Of a DNA stretch of 49,349 nucleotides, positions 1 through 49,349 are shown piece after piece. The number at the start of each line of letters is the position of its first letter. Position 1 is the stretch's first letter. The stretch spans positions 1-49,349 of IMG/VR virus record IMGVR_UViG_3300012232_000018; one strand, given 5' to 3'. Made by a program: the position numbers and the translations under genes. This DNA is from a virus (Duplodnaviria; Caudoviricetes). A model generated the notes under the pieces. That model did no database searches, was not told where the DNA came from, and worked only from the letters and a program-made list of their open reading frames with translations.

Positions 1-2013
1 ACGTACAAGCAAGACCCGAAGAAGGCCAACCCGTCCCCGTTCGTTCCTGGGAACGAAGTAGTCCTCAGTGGGCTGTATGACCCCGCGATGAACGCTCCGG
101 TGTTCTTCGAGCACGGTAGAGCAGTCAGCTCATTTCAGCTTAATGGCGCTACTTGCATCATCGGCCACAACCTCGCGTTCGATTTGCACTACCTGATGCG
201 GGACTGCCCGGACATGCAGGCGCACCTCGGTAAGCACGTCCGGATATGGGACACACAGCTTGCCGAGTTCATCCTCAGCGGGCAGACGAAGCCTTACGCC
301 AAGCTCGACGACATCTCTGTTGCGCGTGGCGGTGGGGCGAAGACGACGTTCGTGTCGGACTGCTGGGCCGCATACATGGACACGGACGAGATCGCGATCA
401 AGCACCCGGCTGAGTTGATGACGTACCTGGAAGGCGACTTAAGGAACACCTGGAAGGTCGCTGTCTCGCAGATGGAGGAGGCTCATGCGCGGAACATGAT
501 GCCGCTCATCCTCAGCCAGATGGAGGCACTGCAAGCCACGATCGACATGACCTTCAACGGCATGAAGATCGATAGCAACCGCCTTGCAGAGCTTGAGACG
601 AAGTGGGGGCTCGAGGCCGACGAGCTGCGCATGAAGCTCGAGAACCACGCCTCCGTGCTCGTCGGTTGGCCGGGCATCTTCAACCCTGGCAGCGGGCAGC
701 AGCTGGCGACCGTGCTCTACGGCGGTGAGATCGAGTACGCCGGCAAGGAACAGATCGGGGTGTACAAGGGCGGCCCGCGCAAAGGGCAGCCACGTTACCA
801 GAACGTCACGCTTAAGAAGCAGATCACCGGGTTTGGGTACAAACCGATCCGTGAGACCGAGGGCGGGCAGCGGTCGGTGGACGAGTTGACGCTACGGCAG
901 CTACTACCGCAATCACCGGTACCTATCTCCAAGGAATTCGTGGAGACGGTGCTCGAGTACCGCGCCGTGAAGAAGCAGCTGACCACGTATGCGGTGGGCC
1001 TGCGTGAGTGTACTGGCGCCGACGGCTACATCCACCACAGCATCAACCATTGTGTAGCTCGCACAGGACGGTTGACCAGCAGCAAGCCGAACCTTCAGAA
1101 CGTGACGAATGGCGACATCAAGAGCGCCTTCATCTCGCGCTTCGCGGACGGCAAGATCGTCGAAGCGGACTTCAAGCAGCTGGAGATGATCGCCCTGGCG
1201 TACCTCAGCAACGATACGCAGCTGATGGACGACATCTGCATGGGCCGTGACATGCACACGGAGCTGTACATCGACCTGTTCGGCCGGGCGCCAACGAAGG
1301 AGCAGCGCAAGGAGGTCAAGCCGATCAGCTTCGCCCTGGTGTACGGGGCAGGCGCCAACAAGATCGCTGACCAGAGTGGACTGAGCGTCGAGTTCGTGAA
1401 GAAGTTCATCAGCGTGTTCTACACAAGGTACGAGGGAGTCGCTCGCTACCACAACGAGATCATGGACGCCGTAAACAACACCAGCGTACACAAGGGCAAG
1501 AAGGACACCGACGGTATCCCTATCAAGGAGTCCGTCATCGTCAGCCCGACAGGGCGGCACTACCCGTTCGAGCAGTACACCGCGCCTGACTTCATTCTGG
1601 CGCGCGACCCGAAGGCCAAGACGTTCAGCCCGACCGAGATCAAGAACCGACCGGTTCAGGGGCTCGCTACGGCGGACATCGTGCCACTCGCAGTGGGCAA
1701 GTTGTATCGCACGATCTACGTCAGGAATCTGCACAAGGGTATCCGACTCATCAACACAGTACATGACAGTGTAATGGCGGATGCGCAGCCAGACTACGTG
1801 GCCCATCTCGCGAACGTAATGAAGGAGATACTCACCGCAACGCCCGCAACAATCGAGGAGACATGGGGCTTCAAGTTCCCGCTGCCACTCGACATCAACG
1901 TTTCATCCGGCCCCACCTGGCTCGATCAGCAGGAGATCGTGTTCCCAGGAACGTTTGCCAGCCCTGCATCCACTGACAAGGAAGAGAAATGCCTCGAGTT
2001 TCTGGAGTCGTAA
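1..2013 (+). CDS. Family A DNA polymerase with 3'-5' exonuclease domain (5'-truncated by the window edge)
   Basis: Frame is open from base 1 (TYKQDPKKANPSPF...). ExoII GHNLAFDL, RTGRLTSSKPNLQN, motif A ADFKQLE, motif B RKEVKPISFALVYG (Phe at the E. coli 762 position), motif C VHDS. Confidence 0.97.
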   Translation, partial: TYKQDPKKANPSPFVPGNEVVLSGLYDPAMNAPVFFEHGRAVSSFQLNGATCIIGHNLAFDLHYLMRDCPDMQAHLGKHVRIWDTQLAEFILSGQTKPYAKLDDISVARGGGAKTTFVSDCWAAYMDTDEIAIKHPAELMTYLEGDLRNTWKVAVSQMEEAHARNMMPLILSQMEALQATIDMTFNGMKIDSNRLAELETKWGLEADELRMKLENHASVLVGWPGIFNPGSGQQLATVLYGGEIEYAGKEQIGVYKGGPRKGQPRYQNVTLKKQITGFGYKPIRETEGGQRSVDELTLRQLLPQSPVPISKEFVETVLEYRAVKKQLTTYAVGLRECTGADGYIHHSINHCVARTGRLTSSKPNLQNVTNGDIKSAFISRFADGKIVEADFKQLEMIALAYLSNDTQLMDDICMGRDMHTELYIDLFGRAPTKEQRKEVKPISFALVYGAGANKIADQSGLSVEFVKKFISVFYTRYEGVARYHNEIMDAVNNTSVHKGKKDTDGIPIKESVIVSPTGRHYPFEQYTAPDFILARDPKAKTFSPTEIKNRPVQGLATADIVPLAVGKLYRTIYVRNLHKGIRLINTVHDSVMADAQPDYVAHLANVMKEILTATPATIEETWGFKFPLPLDINVSSGPTWLDQQEIVFPGTFASPASTDKEEKCLEFLES

Positions 2014-2477
2014 GCACCATCAACAGCAACAACGTCACCACCAAGTTCGGCGTGAAGAAGACGTACACGTTCCTGGTGGATGGCGCGGAGTACCGCACCA
2101 ACTTCAAGGACTCCGGCGTTAAGCCGGGTGACACCGTCACCTTCGACTTCTCTACCGGCAAGTACGGTAACGACGTCGACCTGGCGAGCGTGAGCGTCAC
2201 TGGTACTGCACCGATCCCCGCCTCAGCGCCCCGCCCGACCGTGGTGCAAGGCGGTGGCAATCGTGGTTCGTTCCCCGTCGGTGCGCTTGACGGCAACCGT
2301 GCCATCAACCGTCAGAACGCGCTGACCAACGCCGTGAAGTTCTCCGAGCGCAGCCCGACGTATATGGAGGTTGAGGCCGTCATCGCAATCGCTCGCAAGT
2401 TCGAGGCGTACACCTGCGGCGACGACGACATGGCAGCCGCCGCTGGACAACTGGCGAACGAGAAGGCTGCCGCGTAA
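1989..2477 (+). CDS. Putative single-stranded DNA-binding protein
   Basis: Beta-rich OB-like N-terminus (TKFGVKKTYTF), Pro/Gly linker and position directly after the polymerase. Function inferred from synteny. Confidence 0.6.
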   Translation: MPRVSGVVSTINSNNVTTKFGVKKTYTFLVDGAEYRTNFKDSGVKPGDTVTFDFSTGKYGNDVDLASVSVTGTAPIPASAPRPTVVQGGGNRGSFPVGALDGNRAINRQNALTNAVKFSERSPTYMEVEAVIAIARKFEAYTCGDDDMAAAAGQLANEKAAA

Positions 2478-2572
2478 TGGCCGCCGCCATCATCGTTGGC
2501 GGCATACTCGGTCTCCTGGTCCTTGGTGCTGTGTTCGATGCTTGGATGAAACACCATGACAAAAACGATTGA
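2477..2572 (+). CDS. Small membrane protein (31 aa)
   Basis: TAATG coupling to the upstream gene; MAAAIIVGGILGLLVLGAVFDAW is one TM helix. Below the ORF-track cutoff. Confidence 0.55.
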   Translation: MAAAIIVGGILGLLVLGAVFDAWMKHHDKND

Positions 2573-3464
2573 TACACTCGTGCCTGACATCGAGCGCATG
2601 CTCGACGGTGCGGCGACAGGCGTATCACCTGTGGCGATTTGTCCGACGGATGCCGTATCGTTCGGACAGAACATCACCAAAATGCTCGAGCGTCAGCTCA
2701 CCGGGCGGGTGAAGAAGTCCCGCACCGGGGAGAAGGTGCTGCGCATGTCCGAGTTGGGCAAGCCGTGCCACCGTCAGTTGTGGTACGAGTATCACACGCC
2801 CGAGGTAGCTGAGCCGATGCCGGGTCACACCATCGTGAAGTTCCTGTTCGGGGACATCATTGAGGAAGTGGCTCTGCTGTTGGCGAAGCTAGCCGGGCAC
2901 GAGGTCAAGCACGAGCAAGAGAAGATCGAGTTCGAGCGCAATGGTTGGACGATTCGCGGACATCAGGACGCCATCATTGATGACGCCCTGGTGGACGTGA
3001 AGTCTGCCAGCGGGTACGGCACGCAGAAGTTCAAAGACGGGCTGACCGACCAGAACGACGCCTTCGGCTACCGGGGCCAGCTGAGCAGCTACATGCTGGG
3101 CCAGCATCCGGACGTGAAGCGCATGGGGTTCCTGGTGAAGAACAAGGAGAACGGGCGCCTGCTGTGGTCCGAGACTCCGTATCAAGATCCCTTGCCGAAG
3201 ATCGACGCGCTCATCAACGACCTCGAGCAGCCCGCCCCACCCATCCGTGCATTCGCGGATGTTCCTGAGGGTAAGAGCGGCAACCGCAAGCTGGATACGG
3301 CCTGCTCTTATTGCCCATTCAAGCAAACCTGCTGGCCTGGCCTGCGCGGTTTCGCGTATGCCAAGGGGCCGGTATGGCTCACTGAAGTCAAGAAGGCGCC
3401 TGATGTTCCAGAGTTCACAGCGCAAGTGGTAGAGAGCGCGCAGGAGTTGGCTATGACTGAATGA
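2556..3464 (+). CDS. Cas4-like PD-(D/E)XK exonuclease with Fe-S cysteines
   Basis: LRMSELGKPC, GHQDA..LVDVKSAS, Q-x3-Y, C-terminal CSYCPFKQTC. Confidence 0.85.
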   Translation: MTKTIDTLVPDIERMLDGAATGVSPVAICPTDAVSFGQNITKMLERQLTGRVKKSRTGEKVLRMSELGKPCHRQLWYEYHTPEVAEPMPGHTIVKFLFGDIIEEVALLLAKLAGHEVKHEQEKIEFERNGWTIRGHQDAIIDDALVDVKSASGYGTQKFKDGLTDQNDAFGYRGQLSSYMLGQHPDVKRMGFLVKNKENGRLLWSETPYQDPLPKIDALINDLEQPAPPIRAFADVPEGKSGNRKLDTACSYCPFKQTCWPGLRGFAYAKGPVWLTEVKKAPDVPEFTAQVVESAQELAMTE

Positions 3465-3784
3465 ATGTTTTAGATATTGCGTGGTTGGCCGGACTACTCG
3501 AGGGCGAAGGTGCATTTACATGGCATCAAACGCAGCGAAACAGAGGACGACCTCGTACTCAGCTGTCGATGGGCGATAAGGACACAGTCGAGAAAGCAGC
3601 GGCGCTTTTAGGCGCTAATGTGTGCGGGCCTTACGGCCCCTACACAACGCAGAAGAAGCCGTATTACTACACGCACTGCTCCGGTAGTAAAGCAGCGGGC
3701 TGGATGATGACCGTGCTCAAGTTCATGAGCGCACGGCGTCAGGCAGACATCCTGAGACTACTGGCGAAGTGGCGGGCACTGTGA
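3461..3784 (+). CDS. Free-standing single-motif LAGLIDADG homing endonuclease-like protein
   Basis: N-terminal WLAGLLEGEGAF motif; overlaps both neighbours (ATGA and GTGA junctions). Confidence 0.8.
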   Translation: MNVLDIAWLAGLLEGEGAFTWHQTQRNRGRPRTQLSMGDKDTVEKAAALLGANVCGPYGPYTTQKKPYYYTHCSGSKAAGWMMTVLKFMSARRQADILRLLAKWRAL

Positions 3785-4527
3785 AAATTCTTCTCTTAGA
3801 TATTGAAACCGCACCAAACAAGGCATACGTGTGGGGGCTGTGGGATCAGAACATCGGCCTGAACCAAGTTGAGTCGACCGGCTACGTGCTGTGCTGGGCC
3901 GCGCGATGGCTCGGCGAACGCGAGGTCATGTTCGGCTCGATTCCGCAGGACGGGGCGATCACCATGCTCACTCGTATCCTCGCCCTGCTGGACGAGGCCG
4001 ACGTAGTCGTCCATTACAACGGCGTCAAGTTCGACATCCCGACGCTCAACAAGGAGTTCGTCCGCTACGACCTCCCGCCACCCTCGCCGTACAAGCAAGT
4101 CGACCTGCTGCAAGTTGTGAAGAAGCAGTTCCGCTTCGCCTCCAACAAGCTCGATCACGTTTGCTCGATCCTTCGTTTGGGCGGCAAGGTGAAGAACGAA
4201 GGCTTCGAGCTGTGGGTCAAGTGTATGGAGGGCGACCCCGACGCTTGGAAGGCGATGGAAGAGTACAACCGGGGTGACGTCACGCTGCTGGAGAAGCTGT
4301 ACCACCGGCTGCTGCCTTGGATCGCCAACCATCCGAACCATGGTACGCACGACGACGCGCCCTGCTGCCCGAAGTGCGCCAGCACGAACTTCCAGGCGCG
4401 CGGTTACGCTACCACATCGCTCATGAAGTACAGGCGCTACCAGTGCCAGGACTGCGGCGGCTGGTTCCGTGGCAACAAGAGCGTCAGCGTCAAGCGTGAC
4501 GAGCGCATGGTCAATGTCATTTCATAA
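3781..4527 (+). CDS. DEDD/RNase H-like 3'-5' exonuclease with C-terminal zinc ribbon
   Basis: LLLDIETAP, YNGVKFD, YNRGDV; CPKC...CQDC. GTG start at 3781 chosen from the overlap. Confidence 0.85.
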   Translation: MKILLLDIETAPNKAYVWGLWDQNIGLNQVESTGYVLCWAARWLGEREVMFGSIPQDGAITMLTRILALLDEADVVVHYNGVKFDIPTLNKEFVRYDLPPPSPYKQVDLLQVVKKQFRFASNKLDHVCSILRLGGKVKNEGFELWVKCMEGDPDAWKAMEEYNRGDVTLLEKLYHRLLPWIANHPNHGTHDDAPCCPKCASTNFQARGYATTSLMKYRRYQCQDCGGWFRGNKSVSVKRDERMVNVIS

Positions 4528-4933
4528 CTACCGCAATATCGCGGTGCGCAACAGGCTGGAGGAGAAAGTACGCGACACGATCGCGGCCTCCGGCCGACCA
4601 GTACAGTACGAGGTCGAGCAGTTCGAGTACATCCGACCCGAGACAGCGCACACATACACGCCCGACTTCAAGATCAGCGACACGGTCTACATCGAAGCCA
4701 AGGGTATTTGGGATCTCGAGGACAGAAAGAAGATCCTGCTAATGAAGGAGCAGCACCCCGACGTCATTATCTGCATGGCGTTTCAGAACGCCTACAAGCC
4801 GATTCGCAAGGGGAGCAAGACTACATACGCGGACTGGTGTAACGAGCACGGCATTCCCTGGTGCGACCTGCGCACCGAACCCTTACCTGCGGAGTGGTTT
4901 GAGAATGGAACTGAGCCAGAAGAAGTCGTTTAG
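4514..4933 (+). CDS. T7 endonuclease I-like Holliday junction resolvase
   Basis: LEEKV...YE...HTYTPDF...IEAKG, and KTTYADWC. Confidence 0.88.
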   Translation: MSFHNYRNIAVRNRLEEKVRDTIAASGRPVQYEVEQFEYIRPETAHTYTPDFKISDTVYIEAKGIWDLEDRKKILLMKEQHPDVIICMAFQNAYKPIRKGSKTTYADWCNEHGIPWCDLRTEPLPAEWFENGTEPEEVV

Positions 4934-5132
4934 CCCGATCACCATCGTCCTCGAGACGGAGCACGAAGCACGCTCCCTTGCCACGATCATCAACTGGTCT
5001 GCTTGGATTTGGGACCACGTAGAAGTCACGGACAACGCAGCAGCGGCTAGCGAGATCGAGGAAGTTTCCTCGGACCTGAATGACCTGCTAATCGGATTTG
5101 TTGATCCATATGAAGCGACTGAGACAGTTTAA
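4905..5132 (+). CDS. Hypothetical protein
   Basis: GGAG upstream; overlaps neighbours in a tightly packed operon. Confidence 0.6.
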   Translation: MELSQKKSFSPITIVLETEHEARSLATIINWSAWIWDHVEVTDNAAAASEIEEVSSDLNDLLIGFVDPYEATETV

Positions 5133-5268
5133 TCGGACGGTCCTACGAATGTTCCTGGGAACGCTGTCCGCGTTCTTCTACCTCACCACCGTCTTCACAG
5201 GTGGGGCCGCGATCGTTACACACGCCATCGCTAACTGGCTAGACGGAGTAGCAGACACACTGGAATGA
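5110..5268 (+). CDS. Small hydrophobic hypothetical protein (52 aa)
   Basis: Fills the gap; ATGA overlap with the next gene; MKRLRQFNRTVLRMFLGTLSAFFYL... Confidence 0.5.
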   Translation: MKRLRQFNRTVLRMFLGTLSAFFYLTTVFTGGAAIVTHAIANWLDGVADTLE

Positions 5269-5612
5269 ACTGGCTGACAAGCTGGATAACGCCTGCAACG
5301 CTGTGGGGACTCGCTGCTGCAGTCCCCGCAGTGACAGCGGAGTACTTGTACAGAACGCTGACTGGACCGTGGTGGACCCACTTGTACCTATGGATTCCAC
5401 TACAACTCGCGATCGGCTACTGCATCTATCGGCTGGTCACGATCCCGAACACTGCGCTGCTGGATGCTTTCATCATATGGGCCTTCTCGACAACCGCAAT
5501 GCGCGTATTCATCTCAACGGCTTTGTTGGGCGACACGATCAAGGGCGGAACGTGGTTCGCACTTGGACTCTTGGTTATGGCGCGGGTGGCGCAAACGTTT
5601 TGGGGGCGATGA
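5265..5612 (+). CDS. Small multi-pass membrane protein (~4 TM, SMR/DMT-like size)
   Basis: Four hydrophobic segments in 115 aa; coupled to both neighbours. Confidence 0.65.
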   Translation: MNWLTSWITPATLWGLAAAVPAVTAEYLYRTLTGPWWTHLYLWIPLQLAIGYCIYRLVTIPNTALLDAFIIWAFSTTAMRVFISTALLGDTIKGGTWFALGLLVMARVAQTFWGR

Positions 5613-5944
5613 TGGACGACACCAAACCTGCGGGCGCCAAGCTCGACCAGGGCAAGGTGCGCGTCGACTTGCTGGACGCTGACGCACTGGAGGGCATCGC
5701 CAAGGTGCTGACCTTCGGCGCCAACAAGTACGCAGCACACAACTGGCGCGGCGGTATCGCGTGGTCCCGCTTGCTGGGCGCCATGATGCGGCACCTGTTC
5801 GCGATCATGCGTGGCGAGTACACCGACCCGGAGTCCGGGCTGCCGCACATCGACCACCTAGGCTGCTGCTGGATGTTCCTCTCCAACCACATGAAGAACC
5901 GGCCCGACTTGAACGATCTCTGGAGGCCAGATGCCGGGAAGTAA
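5609..5944 (+). CDS. dATP/dGTP diphosphohydrolase-domain protein (DUF5664-like)
   Basis: GAKLDQGK..DLL..VLTFGANKY..HNWRGG..AMMRHL...DPESGLPHIDH signature. Start placed at ATG 5609. Confidence 0.85.
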   Translation: MMDDTKPAGAKLDQGKVRVDLLDADALEGIAKVLTFGANKYAAHNWRGGIAWSRLLGAMMRHLFAIMRGEYTDPESGLPHIDHLGCCWMFLSNHMKNRPDLNDLWRPDAGK

Positions 5945-6251
5945 TAGAGCAGCACGCAGGAAGAAGCACATCCTTCGCCGCGCCCAGGATAAGCAGCAGG
6001 TTGTGCAGGTCATGCACGAAGCGCAGTACATCACCGCCCTAATGAATCAGGAAATCCTTCGCTTGAGGGTGTTGCTAGATGGAGCAGGAATCGACTGGCG
6101 CAGTCAGCGCATTGACGATGGCCCGCGCAGTCCGGCGGAAGCTCGGCTCGCGTTTGAGCAGGAAGCAGAGGCGGAAGGAGACGAAGCACCAGCTTCCGCT
6201 GCCCCACAGGGGAATGAAGAAGAAGTCAGTAGTGAAGCAGGGAGCGTCTAA
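5931..6251 (+). CDS. Hypothetical protein (basic N-terminus, acidic C-terminus)
   Basis: GGAGG upstream; operon packing. Confidence 0.6.
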   Translation: MPGSNRAARRKKHILRRAQDKQQVVQVMHEAQYITALMNQEILRLRVLLDGAGIDWRSQRIDDGPRSPAEARLAFEQEAEAEGDEAPASAAPQGNEEEVSSEAGSV

Positions 6252-6737
6252 GTGAAGGCCGTCGTCATACGCAAGTCGTCCCGGGTGTTCCTCATGTGGT
6301 ACATAGCAGCAGTGTTCGTCATCCTGGGGCTGTTCATCGCGGGTGGGGCATTCGCTCACTCGGCAGGCGGTGGCGATCACTACGCCACGCCGCAGCCGGA
6401 GGACCGAGCACCAACCGCTGAGGAGGAGAAGCTCATCGCCTGCGGGACAATCGGCGTGCATGCTGCATGGGGCGCCGAGGCGGAACTACGAGGGGCACCC
6501 GCCGTCATGAAGCTGGCACCAATGCTCACCATCAAGTCGATGTTCTTTGGTGAGTCATCGGTTCCTGCCGACGGCATCTATATCGCCGAGGAGTTGAGCG
6601 AGCGGGCGCGTCAGGACTACTTCGTGGATACCCTCGTTGGGTACGCACAAGCCCAAACTGGTATGTTCGACGGGGGCTGGACGCACGAGATGCTCACGGC
6701 ATACTTCTACAACGCCTGCAAGACGGGGGAACTATGA
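6252..6737 (+). CDS. Hypothetical exported or membrane-anchored protein
   Basis: N-terminal hydrophobic segment ending AFA; GGGAG upstream. Confidence 0.6.
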   Translation: MKAVVIRKSSRVFLMWYIAAVFVILGLFIAGGAFAHSAGGGDHYATPQPEDRAPTAEEEKLIACGTIGVHAAWGAEAELRGAPAVMKLAPMLTIKSMFFGESSVPADGIYIAEELSERARQDYFVDTLVGYAQAQTGMFDGGWTHEMLTAYFYNACKTGEL

Positions 6738-6811
6738 GTTTGAGTGGAATTCTTCTGGCCATCTCAGTCGGCATCTTAATGGTGGTAATCGCATGGGCAC
6801 ACCGACGATGA
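6734..6811 (+). CDS. Small membrane peptide (25 aa)
   Basis: ATGA overlaps on both sides; MSLSGILLAISVGILMVVIAWAHRR. Confidence 0.45.
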   Translation: MSLSGILLAISVGILMVVIAWAHRR

Positions 6812-6969
6812 GCAGCGCTGAACTACTCGCCGACGTCTGGACGAAGCTGCACCCTGACACAGTGAAGCGCTGGGTGAAGAAGGACGATGCGTTCGTCGCG
6901 GCACAGCTGGAGGAGATTCAGCTGGCCATCGACGTGTGGCTCGACTATTACCGCAAAGGCGGTAAGTAG
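6808..6969 (+). CDS. Hypothetical protein (53 aa), last gene before the terminator
   Basis: ATGA-coupled start; ends just before the hairpin. Confidence 0.55.
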   Translation: MSSAELLADVWTKLHPDTVKRWVKKDDAFVAAQLEEIQLAIDVWLDYYRKGGK

Positions 6970-6983
6970 GTTTCGTTAGACGT

Positions 6984-7022
6984 GAAAAGGCCCGGTCCCT
7001 TTCTTAAGGGCCGGGCTTTCTC
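6984..7022. terminator. Rho-independent terminator, probably bidirectional
   Basis: GAAAAGGCCCGGTCCCTT-TCTT-AAGGGCCGGGCTTTCTC hairpin with A- and T-rich flanks near the convergence of the two arms. Confidence 0.75.
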
Positions 7023-7078
7023 GTTGGTACGAAAGATGCTTTACCTAAGCACACACACCGCACTTAGGGGAATGTGCT

Positions 7079-7279
7079 ATGCGCTATATTCTTGCTGTCC
7101 TTCTATTGACGAGCTGTGCGCCCCACACCTGGGACAAGCCTGCGGATATGACAATGACCGAGGCGCGACAGCGGATGTACGAGTGCAACCGCGACGGGCA
7201 GTTCCAGTCACCCCGCACCGGGGCTCGGCAGCGCATTATCACAGAATGCCTGACGGCGGCCGGCTTCACCCCGCACTAG
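7079..7279 (+). CDS. Small lipoprotein
   Basis: MRYILAVLLLTS-C lipobox, two further Cys, AGGGG RBS. Confidence 0.7.
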   Translation: MRYILAVLLLTSCAPHTWDKPADMTMTEARQRMYECNRDGQFQSPRTGARQRIITECLTAAGFTPH

Positions 7280-7283
7280 CGTG

Positions 7284-9638
7284 TTATTTCTGATGCCAGG
7301 GATCGATACCCAGAATCTTCTTCACGTATGCGCGTGTCTCTTCGGGCGCGTTTCTCCAGCCGTGCTCACTCAGGTTGCCCGGCCCCCAGTTGTACGCTAC
7401 CAATCCCTTCCATACGCTGTTGCCGTGCGCCTTGATTTGCTGCGCGAGGTAGCCCACGCCACCCTTCACGTTCTGGTGTACGTCGTTCACATCCGTCACG
7501 CCCATCTCTTCAGCAGTGCCCGGCATCAGCTGGGTCAAGCCGCCTGCCCCTACGGGGCTCTTGGCATCCGGCTTGAAGTTGCTCTCGGCTGCGATCATCT
7601 TCGTAGCCAGTCCCTTCGGCAAGCCTGCCTGCTGTGCCTCATGCTCAGCCAGCGCTGACACCTGCGTCTTGAACTCCGGAGTACCAGCCTGCGCCGTCAC
7701 CTTCGGTGCTACCGCTTCCATCCCACCCTTTGTGCTTGCTGCGGGTTGGTTGCCCTTCTTGGCTGCTGCCTCGATGGACGCTGGCGTGGTCGGGCCTGGC
7801 CCGGCGTGCGTGCTACCCACCACGTCAAGCGTGTGGTTCCTCCATCCCTCTGTCGTATCCTGTCCCTGCGTCTCCCCTGTGTACTGAGCAGCAGTCCGAA
7901 CCGTGGTCAAGTGGTTGTTGTAGTCCTTCACCGCTGACACCACGCTTGGATCGCGCGACGTTGTCACAATCCTCCCGTTCTGGTCCACCGTCAGTGGTTC
8001 CCGGCCTGCTTCCGCAATCGCCGTGATGCGCGCGGACGAGGCACCGAGTGCCTTCCCTGCCACATCCCGTACCTGCGCTGCCAGCGGCCCCTGCTTCGCG
8101 GCCGGTAGTTGTGCGAGCACCGTGTCGAGCGCCCCGGAGTTGACTACGGCATCCATATTGGCCTGCCCTGTGGCCCCCGATAGGGCCGCGTTGCCTGCCC
8201 AGCGTGTTACACGCTTCTCGGCGTCCTCAAGCTGCTGGTCGTTCAGCCTGCCGTTGCCACGGTAGCTCCTGAGTTGCATGTTGTCTTCGCCGATGATGAC
8301 GTTGCCCATCCCCGGGTGGAGCTTGTCCGCCGTCTTGAGGTCCGTCTCACCCTTGTAGGTCGAGAGGTTCAGGTTTGTGTATAGCTCGGGGTCTTTGTTC
8401 TTGGCGTCGATGTAGGACTTGCCCCACTGCCCGTACAGCTTCAGGAACGCCTGGTCGTTGCCATCCGGACCCTTCAGGCGCATGTAGTCGGTCGCCATCT
8501 GCGGCATCATGCCCGAGGTCTTGACGAACTCGAGGTCGGCGTTGGTGATCTTCATGTTCGACTGGAGCAGCTCGGCCTTGCCCTGCGCGTTCTTGATCGC
8601 CAGCGTGACGGCGTTCTGACCTTCAGCGGACTGAAGGTTGTTGCGCACGGTGCTCAGCGAGGTGTGCAGATCGTCCTTCAGTTTCTTCGCCGTCTCGAAC
8701 GTGATCGGGTTCACCGGGTCACGCATCCAAGCGTCGATCTGCTTCATGCCCTCGATCTCCTTCTTCTGGAGCGTGTCGCCCAGCTCGCGAGACCAGCGCT
8801 GCGATACCACCTGGCTGCTGAAGTCGGCGTCCTTGTTGGCAGCCTGGAACTTCTCCCAATCGTTGAGAACTCCCGTCATCGTCGTGGCCTGCATCATGCC
8901 GTACTGCTTGGAGGCCAGCCGCTCGTTGTCCTCATCCTGCATGACGCGGGTGCTGCGCTGCGCCTGGAGCGTGGCCGCGCTGGCGATGGCTACCTGGTGC
9001 TGCTTGTAGGCCCCGCGCATCTGGTCCGTGATCTGGTCGCGGGTGTTGACCCCGTTCTGCGCCATGATCTCCTGGTCGGTCTTCATGGAGAACTCCCAAT
9101 CGGCTTTTGCCTGCTCGTTACGATGAGCGGCTGCGCTGAACATATGCTCGATGCCCGACATGCCAACCTTCTCCGCTGCGTTGCGGCGGAAGTCGCTGGC
9201 CCATCCCGGCATCTTGTCGCTGTACTGCTTGACGATCGAGTCCAGGCGGAGCTGGAAGGAGTTCTTGTCGATGACGCCCTGCTGGTACGCGGCGTACAAC
9301 CGGTCCGTGTCCGACTTGAATTGGCCGGCCGGGTGCGACGGGTCGCCCGAGTTGATGGCACCCTGCGCAGCGCTAGCGTTCCCGGGAACGGCCAGCAGCT
9401 TACCAGTCGCGTCCTGAATGGCTTGGTTGATCTTCGTATCTTCACCGGCCAACAGCGAACCCTTCCATACATCAAGGCCCTGCTTCCCAGCGTAGGTTAT
9501 GGCACCGCCCAGGGCGGCGCCCAGTTTGTTACCGGCGGATTCGGTTTCACCTTCCGCTAGGCGGAGGTCTCTGATAGCACTACCACTGTCGGCAGCCTGC
9601 GGGGCGGCACCTAGATCGACTGCGAACTTATCTGCCAT
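7284..9638 (-). CDS. Internal virion (ejection) protein with C-terminal lytic transglycosylase (SLT) domain
   Basis: IAAESNF..AKSPVGAGGLTQLMPGTA...AYNWGPG...ETRAYV. Confidence 0.9.
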   Translation of the reverse strand: MADKFAVDLGAAPQAADSGSAIRDLRLAEGETESAGNKLGAALGGAITYAGKQGLDVWKGSLLAGEDTKINQAIQDATGKLLAVPGNASAAQGAINSGDPSHPAGQFKSDTDRLYAAYQQGVIDKNSFQLRLDSIVKQYSDKMPGWASDFRRNAAEKVGMSGIEHMFSAAAHRNEQAKADWEFSMKTDQEIMAQNGVNTRDQITDQMRGAYKQHQVAIASAATLQAQRSTRVMQDEDNERLASKQYGMMQATTMTGVLNDWEKFQAANKDADFSSQVVSQRWSRELGDTLQKKEIEGMKQIDAWMRDPVNPITFETAKKLKDDLHTSLSTVRNNLQSAEGQNAVTLAIKNAQGKAELLQSNMKITNADLEFVKTSGMMPQMATDYMRLKGPDGNDQAFLKLYGQWGKSYIDAKNKDPELYTNLNLSTYKGETDLKTADKLHPGMGNVIIGEDNMQLRSYRGNGRLNDQQLEDAEKRVTRWAGNAALSGATGQANMDAVVNSGALDTVLAQLPAAKQGPLAAQVRDVAGKALGASSARITAIAEAGREPLTVDQNGRIVTTSRDPSVVSAVKDYNNHLTTVRTAAQYTGETQGQDTTEGWRNHTLDVVGSTHAGPGPTTPASIEAAAKKGNQPAASTKGGMEAVAPKVTAQAGTPEFKTQVSALAEHEAQQAGLPKGLATKMIAAESNFKPDAKSPVGAGGLTQLMPGTAEEMGVTDVNDVHQNVKGGVGYLAQQIKAHGNSVWKGLVAYNWGPGNLSEHGWRNAPEETRAYVKKILGIDPWHQK

Positions 9639-12600
9639 ATGGGACTTGAGGGTTGGAGCCCGGAGGGCTGGTTACGGTGAAAGGGTTGGTGCTGCCATCC
9701 GCGTGGTAATTGCGGTGGGCGAACTCGCTCAGCATGGACTGGAACTCGGTGTCGAACGGGAAGTAGTCCTTCTTGATCTTCATCTCGACGTCGTGCAAAT
9801 CTCCTGCGTTCTTCGGCCAGCACAGCTGGATGTCGCGGGACTTTTTGTTGAAGGTCTCCATGTCCCCACGGTTGGCGGCCATGACGCGCTCACGCTGTAG
9901 CTTGTAGATCAGCTCGGACAGGCCGTTGATGATCTGTGCCCGCTGGTGCTTGTCGGCCAACAAGGTGTAATAGTCCTGCGCCTGCGTAGGCTGGAAGCCT
10001 AGCGCGGTGGCCAGCATCTCCTCGCCGTTCAGACGAGCCACGGCGTTGCCGTTCTTGTCGATCATCAGGCCCTTGTTCTGGTAGTACAGATAGGCCCGCA
10101 GCCCGTTGCGCGTGGTCGATGCTAGCTCAGGGCCGATTGCCTTGGCACCCTCGAGCAACATCTGCGGCGTGGTTCTGGCGTCCACCTTCCACAGCCCTAC
10201 GATCTGTGCAGCCGCACCGAGGCGGTCGATCGTCGTCTTGCTGGGGCCTAGCACCGCATCCCACAAAGTCGTGTGATCCGAGAACAGGCCACTGGCTAGA
10301 CGCCCCAGGAAGTCAAACGACGCCAGCCTGGAGCCGGTAGCTATCTGCGTACCGGCCGGGTTATCCTGAGTGCTGGTGTAGGCCGCGATGAGCCCGGACA
10401 TGGCGCCCTGTGCGAGTGCAGCCTTCTCGACCTGGCTCATGGAGTTGCTCAGCTTGTCGCCGAGAATCTCGTCCATGAAGTTCACTGCGCCGTAGCCTGC
10501 CGCTCCGTACATGACCAAGTGGCCCGAGAGGATCTTCAGTGCTTCGGCGTTGGTGAAGCCACGGTATGCCTTAACCTCCCCGCCAGTGAGACGAGCAGCG
10601 GAGCGCTCAGCGCCCCGGGTGATCGAGGCTCCGACGTTCTGCATCAACTTGACGTTGTACTGCATGAACTGCCCGGCGATGGAGAACCCACCACGCTGCC
10701 AGAAGGCTTGGTTCGCCTTGGTCATGTTCTGCGTGAAGTCGTCCATCCGTAGCACGATCTGCTTCAGGGCCTCGTTCGAGGTCCAATCCACGCCAGGTCG
10801 TGCGGCCATGAACTCACGTCGTGCGATATCGAAGCTGACCACGCGGGACAACTCCTCGCCACGGTTGAAGAACCACCGCCCGCCGGACAGGAACTTCCCG
10901 CCCATGCTGGTCACGATGCCGAGCTTCCCGTCTTCCATGTTATGGAGTGCGGTTGACCGGAGGTTCTCGATCACGCCAGTCTTGCGTATGGCCTTCACCA
11001 ACTGAACGAACTCGTCCACCGACGAGAGGCCCATCTCCGACAGGCTATGCGCAGCACCCACGAGTTTGTGGACTGCCACATTGTCGGACATCAGGGCCAG
11101 CCTAAGCAGCGGGTACGTCTTGGCAGCCGCAAGGCCGTGTAGCGGATGGATGAAGGCAGCCGTCGCCATCCCATTCGCCTGCACGAGCAGCTGCGCCGGG
11201 TTGTAGAGCCCGAGCTGCAGGTTGAAGTTGACCGAGCGGATGAAGTTCAGCGGACTGGATTGACGAATAGCCGCCCCGATGGTCGTCGGTAGCCAGCCAT
11301 TGCGCTCACCTTGTTCAGTGAACGATCGGGTCCAGTTCTGGTACATCCGTTCCTCTTGGGTCCGGATGCCCAGCTGTTTCATAATGTAGTCATGGGTGCG
11401 CTCGGCGAACTTCGAGCGCGGATCAGTCGTGGTAAGCCGTAGCGGCCCTTTGTCGGCCAGCTGGAGGAAGTCTCGCACGTCGTCTCCTGTGCGGCCTGGG
11501 ATCATCTCACCGAAGGTGTTCATCCATTTCTGGATCATGGTGCCGCGCCACTCGCCTACTGCCACGGAGCGGCTGACGTTCGTCACCTCGGCCTCGAGGG
11601 AACGCATCATCGACAGGGTGTTCGGGCTGTTGCGATCCACCGAGTAGATGCGACCTCCCCTTTCCCCGTAGAACGGGCGCTCGTTCAGCGACTGCCCGGT
11701 GAAGTTGTTTAGGTAGTCGTCTTTGGTGCGGGTGAACTTCGAGCCGAACTTCACGCCGTCGAAGCGGCCATCGGCGTGCTGTGCTACGAATTCCTGCGGG
11801 TCCGTGTGGCGCCCTATCAGCTCCTCGATCTTGGTAAGAGGGTTGCGGGCCTGGATCTGCCCGGCCCTGACGCCGTCCATATAGGCCACGGCATCGTTCA
11901 TGGACTTAACGTAGGCGTTGACTTCCTTCTCAGACTTGGCGGAACGAATGACGCTCTCGAAACCCTCAAGCGGTGCGACGCCGTCAACCTGCACACCCGC
12001 GCGCTTCGCCACGGCGAAATACTCATCCGTGTAGATACGCGCAAACTCACCCGGCCTGTGTGCCAGGACGCTAGTGATCGCGCTGCGCTTCGCGGTCTTG
12101 GGGTCCACGATGACGTGCTGGAAGTACTTGCCGCCGATCTGCTGCGGGTCGCGCATCTTCATGACCGTCGCTGCACCTATGTTGTCGGCCATCTCTTGCG
12201 TCATGGTGACGCCCTTGTTGGCGCGTGCGTCCCAGATGTACCGACCATTGACGTCTAGCGGATGGACTTCCTTGGCTACCACGTCAAGCTGGCGTCCAAC
12301 TCCTGGAACAGCCGAGGTCGTCCCCGTCGCAGGTTTGCCGCCCTCGACAACGGAGAACGCGATGTTGCTATGGCCCGAGGCGCTCAGCTCACGCACCATC
12401 TCACCATTGCGCAAGTGCCACATCATTTCGCGGGCCTGTCGCACGGCAAAGTACGCTTCCATTTCCTTGTTGTTCAGGCCTGCTGACATCAACTCGGTGG
12501 CGCTGTACTCCTTGCCGGTGCTGCCATCCAGGTTGCTATGTGCGTCACCTTCGACTAGGACGGACTCGACGCGGCGCTGCCCATTCTTGCTTAGCTTCTG

Positions 12601-15600
12601 CCACGGCTTGGCGACGTGGTCGCGCAGCACGGAGGCGATACGATCCTGAACGTGAACGCCGATAACCCGGCCCTGCATGGCCTCTTCAGAGGAGCCATGC
12701 TTGGGGTCCAAGGCGTAATAGTGCATCCCGTTGATATCCTCGTCGGAGAACTTACCAAGGGTGGCGTAGTGGTTGACCTGCTGTGCCGGGGTGCGGATGA
12801 CGTAGCCTTCCGGCCCAACGTCGCGCGTCGGCGCTTGGTTCAGCCGCCCGCCCGGGCTGGCACTGCGCTCGGAGTAGGTCAGCTGCTGCGCATCGAAGCG
12901 GCCTTCCTGCACATTCTTGAGATGCTGGCGCATCCAACCTTCGATGATCGCGGGAGCCTGCTCAGTGGAGTACCCGAGCTTCTGCGCGATGAACTTGTAC
13001 ATCTGGCGCAGCATGTCAGCGACGGGCTTGAATGCCTTCTCGATGTGAGACAGCGTCTGTTCGTGCTGGAACATAGCCTTCGAGAGTCCCTCGACGAACC
13101 ACTCCTCGTGGTTGAGCCACTGCATGAAGGACGGTGAGTTGGCCAGCTCCTTGAGGTTCTGCATCTTGAAGGCAGCGGAGTCCTCACCGGTTGCAAGGCT
13201 GGTGCTCTGCCGGAACTTGGCGAAACGCTCAGCGAGCTTCGGGTTCTTGTCCATCGACTCTTGGAACGCACGGATGAGTGCTGTCCTGACCGGCTTGAAC
13301 TGGTCGGACTCGAGTACTACGCGGTAGATCAGATGACCGACTTCGTGCGGCAGCGTCTGAAGGCCACGCGCCTTGTTGAAGGCATTGCCCGTGCCAGAGA
13401 GATCCATGTGAACTTCGTTCAGCGCGATCGCGTGGAACGGACGGTCCTTCTCCGGATGCATGTACACACCGAGAGCGCCATGCTGCATAGACCCACTCAG
13501 GTCGGGATGTAGCGCTGCCAAGTCATCGAATGTACCAATGACGACCTTCTCCTCCGTGAGACCGAAGTCGTTGAGGAGGCCCTTGACGAGATCCTTGTAC
13601 TCCTTGCCAACACCTTCCATGACCTGCACACGGCTACCGACGAACTTCTTCTTCATAGTGTTGATGAGATCTGCTCGCGCCTCATGGCGGATGGCCTCAC
13701 CTTCGATGATGTGCTCGGCGTCATCGAGCAGTCCAGCCCTGCCAGCCTTCTCGACTAACGTCTTGGGGTCTTTCTCAGCAACGATCTCGCGTAGTTCGGC
13801 GTAGCGTTGCTTGACGGCAGCCTTTTCTTCGGCTGTGACGGCCTCTGCACCTTGCGTATTGAGGTGGGCGATCTCATCACGCACCTTCATGTTGATCTCG
13901 TCCTTGACCAGCGTCGGCAGGGCGAAGTCCGGAGACAGCTTTAGGGTAACGTTCCCAGGAACGTTTGTGCCTTCCTGTTGCCGCAGCCGAGCGTCGGTGG
14001 GGGATTCGTCCGCGAAGCGCTTGGCCTCCAGGTTGCGCACATCCACTACCTCGCCCTGGATGCCATGCTCTTGCATGTGCAGTTCGGCGCCGTTCTTCGA
14101 CATGAAGGGCCTGGCGTCGGGGGACATGTAGTTGGCCTTGGGGCCACCTTCCCACAGCTCAGTCGAGTGCACGTCTTTGTTGACAGCCGGGTCATGCGCC
14201 ATCTCCATATCGCGGATGGCGGTCTCGACTTCGGGGGCGGTCTCCGGAGCCGTCTTATTGACCAGCTCACGGGCTTCCTGAATCTTCTGCCAGGAGTCCT
14301 GAACACGCTTCTCCAGGCGCTCCTGCACCGGGCCAGCCAAGCCGTCGATCTTGTCGCGCAGACGGGCCATCGGGTCTACGGTGCTCATGCCGGAGTTCGC
14401 GGCCTCATGGTGCGACAAGTCCGCATCACCACGCCCTGCTACGCCCGCCTCAGCGCGAGCCAGCTGGTCATCCACGGCGCCAGCGGCAGCCTTGTCGCCC
14501 GCCGTGCGCTTGATGACGTTGGCGAGCTTGCCCTGGGACAGCAGCTTGAGAAGAGACGGCAGGGATGGAATCAGCGGCGCTACGAGTCCGGCTACAACCG
14601 CCTGTGTCTCGGTGCCACCAAGTTCCTTGACGCCCTGTTCAGCTGCGCCGGACGCGGCGCCGGCCACCATCTGCCCAGCCTCGTGCTCACCAAACGCCTT
14701 GAGGACGCCCGACGTGACGGGAGCCTTGGAGGCTGCTTCGAGGGCACCACCGAGAGCCGTGGCAGACTTCGCCAGGGTCAGCCACTCGAGGCCGGTCTGG
14801 AACGCGGCAACGCCTGTGCGCTGGATCGCGCCTTGCGCGGTATCCAGGCCCAGCCGATCCGCGAGCTTGGCACCCAGATCCGGCGTGTTGAAGCGGAAGC
14901 CGATCAGGTCACCGGACGGTTTCTCTCCGGTGATTAGATCGCTCATCTTGGTCTCGCCCGTGAAGCCCAGTGCGCGGGCGCCGGCATTGATTGCCGAGAT
15001 CCCGAAGTTGGCGATGTGGGTCGGGACGTTGGCGACTCCACCAGCGGTCTCGAGGACGCCTCGCGCACCCATACTGAAGCCGTGCTGCTGCGACTTGATG
15101 AAGTCGTCCCAACTTATGCCGTCGTGGTAGATCGACTCGGCCTTGTCGAGCGCCGCATTACCGTAGTCCACGGCGTCAGCCAGGATGGTATTGAACATCC
15201 CGCGCTTCTCGCCCTGGTCCTGAGTAGTTGCACCCACCTCGCCGTCGGTCTTGAATCCAGCCGGGTCGGCTAGCTGTGCTGCAGCTTGCTTGCTGATGGA
15301 GATCTGCTTGTCGATCAGCAGATGGTCATCGGCTTCCTTACGGGCCTGTTCGTCAACGTGCTGCTGCGCTAGGCGTGCTGTCTCATTGGCGTCGCCCATC
15401 GCCATACTCTGCCGCATGTCCTTCCGGATGGCAGCCTGCTGCGCGGCGTGCGTCGTACCGAATACGCGGTCGATCGCCTGCCACGGCCCGAGGTACTCCA
15501 TCTCCTTCTTGATCGCGGCGGGATCTTCTCCCGACACCATCGCGTACTCGTTCGAGACGGAGCTTGCGTTGACCGGCGGCTTAGGCTGCGGGGCTAGCGG

Positions 15601-15672
15601 TTGCGGAGCTACGCCAAAGCCATCTGCTTCGGGCGCTTCGCTCGGACCAAAACCTTGCGATAGGTCAGTCAT
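9628..15672 (-). CDS. Large internal virion/ejection protein (2014 aa) with zincin-like HExxH motif
   Basis: Size, helical Ala/Gly composition and position after the tail genes; LPHEVGH...HEEWFVE. Confidence 0.8.
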   Translation of the reverse strand: MTDLSQGFGPSEAPEADGFGVAPQPLAPQPKPPVNASSVSNEYAMVSGEDPAAIKKEMEYLGPWQAIDRVFGTTHAAQQAAIRKDMRQSMAMGDANETARLAQQHVDEQARKEADDHLLIDKQISISKQAAAQLADPAGFKTDGEVGATTQDQGEKRGMFNTILADAVDYGNAALDKAESIYHDGISWDDFIKSQQHGFSMGARGVLETAGGVANVPTHIANFGISAINAGARALGFTGETKMSDLITGEKPSGDLIGFRFNTPDLGAKLADRLGLDTAQGAIQRTGVAAFQTGLEWLTLAKSATALGGALEAASKAPVTSGVLKAFGEHEAGQMVAGAASGAAEQGVKELGGTETQAVVAGLVAPLIPSLPSLLKLLSQGKLANVIKRTAGDKAAAGAVDDQLARAEAGVAGRGDADLSHHEAANSGMSTVDPMARLRDKIDGLAGPVQERLEKRVQDSWQKIQEARELVNKTAPETAPEVETAIRDMEMAHDPAVNKDVHSTELWEGGPKANYMSPDARPFMSKNGAELHMQEHGIQGEVVDVRNLEAKRFADESPTDARLRQQEGTNVPGNVTLKLSPDFALPTLVKDEINMKVRDEIAHLNTQGAEAVTAEEKAAVKQRYAELREIVAEKDPKTLVEKAGRAGLLDDAEHIIEGEAIRHEARADLINTMKKKFVGSRVQVMEGVGKEYKDLVKGLLNDFGLTEEKVVIGTFDDLAALHPDLSGSMQHGALGVYMHPEKDRPFHAIALNEVHMDLSGTGNAFNKARGLQTLPHEVGHLIYRVVLESDQFKPVRTALIRAFQESMDKNPKLAERFAKFRQSTSLATGEDSAAFKMQNLKELANSPSFMQWLNHEEWFVEGLSKAMFQHEQTLSHIEKAFKPVADMLRQMYKFIAQKLGYSTEQAPAIIEGWMRQHLKNVQEGRFDAQQLTYSERSASPGGRLNQAPTRDVGPEGYVIRTPAQQVNHYATLGKFSDEDINGMHYYALDPKHGSSEEAMQGRVIGVHVQDRIASVLRDHVAKPWQKLSKNGQRRVESVLVEGDAHSNLDGSTGKEYSATELMSAGLNNKEMEAYFAVRQAREMMWHLRNGEMVRELSASGHSNIAFSVVEGGKPATGTTSAVPGVGRQLDVVAKEVHPLDVNGRYIWDARANKGVTMTQEMADNIGAATVMKMRDPQQIGGKYFQHVIVDPKTAKRSAITSVLAHRPGEFARIYTDEYFAVAKRAGVQVDGVAPLEGFESVIRSAKSEKEVNAYVKSMNDAVAYMDGVRAGQIQARNPLTKIEELIGRHTDPQEFVAQHADGRFDGVKFGSKFTRTKDDYLNNFTGQSLNERPFYGERGGRIYSVDRNSPNTLSMMRSLEAEVTNVSRSVAVGEWRGTMIQKWMNTFGEMIPGRTGDDVRDFLQLADKGPLRLTTTDPRSKFAERTHDYIMKQLGIRTQEERMYQNWTRSFTEQGERNGWLPTTIGAAIRQSSPLNFIRSVNFNLQLGLYNPAQLLVQANGMATAAFIHPLHGLAAAKTYPLLRLALMSDNVAVHKLVGAAHSLSEMGLSSVDEFVQLVKAIRKTGVIENLRSTALHNMEDGKLGIVTSMGGKFLSGGRWFFNRGEELSRVVSFDIARREFMAARPGVDWTSNEALKQIVLRMDDFTQNMTKANQAFWQRGGFSIAGQFMQYNVKLMQNVGASITRGAERSAARLTGGEVKAYRGFTNAEALKILSGHLVMYGAAGYGAVNFMDEILGDKLSNSMSQVEKAALAQGAMSGLIAAYTSTQDNPAGTQIATGSRLASFDFLGRLASGLFSDHTTLWDAVLGPSKTTIDRLGAAAQIVGLWKVDARTTPQMLLEGAKAIGPELASTTRNGLRAYLYYQNKGLMIDKNGNAVARLNGEEMLATALGFQPTQAQDYYTLLADKHQRAQIINGLSELIYKLQRERVMAANRGDMETFNKKSRDIQLCWPKNAGDLHDVEMKIKKDYFPFDTEFQSMLSEFAHRNYHADGSTNPFTVTSPPGSNPQVPYGR

Positions 15673-16256
15673 TATTGCGGAGCGTTTCCACCGAAGATGC
15701 GACCATCACCAGAGCCAGAGCCGGGGGTCTCGGCGAAGAGGGACTCGTATCCGCCCTTCGCTTCGAAGACACCGTTGGCTACGCCACCTACGGCACCTGC
15801 TACGCCACCGATGGTTGACTGCACGGCTATGCGGTTCGCGATATCCATGCGAGCGCCTTCGTCAGCTGCCACGCTGCTCTGTGCAGCGATGCTGCTGTTG
15901 AGCATCCCGATGTTGGCTGCCGACTCAGTACCGAGCGAAGACACCGCGCCTAACTCACCGGACGATCCGGTCGTACCGGAGGTTGCGGCTGCGTTAATCA
16001 CGGCTGCCTTCGCAATTCGTTCTTTGCGCAACTGCTCACGCGCTGCCTTCTGGTTCTGCATGTCAGTCAGGCGTTGCTGCGCCTCAGCTTCGTGTCGGGC
16101 GAGCTTCCCCTGCTTGCGCTGGTCGATGGCGTTCTTGACGCCCATGCCGGCACTCACAACGCCAGCGATGGCGCCAACAGCTAGAGCCGCCTCGAGTACG
16201 AACTGGGGCGGATACAGCCACGGGAAGAGGAACTGTCTGATGAGGCGGAAGTCCAT
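15672..16256 (-). CDS. Small internal virion protein (T7 gp14-like position)
   Basis: TAATG-coupled start MDFRLIR at 16256; hydrophobic AVGAIAGVVSAG then Ala/Gln-rich coiled coil. Confidence 0.7.
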   Translation of the reverse strand: MDFRLIRQFLFPWLYPPQFVLEAALAVGAIAGVVSAGMGVKNAIDQRKQGKLARHEAEAQQRLTDMQNQKAAREQLRKERIAKAAVINAAATSGTTGSSGELGAVSSLGTESAANIGMLNSSIAAQSSVAADEGARMDIANRIAVQSTIGGVAGAVGGVANGVFEAKGGYESLFAETPGSGSGDGRIFGGNAPQ

Positions 16257-16684
16257 TAGAATCCTTTGGTCCAGACTTGATGCGTGAGCGTCCACCCACG
16301 CTTGATGAAGTACGCGGCTTCGACTTCGGTCGTGGGCATGGTGCCCATGCACACACGGTCGCTGCCCACAATCTCCTCGAAGGCATCCAGCAGTGCACCA
16401 CCAGCACCCGCTGAGCGGGCGTCGAGATCGGTCCACCAGGCGATTTCCTGCCAGACCTTTTCTGATGGGTGAAACAGTGCGGTGCGGTGTACTGCCAGCA
16501 ACATGCCGCACGGATGTCCGGAGACCTCGGCGATCAGCGCGAGGTTGTCGCGCACCATCATCTCGGCGAACTGCGGGACGTATTCCGGATCGAACGGGCC
16601 GACCGGGTGCGCCTCGAGGAACGAGAGCCCCATGCGAGCGATCTCGGGGGCGTCTTCAAGCGTGGCGCGGCGGGTTACGATCAT
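16256..16684 (-). CDS. GNAT-family acetyltransferase-like protein
   Basis: RRATLED, WWTDLDARSAGAGGALL acetyl-CoA loop, YFIKRGW. Confidence 0.8.
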   Translation of the reverse strand: MIVTRRATLEDAPEIARMGLSFLEAHPVGPFDPEYVPQFAEMMVRDNLALIAEVSGHPCGMLLAVHRTALFHPSEKVWQEIAWWTDLDARSAGAGGALLDAFEEIVGSDRVCMGTMPTTEVEAAYFIKRGWTLTHQVWTKGF

Positions 16685-17094
16685 GGGTAGAAGGTGCGCT
16701 TGCCCGAGCCAGGAGCACGGGTTGTGAGGTGACACCATCCCCGGGTTGAGGCGGGGTGCTCGCGGTACAGGCCGAAGTCACGCAGGATCTCGTCGGTGAG
16801 GAAGTCGTCCAATGCACCGTCGGGGTCGTATACGTCGACTGCCATGCCCTGCTTGTGCGCCGATAGCGGCGCTCCGATTGGGCACGCCTGGGGCCGCCAG
16901 CCCCCATCCTTCTCACCTGACACTTGTGTTCGCGTGACAGGATTTACTTGTAGTCGTACACCCTTGGTGACGGCGTAGCCCAGTAGCTTGTTCACCATGA
17001 CCAGCATGCCGGCCGCATGGGAGCGGTGGAGCTGGCTGATCTCGTCGCTGTCTGCGTAGCCGGCGAAGTAGTCCTTCGGCGTGATGTAATCCAT
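16681..17094 (-). CDS. Peptidase M15-family Zn peptidase (endolysin candidate)
   Basis: GWR...SAHKQGMAVD...WCHL (R, SxH-x6-D, WxH). Confidence 0.85.
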   Translation of the reverse strand: MDYITPKDYFAGYADSDEISQLHRSHAAGMLVMVNKLLGYAVTKGVRLQVNPVTRTQVSGEKDGGWRPQACPIGAPLSAHKQGMAVDVYDPDGALDDFLTDEILRDFGLYREHPASTRGWCHLTTRAPGSGKRTFYP

Positions 17095-17396
17095 TACTCC
17101 GCCCCGTTGCCGTTATTGGTGATGGCCCAGCCGATAATGACCATGTCCTTATCAGGCTCGGCCTTGAACCGCAGCTTCAGCGCACGGCCACGGCCACGCA
17201 ACTTGTTCTTTGTGACAACTAGCGCACGGCCAGTTTTGTACGTATCGGCCTCTACTTCGGGATCGGGAGTACGAACGATGTGCCGATATACCTGATGGAA
17301 CGCTGACCACTTGCCCGAGAGTTGGTCGTCAGCGAAGTCCCAGCGTGACTGCATGAGGCAACCGCCAGGGTTGATAATGCGGGATACAATAGACAT
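17094..17396 (-). CDS. C-terminal part of tail nozzle/tubular protein B, encoded as a separate ORF
   Basis: RWDF..W....VYR...VVTKNKLRGRGRALKLRF..GW resembles the C-terminus of podovirus nozzle proteins; TAATG-coupled to the upstream ORF. Confidence 0.65.
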   Translation of the reverse strand: MSIVSRIINPGGCLMQSRWDFADDQLSGKWSAFHQVYRHIVRTPDPEVEADTYKTGRALVVTKNKLRGRGRALKLRFKAEPDKDMVIIGWAITNNGNGAE

Positions 17397-19483
17397 TACG
17401 TGCCTCCGCCGTCGTCGTAGTGTTCAACACCACGCTCAGCTTTCTTGAGGAATATGGTGGCGTAGTGCGTGGTGAAGCGCTTGTCGGCCCCGATACCATC
17501 CTCTTCCCACTGTGTCTCGATGTACGCCTGGAAGTCGCTGCCTACTTCGTCCAACACGAACCAGTCACGGAAGGATACGACCCCGAGTAGCTCGCTGTAC
17601 ACGCGCAAGCGCAGATCAGCGGCGGTGAGGATCATGTCGGCCCCGCCACTTGGCACGTAGGAGATGAACTTCAGGACGCGGCCAGTGGACGCGAGAGTCG
17701 GTAGGGAGATGACGACGTTGACATCGTTCGAGTCGAGTACCTCGTTCTCGAGGCTGTCGATGATGTTGACGTCGATGTCGGTACCACGGGAGATGGCGCG
17801 GGTGAGGACGAGCCCCACGAAGTACGCAGTCCCGGGGGTGTCGAGGTTGCTGTCGGAGAACTTCAGCGGATACCACGCACCCAGACGCAGGTCTAGGATG
17901 AGTAGCTTGTTCTTCTTCCAGTTATAGGCCGCCCCGTTGGGCTCGTCGCCGTTGTACGCCCAGTACACCAGCTTGGCGTCCGGATCGTAGAGGCCCTGAC
18001 AGAACCGCTTGGAGAGGGCGTTGATGTCGCTGTAGTAGGTAGCGATAGTCGCATCGGTGAGGGACTGTGCAACCATCGAACCCGTGACAGACGTATTGGG
18101 CAGACTGACCTGCATGATGGCGGCCTCGGCCCAGTAGAACACCAGATCGTTGACGAGTACCACAGCATCGGCCGCTACGGCGCCGATAGCTGTCACCTTG
18201 CTCACGCTATAGTCGGTAGCTTTGAACGCGCCACCGCTGCCGCCACTGATCTGCCAGACACCGTTGTCGCAGATCACGAGCAGGTTATTCTGGAGGCTAA
18301 CGAGGCGCAGGATCGTGCCGGCCTCGTGGATAACGATCAGGCCGCCGTCGCTATCGACGAGGCTGCTATCATCCTTGCTTGCCGGATCGGCAGCTTGGTA
18401 GCAGTTGGCGAACGTGCTCGGATCATCGCCAGTCTGGCTGAACAGAACCTGCTGACTCTGCTCTCGCCCAGTGATACCGCTATACCAGGCGCGGCCTGCA
18501 TGGAATGCAATGCACGTCGGGCGGGTGTAGGTGATCGTACTCGCGGGGAGCCCGGCAACGCCGGAGACCGTGCCCCGGTCGTTACCGAACGGGCTGATGA
18601 TGTAACGCCCGCGTGGCGCTCGAGTGACGGTCTTGTCGGCGAGCTTGCGAACACCCTGAAACGACCAATCGAAAGTCGCACCGCTGGACGAGTCGGCGCG
18701 CGTTACTAGAACGCTGTCGTCACCCCAAGGTTGCTGGGCGACGTTCGACGGATATACACCAGAGCCCGGCATGAACCCGGAGTCACTGCCGGTGTCAAAC
18801 GACTTACCATCGTGGTAGTAGCCGATGTACGTCGAGTCCCAACCTTGGTTCTGGAGGTTGTAGCGGTGAGCTGGTGACAGTGTGGCGGGCTCATGTTTGA
18901 GGCCCGCGCCTACGGTCATGTCGATGCTACCGTCGACATCTGGAAAAATACCGGTGAAGTCGCGGATCTTCAGATCCAGAGGTGTGACGGTGATCGACGT
19001 ATGGCTCTCGTCGAGCACGACCATCAGCGGTTGTGTAGCCGCGCTCACAATGAAAAAACGTCCCGTGCCTGAAGCGTATTGGCAGGGGACGTATTGGCAG
19101 GCGAGCGGCGTCCCCGGGATCTGGTATACCGTGAGATCGATAGTGAACGTGGCCGTGTCGCTAAGCGGGTCAGCGTTGGGCCGGAAGTAGAGAGTCGAGC
19201 CAGCCTGCACAACGGCGAAGTTCAACGTGCCATCGCCAGCGGCGGAGGCCCACTCACCAACGGAGGACGCCTCGAGTGAGCTGTCAGCCGGGATTCTAGT
19301 CGTGATGGTGTTGGCGTCTTCTTCCCGGTCCAAGCGGGTGCGTCGCGCAATCTCCCCGTTGAGATTGGGGATCATGTTCAGGCCGTCGGCCCACGTGTTC
19401 GGAGCGGGCGCGAGGTAGCCTGACTCGGTATTGAGCCCGCCCGTGAACTTGAACTGCCGCTTGTTGATAGTTCGTTGCGGCAT
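17396..19483 (-). CDS. Tail tubular protein B / nozzle (beta-propeller), main part
   Basis: N-terminal F.GGLNTE, AFHAGRAWYSG, FSQ...CYQ.ADP, DGG.I.I; position after tail tube A. Confidence 0.8.
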   Translation of the reverse strand: MPQRTINKRQFKFTGGLNTESGYLAPAPNTWADGLNMIPNLNGEIARRTRLDREEDANTITTRIPADSSLEASSVGEWASAAGDGTLNFAVVQAGSTLYFRPNADPLSDTATFTIDLTVYQIPGTPLACQYVPCQYASGTGRFFIVSAATQPLMVVLDESHTSITVTPLDLKIRDFTGIFPDVDGSIDMTVGAGLKHEPATLSPAHRYNLQNQGWDSTYIGYYHDGKSFDTGSDSGFMPGSGVYPSNVAQQPWGDDSVLVTRADSSSGATFDWSFQGVRKLADKTVTRAPRGRYIISPFGNDRGTVSGVAGLPASTITYTRPTCIAFHAGRAWYSGITGREQSQQVLFSQTGDDPSTFANCYQAADPASKDDSSLVDSDGGLIVIHEAGTILRLVSLQNNLLVICDNGVWQISGGSGGAFKATDYSVSKVTAIGAVAADAVVLVNDLVFYWAEAAIMQVSLPNTSVTGSMVAQSLTDATIATYYSDINALSKRFCQGLYDPDAKLVYWAYNGDEPNGAAYNWKKNKLLILDLRLGAWYPLKFSDSNLDTPGTAYFVGLVLTRAISRGTDIDVNIIDSLENEVLDSNDVNVVISLPTLASTGRVLKFISYVPSGGADMILTAADLRLRVYSELLGVVSFRDWFVLDEVGSDFQAYIETQWEEDGIGADKRFTTHYATIFLKKAERGVEHYDDGGGT

Positions 19484-19641
19484 TACCGCTTCCCAGGGTT
19501 GTGCTTAAAGAACTCGACTTGTTGGAGGCGCTTCTGTGCCTGGGCTTCAGACTTGTACGGGCCGCCTAGATTCTTACGCTTGCCGTCTGAGCCTTTGTGC
19601 TCGGAGAGAACATGCCAACCATCAGCTTGTTTGACTATCAT
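19483..19641 (-). CDS. Small basic phage protein (52 aa)
   Basis: MIVKQADGWHVLSEH...KNLGGPYKSEAQAQKRLQQVEFFKH; TAATG-coupled to the nozzle gene. Confidence 0.7.
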   Translation of the reverse strand: MIVKQADGWHVLSEHKGSDGKRKNLGGPYKSEAQAQKRLQQVEFFKHNPGKR

Positions 19642-19918
19642 CGGGGAAGAGGGCTGCTAGATCGGGACGCTTAGGTTGATTGGCGAGGTACTTGTCGATC
19701 TCGGTTTGTGCCCGTGCTGCTGATGTATGTTGGCCACGTAGCGCGTCTGGGAGAGTGCCGCCTCCAGAGAAGGCTATGTAGTAAAGGCCAGTAGGATGGC
19801 GCTCGACGGTGTATTTCCGATCGGGCACCTTGACGGGCATTTCAGACGGCAGTTGGGCGGGCTGTGGTGCGAGTTCTGCTTCGACTTGAGCAATGGTCTT
19901 GCTGGGTTCGCGGGGCAT
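19622..19918 (-). CDS. Hypothetical tail-module protein
   Basis: YYIAFSGGGTLPDALRGQHTS; TAATG coupling. Confidence 0.7.
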   Translation of the reverse strand: MPREPSKTIAQVEAELAPQPAQLPSEMPVKVPDRKYTVERHPTGLYYIAFSGGGTLPDALRGQHTSAARAQTEIDKYLANQPKRPDLAALFPDDSQTS

Positions 19919-20511
19919 TAGTAGGGTATGCAGGGGGTGGAAAGGATTTGCTGGCGGATGTGGAAGACTTCGTTATCATGGCCGTGCTTGCGGAGCCACA
20001 TCGCTTCACGCGTGTACGCTTCGTTCTCGCGACACATCAACTCCTTCATCACGTTATCGCCCTGTATGCTGTAGCCGATCGGGCCTTCATTCCAATATTG
20101 GAGGATGTGCCAGAACTCGTGATACACGATGCTCATGCCGAACGGGGATTCGTAGTCGACAGACTCGTCGAAGATCGTGTCGATGCCTTCGGGCCAGTCG
20201 CCGCACTGCCCCCACTCACCACAAGTAATTGCGATAGCACAGCCGCCTTTGTTCGGTGAACCGGTTATCGTGCAGATACCCTCGGATGTGGTAAAATCAT
20301 AGACCGGGGCGCGAGGTGGCGCGGTATGCCCTGGGTGTACTACTAGGTAGTCCTTGACAACTTCCGCATAGATCGCGGTGGTCGTTTCGACGGTGAGATG
20401 GTGCGTGCCAGGTATGTGTACGAACTCGCCGTCAGCGTGGGCCTCGAGTGCGAAGATCCATGCTACGGCTACGAGGGCAAGCGCACCTAGTACTAGCGTG
20501 CGAGCTTTCAA
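19918..20511 (-). CDS. Signal-peptide protein with HExxH zincin motif
   Basis: AGGAAG RBS plus TTG start; signal peptide ending AHA; VYHEFWHILQ...ENEAY. Confidence 0.7.
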   Translation of the reverse strand: MKARTLVLGALALVAVAWIFALEAHADGEFVHIPGTHHLTVETTTAIYAEVVKDYLVVHPGHTAPPRAPVYDFTTSEGICTITGSPNKGGCAIAITCGEWGQCGDWPEGIDTIFDESVDYESPFGMSIVYHEFWHILQYWNEGPIGYSIQGDNVMKELMCRENEAYTREAMWLRKHGHDNEVFHIRQQILSTPCIPY

Positions 20512-20534
20512 TTACTTCCTTTCGATGGGCCGCG

Positions 20535-21239
20535 CTACTTGCGGCCGAAGTTGACCTGCTGGTTGGTCGTACTTTCTGCTGCCTTGTTGCGCACGGCCTG
20601 AGACTGTGCCCTCGTGAGACCAGCCTTCGCCCTGCGTTCTTCTCGGGGATTGGGTGTTTGTTTCTGTGCTGCGAATGCTGCGGCCTTGCACTCCGCCAGG
20701 AAGGCGGGGAACATCTTGTCAGGCAGCACGGGAATGAAGTTATCTTCGTGCGTCCAGGCTGGTGTGCTGTTAGCGTACACCACGGACTTGCTCGTCTGAA
20801 GCGTGCTATCGAGGGTGCTGTCGTAGCTGTCGAACACGACGAAGTCATCGTCGTAGCTAGTCCAGAACGTCGGATCGCGGTCAGTCATGTAGCCATTTGC
20901 ATCTACGGGAGCGACACCTTCAGCACGCTTGTCGATCATCGTTTTGAACGCATACGGCTCTTTGTAGGTGATGTCCTTGTCATGGTACTTGACCCACCAA
21001 ATCTTATCCATGCCGACGGGCATACGCATTAGCGTAGGATTATCGATATCGCTCTGGCCCTGGAACGCGGAGAGCCCGTTCAGGAAGGGCCACTCTCGGA
21101 TTGCGATGATATAGAAGTAGGTGTCGCGGATGAGACTCGCAACTTCCATCGACTCCAGAGTCTCGCCGATCGTGTTGACCGGGTCGCTCTCGATGTCCGA
21201 CATTACGCGCTGGACGATCTCAAGGAGTGTCAGTTTCAT
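20535..21239 (-). CDS. Tail tubular protein A / head-tail adaptor
   Basis: MKLTLLEIVQRVMSDIESDPVNTI..T.ES..VA N-terminus typical of gp11-like adaptors; synteny. Confidence 0.8.
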   Translation of the reverse strand: MKLTLLEIVQRVMSDIESDPVNTIGETLESMEVASLIRDTYFYIIAIREWPFLNGLSAFQGQSDIDNPTLMRMPVGMDKIWWVKYHDKDITYKEPYAFKTMIDKRAEGVAPVDANGYMTDRDPTFWTSYDDDFVVFDSYDSTLDSTLQTSKSVVYANSTPAWTHEDNFIPVLPDKMFPAFLAECKAAAFAAQKQTPNPREERRAKAGLTRAQSQAVRNKAAESTTNQQVNFGRK

Positions 21240-21865
21240 TAGCCAGCACTCACTTTGAGTGTGTCGGTGTCAATCCAGAGTGCGCCTTCGACGGTGGGGT
21301 CGGCGGTCGGCAATCCCGTGACTATGAGATTCCGTCCCGAGGACAGGACGATAGTTACGTCACCAGACCCGTTGACCGCGACGCTGGCATCACCGTTGAC
21401 GATCTGGGTCGGTACGGCAGCCGCGATGGCGTCCACCTCGGTAGCCAGCTCAGCAAGTGCAGATTCAACATCATCGGTCGTGAAGTGATTGTCGACGTCA
21501 GTGAGTAGCAGTTCTGCCGGGGTTTGGCGTACATTAGTCCAGGTGCTGCCATCGAACTGCTGCACAGCGCCTTCATCGCTATTCCAGATCAGGAGGCGAT
21601 CTTCAACACCTAGCGGGATTAGATCCCGCTCTTCGGTGGTGTAGGCAGTCAACTGCCCCGCGACGGCAAGATCTATGTTTCCGGTGTTCAGTAGTGGGTT
21701 GCCGTTTAGGTCGAGCGCAGCGCTCATGTCATTCGGCGTGGTTCCATCACGTGAGACAGTGTTCTCCATTGCCGCCTCAATAAGCTCGAATGCAGCATTG
21801 AGTGCAGTAAGGAACGAGGTCTCGTTGCCGAGGCTGTTGAAGTCAGAGATGGTGAGCTTGGCCAT
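21239..21865 (-). CDS. Virion structural protein (fibre/adaptor-like)
   Basis: LNAAFELIEAAMENTVSRDG..PN.M...LDLNGN.LLN motif; position. Confidence 0.65.
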   Translation of the reverse strand: MAKLTISDFNSLGNETSFLTALNAAFELIEAAMENTVSRDGTTPNDMSAALDLNGNPLLNTGNIDLAVAGQLTAYTTEERDLIPLGVEDRLLIWNSDEGAVQQFDGSTWTNVRQTPAELLLTDVDNHFTTDDVESALAELATEVDAIAAAVPTQIVNGDASVAVNGSGDVTIVLSSGRNLIVTGLPTADPTVEGALWIDTDTLKVSAG

Positions 21866-22461
21866 TAGCGTGTGACCGTCAGTACGAGGTGAATGCGCGG
21901 GGCGCCACCAGCACCGCCGCCAGCCACTGCGAACTTCACGGCGTCGCCGATAGCAACGGTATTGAGGGCGGACGGGGAGCAGGAGTCCACGTCACCGGCA
22001 GCGGAGCCTGCGGTGGCAATGGTGATCTGGCCGTTGGTCACTGCGACACCGCCAATCGAGGCGGTGACCGTGATGTTGGCCGTCGACACAACGTCGTCGA
22101 TGACTGTGCGAATGGAACTGATGACGCCCGCGACGGGCATCACTATGTAGTAGTTGGCGTCCAGCGAACCGTCGGCAATGTCGAGGGTCAGGTGGATGTC
22201 GTTGAGTTCGGCTGCCGTCGCTGTGACGTTGGTGCTGCCGAGCATGAGTTTGCCATCGGCCACCTTTAGGGTGTCGCCGGCATCTAACTCGAGTATGTCA
22301 GGCGAGGAGTTGCTGAGCAATGTATCGCCGAAGGCACCGGGGTCTGCCCAGGCACCAGAACCAAGACCATCGGCCGTGTAGACCTGGCCAGCCGTAGCAG
22401 TTGATGTGCCTTTCGGCTCGTGCAGTTCGGGATCGGTAAGGTCGGAGTGTTGGATCGTCAT
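21865..22461 (-). CDS. Virion structural protein
   Basis: HSDLTDPELHEPKG..TA..GQVY.ADG.GSG.W motif; beta-rich C-terminus. Confidence 0.65.
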   Translation of the reverse strand: MTIQHSDLTDPELHEPKGTSTATAGQVYTADGLGSGAWADPGAFGDTLLSNSSPDILELDAGDTLKVADGKLMLGSTNVTATAAELNDIHLTLDIADGSLDANYYIVMPVAGVISSIRTVIDDVVSTANITVTASIGGVAVTNGQITIATAGSAAGDVDSCSPSALNTVAIGDAVKFAVAGGGAGGAPRIHLVLTVTR

Positions 22462-22467
22462 GGTGGT

Positions 22468-22516
22468 AAAAAGAAAGGGGCGGAAGCCAATGCCGGAAGC
22501 TAATTAGCCTCCGCCC
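22468..22516 (-). terminator. Rho-independent terminator
   Basis: Minus strand GGGCGGAGGCTAAT...ATTGGCTTCCGCCC followed by CTTTCTTTTT. Confidence 0.75.
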
Positions 22517-22542
22517 GAAGGTACTACAGGAGAGTTCTTGCT

Positions 22543-23097
22543 TTAGCCAGTAAAGGTAATGGCATCATTGACAGCGCTACGTCCGCTAGCATACCAAGCC
22601 ACGCCATCGCACCAAACTTCCACCCAGTCACCAGCTACTGCCTTACCATCAACAAAAGTGATGACATCAGCACCAGCCGTTGTTTCTGTATCACCACTAC
22701 CACCAGCATCTTCAGCGAACAAAGTATGTCCGATGATCTTGTCGGCGTCGGTCGGGGTGATCGTGTAGCTTGCGCCCGAGGGAGCAGCCGCCACGATGAA
22801 GCGGTAGTTCAAGCCAAGAGCCATAACAGGCAACGTGCTATCGAACTCAGTTGCAGAGTTCAAGAAGAACGTTTTGCCGGATTCCGCTGCTGTAATAACA
22901 TTTGTTGCAGTTACGATCTCGGTCTTCGCCGATTCGTCACAGTACTGGTTGATTTCTGCCGTAGTGGCAGTCAAGTCACTGAGGCCAGCAACGGCCGTCA
23001 GATCACTGGAATCAACTTCAGTACCATTGATCTTCAACGTATCGCAGTCGATCATCAGACCGCGAAGGTTGAGTGTTTCACTACGAGTGTGAGTCAT
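22543..23097 (-). CDS. Putative capsid decoration/structural protein
   Basis: AAGGAA RBS; ITAAESGKTFFLN..LP...GL.YRF beta-rich body; post-capsid position. Confidence 0.65.
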   Translation of the reverse strand: MTHTRSETLNLRGLMIDCDTLKINGTEVDSSDLTAVAGLSDLTATTAEINQYCDESAKTEIVTATNVITAAESGKTFFLNSATEFDSTLPVMALGLNYRFIVAAAPSGASYTITPTDADKIIGHTLFAEDAGGSGDTETTAGADVITFVDGKAVAGDWVEVWCDGVAWYASGRSAVNDAITFTG

Positions 23098-23110
23098 TGA
23101 GGTTTCCTTA

Positions 23111-23133
23111 GAAGAAGGGGGCCAGAGCCCCCT
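23111..23133 (-). terminator. Short rho-independent terminator after the capsid genes
   Basis: Minus strand AGGGGGC-TCTG-GCCCCCTTCTTC. Confidence 0.6.
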
Positions 23134-23140
23134 ACCTCAA

Positions 23141-23641
23141 TTACTGAGGTGCAGCGCCGCTAATAACCTGGCGCTGACCGTAGGCAACCAAACGGGCTGA
23201 GCCGGTCGTAAACGTTCCGGTGACAAGCACGTCAATGGTGTCGGCGGTGCTGTACAACTTGCCGATACCAGCGGTATCCGCAGCCTTCAGCGAGAACACG
23301 CCGTCAGCCTGGAATACCTGGTTGTCTGCGTCGTCGAGGGTAGCTTCGGCGAGCAGGGTGGTGGTAAACCAACCATTCGGATCGGTACCATCACCGATCT
23401 CAAGGGCGGTTCCGTTGTCCCAATGGTCCCCGATGAACAGAAGTACTCGTTCAACGTAGGTACCAGCAGGGATGTCCATTGTCACGGGCGTGCCACTCTT
23501 GTAGTTGAAGTCCAGAGTGATTTCCACGGCGCTGCCGTCAACATTGGCAACAGCGGTAGCATACCGCTCAGGGTAACGGGAACCAAAACCAACGACGAGG
23601 CCGTCAGCATTGGTCCAGCTTGCTTTGCGAGAGAGAGTCAT
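23141..23641 (-). CDS. Minor capsid/decoration protein
   Basis: Directly follows MCP; WTNADGLVVGFG start, IPAG, beta-rich. Confidence 0.7.
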   Translation of the reverse strand: MTLSRKASWTNADGLVVGFGSRYPERYATAVANVDGSAVEITLDFNYKSGTPVTMDIPAGTYVERVLLFIGDHWDNGTALEIGDGTDPNGWFTTTLLAEATLDDADNQVFQADGVFSLKAADTAGIGKLYSTADTIDVLVTGTFTTGSARLVAYGQRQVISGAAPQ

Positions 23642-23669
23642 TTCAGTTTCCTTGGATTCTCAGTGATGA

Positions 23670-24647
23670 TTAGCGAACCGGCGTGACCTTGGACAGCGCC
23701 ACAACCAGACACTCGGGCCGGTACAACTTCAGGCCGAAGCGTGCATTCATCAGGTACTCATCGCGCCGCAGGTCTTTATTACGACCGTATTCGACGCGAG
23801 GCATCTGCCTCCAAGCGCCCTTAAATGGGGTCTCGTCGCCACCGACGGAGATAAACAGGTTCTCAACTGCGCCTGACGGCGAAACGACTGAGCCCCGGTT
23901 GTCTGCGTTGATTGCTTCGGTTCCGCTAATGACGTTGAGGTAGTTGCTGACATACACGTCGAAGCCGTAAACGTGCTTGACGAAGTGCATGCCGGTCGTG
24001 CTGTTAACGAAGCCACCGTTCACGATCCCCTCGAACACGGGGTTGTTCGACACGTTGACGATGTTGGTCAGCGTGTTGAACTGGAACTCTTGCGACGGAT
24101 CGATAATGGCAACCCGGCGCTGCGTGGCGTTGGCTTTGTCCATCGCGTACTTCGCATAGGCGAAGTCTTCGAGGGCCAGCGTGGTGTTGGTATTGCCAGC
24201 TGCAACGAAGCGATGGCTCGCGCCGTTGATGGTGTTCGGGTCAGTCAGAGTCTGGCTATGGCCGAGCAACATGATGCTGGTTTCCAGGTTCTCTTCGATC
24301 GCCCGGCGCATCTTGGGCTCGAACTGGGCAATCAACTGGGCGCTGTAGTATGCGTCCTGCTTCGCTTTGTCCGTGATGAAGAGACCGGATTCGACGTAGC
24401 GGTCGATGCTGAACTGGAACTCACCGGTATCCAGCGCGTCGTAAACGGCGGGCTGGTTTTCGGAGACTTCCCGCATCGTGGCTTCGCCGATCGACGGGAT
24501 GGTGAAGGTGGTTCCATCAGGGAAGTTCGTCATCCAATTGACGAATACTTGGCCCATCAGGATGTCCTTCAGAGTTTCTTTAAGCGACTCAGACCAAATC
24601 TCTGAACGAGTCAGTTGGTCAACAGCCGCGAAGTCCATGCTAGACAT
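23670..24647 (-). CDS. Major capsid protein
   Basis: 325 aa after the scaffold; RSEIWS, FPDGTTFTIPSIG, GFDVYVSNYL, ARFGLKLYRPE. Confidence 0.9.
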   Translation of the reverse strand: MSSMDFAAVDQLTRSEIWSESLKETLKDILMGQVFVNWMTNFPDGTTFTIPSIGEATMREVSENQPAVYDALDTGEFQFSIDRYVESGLFITDKAKQDAYYSAQLIAQFEPKMRRAIEENLETSIMLLGHSQTLTDPNTINGASHRFVAAGNTNTTLALEDFAYAKYAMDKANATQRRVAIIDPSQEFQFNTLTNIVNVSNNPVFEGIVNGGFVNSTTGMHFVKHVYGFDVYVSNYLNVISGTEAINADNRGSVVSPSGAVENLFISVGGDETPFKGAWRQMPRVEYGRNKDLRRDEYLMNARFGLKLYRPECLVVALSKVTPVR

Positions 24648-24684
24648 GGGGTGTTTACTCCGTGGAATTGGTTAATGTGTGGGA

Positions 24685-25440
24685 CTACGCCTTCCCGAGG
24701 AACTTCGCGGGGTTGGCGCGGGCCACCTTGTCACGCTCAATCTGCATGGCCTGGCTGTAGTACTTAGTCGGCTCTTTGCGGCGCATATTGTCCCAGTACT
24801 CTTTCGCTCCTGGATCATTTGCGCGATCGGTCGTGTTGGGCGTCCCGCCATTGACGGTGCCCTGTTGCATCGGTGGCATGGCCTTATCGGCCGGTTTGAG
24901 AAGTGCAACTAGCCGCTCGGGTGACACTTCACCGAGTTGCTTGAGTACTGCTCGTTCTGCCGGTGTCGGCGCGAACTTCGCGAGTACCTCGCCAGCCTTG
25001 TCACCGTAGAACGTGCGAAGGGCCGCCTCGGCTTGCGCCAGGTTGGTCTGCTTCGTTCGTGCGGTCTCAAGACCTGTAACCGTTTCTGCGACGAGCCTCT
25101 GCACTGCGCTAGCATCCAAGGCCGAGGGCGTCCCCGGTTGGTTCGAGCCCTGGTCGGTGGGCTTGCTTTGCGTGGCAGTCAACTTCGCTATGGCCTCGTC
25201 CAGCGTGGCCTGTGTCTTCGCCGCATCACGCAACGCGCGGTTCTCAGTTTCGAGACGCGAGATGTGTTCGTCGGCGTTGAGGTGGCCCTTTGCTAGTGCG
25301 TCGAGGTCTTTGTACTTCCGTCCTTCACCTACCAGGATGCCAACACTGGCCGGGAGGTCGCCCGTCGGTTGGTTGCTAGGTGTCGGTTGTGCGGCTGGTT
25401 CGTTGTTACTTCCTGCGGAAAACAGAGATGAGTCGGTCAT
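24685..25440 (-). CDS. Capsid scaffolding protein
   Basis: LVGEGRKYK..DAL.K...A..HI..LE.EN coiled coil between portal and MCP; start MTDSSLF after an AGAGAG RBS. Confidence 0.8.
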   Translation of the reverse strand: MTDSSLFSAGSNNEPAAQPTPSNQPTGDLPASVGILVGEGRKYKDLDALAKGHLNADEHISRLETENRALRDAAKTQATLDEAIAKLTATQSKPTDQGSNQPGTPSALDASAVQRLVAETVTGLETARTKQTNLAQAEAALRTFYGDKAGEVLAKFAPTPAERAVLKQLGEVSPERLVALLKPADKAMPPMQQGTVNGGTPNTTDRANDPGAKEYWDNMRRKEPTKYYSQAMQIERDKVARANPAKFLGKA

Positions 25441-25786
25441 ACACTCTCTTGAGAATGGAACGCGGAGGGTCGGATTCCTCCAGCATCTCCGCGTGGGATG
25501 CAGGAAGTAGGAATGCAGGTAGATCAACGCGAGCCCCAGGCGGAAGCATGGAGAGCACGTCGAGGTAGGCCGCGCGTTGTCCGGCGCGGTAGATCAGAAC
25601 GTCATGGGCGTGTGTGCCCTTGAAGTCGGCTTCCTTGAGCACGCCGTCACCGGCAAGCTCGAGGCACGCCTTGGCCAGCGGCTCAAGAACCCAGCCGGCG
25701 CCGTTGTAGGATTTCTCCCACTCACCGGGGTCGGACTTAGGCCGGTGCTTGCTCAGGAGTGTTCGTATCAGCGGACTGGAAGTCAC
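25406..25786 (-). CDS. Hypothetical protein between portal and scaffold (start uncertain)
   Basis: Fills the gap; Y..G...AY..V..ML C-terminus. Confidence 0.55.
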   Translation of the reverse strand: MTSSPLIRTLLSKHRPKSDPGEWEKSYNGAGWVLEPLAKACLELAGDGVLKEADFKGTHAHDVLIYRAGQRAAYLDVLSMLPPGARVDLPAFLLPASHAEMLEESDPPRSILKRVYDRLISVFRRK

Positions 25787-27533
25787 CAGGTTGCATCTCG
25801 GCAGGTTGTGCTCCGGAGCCTTGCAGCTGTTCCTGCGCGGCTTGCTTCAGCTTCTCGGTCTCAAGGGACTCGGTGATCGCGACGTTGTCCTGCACGATCC
25901 CATACTGCGTCCAGCCGAGGACATCTTCTAGCGCGCGGGCGACTGCCTTGCCGCTGATGTGCGGCGCAACCGTTGGCATCTGTTGGATGTTCTGCATCGT
26001 CTGCGTCAACTCTTGGACGAAGCGCGCCTTCTCCGCGAAATGGCGGGAGCCTACGGGGTAGAGTCGGCCGTTGCCATTCAGATCGTCCCGTGTGACGTCG
26101 ATGAAAACTGTTGCGCCGAGTTCAGGATCGACCATACGAATCTTCTCTGCGCCTCCCATCTTGCGCTGGCACTCTTCGAGCATGGAGTTGATGAGAGGCT
26201 CGAGTACGTTCTTCTCGAACCAGGCCACCTTCGCCTCGAAGATGCGACCGGCGCCGTTTTCCAGCACCTGCACTTCGTACTTGGTTTTCTCTCCAGGGGT
26301 CCGGATTCCCATGGCCTGCTTAGGAGCACCCGCTAACTCCTCCATGCGCTGCATCAAGTGCTCAATCTGCATATCAGCGTTGAGCGCAGTAGCATCCGGA
26401 CGCAGCAGGTCGACGTCACCGTCGTCGCCGCAGATAATCTTTTGACCAGGGCCGAACACGAAGTCGTTAACCGTGTTGCCTTTGACCTTGATGATCGGGT
26501 TGGCGATCTGGTCGAATACGTCGGCCTTCAGATTCTCCAGGTGGTCGATGCGGTACTGCATGCCTACCAACTGATCTAGCGGACCTTGTGCCCATAGATT
26601 GTCAGGCCGGACACGCCAACCGCAATGGAATACGGGCTTCTGGCCGAGCCAACTAGGATTCGGTTCGCAGCGGAGTGACCAACGGCGGTCGACGATCGTC
26701 GCAACGTGGTCCGGATACGAGGTCTGGGTCTTCTCGTCGTAGACGTTGCCCCACAACTCGAGAAACTCAATGCGTCCGCACTGGTAGTACTCTTCGATCG
26801 AGCCAAAGCCGTCGACAGAAAGGCCGTGGCCCTTCAGTTGGTCTATATGGTCGGTGTAATTCGCACGCAAATCTAACACACGTCTGAGTTTGACGAGATC
26901 GAAGCCTTGCGTGCCGAGCACTTCCATATCCCGAGCGACATCGCCCACCGTACGGGTGTACCGACGAATGAATGGCGTGGTTTGGAAGCTCGTGGCGGTC
27001 GGGTCTATGACGCAATCCATCGGGCTGAAGCGGACGGCCTGCGGCCCAATGTAACCCTCGATCTTCTCGCCCGACTGCGGGTCTGTTTTCACAAGGTTGA
27101 CGAATTCATGCCCGGCAAACACGTTGCCGTCGTCAATGTAGTCCAGTACCAAGCGCTCAACGACCAGTTCAAACTTGGACTGCTTGAGTTTCTGGCGCAT
27201 GTAGGCTTCAATCGCCTTGCGCTTGTTGACCGTGATCGAATCATGGTCATCTGCTACCCACTCGAACCACTCCTCGTTCGGGAAGAGCGCGGCCATGTAA
27301 TTCGCGTGCAGGTTGTCGCGGATCTGCGTGAGCTTAGGCGTGACCGTGGAGTTTTTCCACGGCAGCTTCGCATTGCTTGTGGTCCGCGTGCTGGTGCTGA
27401 ACAGGTAGTCGCGCAGTTCGCTACGCTCTGAGAGCCACACACTGCGCGCGGAACTCCAGCGCATCCACGTATCAGCGATCACGCGAGCAACGGAGTCCGG
27501 TTCGTACTCAGGGACAGAAATTGTATCAGCCAT
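25737..27533 (-). CDS. Portal protein
   Basis: 598 aa after terminase; LPWKNST..PKLTQIRDNLHANY, GWR.RPDNLW..GPL, GIRTPGEKT. Confidence 0.92.
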   Translation of the reverse strand: MADTISVPEYEPDSVARVIADTWMRWSSARSVWLSERSELRDYLFSTSTRTTSNAKLPWKNSTVTPKLTQIRDNLHANYMAALFPNEEWFEWVADDHDSITVNKRKAIEAYMRQKLKQSKFELVVERLVLDYIDDGNVFAGHEFVNLVKTDPQSGEKIEGYIGPQAVRFSPMDCVIDPTATSFQTTPFIRRYTRTVGDVARDMEVLGTQGFDLVKLRRVLDLRANYTDHIDQLKGHGLSVDGFGSIEEYYQCGRIEFLELWGNVYDEKTQTSYPDHVATIVDRRWSLRCEPNPSWLGQKPVFHCGWRVRPDNLWAQGPLDQLVGMQYRIDHLENLKADVFDQIANPIIKVKGNTVNDFVFGPGQKIICGDDGDVDLLRPDATALNADMQIEHLMQRMEELAGAPKQAMGIRTPGEKTKYEVQVLENGAGRIFEAKVAWFEKNVLEPLINSMLEECQRKMGGAEKIRMVDPELGATVFIDVTRDDLNGNGRLYPVGSRHFAEKARFVQELTQTMQNIQQMPTVAPHISGKAVARALEDVLGWTQYGIVQDNVAITESLETEKLKQAAQEQLQGSGAQPAEMQPGDFQSADTNTPEQAPA

Positions 27534-29065
27534 TATCGGTATGCAACTCCGCCGAAGCGGCCGGAGTAGATGATGTTGTCTTCTTGCTTGAATGCGTTGA
27601 TCTTGCCTGGTGCTTTGGCGATCTCAACTACGGCGGCCAATGCGTCCTTCAAGTCGTCGTGTTCCGGCTTGGCCATCACCAACTCTTCTTCTAGCGCCGG
27701 TATGAACCCGCCCCGGTAGTGCCAGATCGTTTGGTTCGCGTAGCGCGGCTCGAGCGTGGAGTTGACGCGGTCCTCTTTGCTGCGGTTGGTCGGCGGACGG
27801 TACTCGTCGATGGTGAACTGTATCTCTTCACGTCTCATGTGCTCCTTAAATTGCTCTACCACTAGCGCTTGCATCAGCGTGCACTCAGCGCGTAGCTTCT
27901 TGAAGCGCCACTTGCGGAACAGCCGCAGCGTCTGGTCGTACATGACGCTAATGCGATTGGTCTTGAAGCGTTCGATGTCGAGGATGTAGATGAAGCCGCC
28001 CTGGTCCACGCCTACCACTACGATCGCGGTATAGTCGGCCGTCTTCGAGATGGAGTACGCGAAGTCGACTGATGCGTAGACGTTGAGCGCCTTGTCCCCG
28101 AGATACCAATGTCCGGAGAGCTGTTTGAGCTGCTCGCGGTCATAATACTGAAAGCGTGTGGCGTCGAGCTGCGCGGTCTCAGCGACGTTGGGGTCGTTGT
28201 AATACTGCGCGTAGAACTGCCGGATATCGAGGTACTTGGCCTTCTTACGGGCTAGTTCTCGCTCATCAAAGCCGAAGTGCTTGCCGTCGTCTCGGTATGC
28301 CTTTGGCCATAAGAAGGCGCCGCCGACTTCAACCTTGCGCTCGAAGACCTCATATACCTGCTTCGAGACCCAATCACCGGTAGCGCTATCCTCGTACTCC
28401 TCCGTCATCTCCATCATGTCGCGATAGAGATCGGCCGGATGGTAACGGGTGCCTACGCACCACTCCTTCGCGCCCGTCGTTTCGATAGAACTGAGCTGTG
28501 AATAGAACGCACGGACGTCGACACGACCTTGGTCAGAATCGTTCCCAGGAACGACGACGTCGTCGAGTACAGCTACGTTGCAGTGAAGGCCCGTAGTGTT
28601 TGCAGTGATGCCCACCGCCTTGCACGTCGGGTCGCGTACACCCTCTTCCTTGCGCTTCGGATGGTCAACACTGAACTCTTCCGAGGTCCAACGTGCCCGC
28701 TTGTTCTCAGACACATCGACCATCTCCGGCCAGTAGTATCTGTACGCATCGGAGGTAAGGATGTTCTTGATGAACGTCAGCTGCTTCTCGGCCAGGTCGG
28801 CCGTTGCACTGACGTACAGGATCATAATGTCCGGGTGCTTGGTGATCCACCAGGCGACGCGGTAAGCGATGAGCGCCGACTTCTGGTGATCCCGGGGCAG
28901 CAGGACGAGCTGGTTGTCGAGGGCACCTGCCCGCTGCCACCAGCGGCACAGTTCCTCATGCACGATGCCGAGCATCCGCTTGGGAGCGACCAAGCGAATG
29001 AACGTCAGGAGGTCGGCCTCTGCTGCTTCGCGAATCTCAGCCCGTTTGTCGACGGGCTTTGCCAC
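27533..29065 (-). CDS. terL: Terminase large subunit
   Basis: Walker A-like LPRDHQKS, Walker B AVLDD, GTRY, RNase H-like VDFA..DYTA...HDDLKDA. Confidence 0.95.
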   Translation of the reverse strand: MAKPVDKRAEIREAAEADLLTFIRLVAPKRMLGIVHEELCRWWQRAGALDNQLVLLPRDHQKSALIAYRVAWWITKHPDIMILYVSATADLAEKQLTFIKNILTSDAYRYYWPEMVDVSENKRARWTSEEFSVDHPKRKEEGVRDPTCKAVGITANTTGLHCNVAVLDDVVVPGNDSDQGRVDVRAFYSQLSSIETTGAKEWCVGTRYHPADLYRDMMEMTEEYEDSATGDWVSKQVYEVFERKVEVGGAFLWPKAYRDDGKHFGFDERELARKKAKYLDIRQFYAQYYNDPNVAETAQLDATRFQYYDREQLKQLSGHWYLGDKALNVYASVDFAYSISKTADYTAIVVVGVDQGGFIYILDIERFKTNRISVMYDQTLRLFRKWRFKKLRAECTLMQALVVEQFKEHMRREEIQFTIDEYRPPTNRSKEDRVNSTLEPRYANQTIWHYRGGFIPALEEELVMAKPEHDDLKDALAAVVEIAKAPGKINAFKQEDNIIYSGRFGGVAYR

Positions 29066-29068
29066 GGG

Positions 29069-29431
29069 TTACTTGTAGTACACAGCCCACGCGCGTAGAT
29101 CGTAGGTGCCATCGGTCTTGGTCGCCGTGAAGCGGACTTTGCCGGGCACTACGTCATTCGCGATGACATTCGCCACGGCAACTACGCCGGGCAGGATCGC
29201 GAGGCGGATCGTGGTGTTGCTATCATCCACTTGCGCGGTAATCTTCTGGACAACACCGCCGGCGGGGGTGAGTGCGCTCAGACTGAAGTCCCAGGTCGGG
29301 CTGACCTTCTTGTCGGATGTGGTGACATAGACTTCAACGCCAGCGCAGTCGCGCGTGACGAAGTCGACGCTGAATGTCGCGGCGGAGTCATCCGTCTGCG
29401 GCAGAATTTCTTCGATACCTACGACTTGCAT
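29069..29431 (-). CDS. Hypothetical beta-rich protein
   Basis: AAGGAG RBS; fills the gap between terS and terL. Confidence 0.7.
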   Translation of the reverse strand: MQVVGIEEILPQTDDSAATFSVDFVTRDCAGVEVYVTTSDKKVSPTWDFSLSALTPAGGVVQKITAQVDDSNTTIRLAILPGVVAVANVIANDVVPGKVRFTATKTDGTYDLRAWAVYYK

Positions 29432-29434
29432 TGC

Positions 29435-29986
29435 TTACTCCTTGGGTTTGGGGACAAGGCCGAGGCGCACTGCATCCTCGGCTGTACGATCTTTCACGGC
29501 CTCGGTGATCTTCTTTTCCTTAGCCTTACCTTCCTTGGTGCGAAGGCGTTTGTCTTCGATGAAGCCGCCCTCTGCGAGCCACTTCGCTGCGCCTGCTGCG
29601 CCAGGTGAAGTACTACCGGCCAATGAGAACATATGCTTCGCACCGTAGGCGCGAACCTTGATCTCGACTTCCTGGCGCCACTCGTCGAACATGGCCTCGA
29701 GGTGCTTGTTGCTGCGCAGTGCTGTCCAATGCTGCCAGTTGCCGATCAGTACCATTGCGGTGATGTATTCGGTCGGGTCAGCGATGTCGAGGTATATGCG
29801 CTTCCAGTCATCCAGGTCGAACACGGCGCCGGGGCCGAAGAACAACGCGGTGATGAGGTACTTGTTCTGCGCCGTTAATACGAGTGCTTTGTTGCCGGCG
29901 TAATCGAAGTTCTCGTACACACCATTCGCTGGCGCCGGATAGACGTGATATGGGACGGTCTTCGGTTGGGGTTCAAACAAGGCCAT
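29435..29986 (-). CDS. Putative terminase small subunit
   Basis: DPTEY..A....GNWQHW..L......W..E.E.K...AAKWLA motif and position upstream of terL; start uncertain. Confidence 0.6.
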   Translation of the reverse strand: MALFEPQPKTVPYHVYPAPANGVYENFDYAGNKALVLTAQNKYLITALFFGPGAVFDLDDWKRIYLDIADPTEYITAMVLIGNWQHWTALRSNKHLEAMFDEWRQEVEIKVRAYGAKHMFSLAGSTSPGAAGAAKWLAEGGFIEDKRLRTKEGKAKEKKITEAVKDRTAEDAVRLGLVPKPKE

Positions 29987-30422
29987 GCGGGTGCCACTTC
30001 CAGTATAGGGTTCCGACATCCATCCAGTGCCACTGAGGATCGTAGAGTTTGAAGCCGCACTTGATGAAGTTGTTGCTCGACCAGGTGTTCCACCCAGTCG
30101 TCGTTGCAAGCAAGGTGTGGATACCGTTGTCGCTACAGTAATCTTGAGAGACGCGGATCAGGCGCTTCTGTAGGCCCTTGCCGCGCGCTGCTTTGAGTAC
30201 ACCGCTTCGTGTCCGGAGTGCGCAACCTGGTTCGCCAGAGAGCAGCCGCATTCCGCTAAAGCCGATCGGGGCGTTGGTGCCGTGCTCCCGCATGATCCAA
30301 TAGATGCCATCTTCCGGGTTGTCCGGAGTGTCATCCGCAAACATGATGCGGTCCATAGCGCGAATGTCGTCGAAGTCGCGAGCGCTACGAGCCCGAGTGA
30401 TGTAGTAAGGGCTGAGTGCCAC
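29973..30422 (-). CDS. GNAT-family acetyltransferase
   Basis: RSGVLKAARGKGLQKRLI, N..S.NNFIKCGFKLY; GTG start estimated. Confidence 0.85.
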   Translation of the reverse strand: MALSPYYITRARSARDFDDIRAMDRIMFADDTPDNPEDGIYWIMREHGTNAPIGFSGMRLLSGEPGCALRTRSGVLKAARGKGLQKRLIRVSQDYCSDNGIHTLLATTTGWNTWSSNNFIKCGFKLYDPQWHWMDVGTLYWKWHPHGLV

Positions 30423-30426
30423 AAGT

Positions 30427-30594
30427 TCATTTGTGCTTGGCAACCCAACGTTGAACAGTCTTCGTCTCCCACACGCGAATGCAGGTGTAGACGAGAGTGG
30501 CGAGACCGACCAGCACAGTGATGATGGGTGCAACCCACACGGATATCACTGTCATACCGACACCGCCTCCGATTAGGACATCCGGGCGATTCAT
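30427..30594 (-). CDS. Small holin-like membrane protein (55 aa)
   Basis: MNRPDVLIGGGVGMTVISVWVAPIITVLVGLATLVYTCIRVWETKTVQRWVAKHK: hydrophobic core and basic tail. Below the ORF-track cutoff. Confidence 0.6.
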   Translation of the reverse strand: MNRPDVLIGGGVGMTVISVWVAPIITVLVGLATLVYTCIRVWETKTVQRWVAKHK

Positions 30595-30619
30595 TTCTTC
30601 AACTCTTTCATGTGGCGAT

Positions 30620-31072
30620 CTACTTTTTCACTCTCTCGTAGGTACGCATCCCGCCGAGCCCGAGCATGCCGCCAAGGATCGTCATCAGAACGCTGGTGTC
30701 AAGGATCGGCGGCGTACTCGGAAAGTGTAACACCGGAGTAAGCCAGACCAGTAGCGGTTGCAGGAGTACGGAGTACAACAGGCCGATACCGCCGACCCAG
30801 CCAACGAAGGGGCGCCAGCCGCCTTTGAAGACACCGTCACTTGCTGCTTCGACCTTGTTGATTTCCATCTGACCTTGCGCCAGTTGCGTCTCTGCAGCCA
30901 TCTGAGCAAGTTCACCACTCTGCTGGAGCTTGAGCAGTTCGAGCGCCGCTGCAGCCTTCGCTTGTGGATCAGGGATTACTTTGTCCAGCACCTTACCGAT
31001 GACGGACACAACACCGCCGACAGCTGCGCTGACGGGGTTTGAGTTTGCGAGGATGTCGAGAATGGATGCCAT
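30620..31072 (-). CDS. Holin (GTA/3TM holin-like family)
   Basis: DKVIPDP, QMEINKVEA, GWRPFVGW, GMLGLGGMRTYE. Confidence 0.8.
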   Translation of the reverse strand: MASILDILANSNPVSAAVGGVVSVIGKVLDKVIPDPQAKAAAALELLKLQQSGELAQMAAETQLAQGQMEINKVEAASDGVFKGGWRPFVGWVGGIGLLYSVLLQPLLVWLTPVLHFPSTPPILDTSVLMTILGGMLGLGGMRTYERVKK

Positions 31073-31094
31073 TGGCTTAATAACGATAACACCA

Positions 31095-32060
31095 CTACCA
31101 AGTTACAATAATTACTAGTCCGTCCCCACCATCTCCACCACGGCCACCACCACCACCACCACTCAGTCCTCCGCCACCACCGCCGCCTCCTGCGCCATAA
31201 CAACCGCGTGCGCCATTACCACCAGCAGCGCCACTAGCGCCACCTGATCCGCCGCCACCGAGACCGCCGACATTCAGGCCTCGGGACTGCCCACCATAAC
31301 CCGGGTATATGGTGCCGCCCGCGCCACCTGCGGCATTGGTGCCTAGGGTACCGCCCGCGAGCGCTAAGGCCCATGACGTTGATGCTATCGCAGCCAAGCC
31401 GCCACCTGCGCCACCTGCTGAACTCGCTCCACCGCCACCTGCGCCACCTAGTACGAGATTCGTAGCAGGCGCGGTTATATCAGTACCCGCTGCAGTCGAT
31501 CCGCCGTTGACGCCAGCAATACCGACCAGCCAATCAGGTAGCCCCCAGGTAGACCCCAAGGGCATATTAGTTGCGGCCGCAACGTTAGGAGTTGTGCCAC
31601 CAGTGCCGCCAGCTGCAGTTGTGCCGCCGTTACCACCATCTGGTACTGTGCCGCCACCTGACTGTATGACAACACCCGCAGCACCACCGGCCGGGTGGTT
31701 AGACACTTTCGAAACCGCGCCGTTACCGCCATCGGTGCCATTGCCGGTGCCGGCATTACCAGCATTGCCGGTGCCGCCTTGAGGCACCAGAACGAATAGT
31801 TGGTCCGGCAGAAACATCAACGGTATAAGTAGAGTAGCGCGCGAAGCGCTAGCGCCGCCGCCACCACCTCCTCGGGTGTTGGTACTGGTGTTACCCGCAC
31901 CACTACCGCCACCAGCGCCGGAACCCAGTGCGAACATGAACGCCATGGTTCCCCCTCGGGGTTTAAACCATGTCTGTACGGATGCCGCAGACTTCGCATA
32001 GAAAATCTTCGTGTTTTCTGGATTGAATGCGCTATTCGGCAGACTAAAAACATCCAGCAT
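31095..32060 (-). CDS. Glycine-rich virion/adhesin-like protein, paralog 1
   Basis: W.KPRG..M.FMFA.G.GGGGG, poly-Gly blocks, C-terminal GG.G.VIIVTW. Confidence 0.75.
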   Translation of the reverse strand: MLDVFSLPNSAFNPENTKIFYAKSAASVQTWFKPRGGTMAFMFALGSGAGGGSGAGNTSTNTRGGGGGGASASRATLLIPLMFLPDQLFVLVPQGGTGNAGNAGTGNGTDGGNGAVSKVSNHPAGGAAGVVIQSGGGTVPDGGNGGTTAAGGTGGTTPNVAAATNMPLGSTWGLPDWLVGIAGVNGGSTAAGTDITAPATNLVLGGAGGGGASSAGGAGGGLAAIASTSWALALAGGTLGTNAAGGAGGTIYPGYGGQSRGLNVGGLGGGGSGGASGAAGGNGARGCYGAGGGGGGGGLSGGGGGGRGGDGGDGLVIIVTW

Positions 32061-32069
32061 GTGTGTCTC

Positions 32070-33041
32070 CTACCACGATATGATAACTACTAGACCAGGA
32101 CCGCCGTTGCCGCCGCGACCACCGCCGCCGGCACCATCGCGGCCACCACCGCCGCCTCCACCCCCAGCGCCCCAAGCTCCATGACCACCTCGTCCACCAG
32201 CAGCCCCGGTTGCACCGCCAGAACCACCGCCGCCTGTACCGCCGACGCTGAGACCTAAGAACATGTTCCCGTATTTCGGGTACGCAGAGTTACCATCGCC
32301 TCCAGCCGCGTTCGTACCCAGTAGCCCACCGGGGATTGCGATCGCCCATGGCGTGTTAGATATAAGTGACAACCCACCCCCGTTACTTCCTGCAGCTGCC
32401 CCGCCACCTCCACCCGCACCGGGGCATATGAGATTCGAGCTAGGGGTAGTCGTGTTTGTCCCTGTAGTAAGAGATCCAGCAACGCCGGCGAGTCCAGCCG
32501 AGAAACGCGGGATACCGAACGTAGCGCCGAACGGCATACTTACCGCTGTTGCCGCCGAAGGAGCCGAGCCACCGCCACCGCCTGCAACATCTGAACCGGC
32601 AATGCCGCCACCTGCATTAGCCGCCCCCAACCCAGAAGAAATTACCCGTGATGCGACCCCTTGACCCGGGTCGGTAGAAACAATGGACGCACTACCTGCG
32701 GCGCCATCAAATCCAGCGCCGGTATTGGTTTGTCCCAAGCCGCCCGCTGATACCTTCGGAATACCTATGTACAATGTATCTGGTAGGAATATCGCGGGGA
32801 TGAGAAGAGTCGTACGTGATGCAGCCGCACCACTACCGCCACCACCACGAGTATTGGTACCAGAATTCCCGCCGCCGCCTCCACCACCGCCCCCAGTACC
32901 GACCGCAAACATAAACACCATGTTTATACCGCGTGGCTTGTTCCACACCGGCATCCGGTCAAATGAGCTGGCGCTGTTTCCGCCGTAAATCTTTACGTTT
33001 TCCGGGGCGAACGTACTATTAGGTAAATGGAATATATCCAT
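32070..33041 (-). CDS. Glycine-rich virion/adhesin-like protein, paralog 2
   Basis: Collinear with 31095..32060 (MD.F.LPNS.F.PEN.KI, LLIP..FLPD.L). Confidence 0.75.
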   Translation of the reverse strand: MDIFHLPNSTFAPENVKIYGGNSASSFDRMPVWNKPRGINMVFMFAVGTGGGGGGGGGNSGTNTRGGGGSGAAASRTTLLIPAIFLPDTLYIGIPKVSAGGLGQTNTGAGFDGAAGSASIVSTDPGQGVASRVISSGLGAANAGGGIAGSDVAGGGGGSAPSAATAVSMPFGATFGIPRFSAGLAGVAGSLTTGTNTTTPSSNLICPGAGGGGGAAAGSNGGGLSLISNTPWAIAIPGGLLGTNAAGGDGNSAYPKYGNMFLGLSVGGTGGGGSGGATGAAGGRGGHGAWGAGGGGGGGGRDGAGGGGRGGNGGPGLVVIISW

Positions 33042-33050
33042 CGCACCACC

Positions 33051-33479
33051 TTAGTACTTGCCGGCAATCGCCACCGCACCGAATTGTCCTGAACCACCGG
33101 GCGCAGTTCCTAATGTAATGTAGAGTTTGTAGCCTGGCGGCAATGCAAGATTAACCGGTATAACGAAATCAGATTGCGGCTGAGTTGCACTAGTAGTAGT
33201 TGAAGGAATTCCTTGCTCAGTGAACAGAATAGAGTTGGCCGCAGTAGCCGTGGTACTTCCATTGTTAATCCAAAGACGCGCAACAGTAGTAGCCGTGTTC
33301 TGGCTGGGGCTTGGCTTAATACGGACCTCACGGACAAACCCACCCTCTGTCGCATCGGCCGTAAATACCAAGTAACTCGTACCGCTCGTCAAGTCTATGG
33401 TGTTGTTTGCCGTCACCATGGCGGTGATCCATTGCACGTCAGCCGTGCGTGTATAGATTGGCTTTACATTCGCAGTCAT
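33051..33479 (-). CDS. Virion structural protein (fibre-associated)
   Basis: MTAN..PIY, VARLWINNG, NLALPPGYKL; GAGG RBS. Confidence 0.65.
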   Translation of the reverse strand: MTANVKPIYTRTADVQWITAMVTANNTIDLTSGTSYLVFTADATEGGFVREVRIKPSPSQNTATTVARLWINNGSTTATAANSILFTEQGIPSTTTSATQPQSDFVIPVNLALPPGYKLYITLGTAPGGSGQFGAVAIAGKY

Positions 33480-33769
33480 TTAATCACCTCTGCACTTACT
33501 GCTTCTTCGGCATTCGGTAAGGGCCAAATAGCCGGGGGCCAGGCTTGTTCCTGCTCGTTCTTAACGTCTTCGCCTTTGTATTGTTCTTCAATGGGTTTTA
33601 GTGCTTCGAGGAACGAATCGACATCAAGTACATCGGTCCAGACATCTGCGCTAGCTTGTTTGCGCATCTGGAGGATGTATCGGCCTTTACGCAGCACTAC
33701 GCGCCAGGTATTCCCAGCGTCAGGTAGTTTGGCGGCGGCTTCGTATTCTGGACTCCCTGGATCAAACAT
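33476..33769 (-). CDS. Hypothetical protein
   Basis: AGGAA RBS; ATGA overlap with the downstream gene. Confidence 0.6.
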   Translation of the reverse strand: MFDPGSPEYEAAAKLPDAGNTWRVVLRKGRYILQMRKQASADVWTDVLDVDSFLEALKPIEEQYKGEDVKNEQEQAWPPAIWPLPNAEEAVSAEVIK

Positions 33770-33779
33770 TAGTTATTCC

Positions 33780-36299
33780 TTAGGTTAGTGCTGTATTAAG
33801 GCCAAGAGCGACTACAATACCTAAGACAGCTTCCTGTGCTAGTTCGTCAGTGTATTGTGTTATGTCACCGACATAAAGGACATTACCGTCGGAGACCGCA
33901 GTGTCGAGTTGCGCCTTGGTGAACGAGCCGAGCATAGTTGCATTGGAACCGGCAGACGCGGTGATATGACCAGTAAGCGCGGCACGCTGTAACAGAGGCG
34001 TGGCGTCGATATAGGTCAGTGATGCGTCGACCATTGCACCGACGGCGTCCTGAGCCTGCTCATCTGTGTAGCTGGCTGCGGGGTCATCCCACACAAATGG
34101 CGCGCCTGCACCGACTGATGTCAGTACCTGGCCTGCGGTACCAGCATCCCCATTGATGAGTAGGTCGCCTTCCTTTTTCAGCTGGAGCGTCTGCTCCGAT
34201 CCGAACGGGCCGGTGTAGACGAACAGATTGTCCTTCGACCGAAGCTCGTTGAAGCCCGAGTCCGTGACGGCCACTAGGCTGGCCGCGTTGGCGAAGATGT
34301 ACGACAGGCCGCTAACCTCGGAGACGTATAGCCCGTAACCTGAGCCCGATATGACCTCCACATTCCCGGAGGCATTGTGGATCGACAAACCCGAGTTATT
34401 GCTGATGCCGCCCAGGAAGTGTGCTAGGCCACTATCATCAATGTCCCAGGATGCCTTGCCCCCGTTGACCTTCGCGCTGACGTTGTGGGTAGTCGAGTTG
34501 ACCACCACTGCATCGTTGGCCGCAGCTCCCAGGTTGAGGATCGCCCCATCCCAGGTTGCGTTCGCCAGACCGCCGAATGAACCGGCGTTGTTGTACTGTA
34601 ACTGGGTATCAGCCCCACCAGGTGGTGTACTACTAGATGCTGCGTCCTCCCAAGTCGGCGCAAAGCCTGCTCCATTGGAGGTGAGTACCTGTGTCGCAGT
34701 GCCCGGATCGGTGTTGATCTGCAACTCAGATGTGCTCTGAAGCTGGAGTATCCCGTCACTTTGCGCGATGAAAGTCGAACTGTTCGGACCGCCATCGGAT
34801 GCCCCGAGGCGGGCCGTGTAGGCCACGCCATCTAGATCGAAGAACGCCTGCCCACCGAGCCCGTCGTTTGCATAGCCCGCAATATCTACAAGTGAGCCGA
34901 GGGTGACGTAATCTGAGTCAACCGTGAGGCCCGACTGTGCAGTAGTGCCACCCAAGAGCTGCACCTTGCCGGTAGTATCATTGGCCAGCAGATCAACGTT
35001 CGTACCGTTGAAGTGCAGGGTGTTATTGACATTGTCCCAGGTTAGGTTCGCGGTGCCGCCCAAGACACCGGCATCATTGAATTGAAGCTGGGTGTCACTA
35101 CCGCCTGGTGTGGCCAAACTCGTGGCGGCGTCCTCCCAGGTAGGCGCAGCGGCAGGACCGTTGGAGGTCAGTACCTGCGTCGCCGTCCCGGCATCGTTGT
35201 CGAGGAACAGTGGCAGGTCGCTGGTGTTGCCGAAGGTCAGATACAGGCCGGTGTCGTCGGCCGCTGCCGCGACTAGGTCGCTGGTCGAGGAGATTGCTGC
35301 GGGGTCATCCCATACAGGCGGTGAACCTGCACCCTGCGATACCAGGGCCTTGCCTGCTGTTCCGGCATTGCCGTTGATGAACAGGTCGGCGTCGAGGCTC
35401 AGAGCGATAGTCGAGGACTGGAGGCCCATCGACCCATCATTGTTTAGATTGATCGTCTCGCCACTGGTCAGGATCTGGATGCTGCCAGTAGGACCGTCGA
35501 TCGCAACCGACGCCGTGTCACCGTCACTCATCACCACGGTGCCGGTGGCCGTGTCGCCTTCAAACATGGCGGAGTCGGTGTCGCGTGTGAAGATCCACTG
35601 CTCACCGTTCCACACCAAGCGTGGACTGCCACCAAAGCTGCCCGAGTCGTTGAACTGGATCTCGGTGTCGTCGCCACCCGGCGTGCCGCTGCCACCGGTG
35701 CCGGTCTGCTCAACCCAGCCGAGCTTGTGGTCGACCATTCCTGCGTCTTCCACGATCCCGAGCACGTAGCCTTCCTGCCCGCGCTCCGAGCCAGGCGGAA
35801 CCCAACTAGCGCCCGAACTCGAGTCCTTGCCGTCCTTGCCCTTTTCTCCGGGCTTCCCGTCTTTGCCGTCCAAGCCGTCCCTGCCCGGAAGCCCCGGCGC
35901 TCCATCGCGCCCGTCCTTCCCGGCACGGCCGTCCAGGCCGTCTTTGCCGGGAGTGCCCCGCTCACCGATCAAGCCCCGGTCGCCTTGGTCGCCTTTGGCG
36001 CCGGGCGAACCGTCGTTTCCATCCCGGCCATCGCGGCCGGCATTCCCATCGTTCCCGGGAACGCCATCTCTGCCGGGATCGCCGCGCATCTTCGAGATCA
36101 GCGCCTTGATCGAGTCCTGGTCGCCGGTCGCCTTCTCCAAGTCGACCAGCCGCACGGGATCGTTCCCGCCTACAGGAGCAGGAATGCCGGTGAGGCGGTT
36201 GCCGTGCATGTCGATGGTGACGCCCCGCTTGACTACGAGGGTGCGGTCGCCAGATAGCAGCAGGAAGATCTTATCGAGGAGTGGATCGAGGAAAGACAA
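33780..36299 (-). CDS. Tail fibre with collagen-like G-X-Y segment and repeated modules (start uncertain)
   Basis: G-X-Y run at ~35824-36083; repeated GTA.QVLTS.G..P.W.D and PGG.DTQ.QFN..G.FGG modules. Confidence 0.85.
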   Translation of the reverse strand: MSFLDPLLDKIFLLLSGDRTLVVKRGVTIDMHGNRLTGIPAPVGGNDPVRLVDLEKATGDQDSIKALISKMRGDPGRDGVPGNDGNAGRDGRDGNDGSPGAKGDQGDRGLIGERGTPGKDGLDGRAGKDGRDGAPGLPGRDGLDGKDGKPGEKGKDGKDSSSGASWVPPGSERGQEGYVLGIVEDAGMVDHKLGWVEQTGTGGSGTPGGDDTEIQFNDSGSFGGSPRLVWNGEQWIFTRDTDSAMFEGDTATGTVVMSDGDTASVAIDGPTGSIQILTSGETINLNNDGSMGLQSSTIALSLDADLFINGNAGTAGKALVSQGAGSPPVWDDPAAISSTSDLVAAAADDTGLYLTFGNTSDLPLFLDNDAGTATQVLTSNGPAAAPTWEDAATSLATPGGSDTQLQFNDAGVLGGTANLTWDNVNNTLHFNGTNVDLLANDTTGKVQLLGGTTAQSGLTVDSDYVTLGSLVDIAGYANDGLGGQAFFDLDGVAYTARLGASDGGPNSSTFIAQSDGILQLQSTSELQINTDPGTATQVLTSNGAGFAPTWEDAASSSTPPGGADTQLQYNNAGSFGGLANATWDGAILNLGAAANDAVVVNSTTHNVSAKVNGGKASWDIDDSGLAHFLGGISNNSGLSIHNASGNVEVISGSGYGLYVSEVSGLSYIFANAASLVAVTDSGFNELRSKDNLFVYTGPFGSEQTLQLKKEGDLLINGDAGTAGQVLTSVGAGAPFVWDDPAASYTDEQAQDAVGAMVDASLTYIDATPLLQRAALTGHITASAGSNATMLGSFTKAQLDTAVSDGNVLYVGDITQYTDELAQEAVLGIVVALGLNTALT

Positions 36300-36409
36300 G
36301 GGCCGGGCCTGAAGAAACGGCCCGGTTATACGGCGGGGCTACATGAATTGGGTAATAGGGGAGAGGCATCCGGCCTGTGCCGAAAAAGATCTTCCCCCCT
36401 CCTATTCTT

Positions 36410-36438
36410 ACTATAGCACGTCTGTTGCGCAAATACAA
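36410..36438 (-). promoter_or_regulatory. sigma70-type promoter for the structural arm
   Basis: TTGTAT-N17-TATAGT with extended -10 TG, pointing into the fibre gene. Confidence 0.75.
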
Positions 36439-36505
36439 CACCCCCTCGAAGCCGCGCCCGCCGCCGGTTGGCGGCCGACCCCAGCTGCGTCAGAACGACG
36501 GTGAA

Positions 36506-36546
36506 AGGGGATATGGGGATAGGTAGTAGTATTAATAGTAGTAGTA
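36506..36546. repeat. AGGGGATATGGGGA box plus (TAG)n tract, copy 1
   Basis: The 14-mer at 36506-36519 recurs inverted at 46657-46670; both copies adjoin TAG repeats. Confidence 0.7.
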
Positions 36547-37044
36547 CTTATATGCAGGTACCCGCCGCTAGGCGGGGGCTAGTCTTGCCCCGGCCTTAAA
36601 AAACCTGAATATACAAAAAGTTGTGAGGGACTTTAGGGCTGCATATGCACCCTAGCATCGACCCCCTCCCCCCTACATGCCCTCGACGCATGCCGCAGCG
36701 CCGCATAAAACGCGAGAGTGTATGCGCGTGAGGGTGTGATGTGCGCCGCACGCCCCGCATCATGCCCCCGAGCTCGTATGTGCATGAGGAAGTGAGGACT
36801 TACTGACCTCGTTGTGCACTGCACCGTTAGTGAGTGGTCACTAGCGTTCCCAGGAACGGTGTCAGCTGGCTCCCCGCCAAATGAGCGCGCACCTCCCCAA
36901 GACTTCCCCTTGCCTTGCCTAGCTGGTGGGCAAGTCCTACATCTAGTCCCGCGCGCATCTAAGTATTTAAAAACACTACCTTTTAAACCAGTAGTTCTAC
37001 TGAAGTAGAGAAGTGCTAGCAATACTACTTCTACTTAGAAAGTC

Positions 37045-37425
37045 AGAGGTTGCGAAGCAACCGGCCCCTTGGAACGAATTGTCAACCCGCCGAAAGTGGG
37101 AACCGGTTCGGCGCCGCTCACTTCGAGTAGCCCGGACTGGTAGCAGGCTGGCCCAGAACTACGGGAAGCGAAGCGGGGCTCGTGGCAGTAGGCAAGCTCA
37201 ACGCAGCGGCAACCCAGGACGACCAGCACTACCTTGGCCGTAAGCGTGGCCCACGGCTTGGCGTTGCCCAAGCGAGTCTGAGTGTGGGTTGCCTGCGGCC
37301 CACAGGTTCGCACCTAAACGGGCATGAGACGCATAGCGCCGCCCGCATGGTGCGATACGTTGGCTGCGCTAACAACGCAGCCGCCTGGATGATGCCGCTT
37401 CGCGAGAGGCGGCAGCACACAGGCT
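37045..37425 (+). ncRNA. Candidate structured leader / ncRNA
   Basis: Consecutive stems readable by eye (37048-37062, 37086-37100, 37362-37382, and 37393-37414 with a GCGA loop); no convincing ORF. Confidence 0.5.
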
Positions 37426-37459
37426 TATTCACGTGACCTACCTACAAGGACGCACACAC

Positions 37460-37816
37460 ATGGACTTCACCACGTTCAGCACGCAACACCTCAAGACCAG
37501 CATCGGCATGATTATGACCGAGCTACGCGTACGTGCTAAGGACGCGCGTAACGCAGCCGCAGGCACGGTCACCGTTACCACTGCCAAGCTGAGCAAACAA
37601 GAGCGGGCAGACAAGCGTGAGCAGGCGAAGCAGGAATACAAAGACAAGCGTGCCACGTACAACGCGCAGCCCTACGGCGTCAAGCGTGTGTCCGATGGCA
37701 AGGTACTCAAGCGCCGCTTCGACAACACGAAAGATGCGACCGAGGCTGCGGTCAAGCTGAGCCTTGACATGAAGGCACCGGCTGGCTACGTCGTGACTGA
37801 CTTCACGCTGGCCTAA
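37460..37816 (+). CDS. First early gene, basic hypothetical protein
   Basis: AAGGA RBS; phage-like codon use; followed by a hairpin. Confidence 0.8.
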   Translation: MDFTTFSTQHLKTSIGMIMTELRVRAKDARNAAAGTVTVTTAKLSKQERADKREQAKQEYKDKRATYNAQPYGVKRVSDGKVLKRRFDNTKDATEAAVKLSLDMKAPAGYVVTDFTLA

Positions 37817-37837
37817 GCACACACACACACAACCCAC

Positions 37838-37861
37838 AGACGGGAGCTTCGGCTCCCGTTT
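37838..37861 (+). terminator. Terminator-like hairpin with cUUCGg tetraloop
   Basis: AGACGGGAGC-TTCG-GCTCCCGTTT. Confidence 0.75.
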
Positions 37862-37879
37862 GCATTGGAACATGCACAC

Positions 37880-38026
37880 ATGACACCAATCCGACCAATC
37901 AACCGCACTGCGAATTACGTGTTGCTGCGCTTCACATTCGCTATGACCCGTGCCCGTATGCAACGGCGCGAAGTCTGGGGCGGGGAGAACTATAAGCGCA
38001 TCATACCCATCGAGTGGAGGGGGTAA
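37880..38026 (+). CDS. Small early protein (48 aa)
   Basis: Open frame MTPIRPINR...; TAATG-coupled to the next gene. Confidence 0.5.
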   Translation: MTPIRPINRTANYVLLRFTFAMTRARMQRREVWGGENYKRIIPIEWRG

Positions 38027-38265
38027 TGAATGCTTACGCTCCCATCCGGAAGGCGACTTCGATCGCGCGGGATTACGAACGCGCGACGCGCGGTCGCTGG
38101 GTGTCGGGCATCTACTCGTTCGCGGGTAATGCGCGGACCGCTCGTGCCAAGCGGACGATACCTGCTCGTGAACCGGGGCCGGTGACAGTGATGAACCCGG
38201 TGCTCGACGCCAAGCTGGGCCAATTACTGCAACAGGTGTGCGTACTCGCACAGGTGCGCGGATGA
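38026..38265 (+). CDS. Small early protein
   Basis: GGAGG RBS; coupled on both sides. Confidence 0.6.
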   Translation: MNAYAPIRKATSIARDYERATRGRWVSGIYSFAGNARTARAKRTIPAREPGPVTVMNPVLDAKLGQLLQQVCVLAQVRG

Positions 38266-38390
38266 AGTATCTCTGCATGTGGTTGCGGCTATATCGTGGC
38301 ATCGGGTGGCAACACCTTGAGAACCTTGGCCAAGACACCAGCATGGCACTGCTCGTGCTAGTAATCGGGCTCTTCATCACAGGAGGGTAG
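38262..38390 (+). CDS. Small early membrane peptide (42 aa)
   Basis: ATGA overlap; hydrophobic C-terminus. Confidence 0.4.
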   Translation: MKYLCMWLRLYRGIGWQHLENLGQDTSMALLVLVIGLFITGG

Positions 38391-38512
38391 GCATGCACAT
38401 CATCATGTTTCACATCCGATTATGGTGGCGTGATGTGCGCTGGGCACTCATCGCACTGTAGCAAGCGATTACATACCGCTAAGGGGAAGAACCGTCGCGC
38501 AATGGCGCTGAG

Positions 38513-38558
38513 AGAACTAAGTCAACACACCACACGCACACTTTTCCTAGGGAATTTT
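38513..38558 (+). repeat. Bipartite upstream element, copy 1
   Basis: AGAACTAAGTCAACAC-N13-TTTTCCTAGGGAATTTT; second copy at 41088-41133. Confidence 0.85.
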
Positions 38559-38571
38559 GGAGAGCACAAGC

Positions 38572-38739
38572 ATGAACTACCTGAGCTATATGTGCCACGG
38601 TACACACGAGCCCGTGCAGTGGTCTAGCGTACGCAGCGATGCGCTGCCGGAGAACTGTGCTAAGTGTGGCGCACTCGTTAAGCCACACGTTATTAGTGAG
38701 ATCGTCGATGGTAAAACTGATCTTGTACCTACGGCCTGA
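38572..38739 (+). CDS. Small zinc-finger-like early protein
   Basis: GGAG RBS; CHGTH...CAKCG. Confidence 0.55.
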   Translation: MNYLSYMCHGTHEPVQWSSVRSDALPENCAKCGALVKPHVISEIVDGKTDLVPTA

Positions 38740-38914
38740 CGCGGCCAAGCATGTTAAGAGTGGTAGGTTCCCACGCATGGTGCGCTACAACGCGAACAGA
38801 ATGCTATTCGAGGTGTGCAGCACGACCGGCAGAATGATCTACAGGCACACGCCATGCATCGCCGATTTGCTGGCGGAGTATGACTTCTATGAGTACACGG
38901 ACAATAGCACGTAA
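38708..38914 (+). CDS. Hypothetical early protein
   Basis: Overlapping operon packing. Confidence 0.5.
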   Translation: MVKLILYLRPDAAKHVKSGRFPRMVRYNANRMLFEVCSTTGRMIYRHTPCIADLLAEYDFYEYTDNST

Positions 38915-39131
38915 CCGTACAAAACACACCTGCCCTACAGACCGGCGATTACATGCGGAATGTCCACGTTGCGCCGAGCATATACGCCAACGTAACGTAG
39001 TGTTGCAAGATAATAATGCGTCTGGTATTGTAACGCACAGTAACAGTACCCAATCGCACGCTAGTGCGGTTGATCCCGAGCACGGCGATGAGTCGTGCAC
39101 TGTAGTACAGGCGGAGAAATCCGCCACCTAA
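38889..39131 (+). CDS. Hypothetical Cys/His-containing early protein
   Basis: GGAG RBS; HTC...HAECPRC. Confidence 0.5.
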   Translation: MSTRTIARNRTKHTCPTDRRLHAECPRCAEHIRQRNVVLQDNNASGIVTHSNSTQSHASAVDPEHGDESCTVVQAEKSAT

Positions 39132-39367
39132 ACCGGTGAAGTGGCGGGGGTTCCGGCCCCCGCACCCCCTTACGCCAGCGTCATACACTGTCACCTATGT
39201 GTCGTCAGGCACAGACAATGCGTGTAAGCCGGGCGTAAGTATCATCGCGCACCACTGCCGTACATCTCCAACTGAACAGCGCACGCACGAGGGGCTAGCG
39301 TCAGCCGCTCGTAAGAATCTTGCGCCCTCAACGGACGCCGGAAGGACTTGGCACACAGAGATACATC

Positions 39368-39751
39368 ATGTCTGAAGCAGAAGTGCAGGAGATCAAGGCG
39401 CTGCTATCGCAGACCCAACAAGCACAGGGTCAGCATGCTGCGCATCCCGTTCACTACATCCACATTCGTACACGTAGTAACGGTATACCTCAGCCCAAGG
39501 GTGGCTACTGCCTCGCCGTCAAGCGGCGCGTGGATGGTCAGTGGTCCGTAGCTGTGGCTCAGTGCCCAGCCGACAGGGCGTATGACAAGCGACTCGGCAA
39601 GACTATCGCCAGTGCTCGCTTGCGGAATGGCAAGTATCTCGTGTGCGCTGATGTCCCGGCGTTGCGTGAGCTAGCCGACAAACTCAACGAGAAGATCAGC
39701 ACCGGTACGTTGCAGGTGCGTGTTGATCTGTCACAACTCGATGGCCAATGA
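39368..39751 (+). CDS. Hypothetical early protein
   Basis: PKGG.C.A....AVAQC...D.YDKRLG..IA..RL pattern; ATGA overlap with the PRTase gene. Confidence 0.7.
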   Translation: MSEAEVQEIKALLSQTQQAQGQHAAHPVHYIHIRTRSNGIPQPKGGYCLAVKRRVDGQWSVAVAQCPADRAYDKRLGKTIASARLRNGKYLVCADVPALRELADKLNEKISTGTLQVRVDLSQLDGQ

Positions 39752-40176
39752 CATGCTCTTACTTGTACAACACTCTCCACGAAACTGTGATGTACCAACA
39801 CAACGTCACGGTTGCGGGCGAGTGGTTGCGTAAAGAAATGCCAGGCAACTTCGAGGGTATCGTAGTCGTGGGCATCAGTGGCCAAGCCTATGGCTGGCCG
39901 TTGCGTGCATGGCTTGGTGTACCACTCATCGTGGTGCGCAAGCCGGGCGATCACTCCCATAGTTCGTACACCATCGAAGGGCTCGAAAACGACAACATCG
40001 AGCGTGTATGTTTCGTCGATGACCTCATCTCATCGGGGCAGACACTTCGCAATGTGAAGGAGGAACTGAAGCAGTGCGACGTCCACGTAGTACGCGCCTT
40101 GCTCATCGGTATGGGCAGGCATGAAGAGTGCGTTTTCGAGGGCGTGCCCACTCACACATTAGGACTACCACTATGA
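39748..40176 (+). CDS. Type I phosphoribosyltransferase-domain protein
   Basis: PRPP-binding loop VCFVDDLISSGQT; GISG and VRK motifs. Confidence 0.88.
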   Translation: MTCSYLYNTLHETVMYQHNVTVAGEWLRKEMPGNFEGIVVVGISGQAYGWPLRAWLGVPLIVVRKPGDHSHSSYTIEGLENDNIERVCFVDDLISSGQTLRNVKEELKQCDVHVVRALLIGMGRHEECVFEGVPTHTLGLPL

Positions 40177-40334
40177 ACTACCTTCGCTTAATTGCATCAC
40201 TCGCACCAATTATCATGCTCACCTTGTCCCTCATCGCGTCGTTTACGGGTGACCTACAGCTCGCAATCTACCTTGCTGTGGTGTGGGTAGGTATGGAAGC
40301 ACGGAGCACAGTTGAAGTGAGGATACCAAGGTGA
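40173..40334 (+). CDS. Small two-TM membrane protein
   Basis: AGGA RBS, hydrophobic, coupled to neighbours. Confidence 0.55.
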   Translation: MNYLRLIASLAPIIMLTLSLIASFTGDLQLAIYLAVVWVGMEARSTVEVRIPR

Positions 40335-40735
40335 ACTACCTCAAGGAAGCGCTCGAACACTACGCAGTAAGCGAGCGTGCTGATGCTACTGCGTGGGATC
40401 GCATCGCTAATTGGGGCAATCAGTGTGCTGTCGTTGGCGGGCACATGGACGTGATTGAGAAGGAGATCGCGCATTGGGAAAGCGAGGTGAAGAAGGACTT
40501 CGGCCTCACTGCATTGCCTAATGCATGGCGTAGTGCCAAGAGCACCGTACTCAGTGCGGTCAACCTCGGCGTGCCGCTGATGGACAACGGACAAGTGCGT
40601 GCCAAAGTAGCGGTGAGTAAGGACATCGCCAAGGTAAGGGGCACCAGCCCTAGCCCTGATCCCGTACCTGCGACATCCGCACCGGTATTACAGGTAGTGC
40701 GATGCCCCAACTGTGGGCGTGACTTCTTGCCGTGA
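40331..40735 (+). CDS. Hypothetical protein
   Basis: GAGGA RBS plus GTG; LPNAWRSAKS; C-terminal CPNCG. Confidence 0.7.
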   Translation: MNYLKEALEHYAVSERADATAWDRIANWGNQCAVVGGHMDVIEKEIAHWESEVKKDFGLTALPNAWRSAKSTVLSAVNLGVPLMDNGQVRAKVAVSKDIAKVRGTSPSPDPVPATSAPVLQVVRCPNCGRDFLP

Positions 40736-41058
40736 GCTACTTCACCTACATGGCCTGCGATGACCATGACGCTGTGCTCTACGTCGGGCGTGCTACACGT
40801 AAAGAAGTGTGGCGACGCTTCGCTGAACACAAGAAGCGCAGCGATTGGTACAACAGCGCAAGGTACATCAACGTATACGAGCATGCGACACACGAGTCGA
40901 TGCGCGCACACGAACAAGTGATGTGGCGGCAGTACAGCCCGCCGTTCAATCGTCGTGAGCCCGGGCACACGGGGTCACCTGACACCAGCATCATGGGTTG
41001 CACGACCTATTCGCGTGACTCACTAGGGCGGTGGCACCTGGCCTCATACGCATCATAG
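40732..41058 (+). CDS. GIY-YIG nuclease-like protein
   Basis: FTY...LYVG.A...RRF.EH...E......PPFN. Confidence 0.75.
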   Translation: MSYFTYMACDDHDAVLYVGRATRKEVWRRFAEHKKRSDWYNSARYINVYEHATHESMRAHEQVMWRQYSPPFNRREPGHTGSPDTSIMGCTTYSRDSLGRWHLASYAS

Positions 41059-41087
41059 AGGGAAGTACCCTCTGGCCCGCGCGTGCC

Positions 41088-41133
41088 AGAACTAAGTCAA
41101 CACGCGCCGCAGTACATTTTCCTAGCGAATTTT
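41088..41133 (+). repeat. Bipartite upstream element, copy 2
   Basis: AGAACTAAGTCAACAC-N13-TTTTCCTAGCGAATTTT upstream of the vWA gene RBS. Confidence 0.85.
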
Positions 41134-41148
41134 CGAGGTCACACAACC

Positions 41149-42864
41149 ATGCTCAATCCGTATGAGCTTGAGAGGTACGCACGTCTTTGTGCGAAACGCG
41201 CCAAGCTCCGCGTGAAGTTCGAGACCAACGCAACACCGAGTACAGATGGCGAGACGATCTACTTGCCGACGCCTAACTTCCTCACCATGACCGAGGATGA
41301 GGCGATCGACGTCAAGCATTTCGTTGCGCACGAGACGAGCCACGTCTTGCACACCGACTTCGCTCCCGCCAAGGAGGGCAAGATGGTGTTCGGGTCTGAC
41401 TCGTTGCTCGGCCTCATCATGAATCTGATCGAGGATCATCGCATCGACTACATCAACGGGCGTGAGTTTGCCGGCGACCTTGAGAACGGCGTGTCCTATG
41501 CGACGCGCTGGATACCGACGTTCGCCAAGCGCTTCCATAAGCTCGGCAACAGGGCGGAGACCGCTGCAACGCTGTTCTGCTGGGACTTGATGGTGCGCGA
41601 CTATCCGTGCGCTGGTGATGCTGAGGCAACACTTGAGCCGCTGTCCGACATGGCCAAGCTCATCAAGCTGCGGACGTACACGCCGCAGCTGCGCAGGCTG
41701 CGCGAGATACTGCCCAAGGAGCAAGGTACGCAGGCGTCGTGGGATCTGGCCGTTGAGATATTCGAGAAGGTGTACGGCGGTGATGCGCCCCAGGAGATGA
41801 AGCAGTTTCAGCCGAAGCCGCAGCCCGGTGAAGGCCAGCCCGGTGAGGAGGGCGAAGGCGACAAGGGTGAAGGTGACGGTAAAGGTGAAGGCGAGGAGGT
41901 CAAGGGTGAGGGCATCGCCACGGTGAAGTGGGAAGACATCGCTGGCAACCCTATGAGCGTCAACCCCAACACCACGCGCCGTGGTCTGCATATCGACTAC
42001 ACGAACTACAAGGGTAGTACGCCGTATCAGTCGGCGCAGCTGGACGATCACCTTGTCGTGGACTTCATCGGCGGTGACGTACCGAGCCGCTTCAACGGGC
42101 GCTGCGCTATCGAACTACCTGATGCGTCCACCAGTGACGCGTTTGCACAGCAGGTACGGCTGAACCTACAGATCAGGGCGCGCAGCAAGTACGAATACGG
42201 CCGCAAGACCGGCAAGCTCAACCCGCGTGCGTTGTATCGCATGGGCGTCGACTCACCTGCCCTACAAGAGCGCATCTTCAAGAAGAAGTACACCAGCGAC
42301 GTGCTCGATGCGGCTGTGTCGATGCTGGTTGATGGCTCTGGCTCGATGGGTGGCTACAAGTACGATCACGCTGCCAAGTCGGCGCTGCTGCTCAACGAGG
42401 CGATCGGTAACGTACTGCGTGTGCCGCTGGAGATCATCAGCTTCACAGAAGACACAGGCCTGACTGGATACAGGCCGATCGAGTTCCTGCATCGCAAGTT
42501 CGACAACAAGGTACTGCCCGAGCATCAGCTGTTCGACAGCCTTGAGCGTGCCGGTGCGTACAAGTACAACAACTGCGACGGCGACGCTGTGTTGTGGACG
42601 TATGACCGTCTCGCCAAACAACGGGCGAAGCGCAAGCTGCTCATCGTGCTCAGTGATGGTAGCCCCGCCTCACGGCGACCGGGAGATCACATAGCCTTCT
42701 GCAAGAAGATCATCGAACACGTCGAGCAGTCCCCGGTGGACATCGTTGGCATCGGCATCATGGATGACAACGTGAAGCGGCTGTACAAGAAGCACTACGT
42801 CATACATAGCGCAGAGCAACTCGAGACTGCGCTGCTTTCTCTCATTGATCGTTACCTGGTGTAA
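41149..42864 (+). CDS. CobT-like protein: N-terminal HExxH domain, acidic Gly/Glu linker, C-terminal vWA (MIDAS) domain
   Basis: AHETSH...NLIED.RID; DGSGSM; LSDGSP; GIGI. GAGG RBS before ATG 41149. Confidence 0.9.
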   Translation: MLNPYELERYARLCAKRAKLRVKFETNATPSTDGETIYLPTPNFLTMTEDEAIDVKHFVAHETSHVLHTDFAPAKEGKMVFGSDSLLGLIMNLIEDHRIDYINGREFAGDLENGVSYATRWIPTFAKRFHKLGNRAETAATLFCWDLMVRDYPCAGDAEATLEPLSDMAKLIKLRTYTPQLRRLREILPKEQGTQASWDLAVEIFEKVYGGDAPQEMKQFQPKPQPGEGQPGEEGEGDKGEGDGKGEGEEVKGEGIATVKWEDIAGNPMSVNPNTTRRGLHIDYTNYKGSTPYQSAQLDDHLVVDFIGGDVPSRFNGRCAIELPDASTSDAFAQQVRLNLQIRARSKYEYGRKTGKLNPRALYRMGVDSPALQERIFKKKYTSDVLDAAVSMLVDGSGSMGGYKYDHAAKSALLLNEAIGNVLRVPLEIISFTEDTGLTGYRPIEFLHRKFDNKVLPEHQLFDSLERAGAYKYNNCDGDAVLWTYDRLAKQRAKRKLLIVLSDGSPASRRPGDHIAFCKKIIEHVEQSPVDIVGIGIMDDNVKRLYKKHYVIHSAEQLETALLSLIDRYLV

Positions 42865-42872
42865 GGAGCAAC

Positions 42873-44006
42873 ATGAGCACGACCATCATATCACCCGGCG
42901 TGTTAAGCAGTGGTGCTGCTAGCGCTGGCGGCAGCAAGCTGGACAGCAAGGTAGCCGAAGCGCTGCTCGAACAGATGCGCAACCGCACACCAGAGCAGGA
43001 GGTCGCAGCCGCACCCGCGGAAGTAGAGCCGGAGCAGGGTGAGCTGCCGGTAACAGAGCCCATCGTCGTAGGCGAGGGGCAGCGCCTGCTCAGTGACATG
43101 GTCAAGAAGAAAGTGCCGTTCGACTTCGCCGTCACCATCTTCAAGCCCGAGCAATTACACGAGAAGGTGCGTGCCTTGGTGCCGACTATCGACCCGCTGT
43201 ACAGGCCAGACATTGATGCGCTGACCAAGGTGCTCTACGCCCTGGAGAACAACGAGCCTGTGGTTGTCACTGGCCCCACTGGTTGCGGCAAGTCGCAGCT
43301 GATCCGCCATGCCTGTGCGTTGACGATCCGCCCCGAGATTCGCATCAACATGACCGGTGATGCGGAGTCAAGCGTTATCTTCGGCACGCTTGTTGCGAGG
43401 AGTGGGTCCACCGCATGGGAAGATGGCCCGGCCACTGAAGCCTGGCGCTACGGTGCGGTGCTCAACGTCGATGAGTACGACGTCACCCCGCCTGAAGTTG
43501 CGATGGGCTTCCAGTGGATGCTCGAGAATGATGGGCGCCTGTTCCTGAAGGAGATGCCCGGTAGCGCGCTGGACAAGATCATCATGCCTCACCCGAATGC
43601 GAGGTTGGTGATGTGCGGTAACACGGTAGGCCAAGGCGATGAGACGGGACACTACGCTGGTGTCTCGCCGCAGAACACAGCGTTCGTCGATCGGTTCCGG
43701 GTCAGTGTGCGGATGAACTACCTACCAGCCGTCGATGAGAAGGCTATCATCAAGGCAGCGGTGCCTAAGCTGCCGGCCAAGACCATCACCAGTATGGTGC
43801 AGTTCGCCGGGCTGTGCCGTCAGGCGTACCAGCAGCGCACGCTGAACCTGACGATGTCGCCCAGGACGCTCATCAACTGGGCTGGCAAGATCAACGCATT
43901 CGGCCTGCGCCCTGCCCTTGACACGGCGTACCTGGACAAGCTAACCGATTCGCAGCGCAAGATCGCGCTCGAGTCCTTCCAGAAGGTGTTCGGCACACAA
44001 TCATGA
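42873..44006 (+). CDS. MoxR/CobS-like AAA+ ATPase
   Basis: GPTGCGKS, VDEYD, GNT.G.GD, QNTAFVDRF, SPR. Confidence 0.92.
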   Translation: MSTTIISPGVLSSGAASAGGSKLDSKVAEALLEQMRNRTPEQEVAAAPAEVEPEQGELPVTEPIVVGEGQRLLSDMVKKKVPFDFAVTIFKPEQLHEKVRALVPTIDPLYRPDIDALTKVLYALENNEPVVVTGPTGCGKSQLIRHACALTIRPEIRINMTGDAESSVIFGTLVARSGSTAWEDGPATEAWRYGAVLNVDEYDVTPPEVAMGFQWMLENDGRLFLKEMPGSALDKIIMPHPNARLVMCGNTVGQGDETGHYAGVSPQNTAFVDRFRVSVRMNYLPAVDEKAIIKAAVPKLPAKTITSMVQFAGLCRQAYQQRTLNLTMSPRTLINWAGKINAFGLRPALDTAYLDKLTDSQRKIALESFQKVFGTQS

Positions 44007-44353
44007 GCAAGCGCGAGCCATTGTTCTCGCTCACTGCCAAGGATTTCGTGTGGTCATATACACGCGGCACTGGTAGCGGGGGGCAGAAGAGGAACAAGAC
44101 GAGCAGCGCAGTACACTGCTCGCATCCGCAATCAGGATCGCATGGCTATAGCGAGGCGACACGCTCTCAACTTGACAATAAGATCGCCGCCTTCATGAAG
44201 TGCGTGAACACACCGAAGTTCAAGGCGTGGCTTGAGCTGGAGATGATGCGCCGCCAGGGTGTACTGGCTCAAGTTGACGCTGCTGTGGAGCGCGAGATGA
44301 AGAAGGTCAGGGTCGAAGGCAAAGACGCAGAGGGGCGCTGGACAGAGCTATGA
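44003..44353 (+). CDS. GGQ peptidyl-tRNA hydrolase / class I release-factor domain protein
   Basis: RGTGSGGQKRNKTSSAV...H..SG....RSQ..NK..A. Confidence 0.88.
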   Translation: MSKREPLFSLTAKDFVWSYTRGTGSGGQKRNKTSSAVHCSHPQSGSHGYSEATRSQLDNKIAAFMKCVNTPKFKAWLELEMMRRQGVLAQVDAAVEREMKKVRVEGKDAEGRWTEL

Positions 44354-45375
44354 CAGGACGTCGTAAAAAGCATCACGACCTAGGGATGGTGAGACTGTAC
44401 GTCTACAAGGGCAAGCACGCCACGACGTACTTCACCATCCTCAAGGACGGGTCGTACCACAACCTCGGCCACGACAAGCACAAGGCGAAGCAGCAGCTGC
44501 TCGATCTCACTGGACCTACTGCGTTCCCAGGAACGATTGAGGCGCTTATCGAGGGCCGCCTGACCCGGCTCAAGGACTTGCTGGACCAAGGCATGCGAGC
44601 ACCACGCTCCTGGATAGATGACCAGATCTACGCAAAAAATTTGCAGGGAATTTTCGGCCATCTATTGGCAGTCGACTTGACTACAGCAGACTGCTACCGC
44701 TACCTCACCAGCGGAAGGGGCAGGAAGGCCCCAATCAGGGCCAACAAGGAGATACGTTGGCTCAGCGGGGCGTACAGGTGGGGGATGAATGCCGGGCTGA
44801 TCGCTACAAATCCCGTCAGTTCGACGCAGTTCAATGCAGAAGTGCCACGCGATAGGCACATCACCGATGAGGAGCTTCGATCCTTCTGCGAGTACTGCGC
44901 CGGGGATGGCACGCAGGCCGGGCCGAGGGTGGCGATCGCATTCGATCTCGCCTACCTCACAGCCAAGGCGGAGGCACAGATCCTGCGACTACATCGTAGC
45001 CAGGTGACAGCCGAGGGCGTGTACTTCAAGAAGAGGAAGGGTGGTGCGAACACACTGGTTGAGTGGACTCCCGCACTACAGCACGCCATCAATGCAGCCA
45101 AGGCGCTGAGCCCTGGCATGTTCTTAGTTAGCACCACACTTGGCACGCCGTACACGCTAGGCGGATTTAAGGCGCTGTGGCAGCGGCGCATGGTGGCATG
45201 GAGTACAGCTACCGGGCTGCCACGCTTTACATTCCATGACCTTCGAGCCAAGGCCATCACCACGATGAAGAGTGAGGGCCGTGTAGCAAGCGAGGTCAGT
45301 GGCCATCGAGAAGAGAAGACCGTGGCGCGCGTTTATGACAGGCGCAGGGTACGTAAGGGACCAGCAGTTGAATAA
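44350..45375 (+). CDS. int: Tyrosine recombinase/integrase (first catalytic Arg apparently absent)
   Basis: N-terminal arm-binding-like region, core domain, FHDLRAKA, SGH, RVY. Box I reads AYLTAKAEAQIL. Confidence 0.9.
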   Translation: MTGRRKKHHDLGMVRLYVYKGKHATTYFTILKDGSYHNLGHDKHKAKQQLLDLTGPTAFPGTIEALIEGRLTRLKDLLDQGMRAPRSWIDDQIYAKNLQGIFGHLLAVDLTTADCYRYLTSGRGRKAPIRANKEIRWLSGAYRWGMNAGLIATNPVSSTQFNAEVPRDRHITDEELRSFCEYCAGDGTQAGPRVAIAFDLAYLTAKAEAQILRLHRSQVTAEGVYFKKRKGGANTLVEWTPALQHAINAAKALSPGMFLVSTTLGTPYTLGGFKALWQRRMVAWSTATGLPRFTFHDLRAKAITTMKSEGRVASEVSGHREEKTVARVYDRRRVRKGPAVE

Positions 45376-45396
45376 AATTGTAGTACATGCTATAGT
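45368..45396 (+). promoter_or_regulatory. sigma70-type promoter overlapping the int stop codon
   Basis: TTGAAT-N17-TATAGT with extended -10 TG. Confidence 0.75.
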
Positions 45397-45465
45397 AATA
45401 ATAGGGAAGGAGAGGAATTTTTCGGGCTGCGGTACATCCGCCCGGTGTTCAACCGGAGATGTACT

Positions 45466-45765
45466 GTGGGTTACGAAGATAACGAACTCTCGTCTGAGCT
45501 TTCCGAAGGCGCCTACGTTACGCAAGAGAACGACGAGCGCACCTTCACTCTCGCTACACGCAAGCCCAATCACAGGATTGTGGTGCGCCTGCCTTACCTG
45601 AGCGGTGAGGCATTCATGCTGTGGTTCGAGGGCAACAAGATCCCCCGCATCGCCTATTACATGGAGCTGTCCGAGTCGACGGTGTACCGTCTCTTGGCCG
45701 ACGCCAAGGCAATCATCAAGTCGATGATGCTCGAGTCGGAGTTCGACTCCCTGTTCGGATCTTAG
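45466..45765 (+). CDS. Small HTH protein (sigma-70 region 4/LuxR-like C-terminus)
   Basis: GGAG plus GTG; AFMLWFEG.K..RIAYYMELSESTVYRLL. Confidence 0.7.
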   Translation: MGYEDNELSSELSEGAYVTQENDERTFTLATRKPNHRIVVRLPYLSGEAFMLWFEGNKIPRIAYYMELSESTVYRLLADAKAIIKSMMLESEFDSLFGS

Positions 45766-45801
45766 TAAACGCCTCGCATCTTAGTAACAACCACACGTAA
45801 G

Positions 45802-45850
45802 TGGCGGAGTGGACGGGACTCGAACCCGCGACCCCCGGCGTGACAGGCCG
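45802..45850 (-). other. attP core: 3' 49 nt of a tRNA-Asp(GTC)
   Basis: Minus strand CGGCCTGTCACGCCGGGGGTCGCGGGTTCGAGTCCCGTCCACTCCGCCA = anticodon arm, T arm, acceptor 3' strand and CCA. The 5' half is absent; ~430 bp downstream of int. Confidence 0.88.
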
Positions 45851-45961
45851 AGCCTCTCCTCCAGCGATTCATGCTCTTAGGTGCGAAAGTTCCTAAGAAC
45901 ACCTGACGTACAGATGGGCCTGCCCCGCAGGCGACCCCCTTCCATCTTAGGAGAATTGTAC

Positions 45962-46609
45962 GTGAGAAAACTTGCAATCGCAGTAGCACTGCTGATCGCC
46001 ATTCCGGCGTTCGCCAATGGTGTCGGCAACGACAACCCGGCTAGCACAGGTACGACCACTAACACCAATACCGCCACTGGCGGAGCTGGTGGGAATGGTG
46101 GAGTTGCATACGGTAGCACGAACAACAACTCGCTGGTCGGTGGCAACTTCGGAATAAGCGCGACCAATGGGCCGGTCTCGGCCACGGGTGGCAAGGCTGA
46201 GCAAGGACAAGTACAGGGACAGAAGCAAGGCCAGGCGCAGAAGGCTACCGCCAAGCAGTCCCAGTCGGCTGACAACAACGGTAACACCCAAGTCGTGAAC
46301 GAAGCGAAGAACGCTGCGGCCTCGGCGCCGTCGGCGATCGTCGCCGTGGCCTCGAGCTGCGGTGGATCAGCAGCTGCCGGAGGACAGGGCTTCTCTGGCG
46401 GTGGCGTGTTCGGTTTCGCCTTCGAGTTCTACGACTGCAAGGTGATCCGTGAGGCGGCGTTCCTCATCACGTTGGGGCAGGTGGAGGCTGGTCTCCAGCA
46501 CGTCTGCAACATCGAGCGGATGAAGGACTCACTCGAACTCAGCACGACGTTCCGTTGCAAGACCAAGCCGAGCAAGGCTGCTTTCAGCAGCAAGGCCGGC
46601 CGCTCCTAA
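45962..46609 (+). CDS. Exported Gly/Asn/Gln-rich protein
   Basis: AGGAG plus GTG; signal peptide MRKLAIAVALLIAIPAFA; four Cys in the C-terminal domain. Confidence 0.75.
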   Translation: MRKLAIAVALLIAIPAFANGVGNDNPASTGTTTNTNTATGGAGGNGGVAYGSTNNNSLVGGNFGISATNGPVSATGGKAEQGQVQGQKQGQAQKATAKQSQSADNNGNTQVVNEAKNAAASAPSAIVAVASSCGGSAAAGGQGFSGGGVFGFAFEFYDCKVIREAAFLITLGQVEAGLQHVCNIERMKDSLELSTTFRCKTKPSKAAFSSKAGRS

Positions 46610-46634
46610 ACGTTCCTGGGAACAGGGGTACTGC

Positions 46635-46670
46635 TAGTAGTAGTAGTAACCCCTACTCCCCATATCCCCT
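46635..46670. repeat. (TAG)n tract plus TCCCCATATCCCCT box, copy 2 (inverted)
   Basis: Exact reverse complement of 36506-36519. Confidence 0.7.
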
Positions 46671-46685
46671 CACAAGGAATCCCGA

Positions 46686-47006
46686 ATGGATTTATACGAA
46701 CACCTGTCCACTGACACCCGCGCAGCCATACTCGAAGCGGAAGGCGCGTCTCGTGTTGCCTACGAACATAAGCTAGACGTCTACGGAGACATCGTCGAGG
46801 AACTGCTCGAAGTCATCGAAGAGAAGAATGCGTACATCGAGACCCTCCACACAGAACTCAGCCAGGCGTACGACACCGTAGAAATAGTACGCGCTGAGCT
46901 TCGTGTCATGAAGGCCAAGTATTACAGCCAGCCGATCATCACCGAAGACGCAGGCCACGGTATCCCGGCCATCGACTTCGTCCTGATCGCTGGCCCGCAC
47001 GGCTAA
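46686..47006 (+). CDS. Hypothetical coiled-coil protein
   Basis: AAGGA RBS; acidic heptad pattern. Confidence 0.7.
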   Translation: MDLYEHLSTDTRAAILEAEGASRVAYEHKLDVYGDIVEELLEVIEEKNAYIETLHTELSQAYDTVEIVRAELRVMKAKYYSQPIITEDAGHGIPAIDFVLIAGPHG

Positions 47007-47062
47007 GCACTCAGCAACTCCGCCTGAAGTACACCCGGCGGACCCCTTTCTTGGAGGTCCGC

Positions 47063-47203
47063 ATGAAGCAATTCGCTGGACTGCTCTTCATCATGATGGT
47101 CGCTGCCGCAGCGTACTTCGCAGGCATGGCACACCAGCACGAGGTCGACATGGACAACTGGTACTGCCCGCAAGTCCACGTCATCGAGGTCAACCCAACG
47201 TGA
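47063..47203 (+). CDS. Small membrane/exported peptide (46 aa)
   Basis: GGAGG RBS; MKQFAGLLFIMMVAAAAYFAG; GTGA overlap with the next gene. Confidence 0.55.
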   Translation: MKQFAGLLFIMMVAAAAYFAGMAHQHEVDMDNWYCPQVHVIEVNPT

Positions 47204-47382
47204 GTACCTGGGTACTGATGCTGACGATCGTGCTGGCCGACCATTCTAAGCACATAGTACACATACGGCCGATGCAAGGCTGGGTGTGCCATGCACTCGT
47301 CAAGGTGCTGCCTGCCAAGAAGACGGTAGTCGACGGGCAACCAGCCACCATCTACGCGCAGTGCGCGTTGGATAAAGAATGA
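47200..47382 (+). CDS. Small hypothetical protein
   Basis: Coupled on both sides; WVL.L....C....C pattern. Confidence 0.55.
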   Translation: MSTWVLMLTIVLADHSKHIVHIRPMQGWVCHALVKVLPAKKTVVDGQPATIYAQCALDKE

Positions 47383-48194
47383 GCGGGGACATTGACCCCG
47401 AGATCCTAAAGAGTAACGCACCGAACACAGTAGGCGACTCAATCACCATCAACCACGTCGGGTGCCCGGCAGGTGAGGATCAGAAGCGCCGGCTCTGGAT
47501 CATTCGCAATCACAACAGCATAGGCTGGAACTGCATGCACTGTGGTGGCAAGGGGCGCCTGTTCCTCAAGAACAGCGAGCGTACTCGTGGTACGGCAGCG
47601 CCGCGCGTACTAAAGACAACGCCCTGGCCCAGTAACCGCTCGATCGACGAGGCCGAGTGGCCCCCGGAAGCACGGGGCTGGTTGCGCAAGTATGGCATCA
47701 GCGAATTCGAGGCCAATGATGCTGGCGTCGCGTACCTGCCTGATGAGCGGCGGCTGCAACTACCGATAGTGGCGTACGACGGGATGATCACGGGCTGGCA
47801 GGAGCGAGCGCTCTACCCGTACCAGACCATTAAGTACATCACGCGCACGCTAGGCAACACTTCGCCGGTAGCGCAGGGCGCCTGGGTACTCGACGGGCCG
47901 AATCGCACCAACCGTGTGATGGTAGTCGAGGACATCGCCAGCGCTATCAAGCTGGGCCAGTACATCGACACCGTGGCCATGCTTGGCACCCGCCTCATGC
48001 CTGAGGTGCGCAACATCATAGCGGAAAAGTATGAAGCGGCTCTCGTCTGGCTCGATCCGGACGAGGCAGGATTCAAAGCAGCGCGTGTCGTGTGCGGGGA
48101 GCTTGAGAACTTCCTCAACACTACGCATATTACCTCCGAAGTACAACCCAAAGAGGCCACCGATATAAAAATACGTGCACACCTTGGATATTGA
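47379..48194 (+). CDS. DNA primase (Zn-binding plus TOPRIM)
   Basis: H..C...CMHC; VVEDIASA; MLGT; WLDPD.AG. Confidence 0.9.
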   Translation: MSGDIDPEILKSNAPNTVGDSITINHVGCPAGEDQKRRLWIIRNHNSIGWNCMHCGGKGRLFLKNSERTRGTAAPRVLKTTPWPSNRSIDEAEWPPEARGWLRKYGISEFEANDAGVAYLPDERRLQLPIVAYDGMITGWQERALYPYQTIKYITRTLGNTSPVAQGAWVLDGPNRTNRVMVVEDIASAIKLGQYIDTVAMLGTRLMPEVRNIIAEKYEAALVWLDPDEAGFKAARVVCGELENFLNTTHITSEVQPKEATDIKIRAHLGY

Positions 48195-49349
48195 CCTGTT
48201 GCAGATCATGCGCCATCGGAGCGGCTTCGAGCGGTTCCGGTCGCACATCAAAGAGGCTGCCGTACAAGACCAGACAATGCGGATCGTCGAGGGACTCGAT
48301 GAGTTCTTCTCCAACCACCCGGCCGAGACCACGGTGGAGTGGGAGAAGTTCGCCGAGTGGTTCATCCACACCCGCACAGGGCGCCTGCCCCCGGCTGAGA
48401 TCAAGGGCATGCGCCTGTATTTCGACCGACTCATTGTTGCACCGCTCTCGACGCCCACGCAGGAGGACATCCTCCACCACTACATCGTGGCGGACTACGC
48501 CGAGCGTATCAAGGATGTAGTCGATGAAGGGGCGCTGTCAGACCTAGCGGACGTGCGCCAGTTGGTTGAGGACTACGAGGCCGAGACCAATCGCGCCATC
48601 ACCAAAGCGGACCTATTCACCAGCTTCGACCTGTCAACCATCGGCACGGTAACGGCTGGTCCGGGTTGGCATTGGCGCCTGAAGGAGTTGGACGAGGTCA
48701 CAGGCCCGCTACGCGGCGGTGACATGGTCATCGTTGCGGCCCGGCCCGAGGTCGGTAAGACAACGTTCATCGCCAGCGAGGTCAGCTTCATGGCCGAGCA
48801 GATGCAGGGCGCCGGGGCGAAGCGCCCCATCCTGGTCATTGCGAACGAAGAGCACCACGACCGATACAAGCTGCGCCTCATGATGGCGGCGCTTGGTGTG
48901 TCGCAGTCGGCGATCCTTGGCGACAAGGCTACCGCTATGGCGGCGTTCGAGGCGGGCGTGGGTAAGGATCGCATCCTGATACCGCGCTCCGATATGGGCC
49001 TGAACCACACCCGGCAACTATCGCAGCTGTTCAAGGACAACCCACCCGGGCTGATCGTGTTCGACCAGCTGGACAACGTGGACACGAAGGTAGCCAAGGA
49101 CGAGCGCGAAGACCTGCGCATCGGTAAGGTCTACACCTGGGCTCGCCGCCTGGGCCAAGAGTACAACTGCCCTGTGATCGCCGTATCCCAGCTGAACGGG
49201 ACGGCAGAGGGCGAGAAGTATCCCGGCATGAATCAGCTGCGTGGTTCGCAGACGGACAAGCCCGGCGCTGCTGACGCCATCATCACCATTGGCGTCGACC
49301 CGACCAGCTTAGACGATCGGCACTTCAACGTACCGAAGAACAAGCTGAC
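48184..49349 (+). CDS. DnaB-like replicative helicase (3'-truncated by the window edge)
   Basis: Frame is open to the end of the window: AARPEVGKTT, NEE, LIVFDQLD, SQL, PKNKL. Absent from the ORF track because there is no stop. Confidence 0.92.
   Translation, partial: MDIDLLQIMRHRSGFERFRSHIKEAAVQDQTMRIVEGLDEFFSNHPAETTVEWEKFAEWFIHTRTGRLPPAEIKGMRLYFDRLIVAPLSTPTQEDILHHYIVADYAERIKDVVDEGALSDLADVRQLVEDYEAETNRAITKADLFTSFDLSTIGTVTAGPGWHWRLKELDEVTGPLRGGDMVIVAARPEVGKTTFIASEVSFMAEQMQGAGAKRPILVIANEEHHDRYKLRLMMAALGVSQSAILGDKATAMAAFEAGVGKDRILIPRSDMGLNHTRQLSQLFKDNPPGLIVFDQLDNVDTKVAKDEREDLRIGKVYTWARRLGQEYNCPVIAVSQLNGTAEGEKYPGMNQLRGSQTDKPGAADAIITIGVDPTSLDDRHFNVPKNKL

Follow-up and report, generated by a model that had tools for sequence, protein, structure and literature searches.

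Palindrome copies in the window

The question raised by this locus is which protein, if any, reads a 14-bp palindrome that recurs along a phage genome, and to what end. The window analysed was the stretch from position 1 to 49,349 of IMGVR_UViG_3300012232_000018 (49,349 nt). Ten exact copies of YGTTCCYRGGAACR were found in it and none in any of 100 dinucleotide shuffles, by which both the ten positions and the rarity by chance given in an earlier note on this DNA were confirmed, together with the 18-bp arm extensions at 40-57 and 13948-13965. One further copy, in the clade-typical form GTTCCTAAGAAC, was located at 45889, which brings the number to eleven. The copies, given as 14-mers without strand, were placed as follows:

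42..55, with 18-bp arms, ahead of the first ATG (88) of the DNA polymerase gene where its frame is open, read as VPGN
1940..1953, within the gene of DNA polymerase A, read as FPGT
5150..5163, inside an unverified ORF of 56 aa, 5' of the gene for dGTP/dATP diphosphohydrolase
9377..9390, within the internal virion gene that bears SLT, read as VPGN
13950..13963, with 18-bp arms, within the gene of the 2014-aa internal virion protein, read as VPGN
28540..28553, within the gene of the terminase large subunit, read as VPGN
36050..36063, within the gene of the collagen-like tail fibre, read as VPGN
36845..36858, in the gap where the two arms diverge, some 580 bp ahead of the first early ORF
44522..44535, inside int, read as FPGT
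45888..45901, variant (eleventh) palindrome copy directly past attP, 38 bp away
46611..46624, palindrome copy, intergenic, 61 bp upstream of the ORF at 46686

The number of copies was ten with spacer 2 and zero with spacer 4. With two mismatches allowed there were still just 11 sites (1.89 expected), and a halo of weak sites is therefore absent in the window. The gaps of 2-4.5 kb were as described in the earlier note, but the spacing was no more even than random (CV 0.88 vs 0.87) and even spacing within the window is not supported.

Selection at synonymous positions

Six of the copies are in genes that could be identified, namely pol, terminase, fibre, integrase and a pair of internal virion genes, and with the open pol frame and the unverified 56-aa ORF the intragenic copies come to 7-8, in line with the eight previously counted; those at 36846 and 46612 are intergenic. 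In the 49 curated CDS of the window, all four VPGN and both FPGT peptides are encoded by the motif. Synonymous resampling of the window genes gave a mean of 0.05 and a maximum of 1 in 400 against the six observed, and codon-preserving nulls for five relatives gave 0.42-1.12 expected against 9-17 motifs observed. The palindrome is thus a mark at the DNA level, selected at synonymous positions, as had been proposed.

Phage identity and distribution of the motif

Judged from gene content and best matches, the window phage is Zobellviridae-like: it has convergent arms, a PolA without an RNA polymerase, and a terminase and capsid of Zobellviridae type, and the closest matches of its proteins are in ICP2, MEP401 and cobaviruses. 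The motif is a trait of one clade of close relatives, which carry up to 28 copies each in a spelling specific to the lineage. In the eight relatives at least 90% complete, the core motif was counted 21-39 times per record and the reversed control 2-7 times. The positions of the sites in shared genes turn over among relatives while density is maintained, and many clade sites join unlike arms, e.g. GTTCC with AGAAC. Exact-motif matches in viral contigs (115 loci, none with two or more copies) were taken as chance matches, and four GGTCC-N4-GGACC copies in ICP2 were dismissed, all being inside its tail fibre gene.

Across 16 genomes, 76 sites were found in 103.0 kb of early-replication marker genes, 18 in 53.7 kb of internal virion genes and 19 in 89.6 kb of core virion genes, a gradient that is confounded by the stronger conservation of core virion proteins (60-71% vs 27-48% identity) and by the near-identity of several genomes. 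The early arm of the relative G001 is tiled approximately every 1 kb (20 sites; gap CV 0.33 vs 0.93 for random placement, P<0.0001, with the arm boundary picked post hoc). Over whole records, evenness reached P<0.01 in 3 of the 16 genomes, and the other 13, the window among them, were not significantly even.

Binders named previously

Two features of the window bear on the binders and hosts that were tested:

44350..45375, + strand, tyrosine integrase, a possible binder that was tested and discounted for the clade
45802..45850, - strand, attP core, the 3' half of tRNA-Asp, used to choose candidate hosts

The earlier note had proposed a dimeric protein, either a host factor or an unannotated phage protein, with the HTH protein and the integrase as named candidates, acting in prophage silencing, segregation or chromosome organisation. 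The dyad does suit a dimer and an unannotated phage protein is likely, but neither named candidate held. The integrase family (phrog_1) was present in one of five relatives tested and in none of the four that are complete (terminal repeats) and motif-rich; integrase arm-type sites were also rejected, as the sites span the genome and the complete relatives are without integrase. The HTH gene (45445) was missing from all four relatives searched, namely three of the four complete integrase-less relatives and another relative. Prophage silencing is not supported either. Among the 71 window proteins there was no cI-type repressor beyond this weak HTH. ParB_N (PF02195) was detected in 0 of 5 genomes by a search that matches 11 of 14 controls, which bears out the statement that no ParB is recognisable and sets the clade apart from ParB, Noc and KorB systems.

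Candidate hosts were chosen by attP match from 201 genomes of one phylum. In the six with an exact attP (3.2-5.3 Mb), 1, 0, 5, 0, 0 and 1 motif copies were counted (controls 0-2), so that the mapping suggested earlier gave no enrichment; in G118, four of the five copies are inside unrelated ORFs. The letters of the motif fit TGTTC-N4-GAACA, of the LexA-box type, but host LexA is not supported as the binder: all five candidate hosts with an exact attP tRNA-Asp have CTG-N10-CAG before lexA, and GTTM-N4-KAAC was absent upstream of lexA in the same five. LexA boxes are described, in the available part of the source, as promoter sites of host SOS genes (PMC8565304).

Candidate reader

The search for a phage protein led to the following gene and its usual neighbours:

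40331..40735, + strand, candidate reader, a 134-aa early protein of an unnamed family, putatively binding the palindrome
41083..44006, + strand, CobT-like VWA and CobS-like MoxR AAA+ genes, the usual downstream neighbours of the candidate gene

The association of this pair with the candidate gene is one of neighbourhood alone; ICP2 has a CobT-like/CobS-like pair and is without the motif. The candidate protein is predicted to consist of a helix with W/Y-R-x-A-K, a beta-hairpin and a basic helix, and its family (581 clusters) has conserved exposed basic residues. The gene is present in 8 of 8 relatives at least 90% complete and in 0 of 11 named Zobellviridae.

A homologue, P0055, was modelled as a homodimer with a score of 0.74 (best control 0.00; 20 of 30 solved homodimers reach the mark used, as does 1 of 23 single chains), with at least 98% of contacts agreeing between runs and pLDDT of at least 88. 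Its conserved R78, K81, G99 and K104 are outside the interface residues listed. The window protein has a CxxC tail in place of the C-terminal helical hairpin of its relatives and is without the C-terminal half of the predicted dimer interface.

Searches of PHROGs, Pfam, PDB sequences, Foldseek PDB, VIA wide and Atlas for a known family or fold gave nothing above noise, which proves neither a new fold nor an absence of DNA binding. The fold searches with two models returned generic helical matches alone (best Z 6.6 and 6.2) and no resemblance to known DNA-binding folds, and no match to ParB or Noc was obtained by sequence or fold. An Atlas match to a Streptomyces phage repressor family (0.78) was within chance. 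Six uncharacterised phage proteins in BFVD match at E<=0.001, and tblastn against cultured phages gave zero matches.

Association of the gene with the sites

All 14 loci fetched by the gene hold two or more sites, and 31 further gene loci (225 kb) hold 142 sites against 1 control, both sets overlapping records already counted. Six of the 31 are without a standard site, including L308, L291 (10.9 kb) and L309 (5.7 kb), and G009 (85% complete) has 25 core matches with the candidate gene not found. Since gene and motif are both confined to one clade, their co-occurrence may represent a single event.

In the GTTAC/GTTAT lineage, all nine genes have an internal site at +246 to +252, which encodes NN in place of the xG usual in the family, and a further site shortly 3'; 26 sites are within 120 bp of the gene (4.0 expected locally). 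In the GTTCC/GTTCT lineages, 10 sites were near 17 genes (8.9 expected), and self-bracketing is accordingly not supported for the lineage group of the window, whose own gene has zero bracketing sites (the nearest are 3.5 and 3.8 kb off) and whose early genes from 37.4 to 44.5 kb have zero sites.

In L308, the helix and the half-site are retained and the spacer is 3 bp longer; this form occurs at 12 sites in 17 kb (Markov mean 0.005), two of which bracket the gene. Vibrio phage 1.015.O has a weak homologue with a different helix sequence (HMM E 3e-4, hhalign probability 27%) and another palindrome in 15 copies, 10 of them between early genes and two bracketing the homologue gene.

Proposed mechanism and alternatives

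The reading that we tentatively prefer, at somewhat short of even confidence and on the strength of sequence comparison and modelling, is that the palindrome binds the predicted-dimeric early protein of the 40331-40735 family, which would serve as an operator repressor and as an intragenic roadblock damping early-arm transcription. Each subunit would read one 7-bp half-site by the W/Y-R-x-A-K helix. The protein would be produced early and then accumulate, limiting its own gene wherever sites bracket that gene and slowing host RNA polymerase on the early arm and also where the convergent late arm reaches its distal end, with the core virion genes nearly free of sites. Consensus promoter scans gave chance-level matches, none overlapping a site. 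A wider reading is possible but doubtful, in which a lytic lineage tiles its early-replication arm about every kb with the codon-embedded palindrome and an undescribed DNA-binding family (the 581 clusters) reads it, specificity shifting by helix swap and half-site spacing; the result would be a self-encoded genome-organising or self-marking lattice, perhaps cleared by the adjoining MoxR AAA+/VWA pair.

The same protein may instead be structural, its dimer compacting, bridging or shielding replicating genomes at tiled sites with secondary effects on transcription, much as MatP and Noc act on chromosomes. The regular early arm of G001 (boundary chosen post hoc), the three significantly even records, the turnover of positions at constant density and the location of most sites deep within genes are consistent with this role, to which we give a minority chance, as the 13 records that are not significantly even include the window, the core virion genes are nearly bare and two-thirds of the Vibrio phage sites are between early genes. 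A host protein, either regulatory or nucleoid-associated, that has few sites in the chromosome and whose sites the phage gathered is improbable: the half-site resembles those of parS and Noc (PMC7383237, available part) and the LexA box quoted in the earlier note, that of Verrucomicrobia, and spellings could track host lineages, but the chromosomal counts in the phylum searched, the G118 copies in unrelated ORFs and the lexA promoters are against it, and the 3-bp spacer change of L308 fits a fast-evolving phage protein. Another clade-restricted phage protein, e.g. a Cas4-like nuclease limited by the site or a small ORF product, with the 40331 gene as a strongly regulated target, is also rather unlikely. 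The gene for the Cas4-like nuclease occurs in the window and in G001-G005 and is absent from ICP2, MEP401 and the Manatee phage, and bracketing would equally mark a target gene; however, a nuclease leaves unexplained why sites fall on codons conserved in the 40331-family gene and why helix and palindrome changed in step in the Vibrio phage, and no other small family, virion-block genes aside, is common to all six genomes and absent from the three outgroups.

Lysogeny, with stoperator-like repressor sites or integrase arm sites, is very improbable as the general function, given the four complete motif-rich relatives without phrog_1 and the absence of the HTH gene from the four relatives searched. 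The window and G001 do have an integrase and tRNA-Asp attP, with one site inside int and one 38 bp from attP, and a secondary use in these two temperate members may exist. A function that needs no protein reader, in which the sites would form hairpins or serve as signals for nicking or processing at the DNA or RNA level, is scarcely probable: perfect dyad symmetry and the two 18-bp copies suit it, but the many sites with unlike arms would not fold and yet fit the two-half-site consensus, and the L308 shift of 3 bp is one helical third-turn with half-sites retained. A DNA-entry ratchet, for which the expectation comes from T7-type entry order, was set aside because the genes presumed to enter last carry the fewest sites.

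Comparison with known systems

A T7-like phage that encodes no RNA polymerase depends on the host enzyme for its early-to-late switch. We know of no established account of this switch in Zobellviridae, and nothing on it was found in the literature searched. Nor was an earlier mention of the palindrome system found in the literature searched (main texts, mostly non-subscription).

Dispersed palindromic sites, some intragenic, are used for silencing or organisation by KorB-OB of plasmid RK2, by the phiC31 repressor (conserved inverted repeats) and by MatP-matS, whose proteins differ from the candidate reader. Unlike landmarks of the matS, SlmA-site and HIP1 type, the motif is not enriched in candidate host chromosomes. 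ParB-parS and Noc-NBS are 14-16-bp palindromes read by a dimer, and a 10-bp core of the NBS consensus recurs in the CG-centred window copies, which differ from it in the outer bases, as far as the available part of the source describes it (PMC7383237). The likeness to parS stands as claimed, with a close half-site and a different spacing.

A further parallel, invoked earlier, is that of the stoperators. Cluster A mycobacteriophages (L5, TipsytheTRex) have more than 20 repressor sites genome-wide, proposed to block initiation and elongation, and in the accessible portion of that source the stoperators are 13-bp, asymmetric, oriented and monomer-bound, are situated in promoters and in short gaps between genes, and have their role in lysogeny (PMC9283540). 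The present sites are likewise many and dispersed, but they are palindromic, mostly intragenic and present in integrase-less genomes, and the candidate reader has no HTH match.

If correct, dispersed-site control in mostly non-integrating phages, exerted by a reader without a known fold, would take stoperator and KorB logic outside the settings of lysogeny and plasmids. Nature supplies a series of specificities for comparison (two spellings of the half-site, a spacer longer by 3 bp, and a distant helix with a different palindrome), and with a Vibrio breoganii phage in culture the system is testable.

Motif counts and selection in the window

The palindrome of 14 bp, with GTTCC-type half-sites and, in its standard form, a 2-bp spacer, was scanned for as the pattern YGTTCCYRGGAACR. 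All ten copies reported in the earlier note were recovered at their positions, and none was given by any of 100 dinucleotide shuffles. When gapped palindromes with arms of 5 bp and spacers of 0-12 bp were all ranked by copy number, the motif came first, and the next unrelated word reached three copies. One further copy, at 45888, was obtained when two mismatches were permitted (1.89 expected). No even spacing of the window sites beyond random was detected.

Within the 49 curated CDS of the window, six copies were located, as against a mean of 0.05 and a maximum of 1 in 400 trials of synonymous-codon resampling, and all four VPGN and both FPGT peptides were written with the motif. The constraint acts on DNA, as had been proposed.

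Distribution of the motif across the clade

The motif is a trait of the phage clade. A relaxed pattern was matched one or more times in 38 of the best 80 of 598 terminase loci. The whole records of the related phages G001-G005 contained 28, 19, 11, 5 and 24 copies of GTTMYYRRKAAC, respectively (reversed control, 0-1), and five additional whole records contained 8, 10, 4, 1 and 0 copies of the 14-mer, respectively. In-gene copies exceeded the synonymous null in all five relatives tested (9-17 vs 0.42-1.12); for the outgroup phages, ICP2 had no excess (0 vs 0.63) and MEP401 had one copy vs 0.04. In the eight records with a completeness of 90% or more, the 10-bp core was counted 21-39 times (controls 2-7), compared with 1-14 times in 11 named Zobellviridae (controls 0-8); of the latter, those with the two highest counts are AT-rich and contain 0 and 1 strict 12-mers. 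The spelling of the motif is specific to the lineage, and turnover was also observed, with site positions inside shared genes changing from lineage to lineage.

Spelling of the half-site in the window and related phage records
GTTCC: window, G001
GTTCT/GTTCC: G002, G003, G005, G229
GTTAC/GTTAT: G004, G006-G008 and kin
Mixed: G232-G234

Across 16 genomes, of which several are closely related, sites were densest in early-replication marker genes (0.74 per kb), sparser in internal virion genes (0.34) and sparsest in core virion genes (0.21), a gradient that is confounded by the higher conservation of virion proteins. In the early arm of G001, 20 sites were placed about 1 kb apart (CV 0.33 vs 0.93; boundary set afterwards), and even spacing at P<0.01 was found in only 3 of 16 whole records. 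On the related contig L201 (1979-16202), another palindrome, TAATGTACATTA, occurred nine times in 21.5 kb, eight copies being intergenic, and resembles an operator or promoter element.

Comparison with known systems

The clade-wide site system is real and apparently undescribed before; a literature search on the motif spellings and Zobellviridae palindromes, limited to main texts, returned nothing relevant. KorB-OB is a system of dispersed sites; the motif sites are likewise dispersed, but no ParB domain was found in the five genomes searched. Stoperators (PMC9283540) are also dispersed; unlike them, the motif sites are symmetric and most tested carriers have no integrase. On these defining features, the system was assigned to neither.

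Candidate reader of the palindrome

An early gene at 40331-40735 (+ strand), coding for 134 aa, was singled out by all-against-all comparison of six motif genomes with three outgroups. Of 46 records, 19 carried a member of its family, among them all 8 that were near-complete; none of the 11 named phages did, and completeness was 33-85% for the 16 clade records that lacked it. The family comprised 581 clusters at E<=0.001 and had no Pfam, PHROG or PDB match; K70 and K92 are invariant in it, and E50, R67, A76 and G87 nearly so. Confident models (pLDDT 87.8 and 93.7) predicted three helices, a W/Y-R-x-A-K helix, a hairpin and a basic helix, and only generic helical matches were returned by fold searches. 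A C-terminal helical hairpin was predicted in most members and not in the window protein; at 40690-40735, a CxxC tail replaces it, as in the close homologue P0002.

A homodimer was predicted for the homologue P0055, with a score of 0.74 (best control 0.00), contact agreement of at least 98% and pLDDT of at least 88; of the solved homodimers, 20 of 30 reached the mark, as did 1 of 23 single chains. The predicted interfaces lay in residues 1-80 and 120-170; none of the conserved basic residues is listed as part of them. Two paralogues of the gene were each carried by G001, G002, G005, G230 and G231, those of G001 and G002 being of two distinct subtypes.

Co-occurrence of gene and motif was observed: at least two sites were present in 14 of 14 loci retrieved via the gene, and 31 further such loci held 142 sites vs 1 control, six being site-free; both sets overlap records counted before. 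In the GTTAC lineage, a site lay at +246 to +252 in nine of nine family genes, where it encodes NN in place of the xG found in most of the family, with another site downstream and mostly one upstream too. Sites within 120 bp of the gene numbered 26 vs 4.0 expected locally in this single lineage, 10 vs 8.9 over 17 genes of other lineages, and none in the window. The window appears to be a reduced case, having 11 strict sites, site-free first early genes and a truncated candidate reader.

The related locus L308 had no standard-form sites and 12 with a spacer 3 bp longer in 17 kb (Markov mean 0.005, maximum 1 in 200 runs; pattern drawn from L308 itself), helix and half-site being retained; two of these sites flank its family gene. 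In L289 (9233-19445), GTTATAAC occurred four times, twice upstream of the family gene, besides three standard sites.

Vibrio phage 1.015.O was examined because of a fold match, A0A2I7QQ18, which is possibly the product of its gene 66. Gene 66, also present in five sister phages, showed a weak match to the family (HMM E 3e-4, hhalign probability 27%) and differs in helix sequence. ATACA-N0/1-TGTAT occurred 15 times in this phage, ten times intergenically and five times in CDS (0.43 expected), and two copies flank gene 66.

Binding and function

The product of 40331-40735 is a plausible but unproven reader. Its dimer would bind the two 7-bp half-sites; made early, it would limit its own gene wherever sites bracket that gene, and may serve as operator repressor and as roadblock along the early arm, sparing core virion genes. 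Promoter scans gave no support for site-promoter overlap. The main rival is that the same phage protein would serve to organise DNA.

The integrase and the HTH gene (45445), first named as binders, fail on absence from motif-carrying relatives: the integrase family phrog_1 was found in G001 yet in none of four complete terminal-repeat records, and the HTH gene in none of four relatives. ParB_N was found in none of five genomes. A host factor, also proposed, fared no better, with 0-5 motif copies in each of six candidate host genomes with exact attP. Host LexA was rejected, CTG-N10-CAG boxes preceding lexA in five of five such candidate hosts.

Features of the phage

The window, a whole IMG/VR record, represents a podovirus whose arms are convergent; it encodes PolA and an integrase, has CobT/CobS-like genes and lacks an RNA polymerase. 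Its closest named kin are Zobellviridae (terminase identity 50-55%). The window ends (49349) inside a helicase and starts (1) inside a polymerase frame without terminal overlap; thus a short piece of sequence is absent. As attP core, the phage has the 3' half of tRNA-Asp; an exact match to it was present in 9 of the 201 Pseudomonadota genomes searched, one of which is titled Sulfuritalea. G001 likewise encodes an integrase and carries a tRNA-Asp attP (C1, near 8950-9000) that differs by one base from that of the window. An RF-1-domain (peptide release factor-like) gene at 44003-44353, between cobS and the integrase, was not detected in the relatives compared. The phrog_8094 tail appendage family was found in two adjoining ORFs (17094-19483; 695 and 100 aa), and relatives likewise have a small ORF of this kind downstream.

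Several 6-bp palindromes were strongly avoided in the window (AAGCTT 0 vs 11.5, GGGCCC 0 vs 10.8, GGATCC 0 vs 8.5, CCGCGG 1 vs 16.4, TGATCA 1 vs 12.8), and TCCGGA was doubled (21 vs 10.7). TAGTAG-rich stretches at 36500-36555 and 46625-46670, the second starting directly after the 46611 site with a possible hairpin, share an inverted GGGGATATGGGGA element and are possibly origin or packaging signals.
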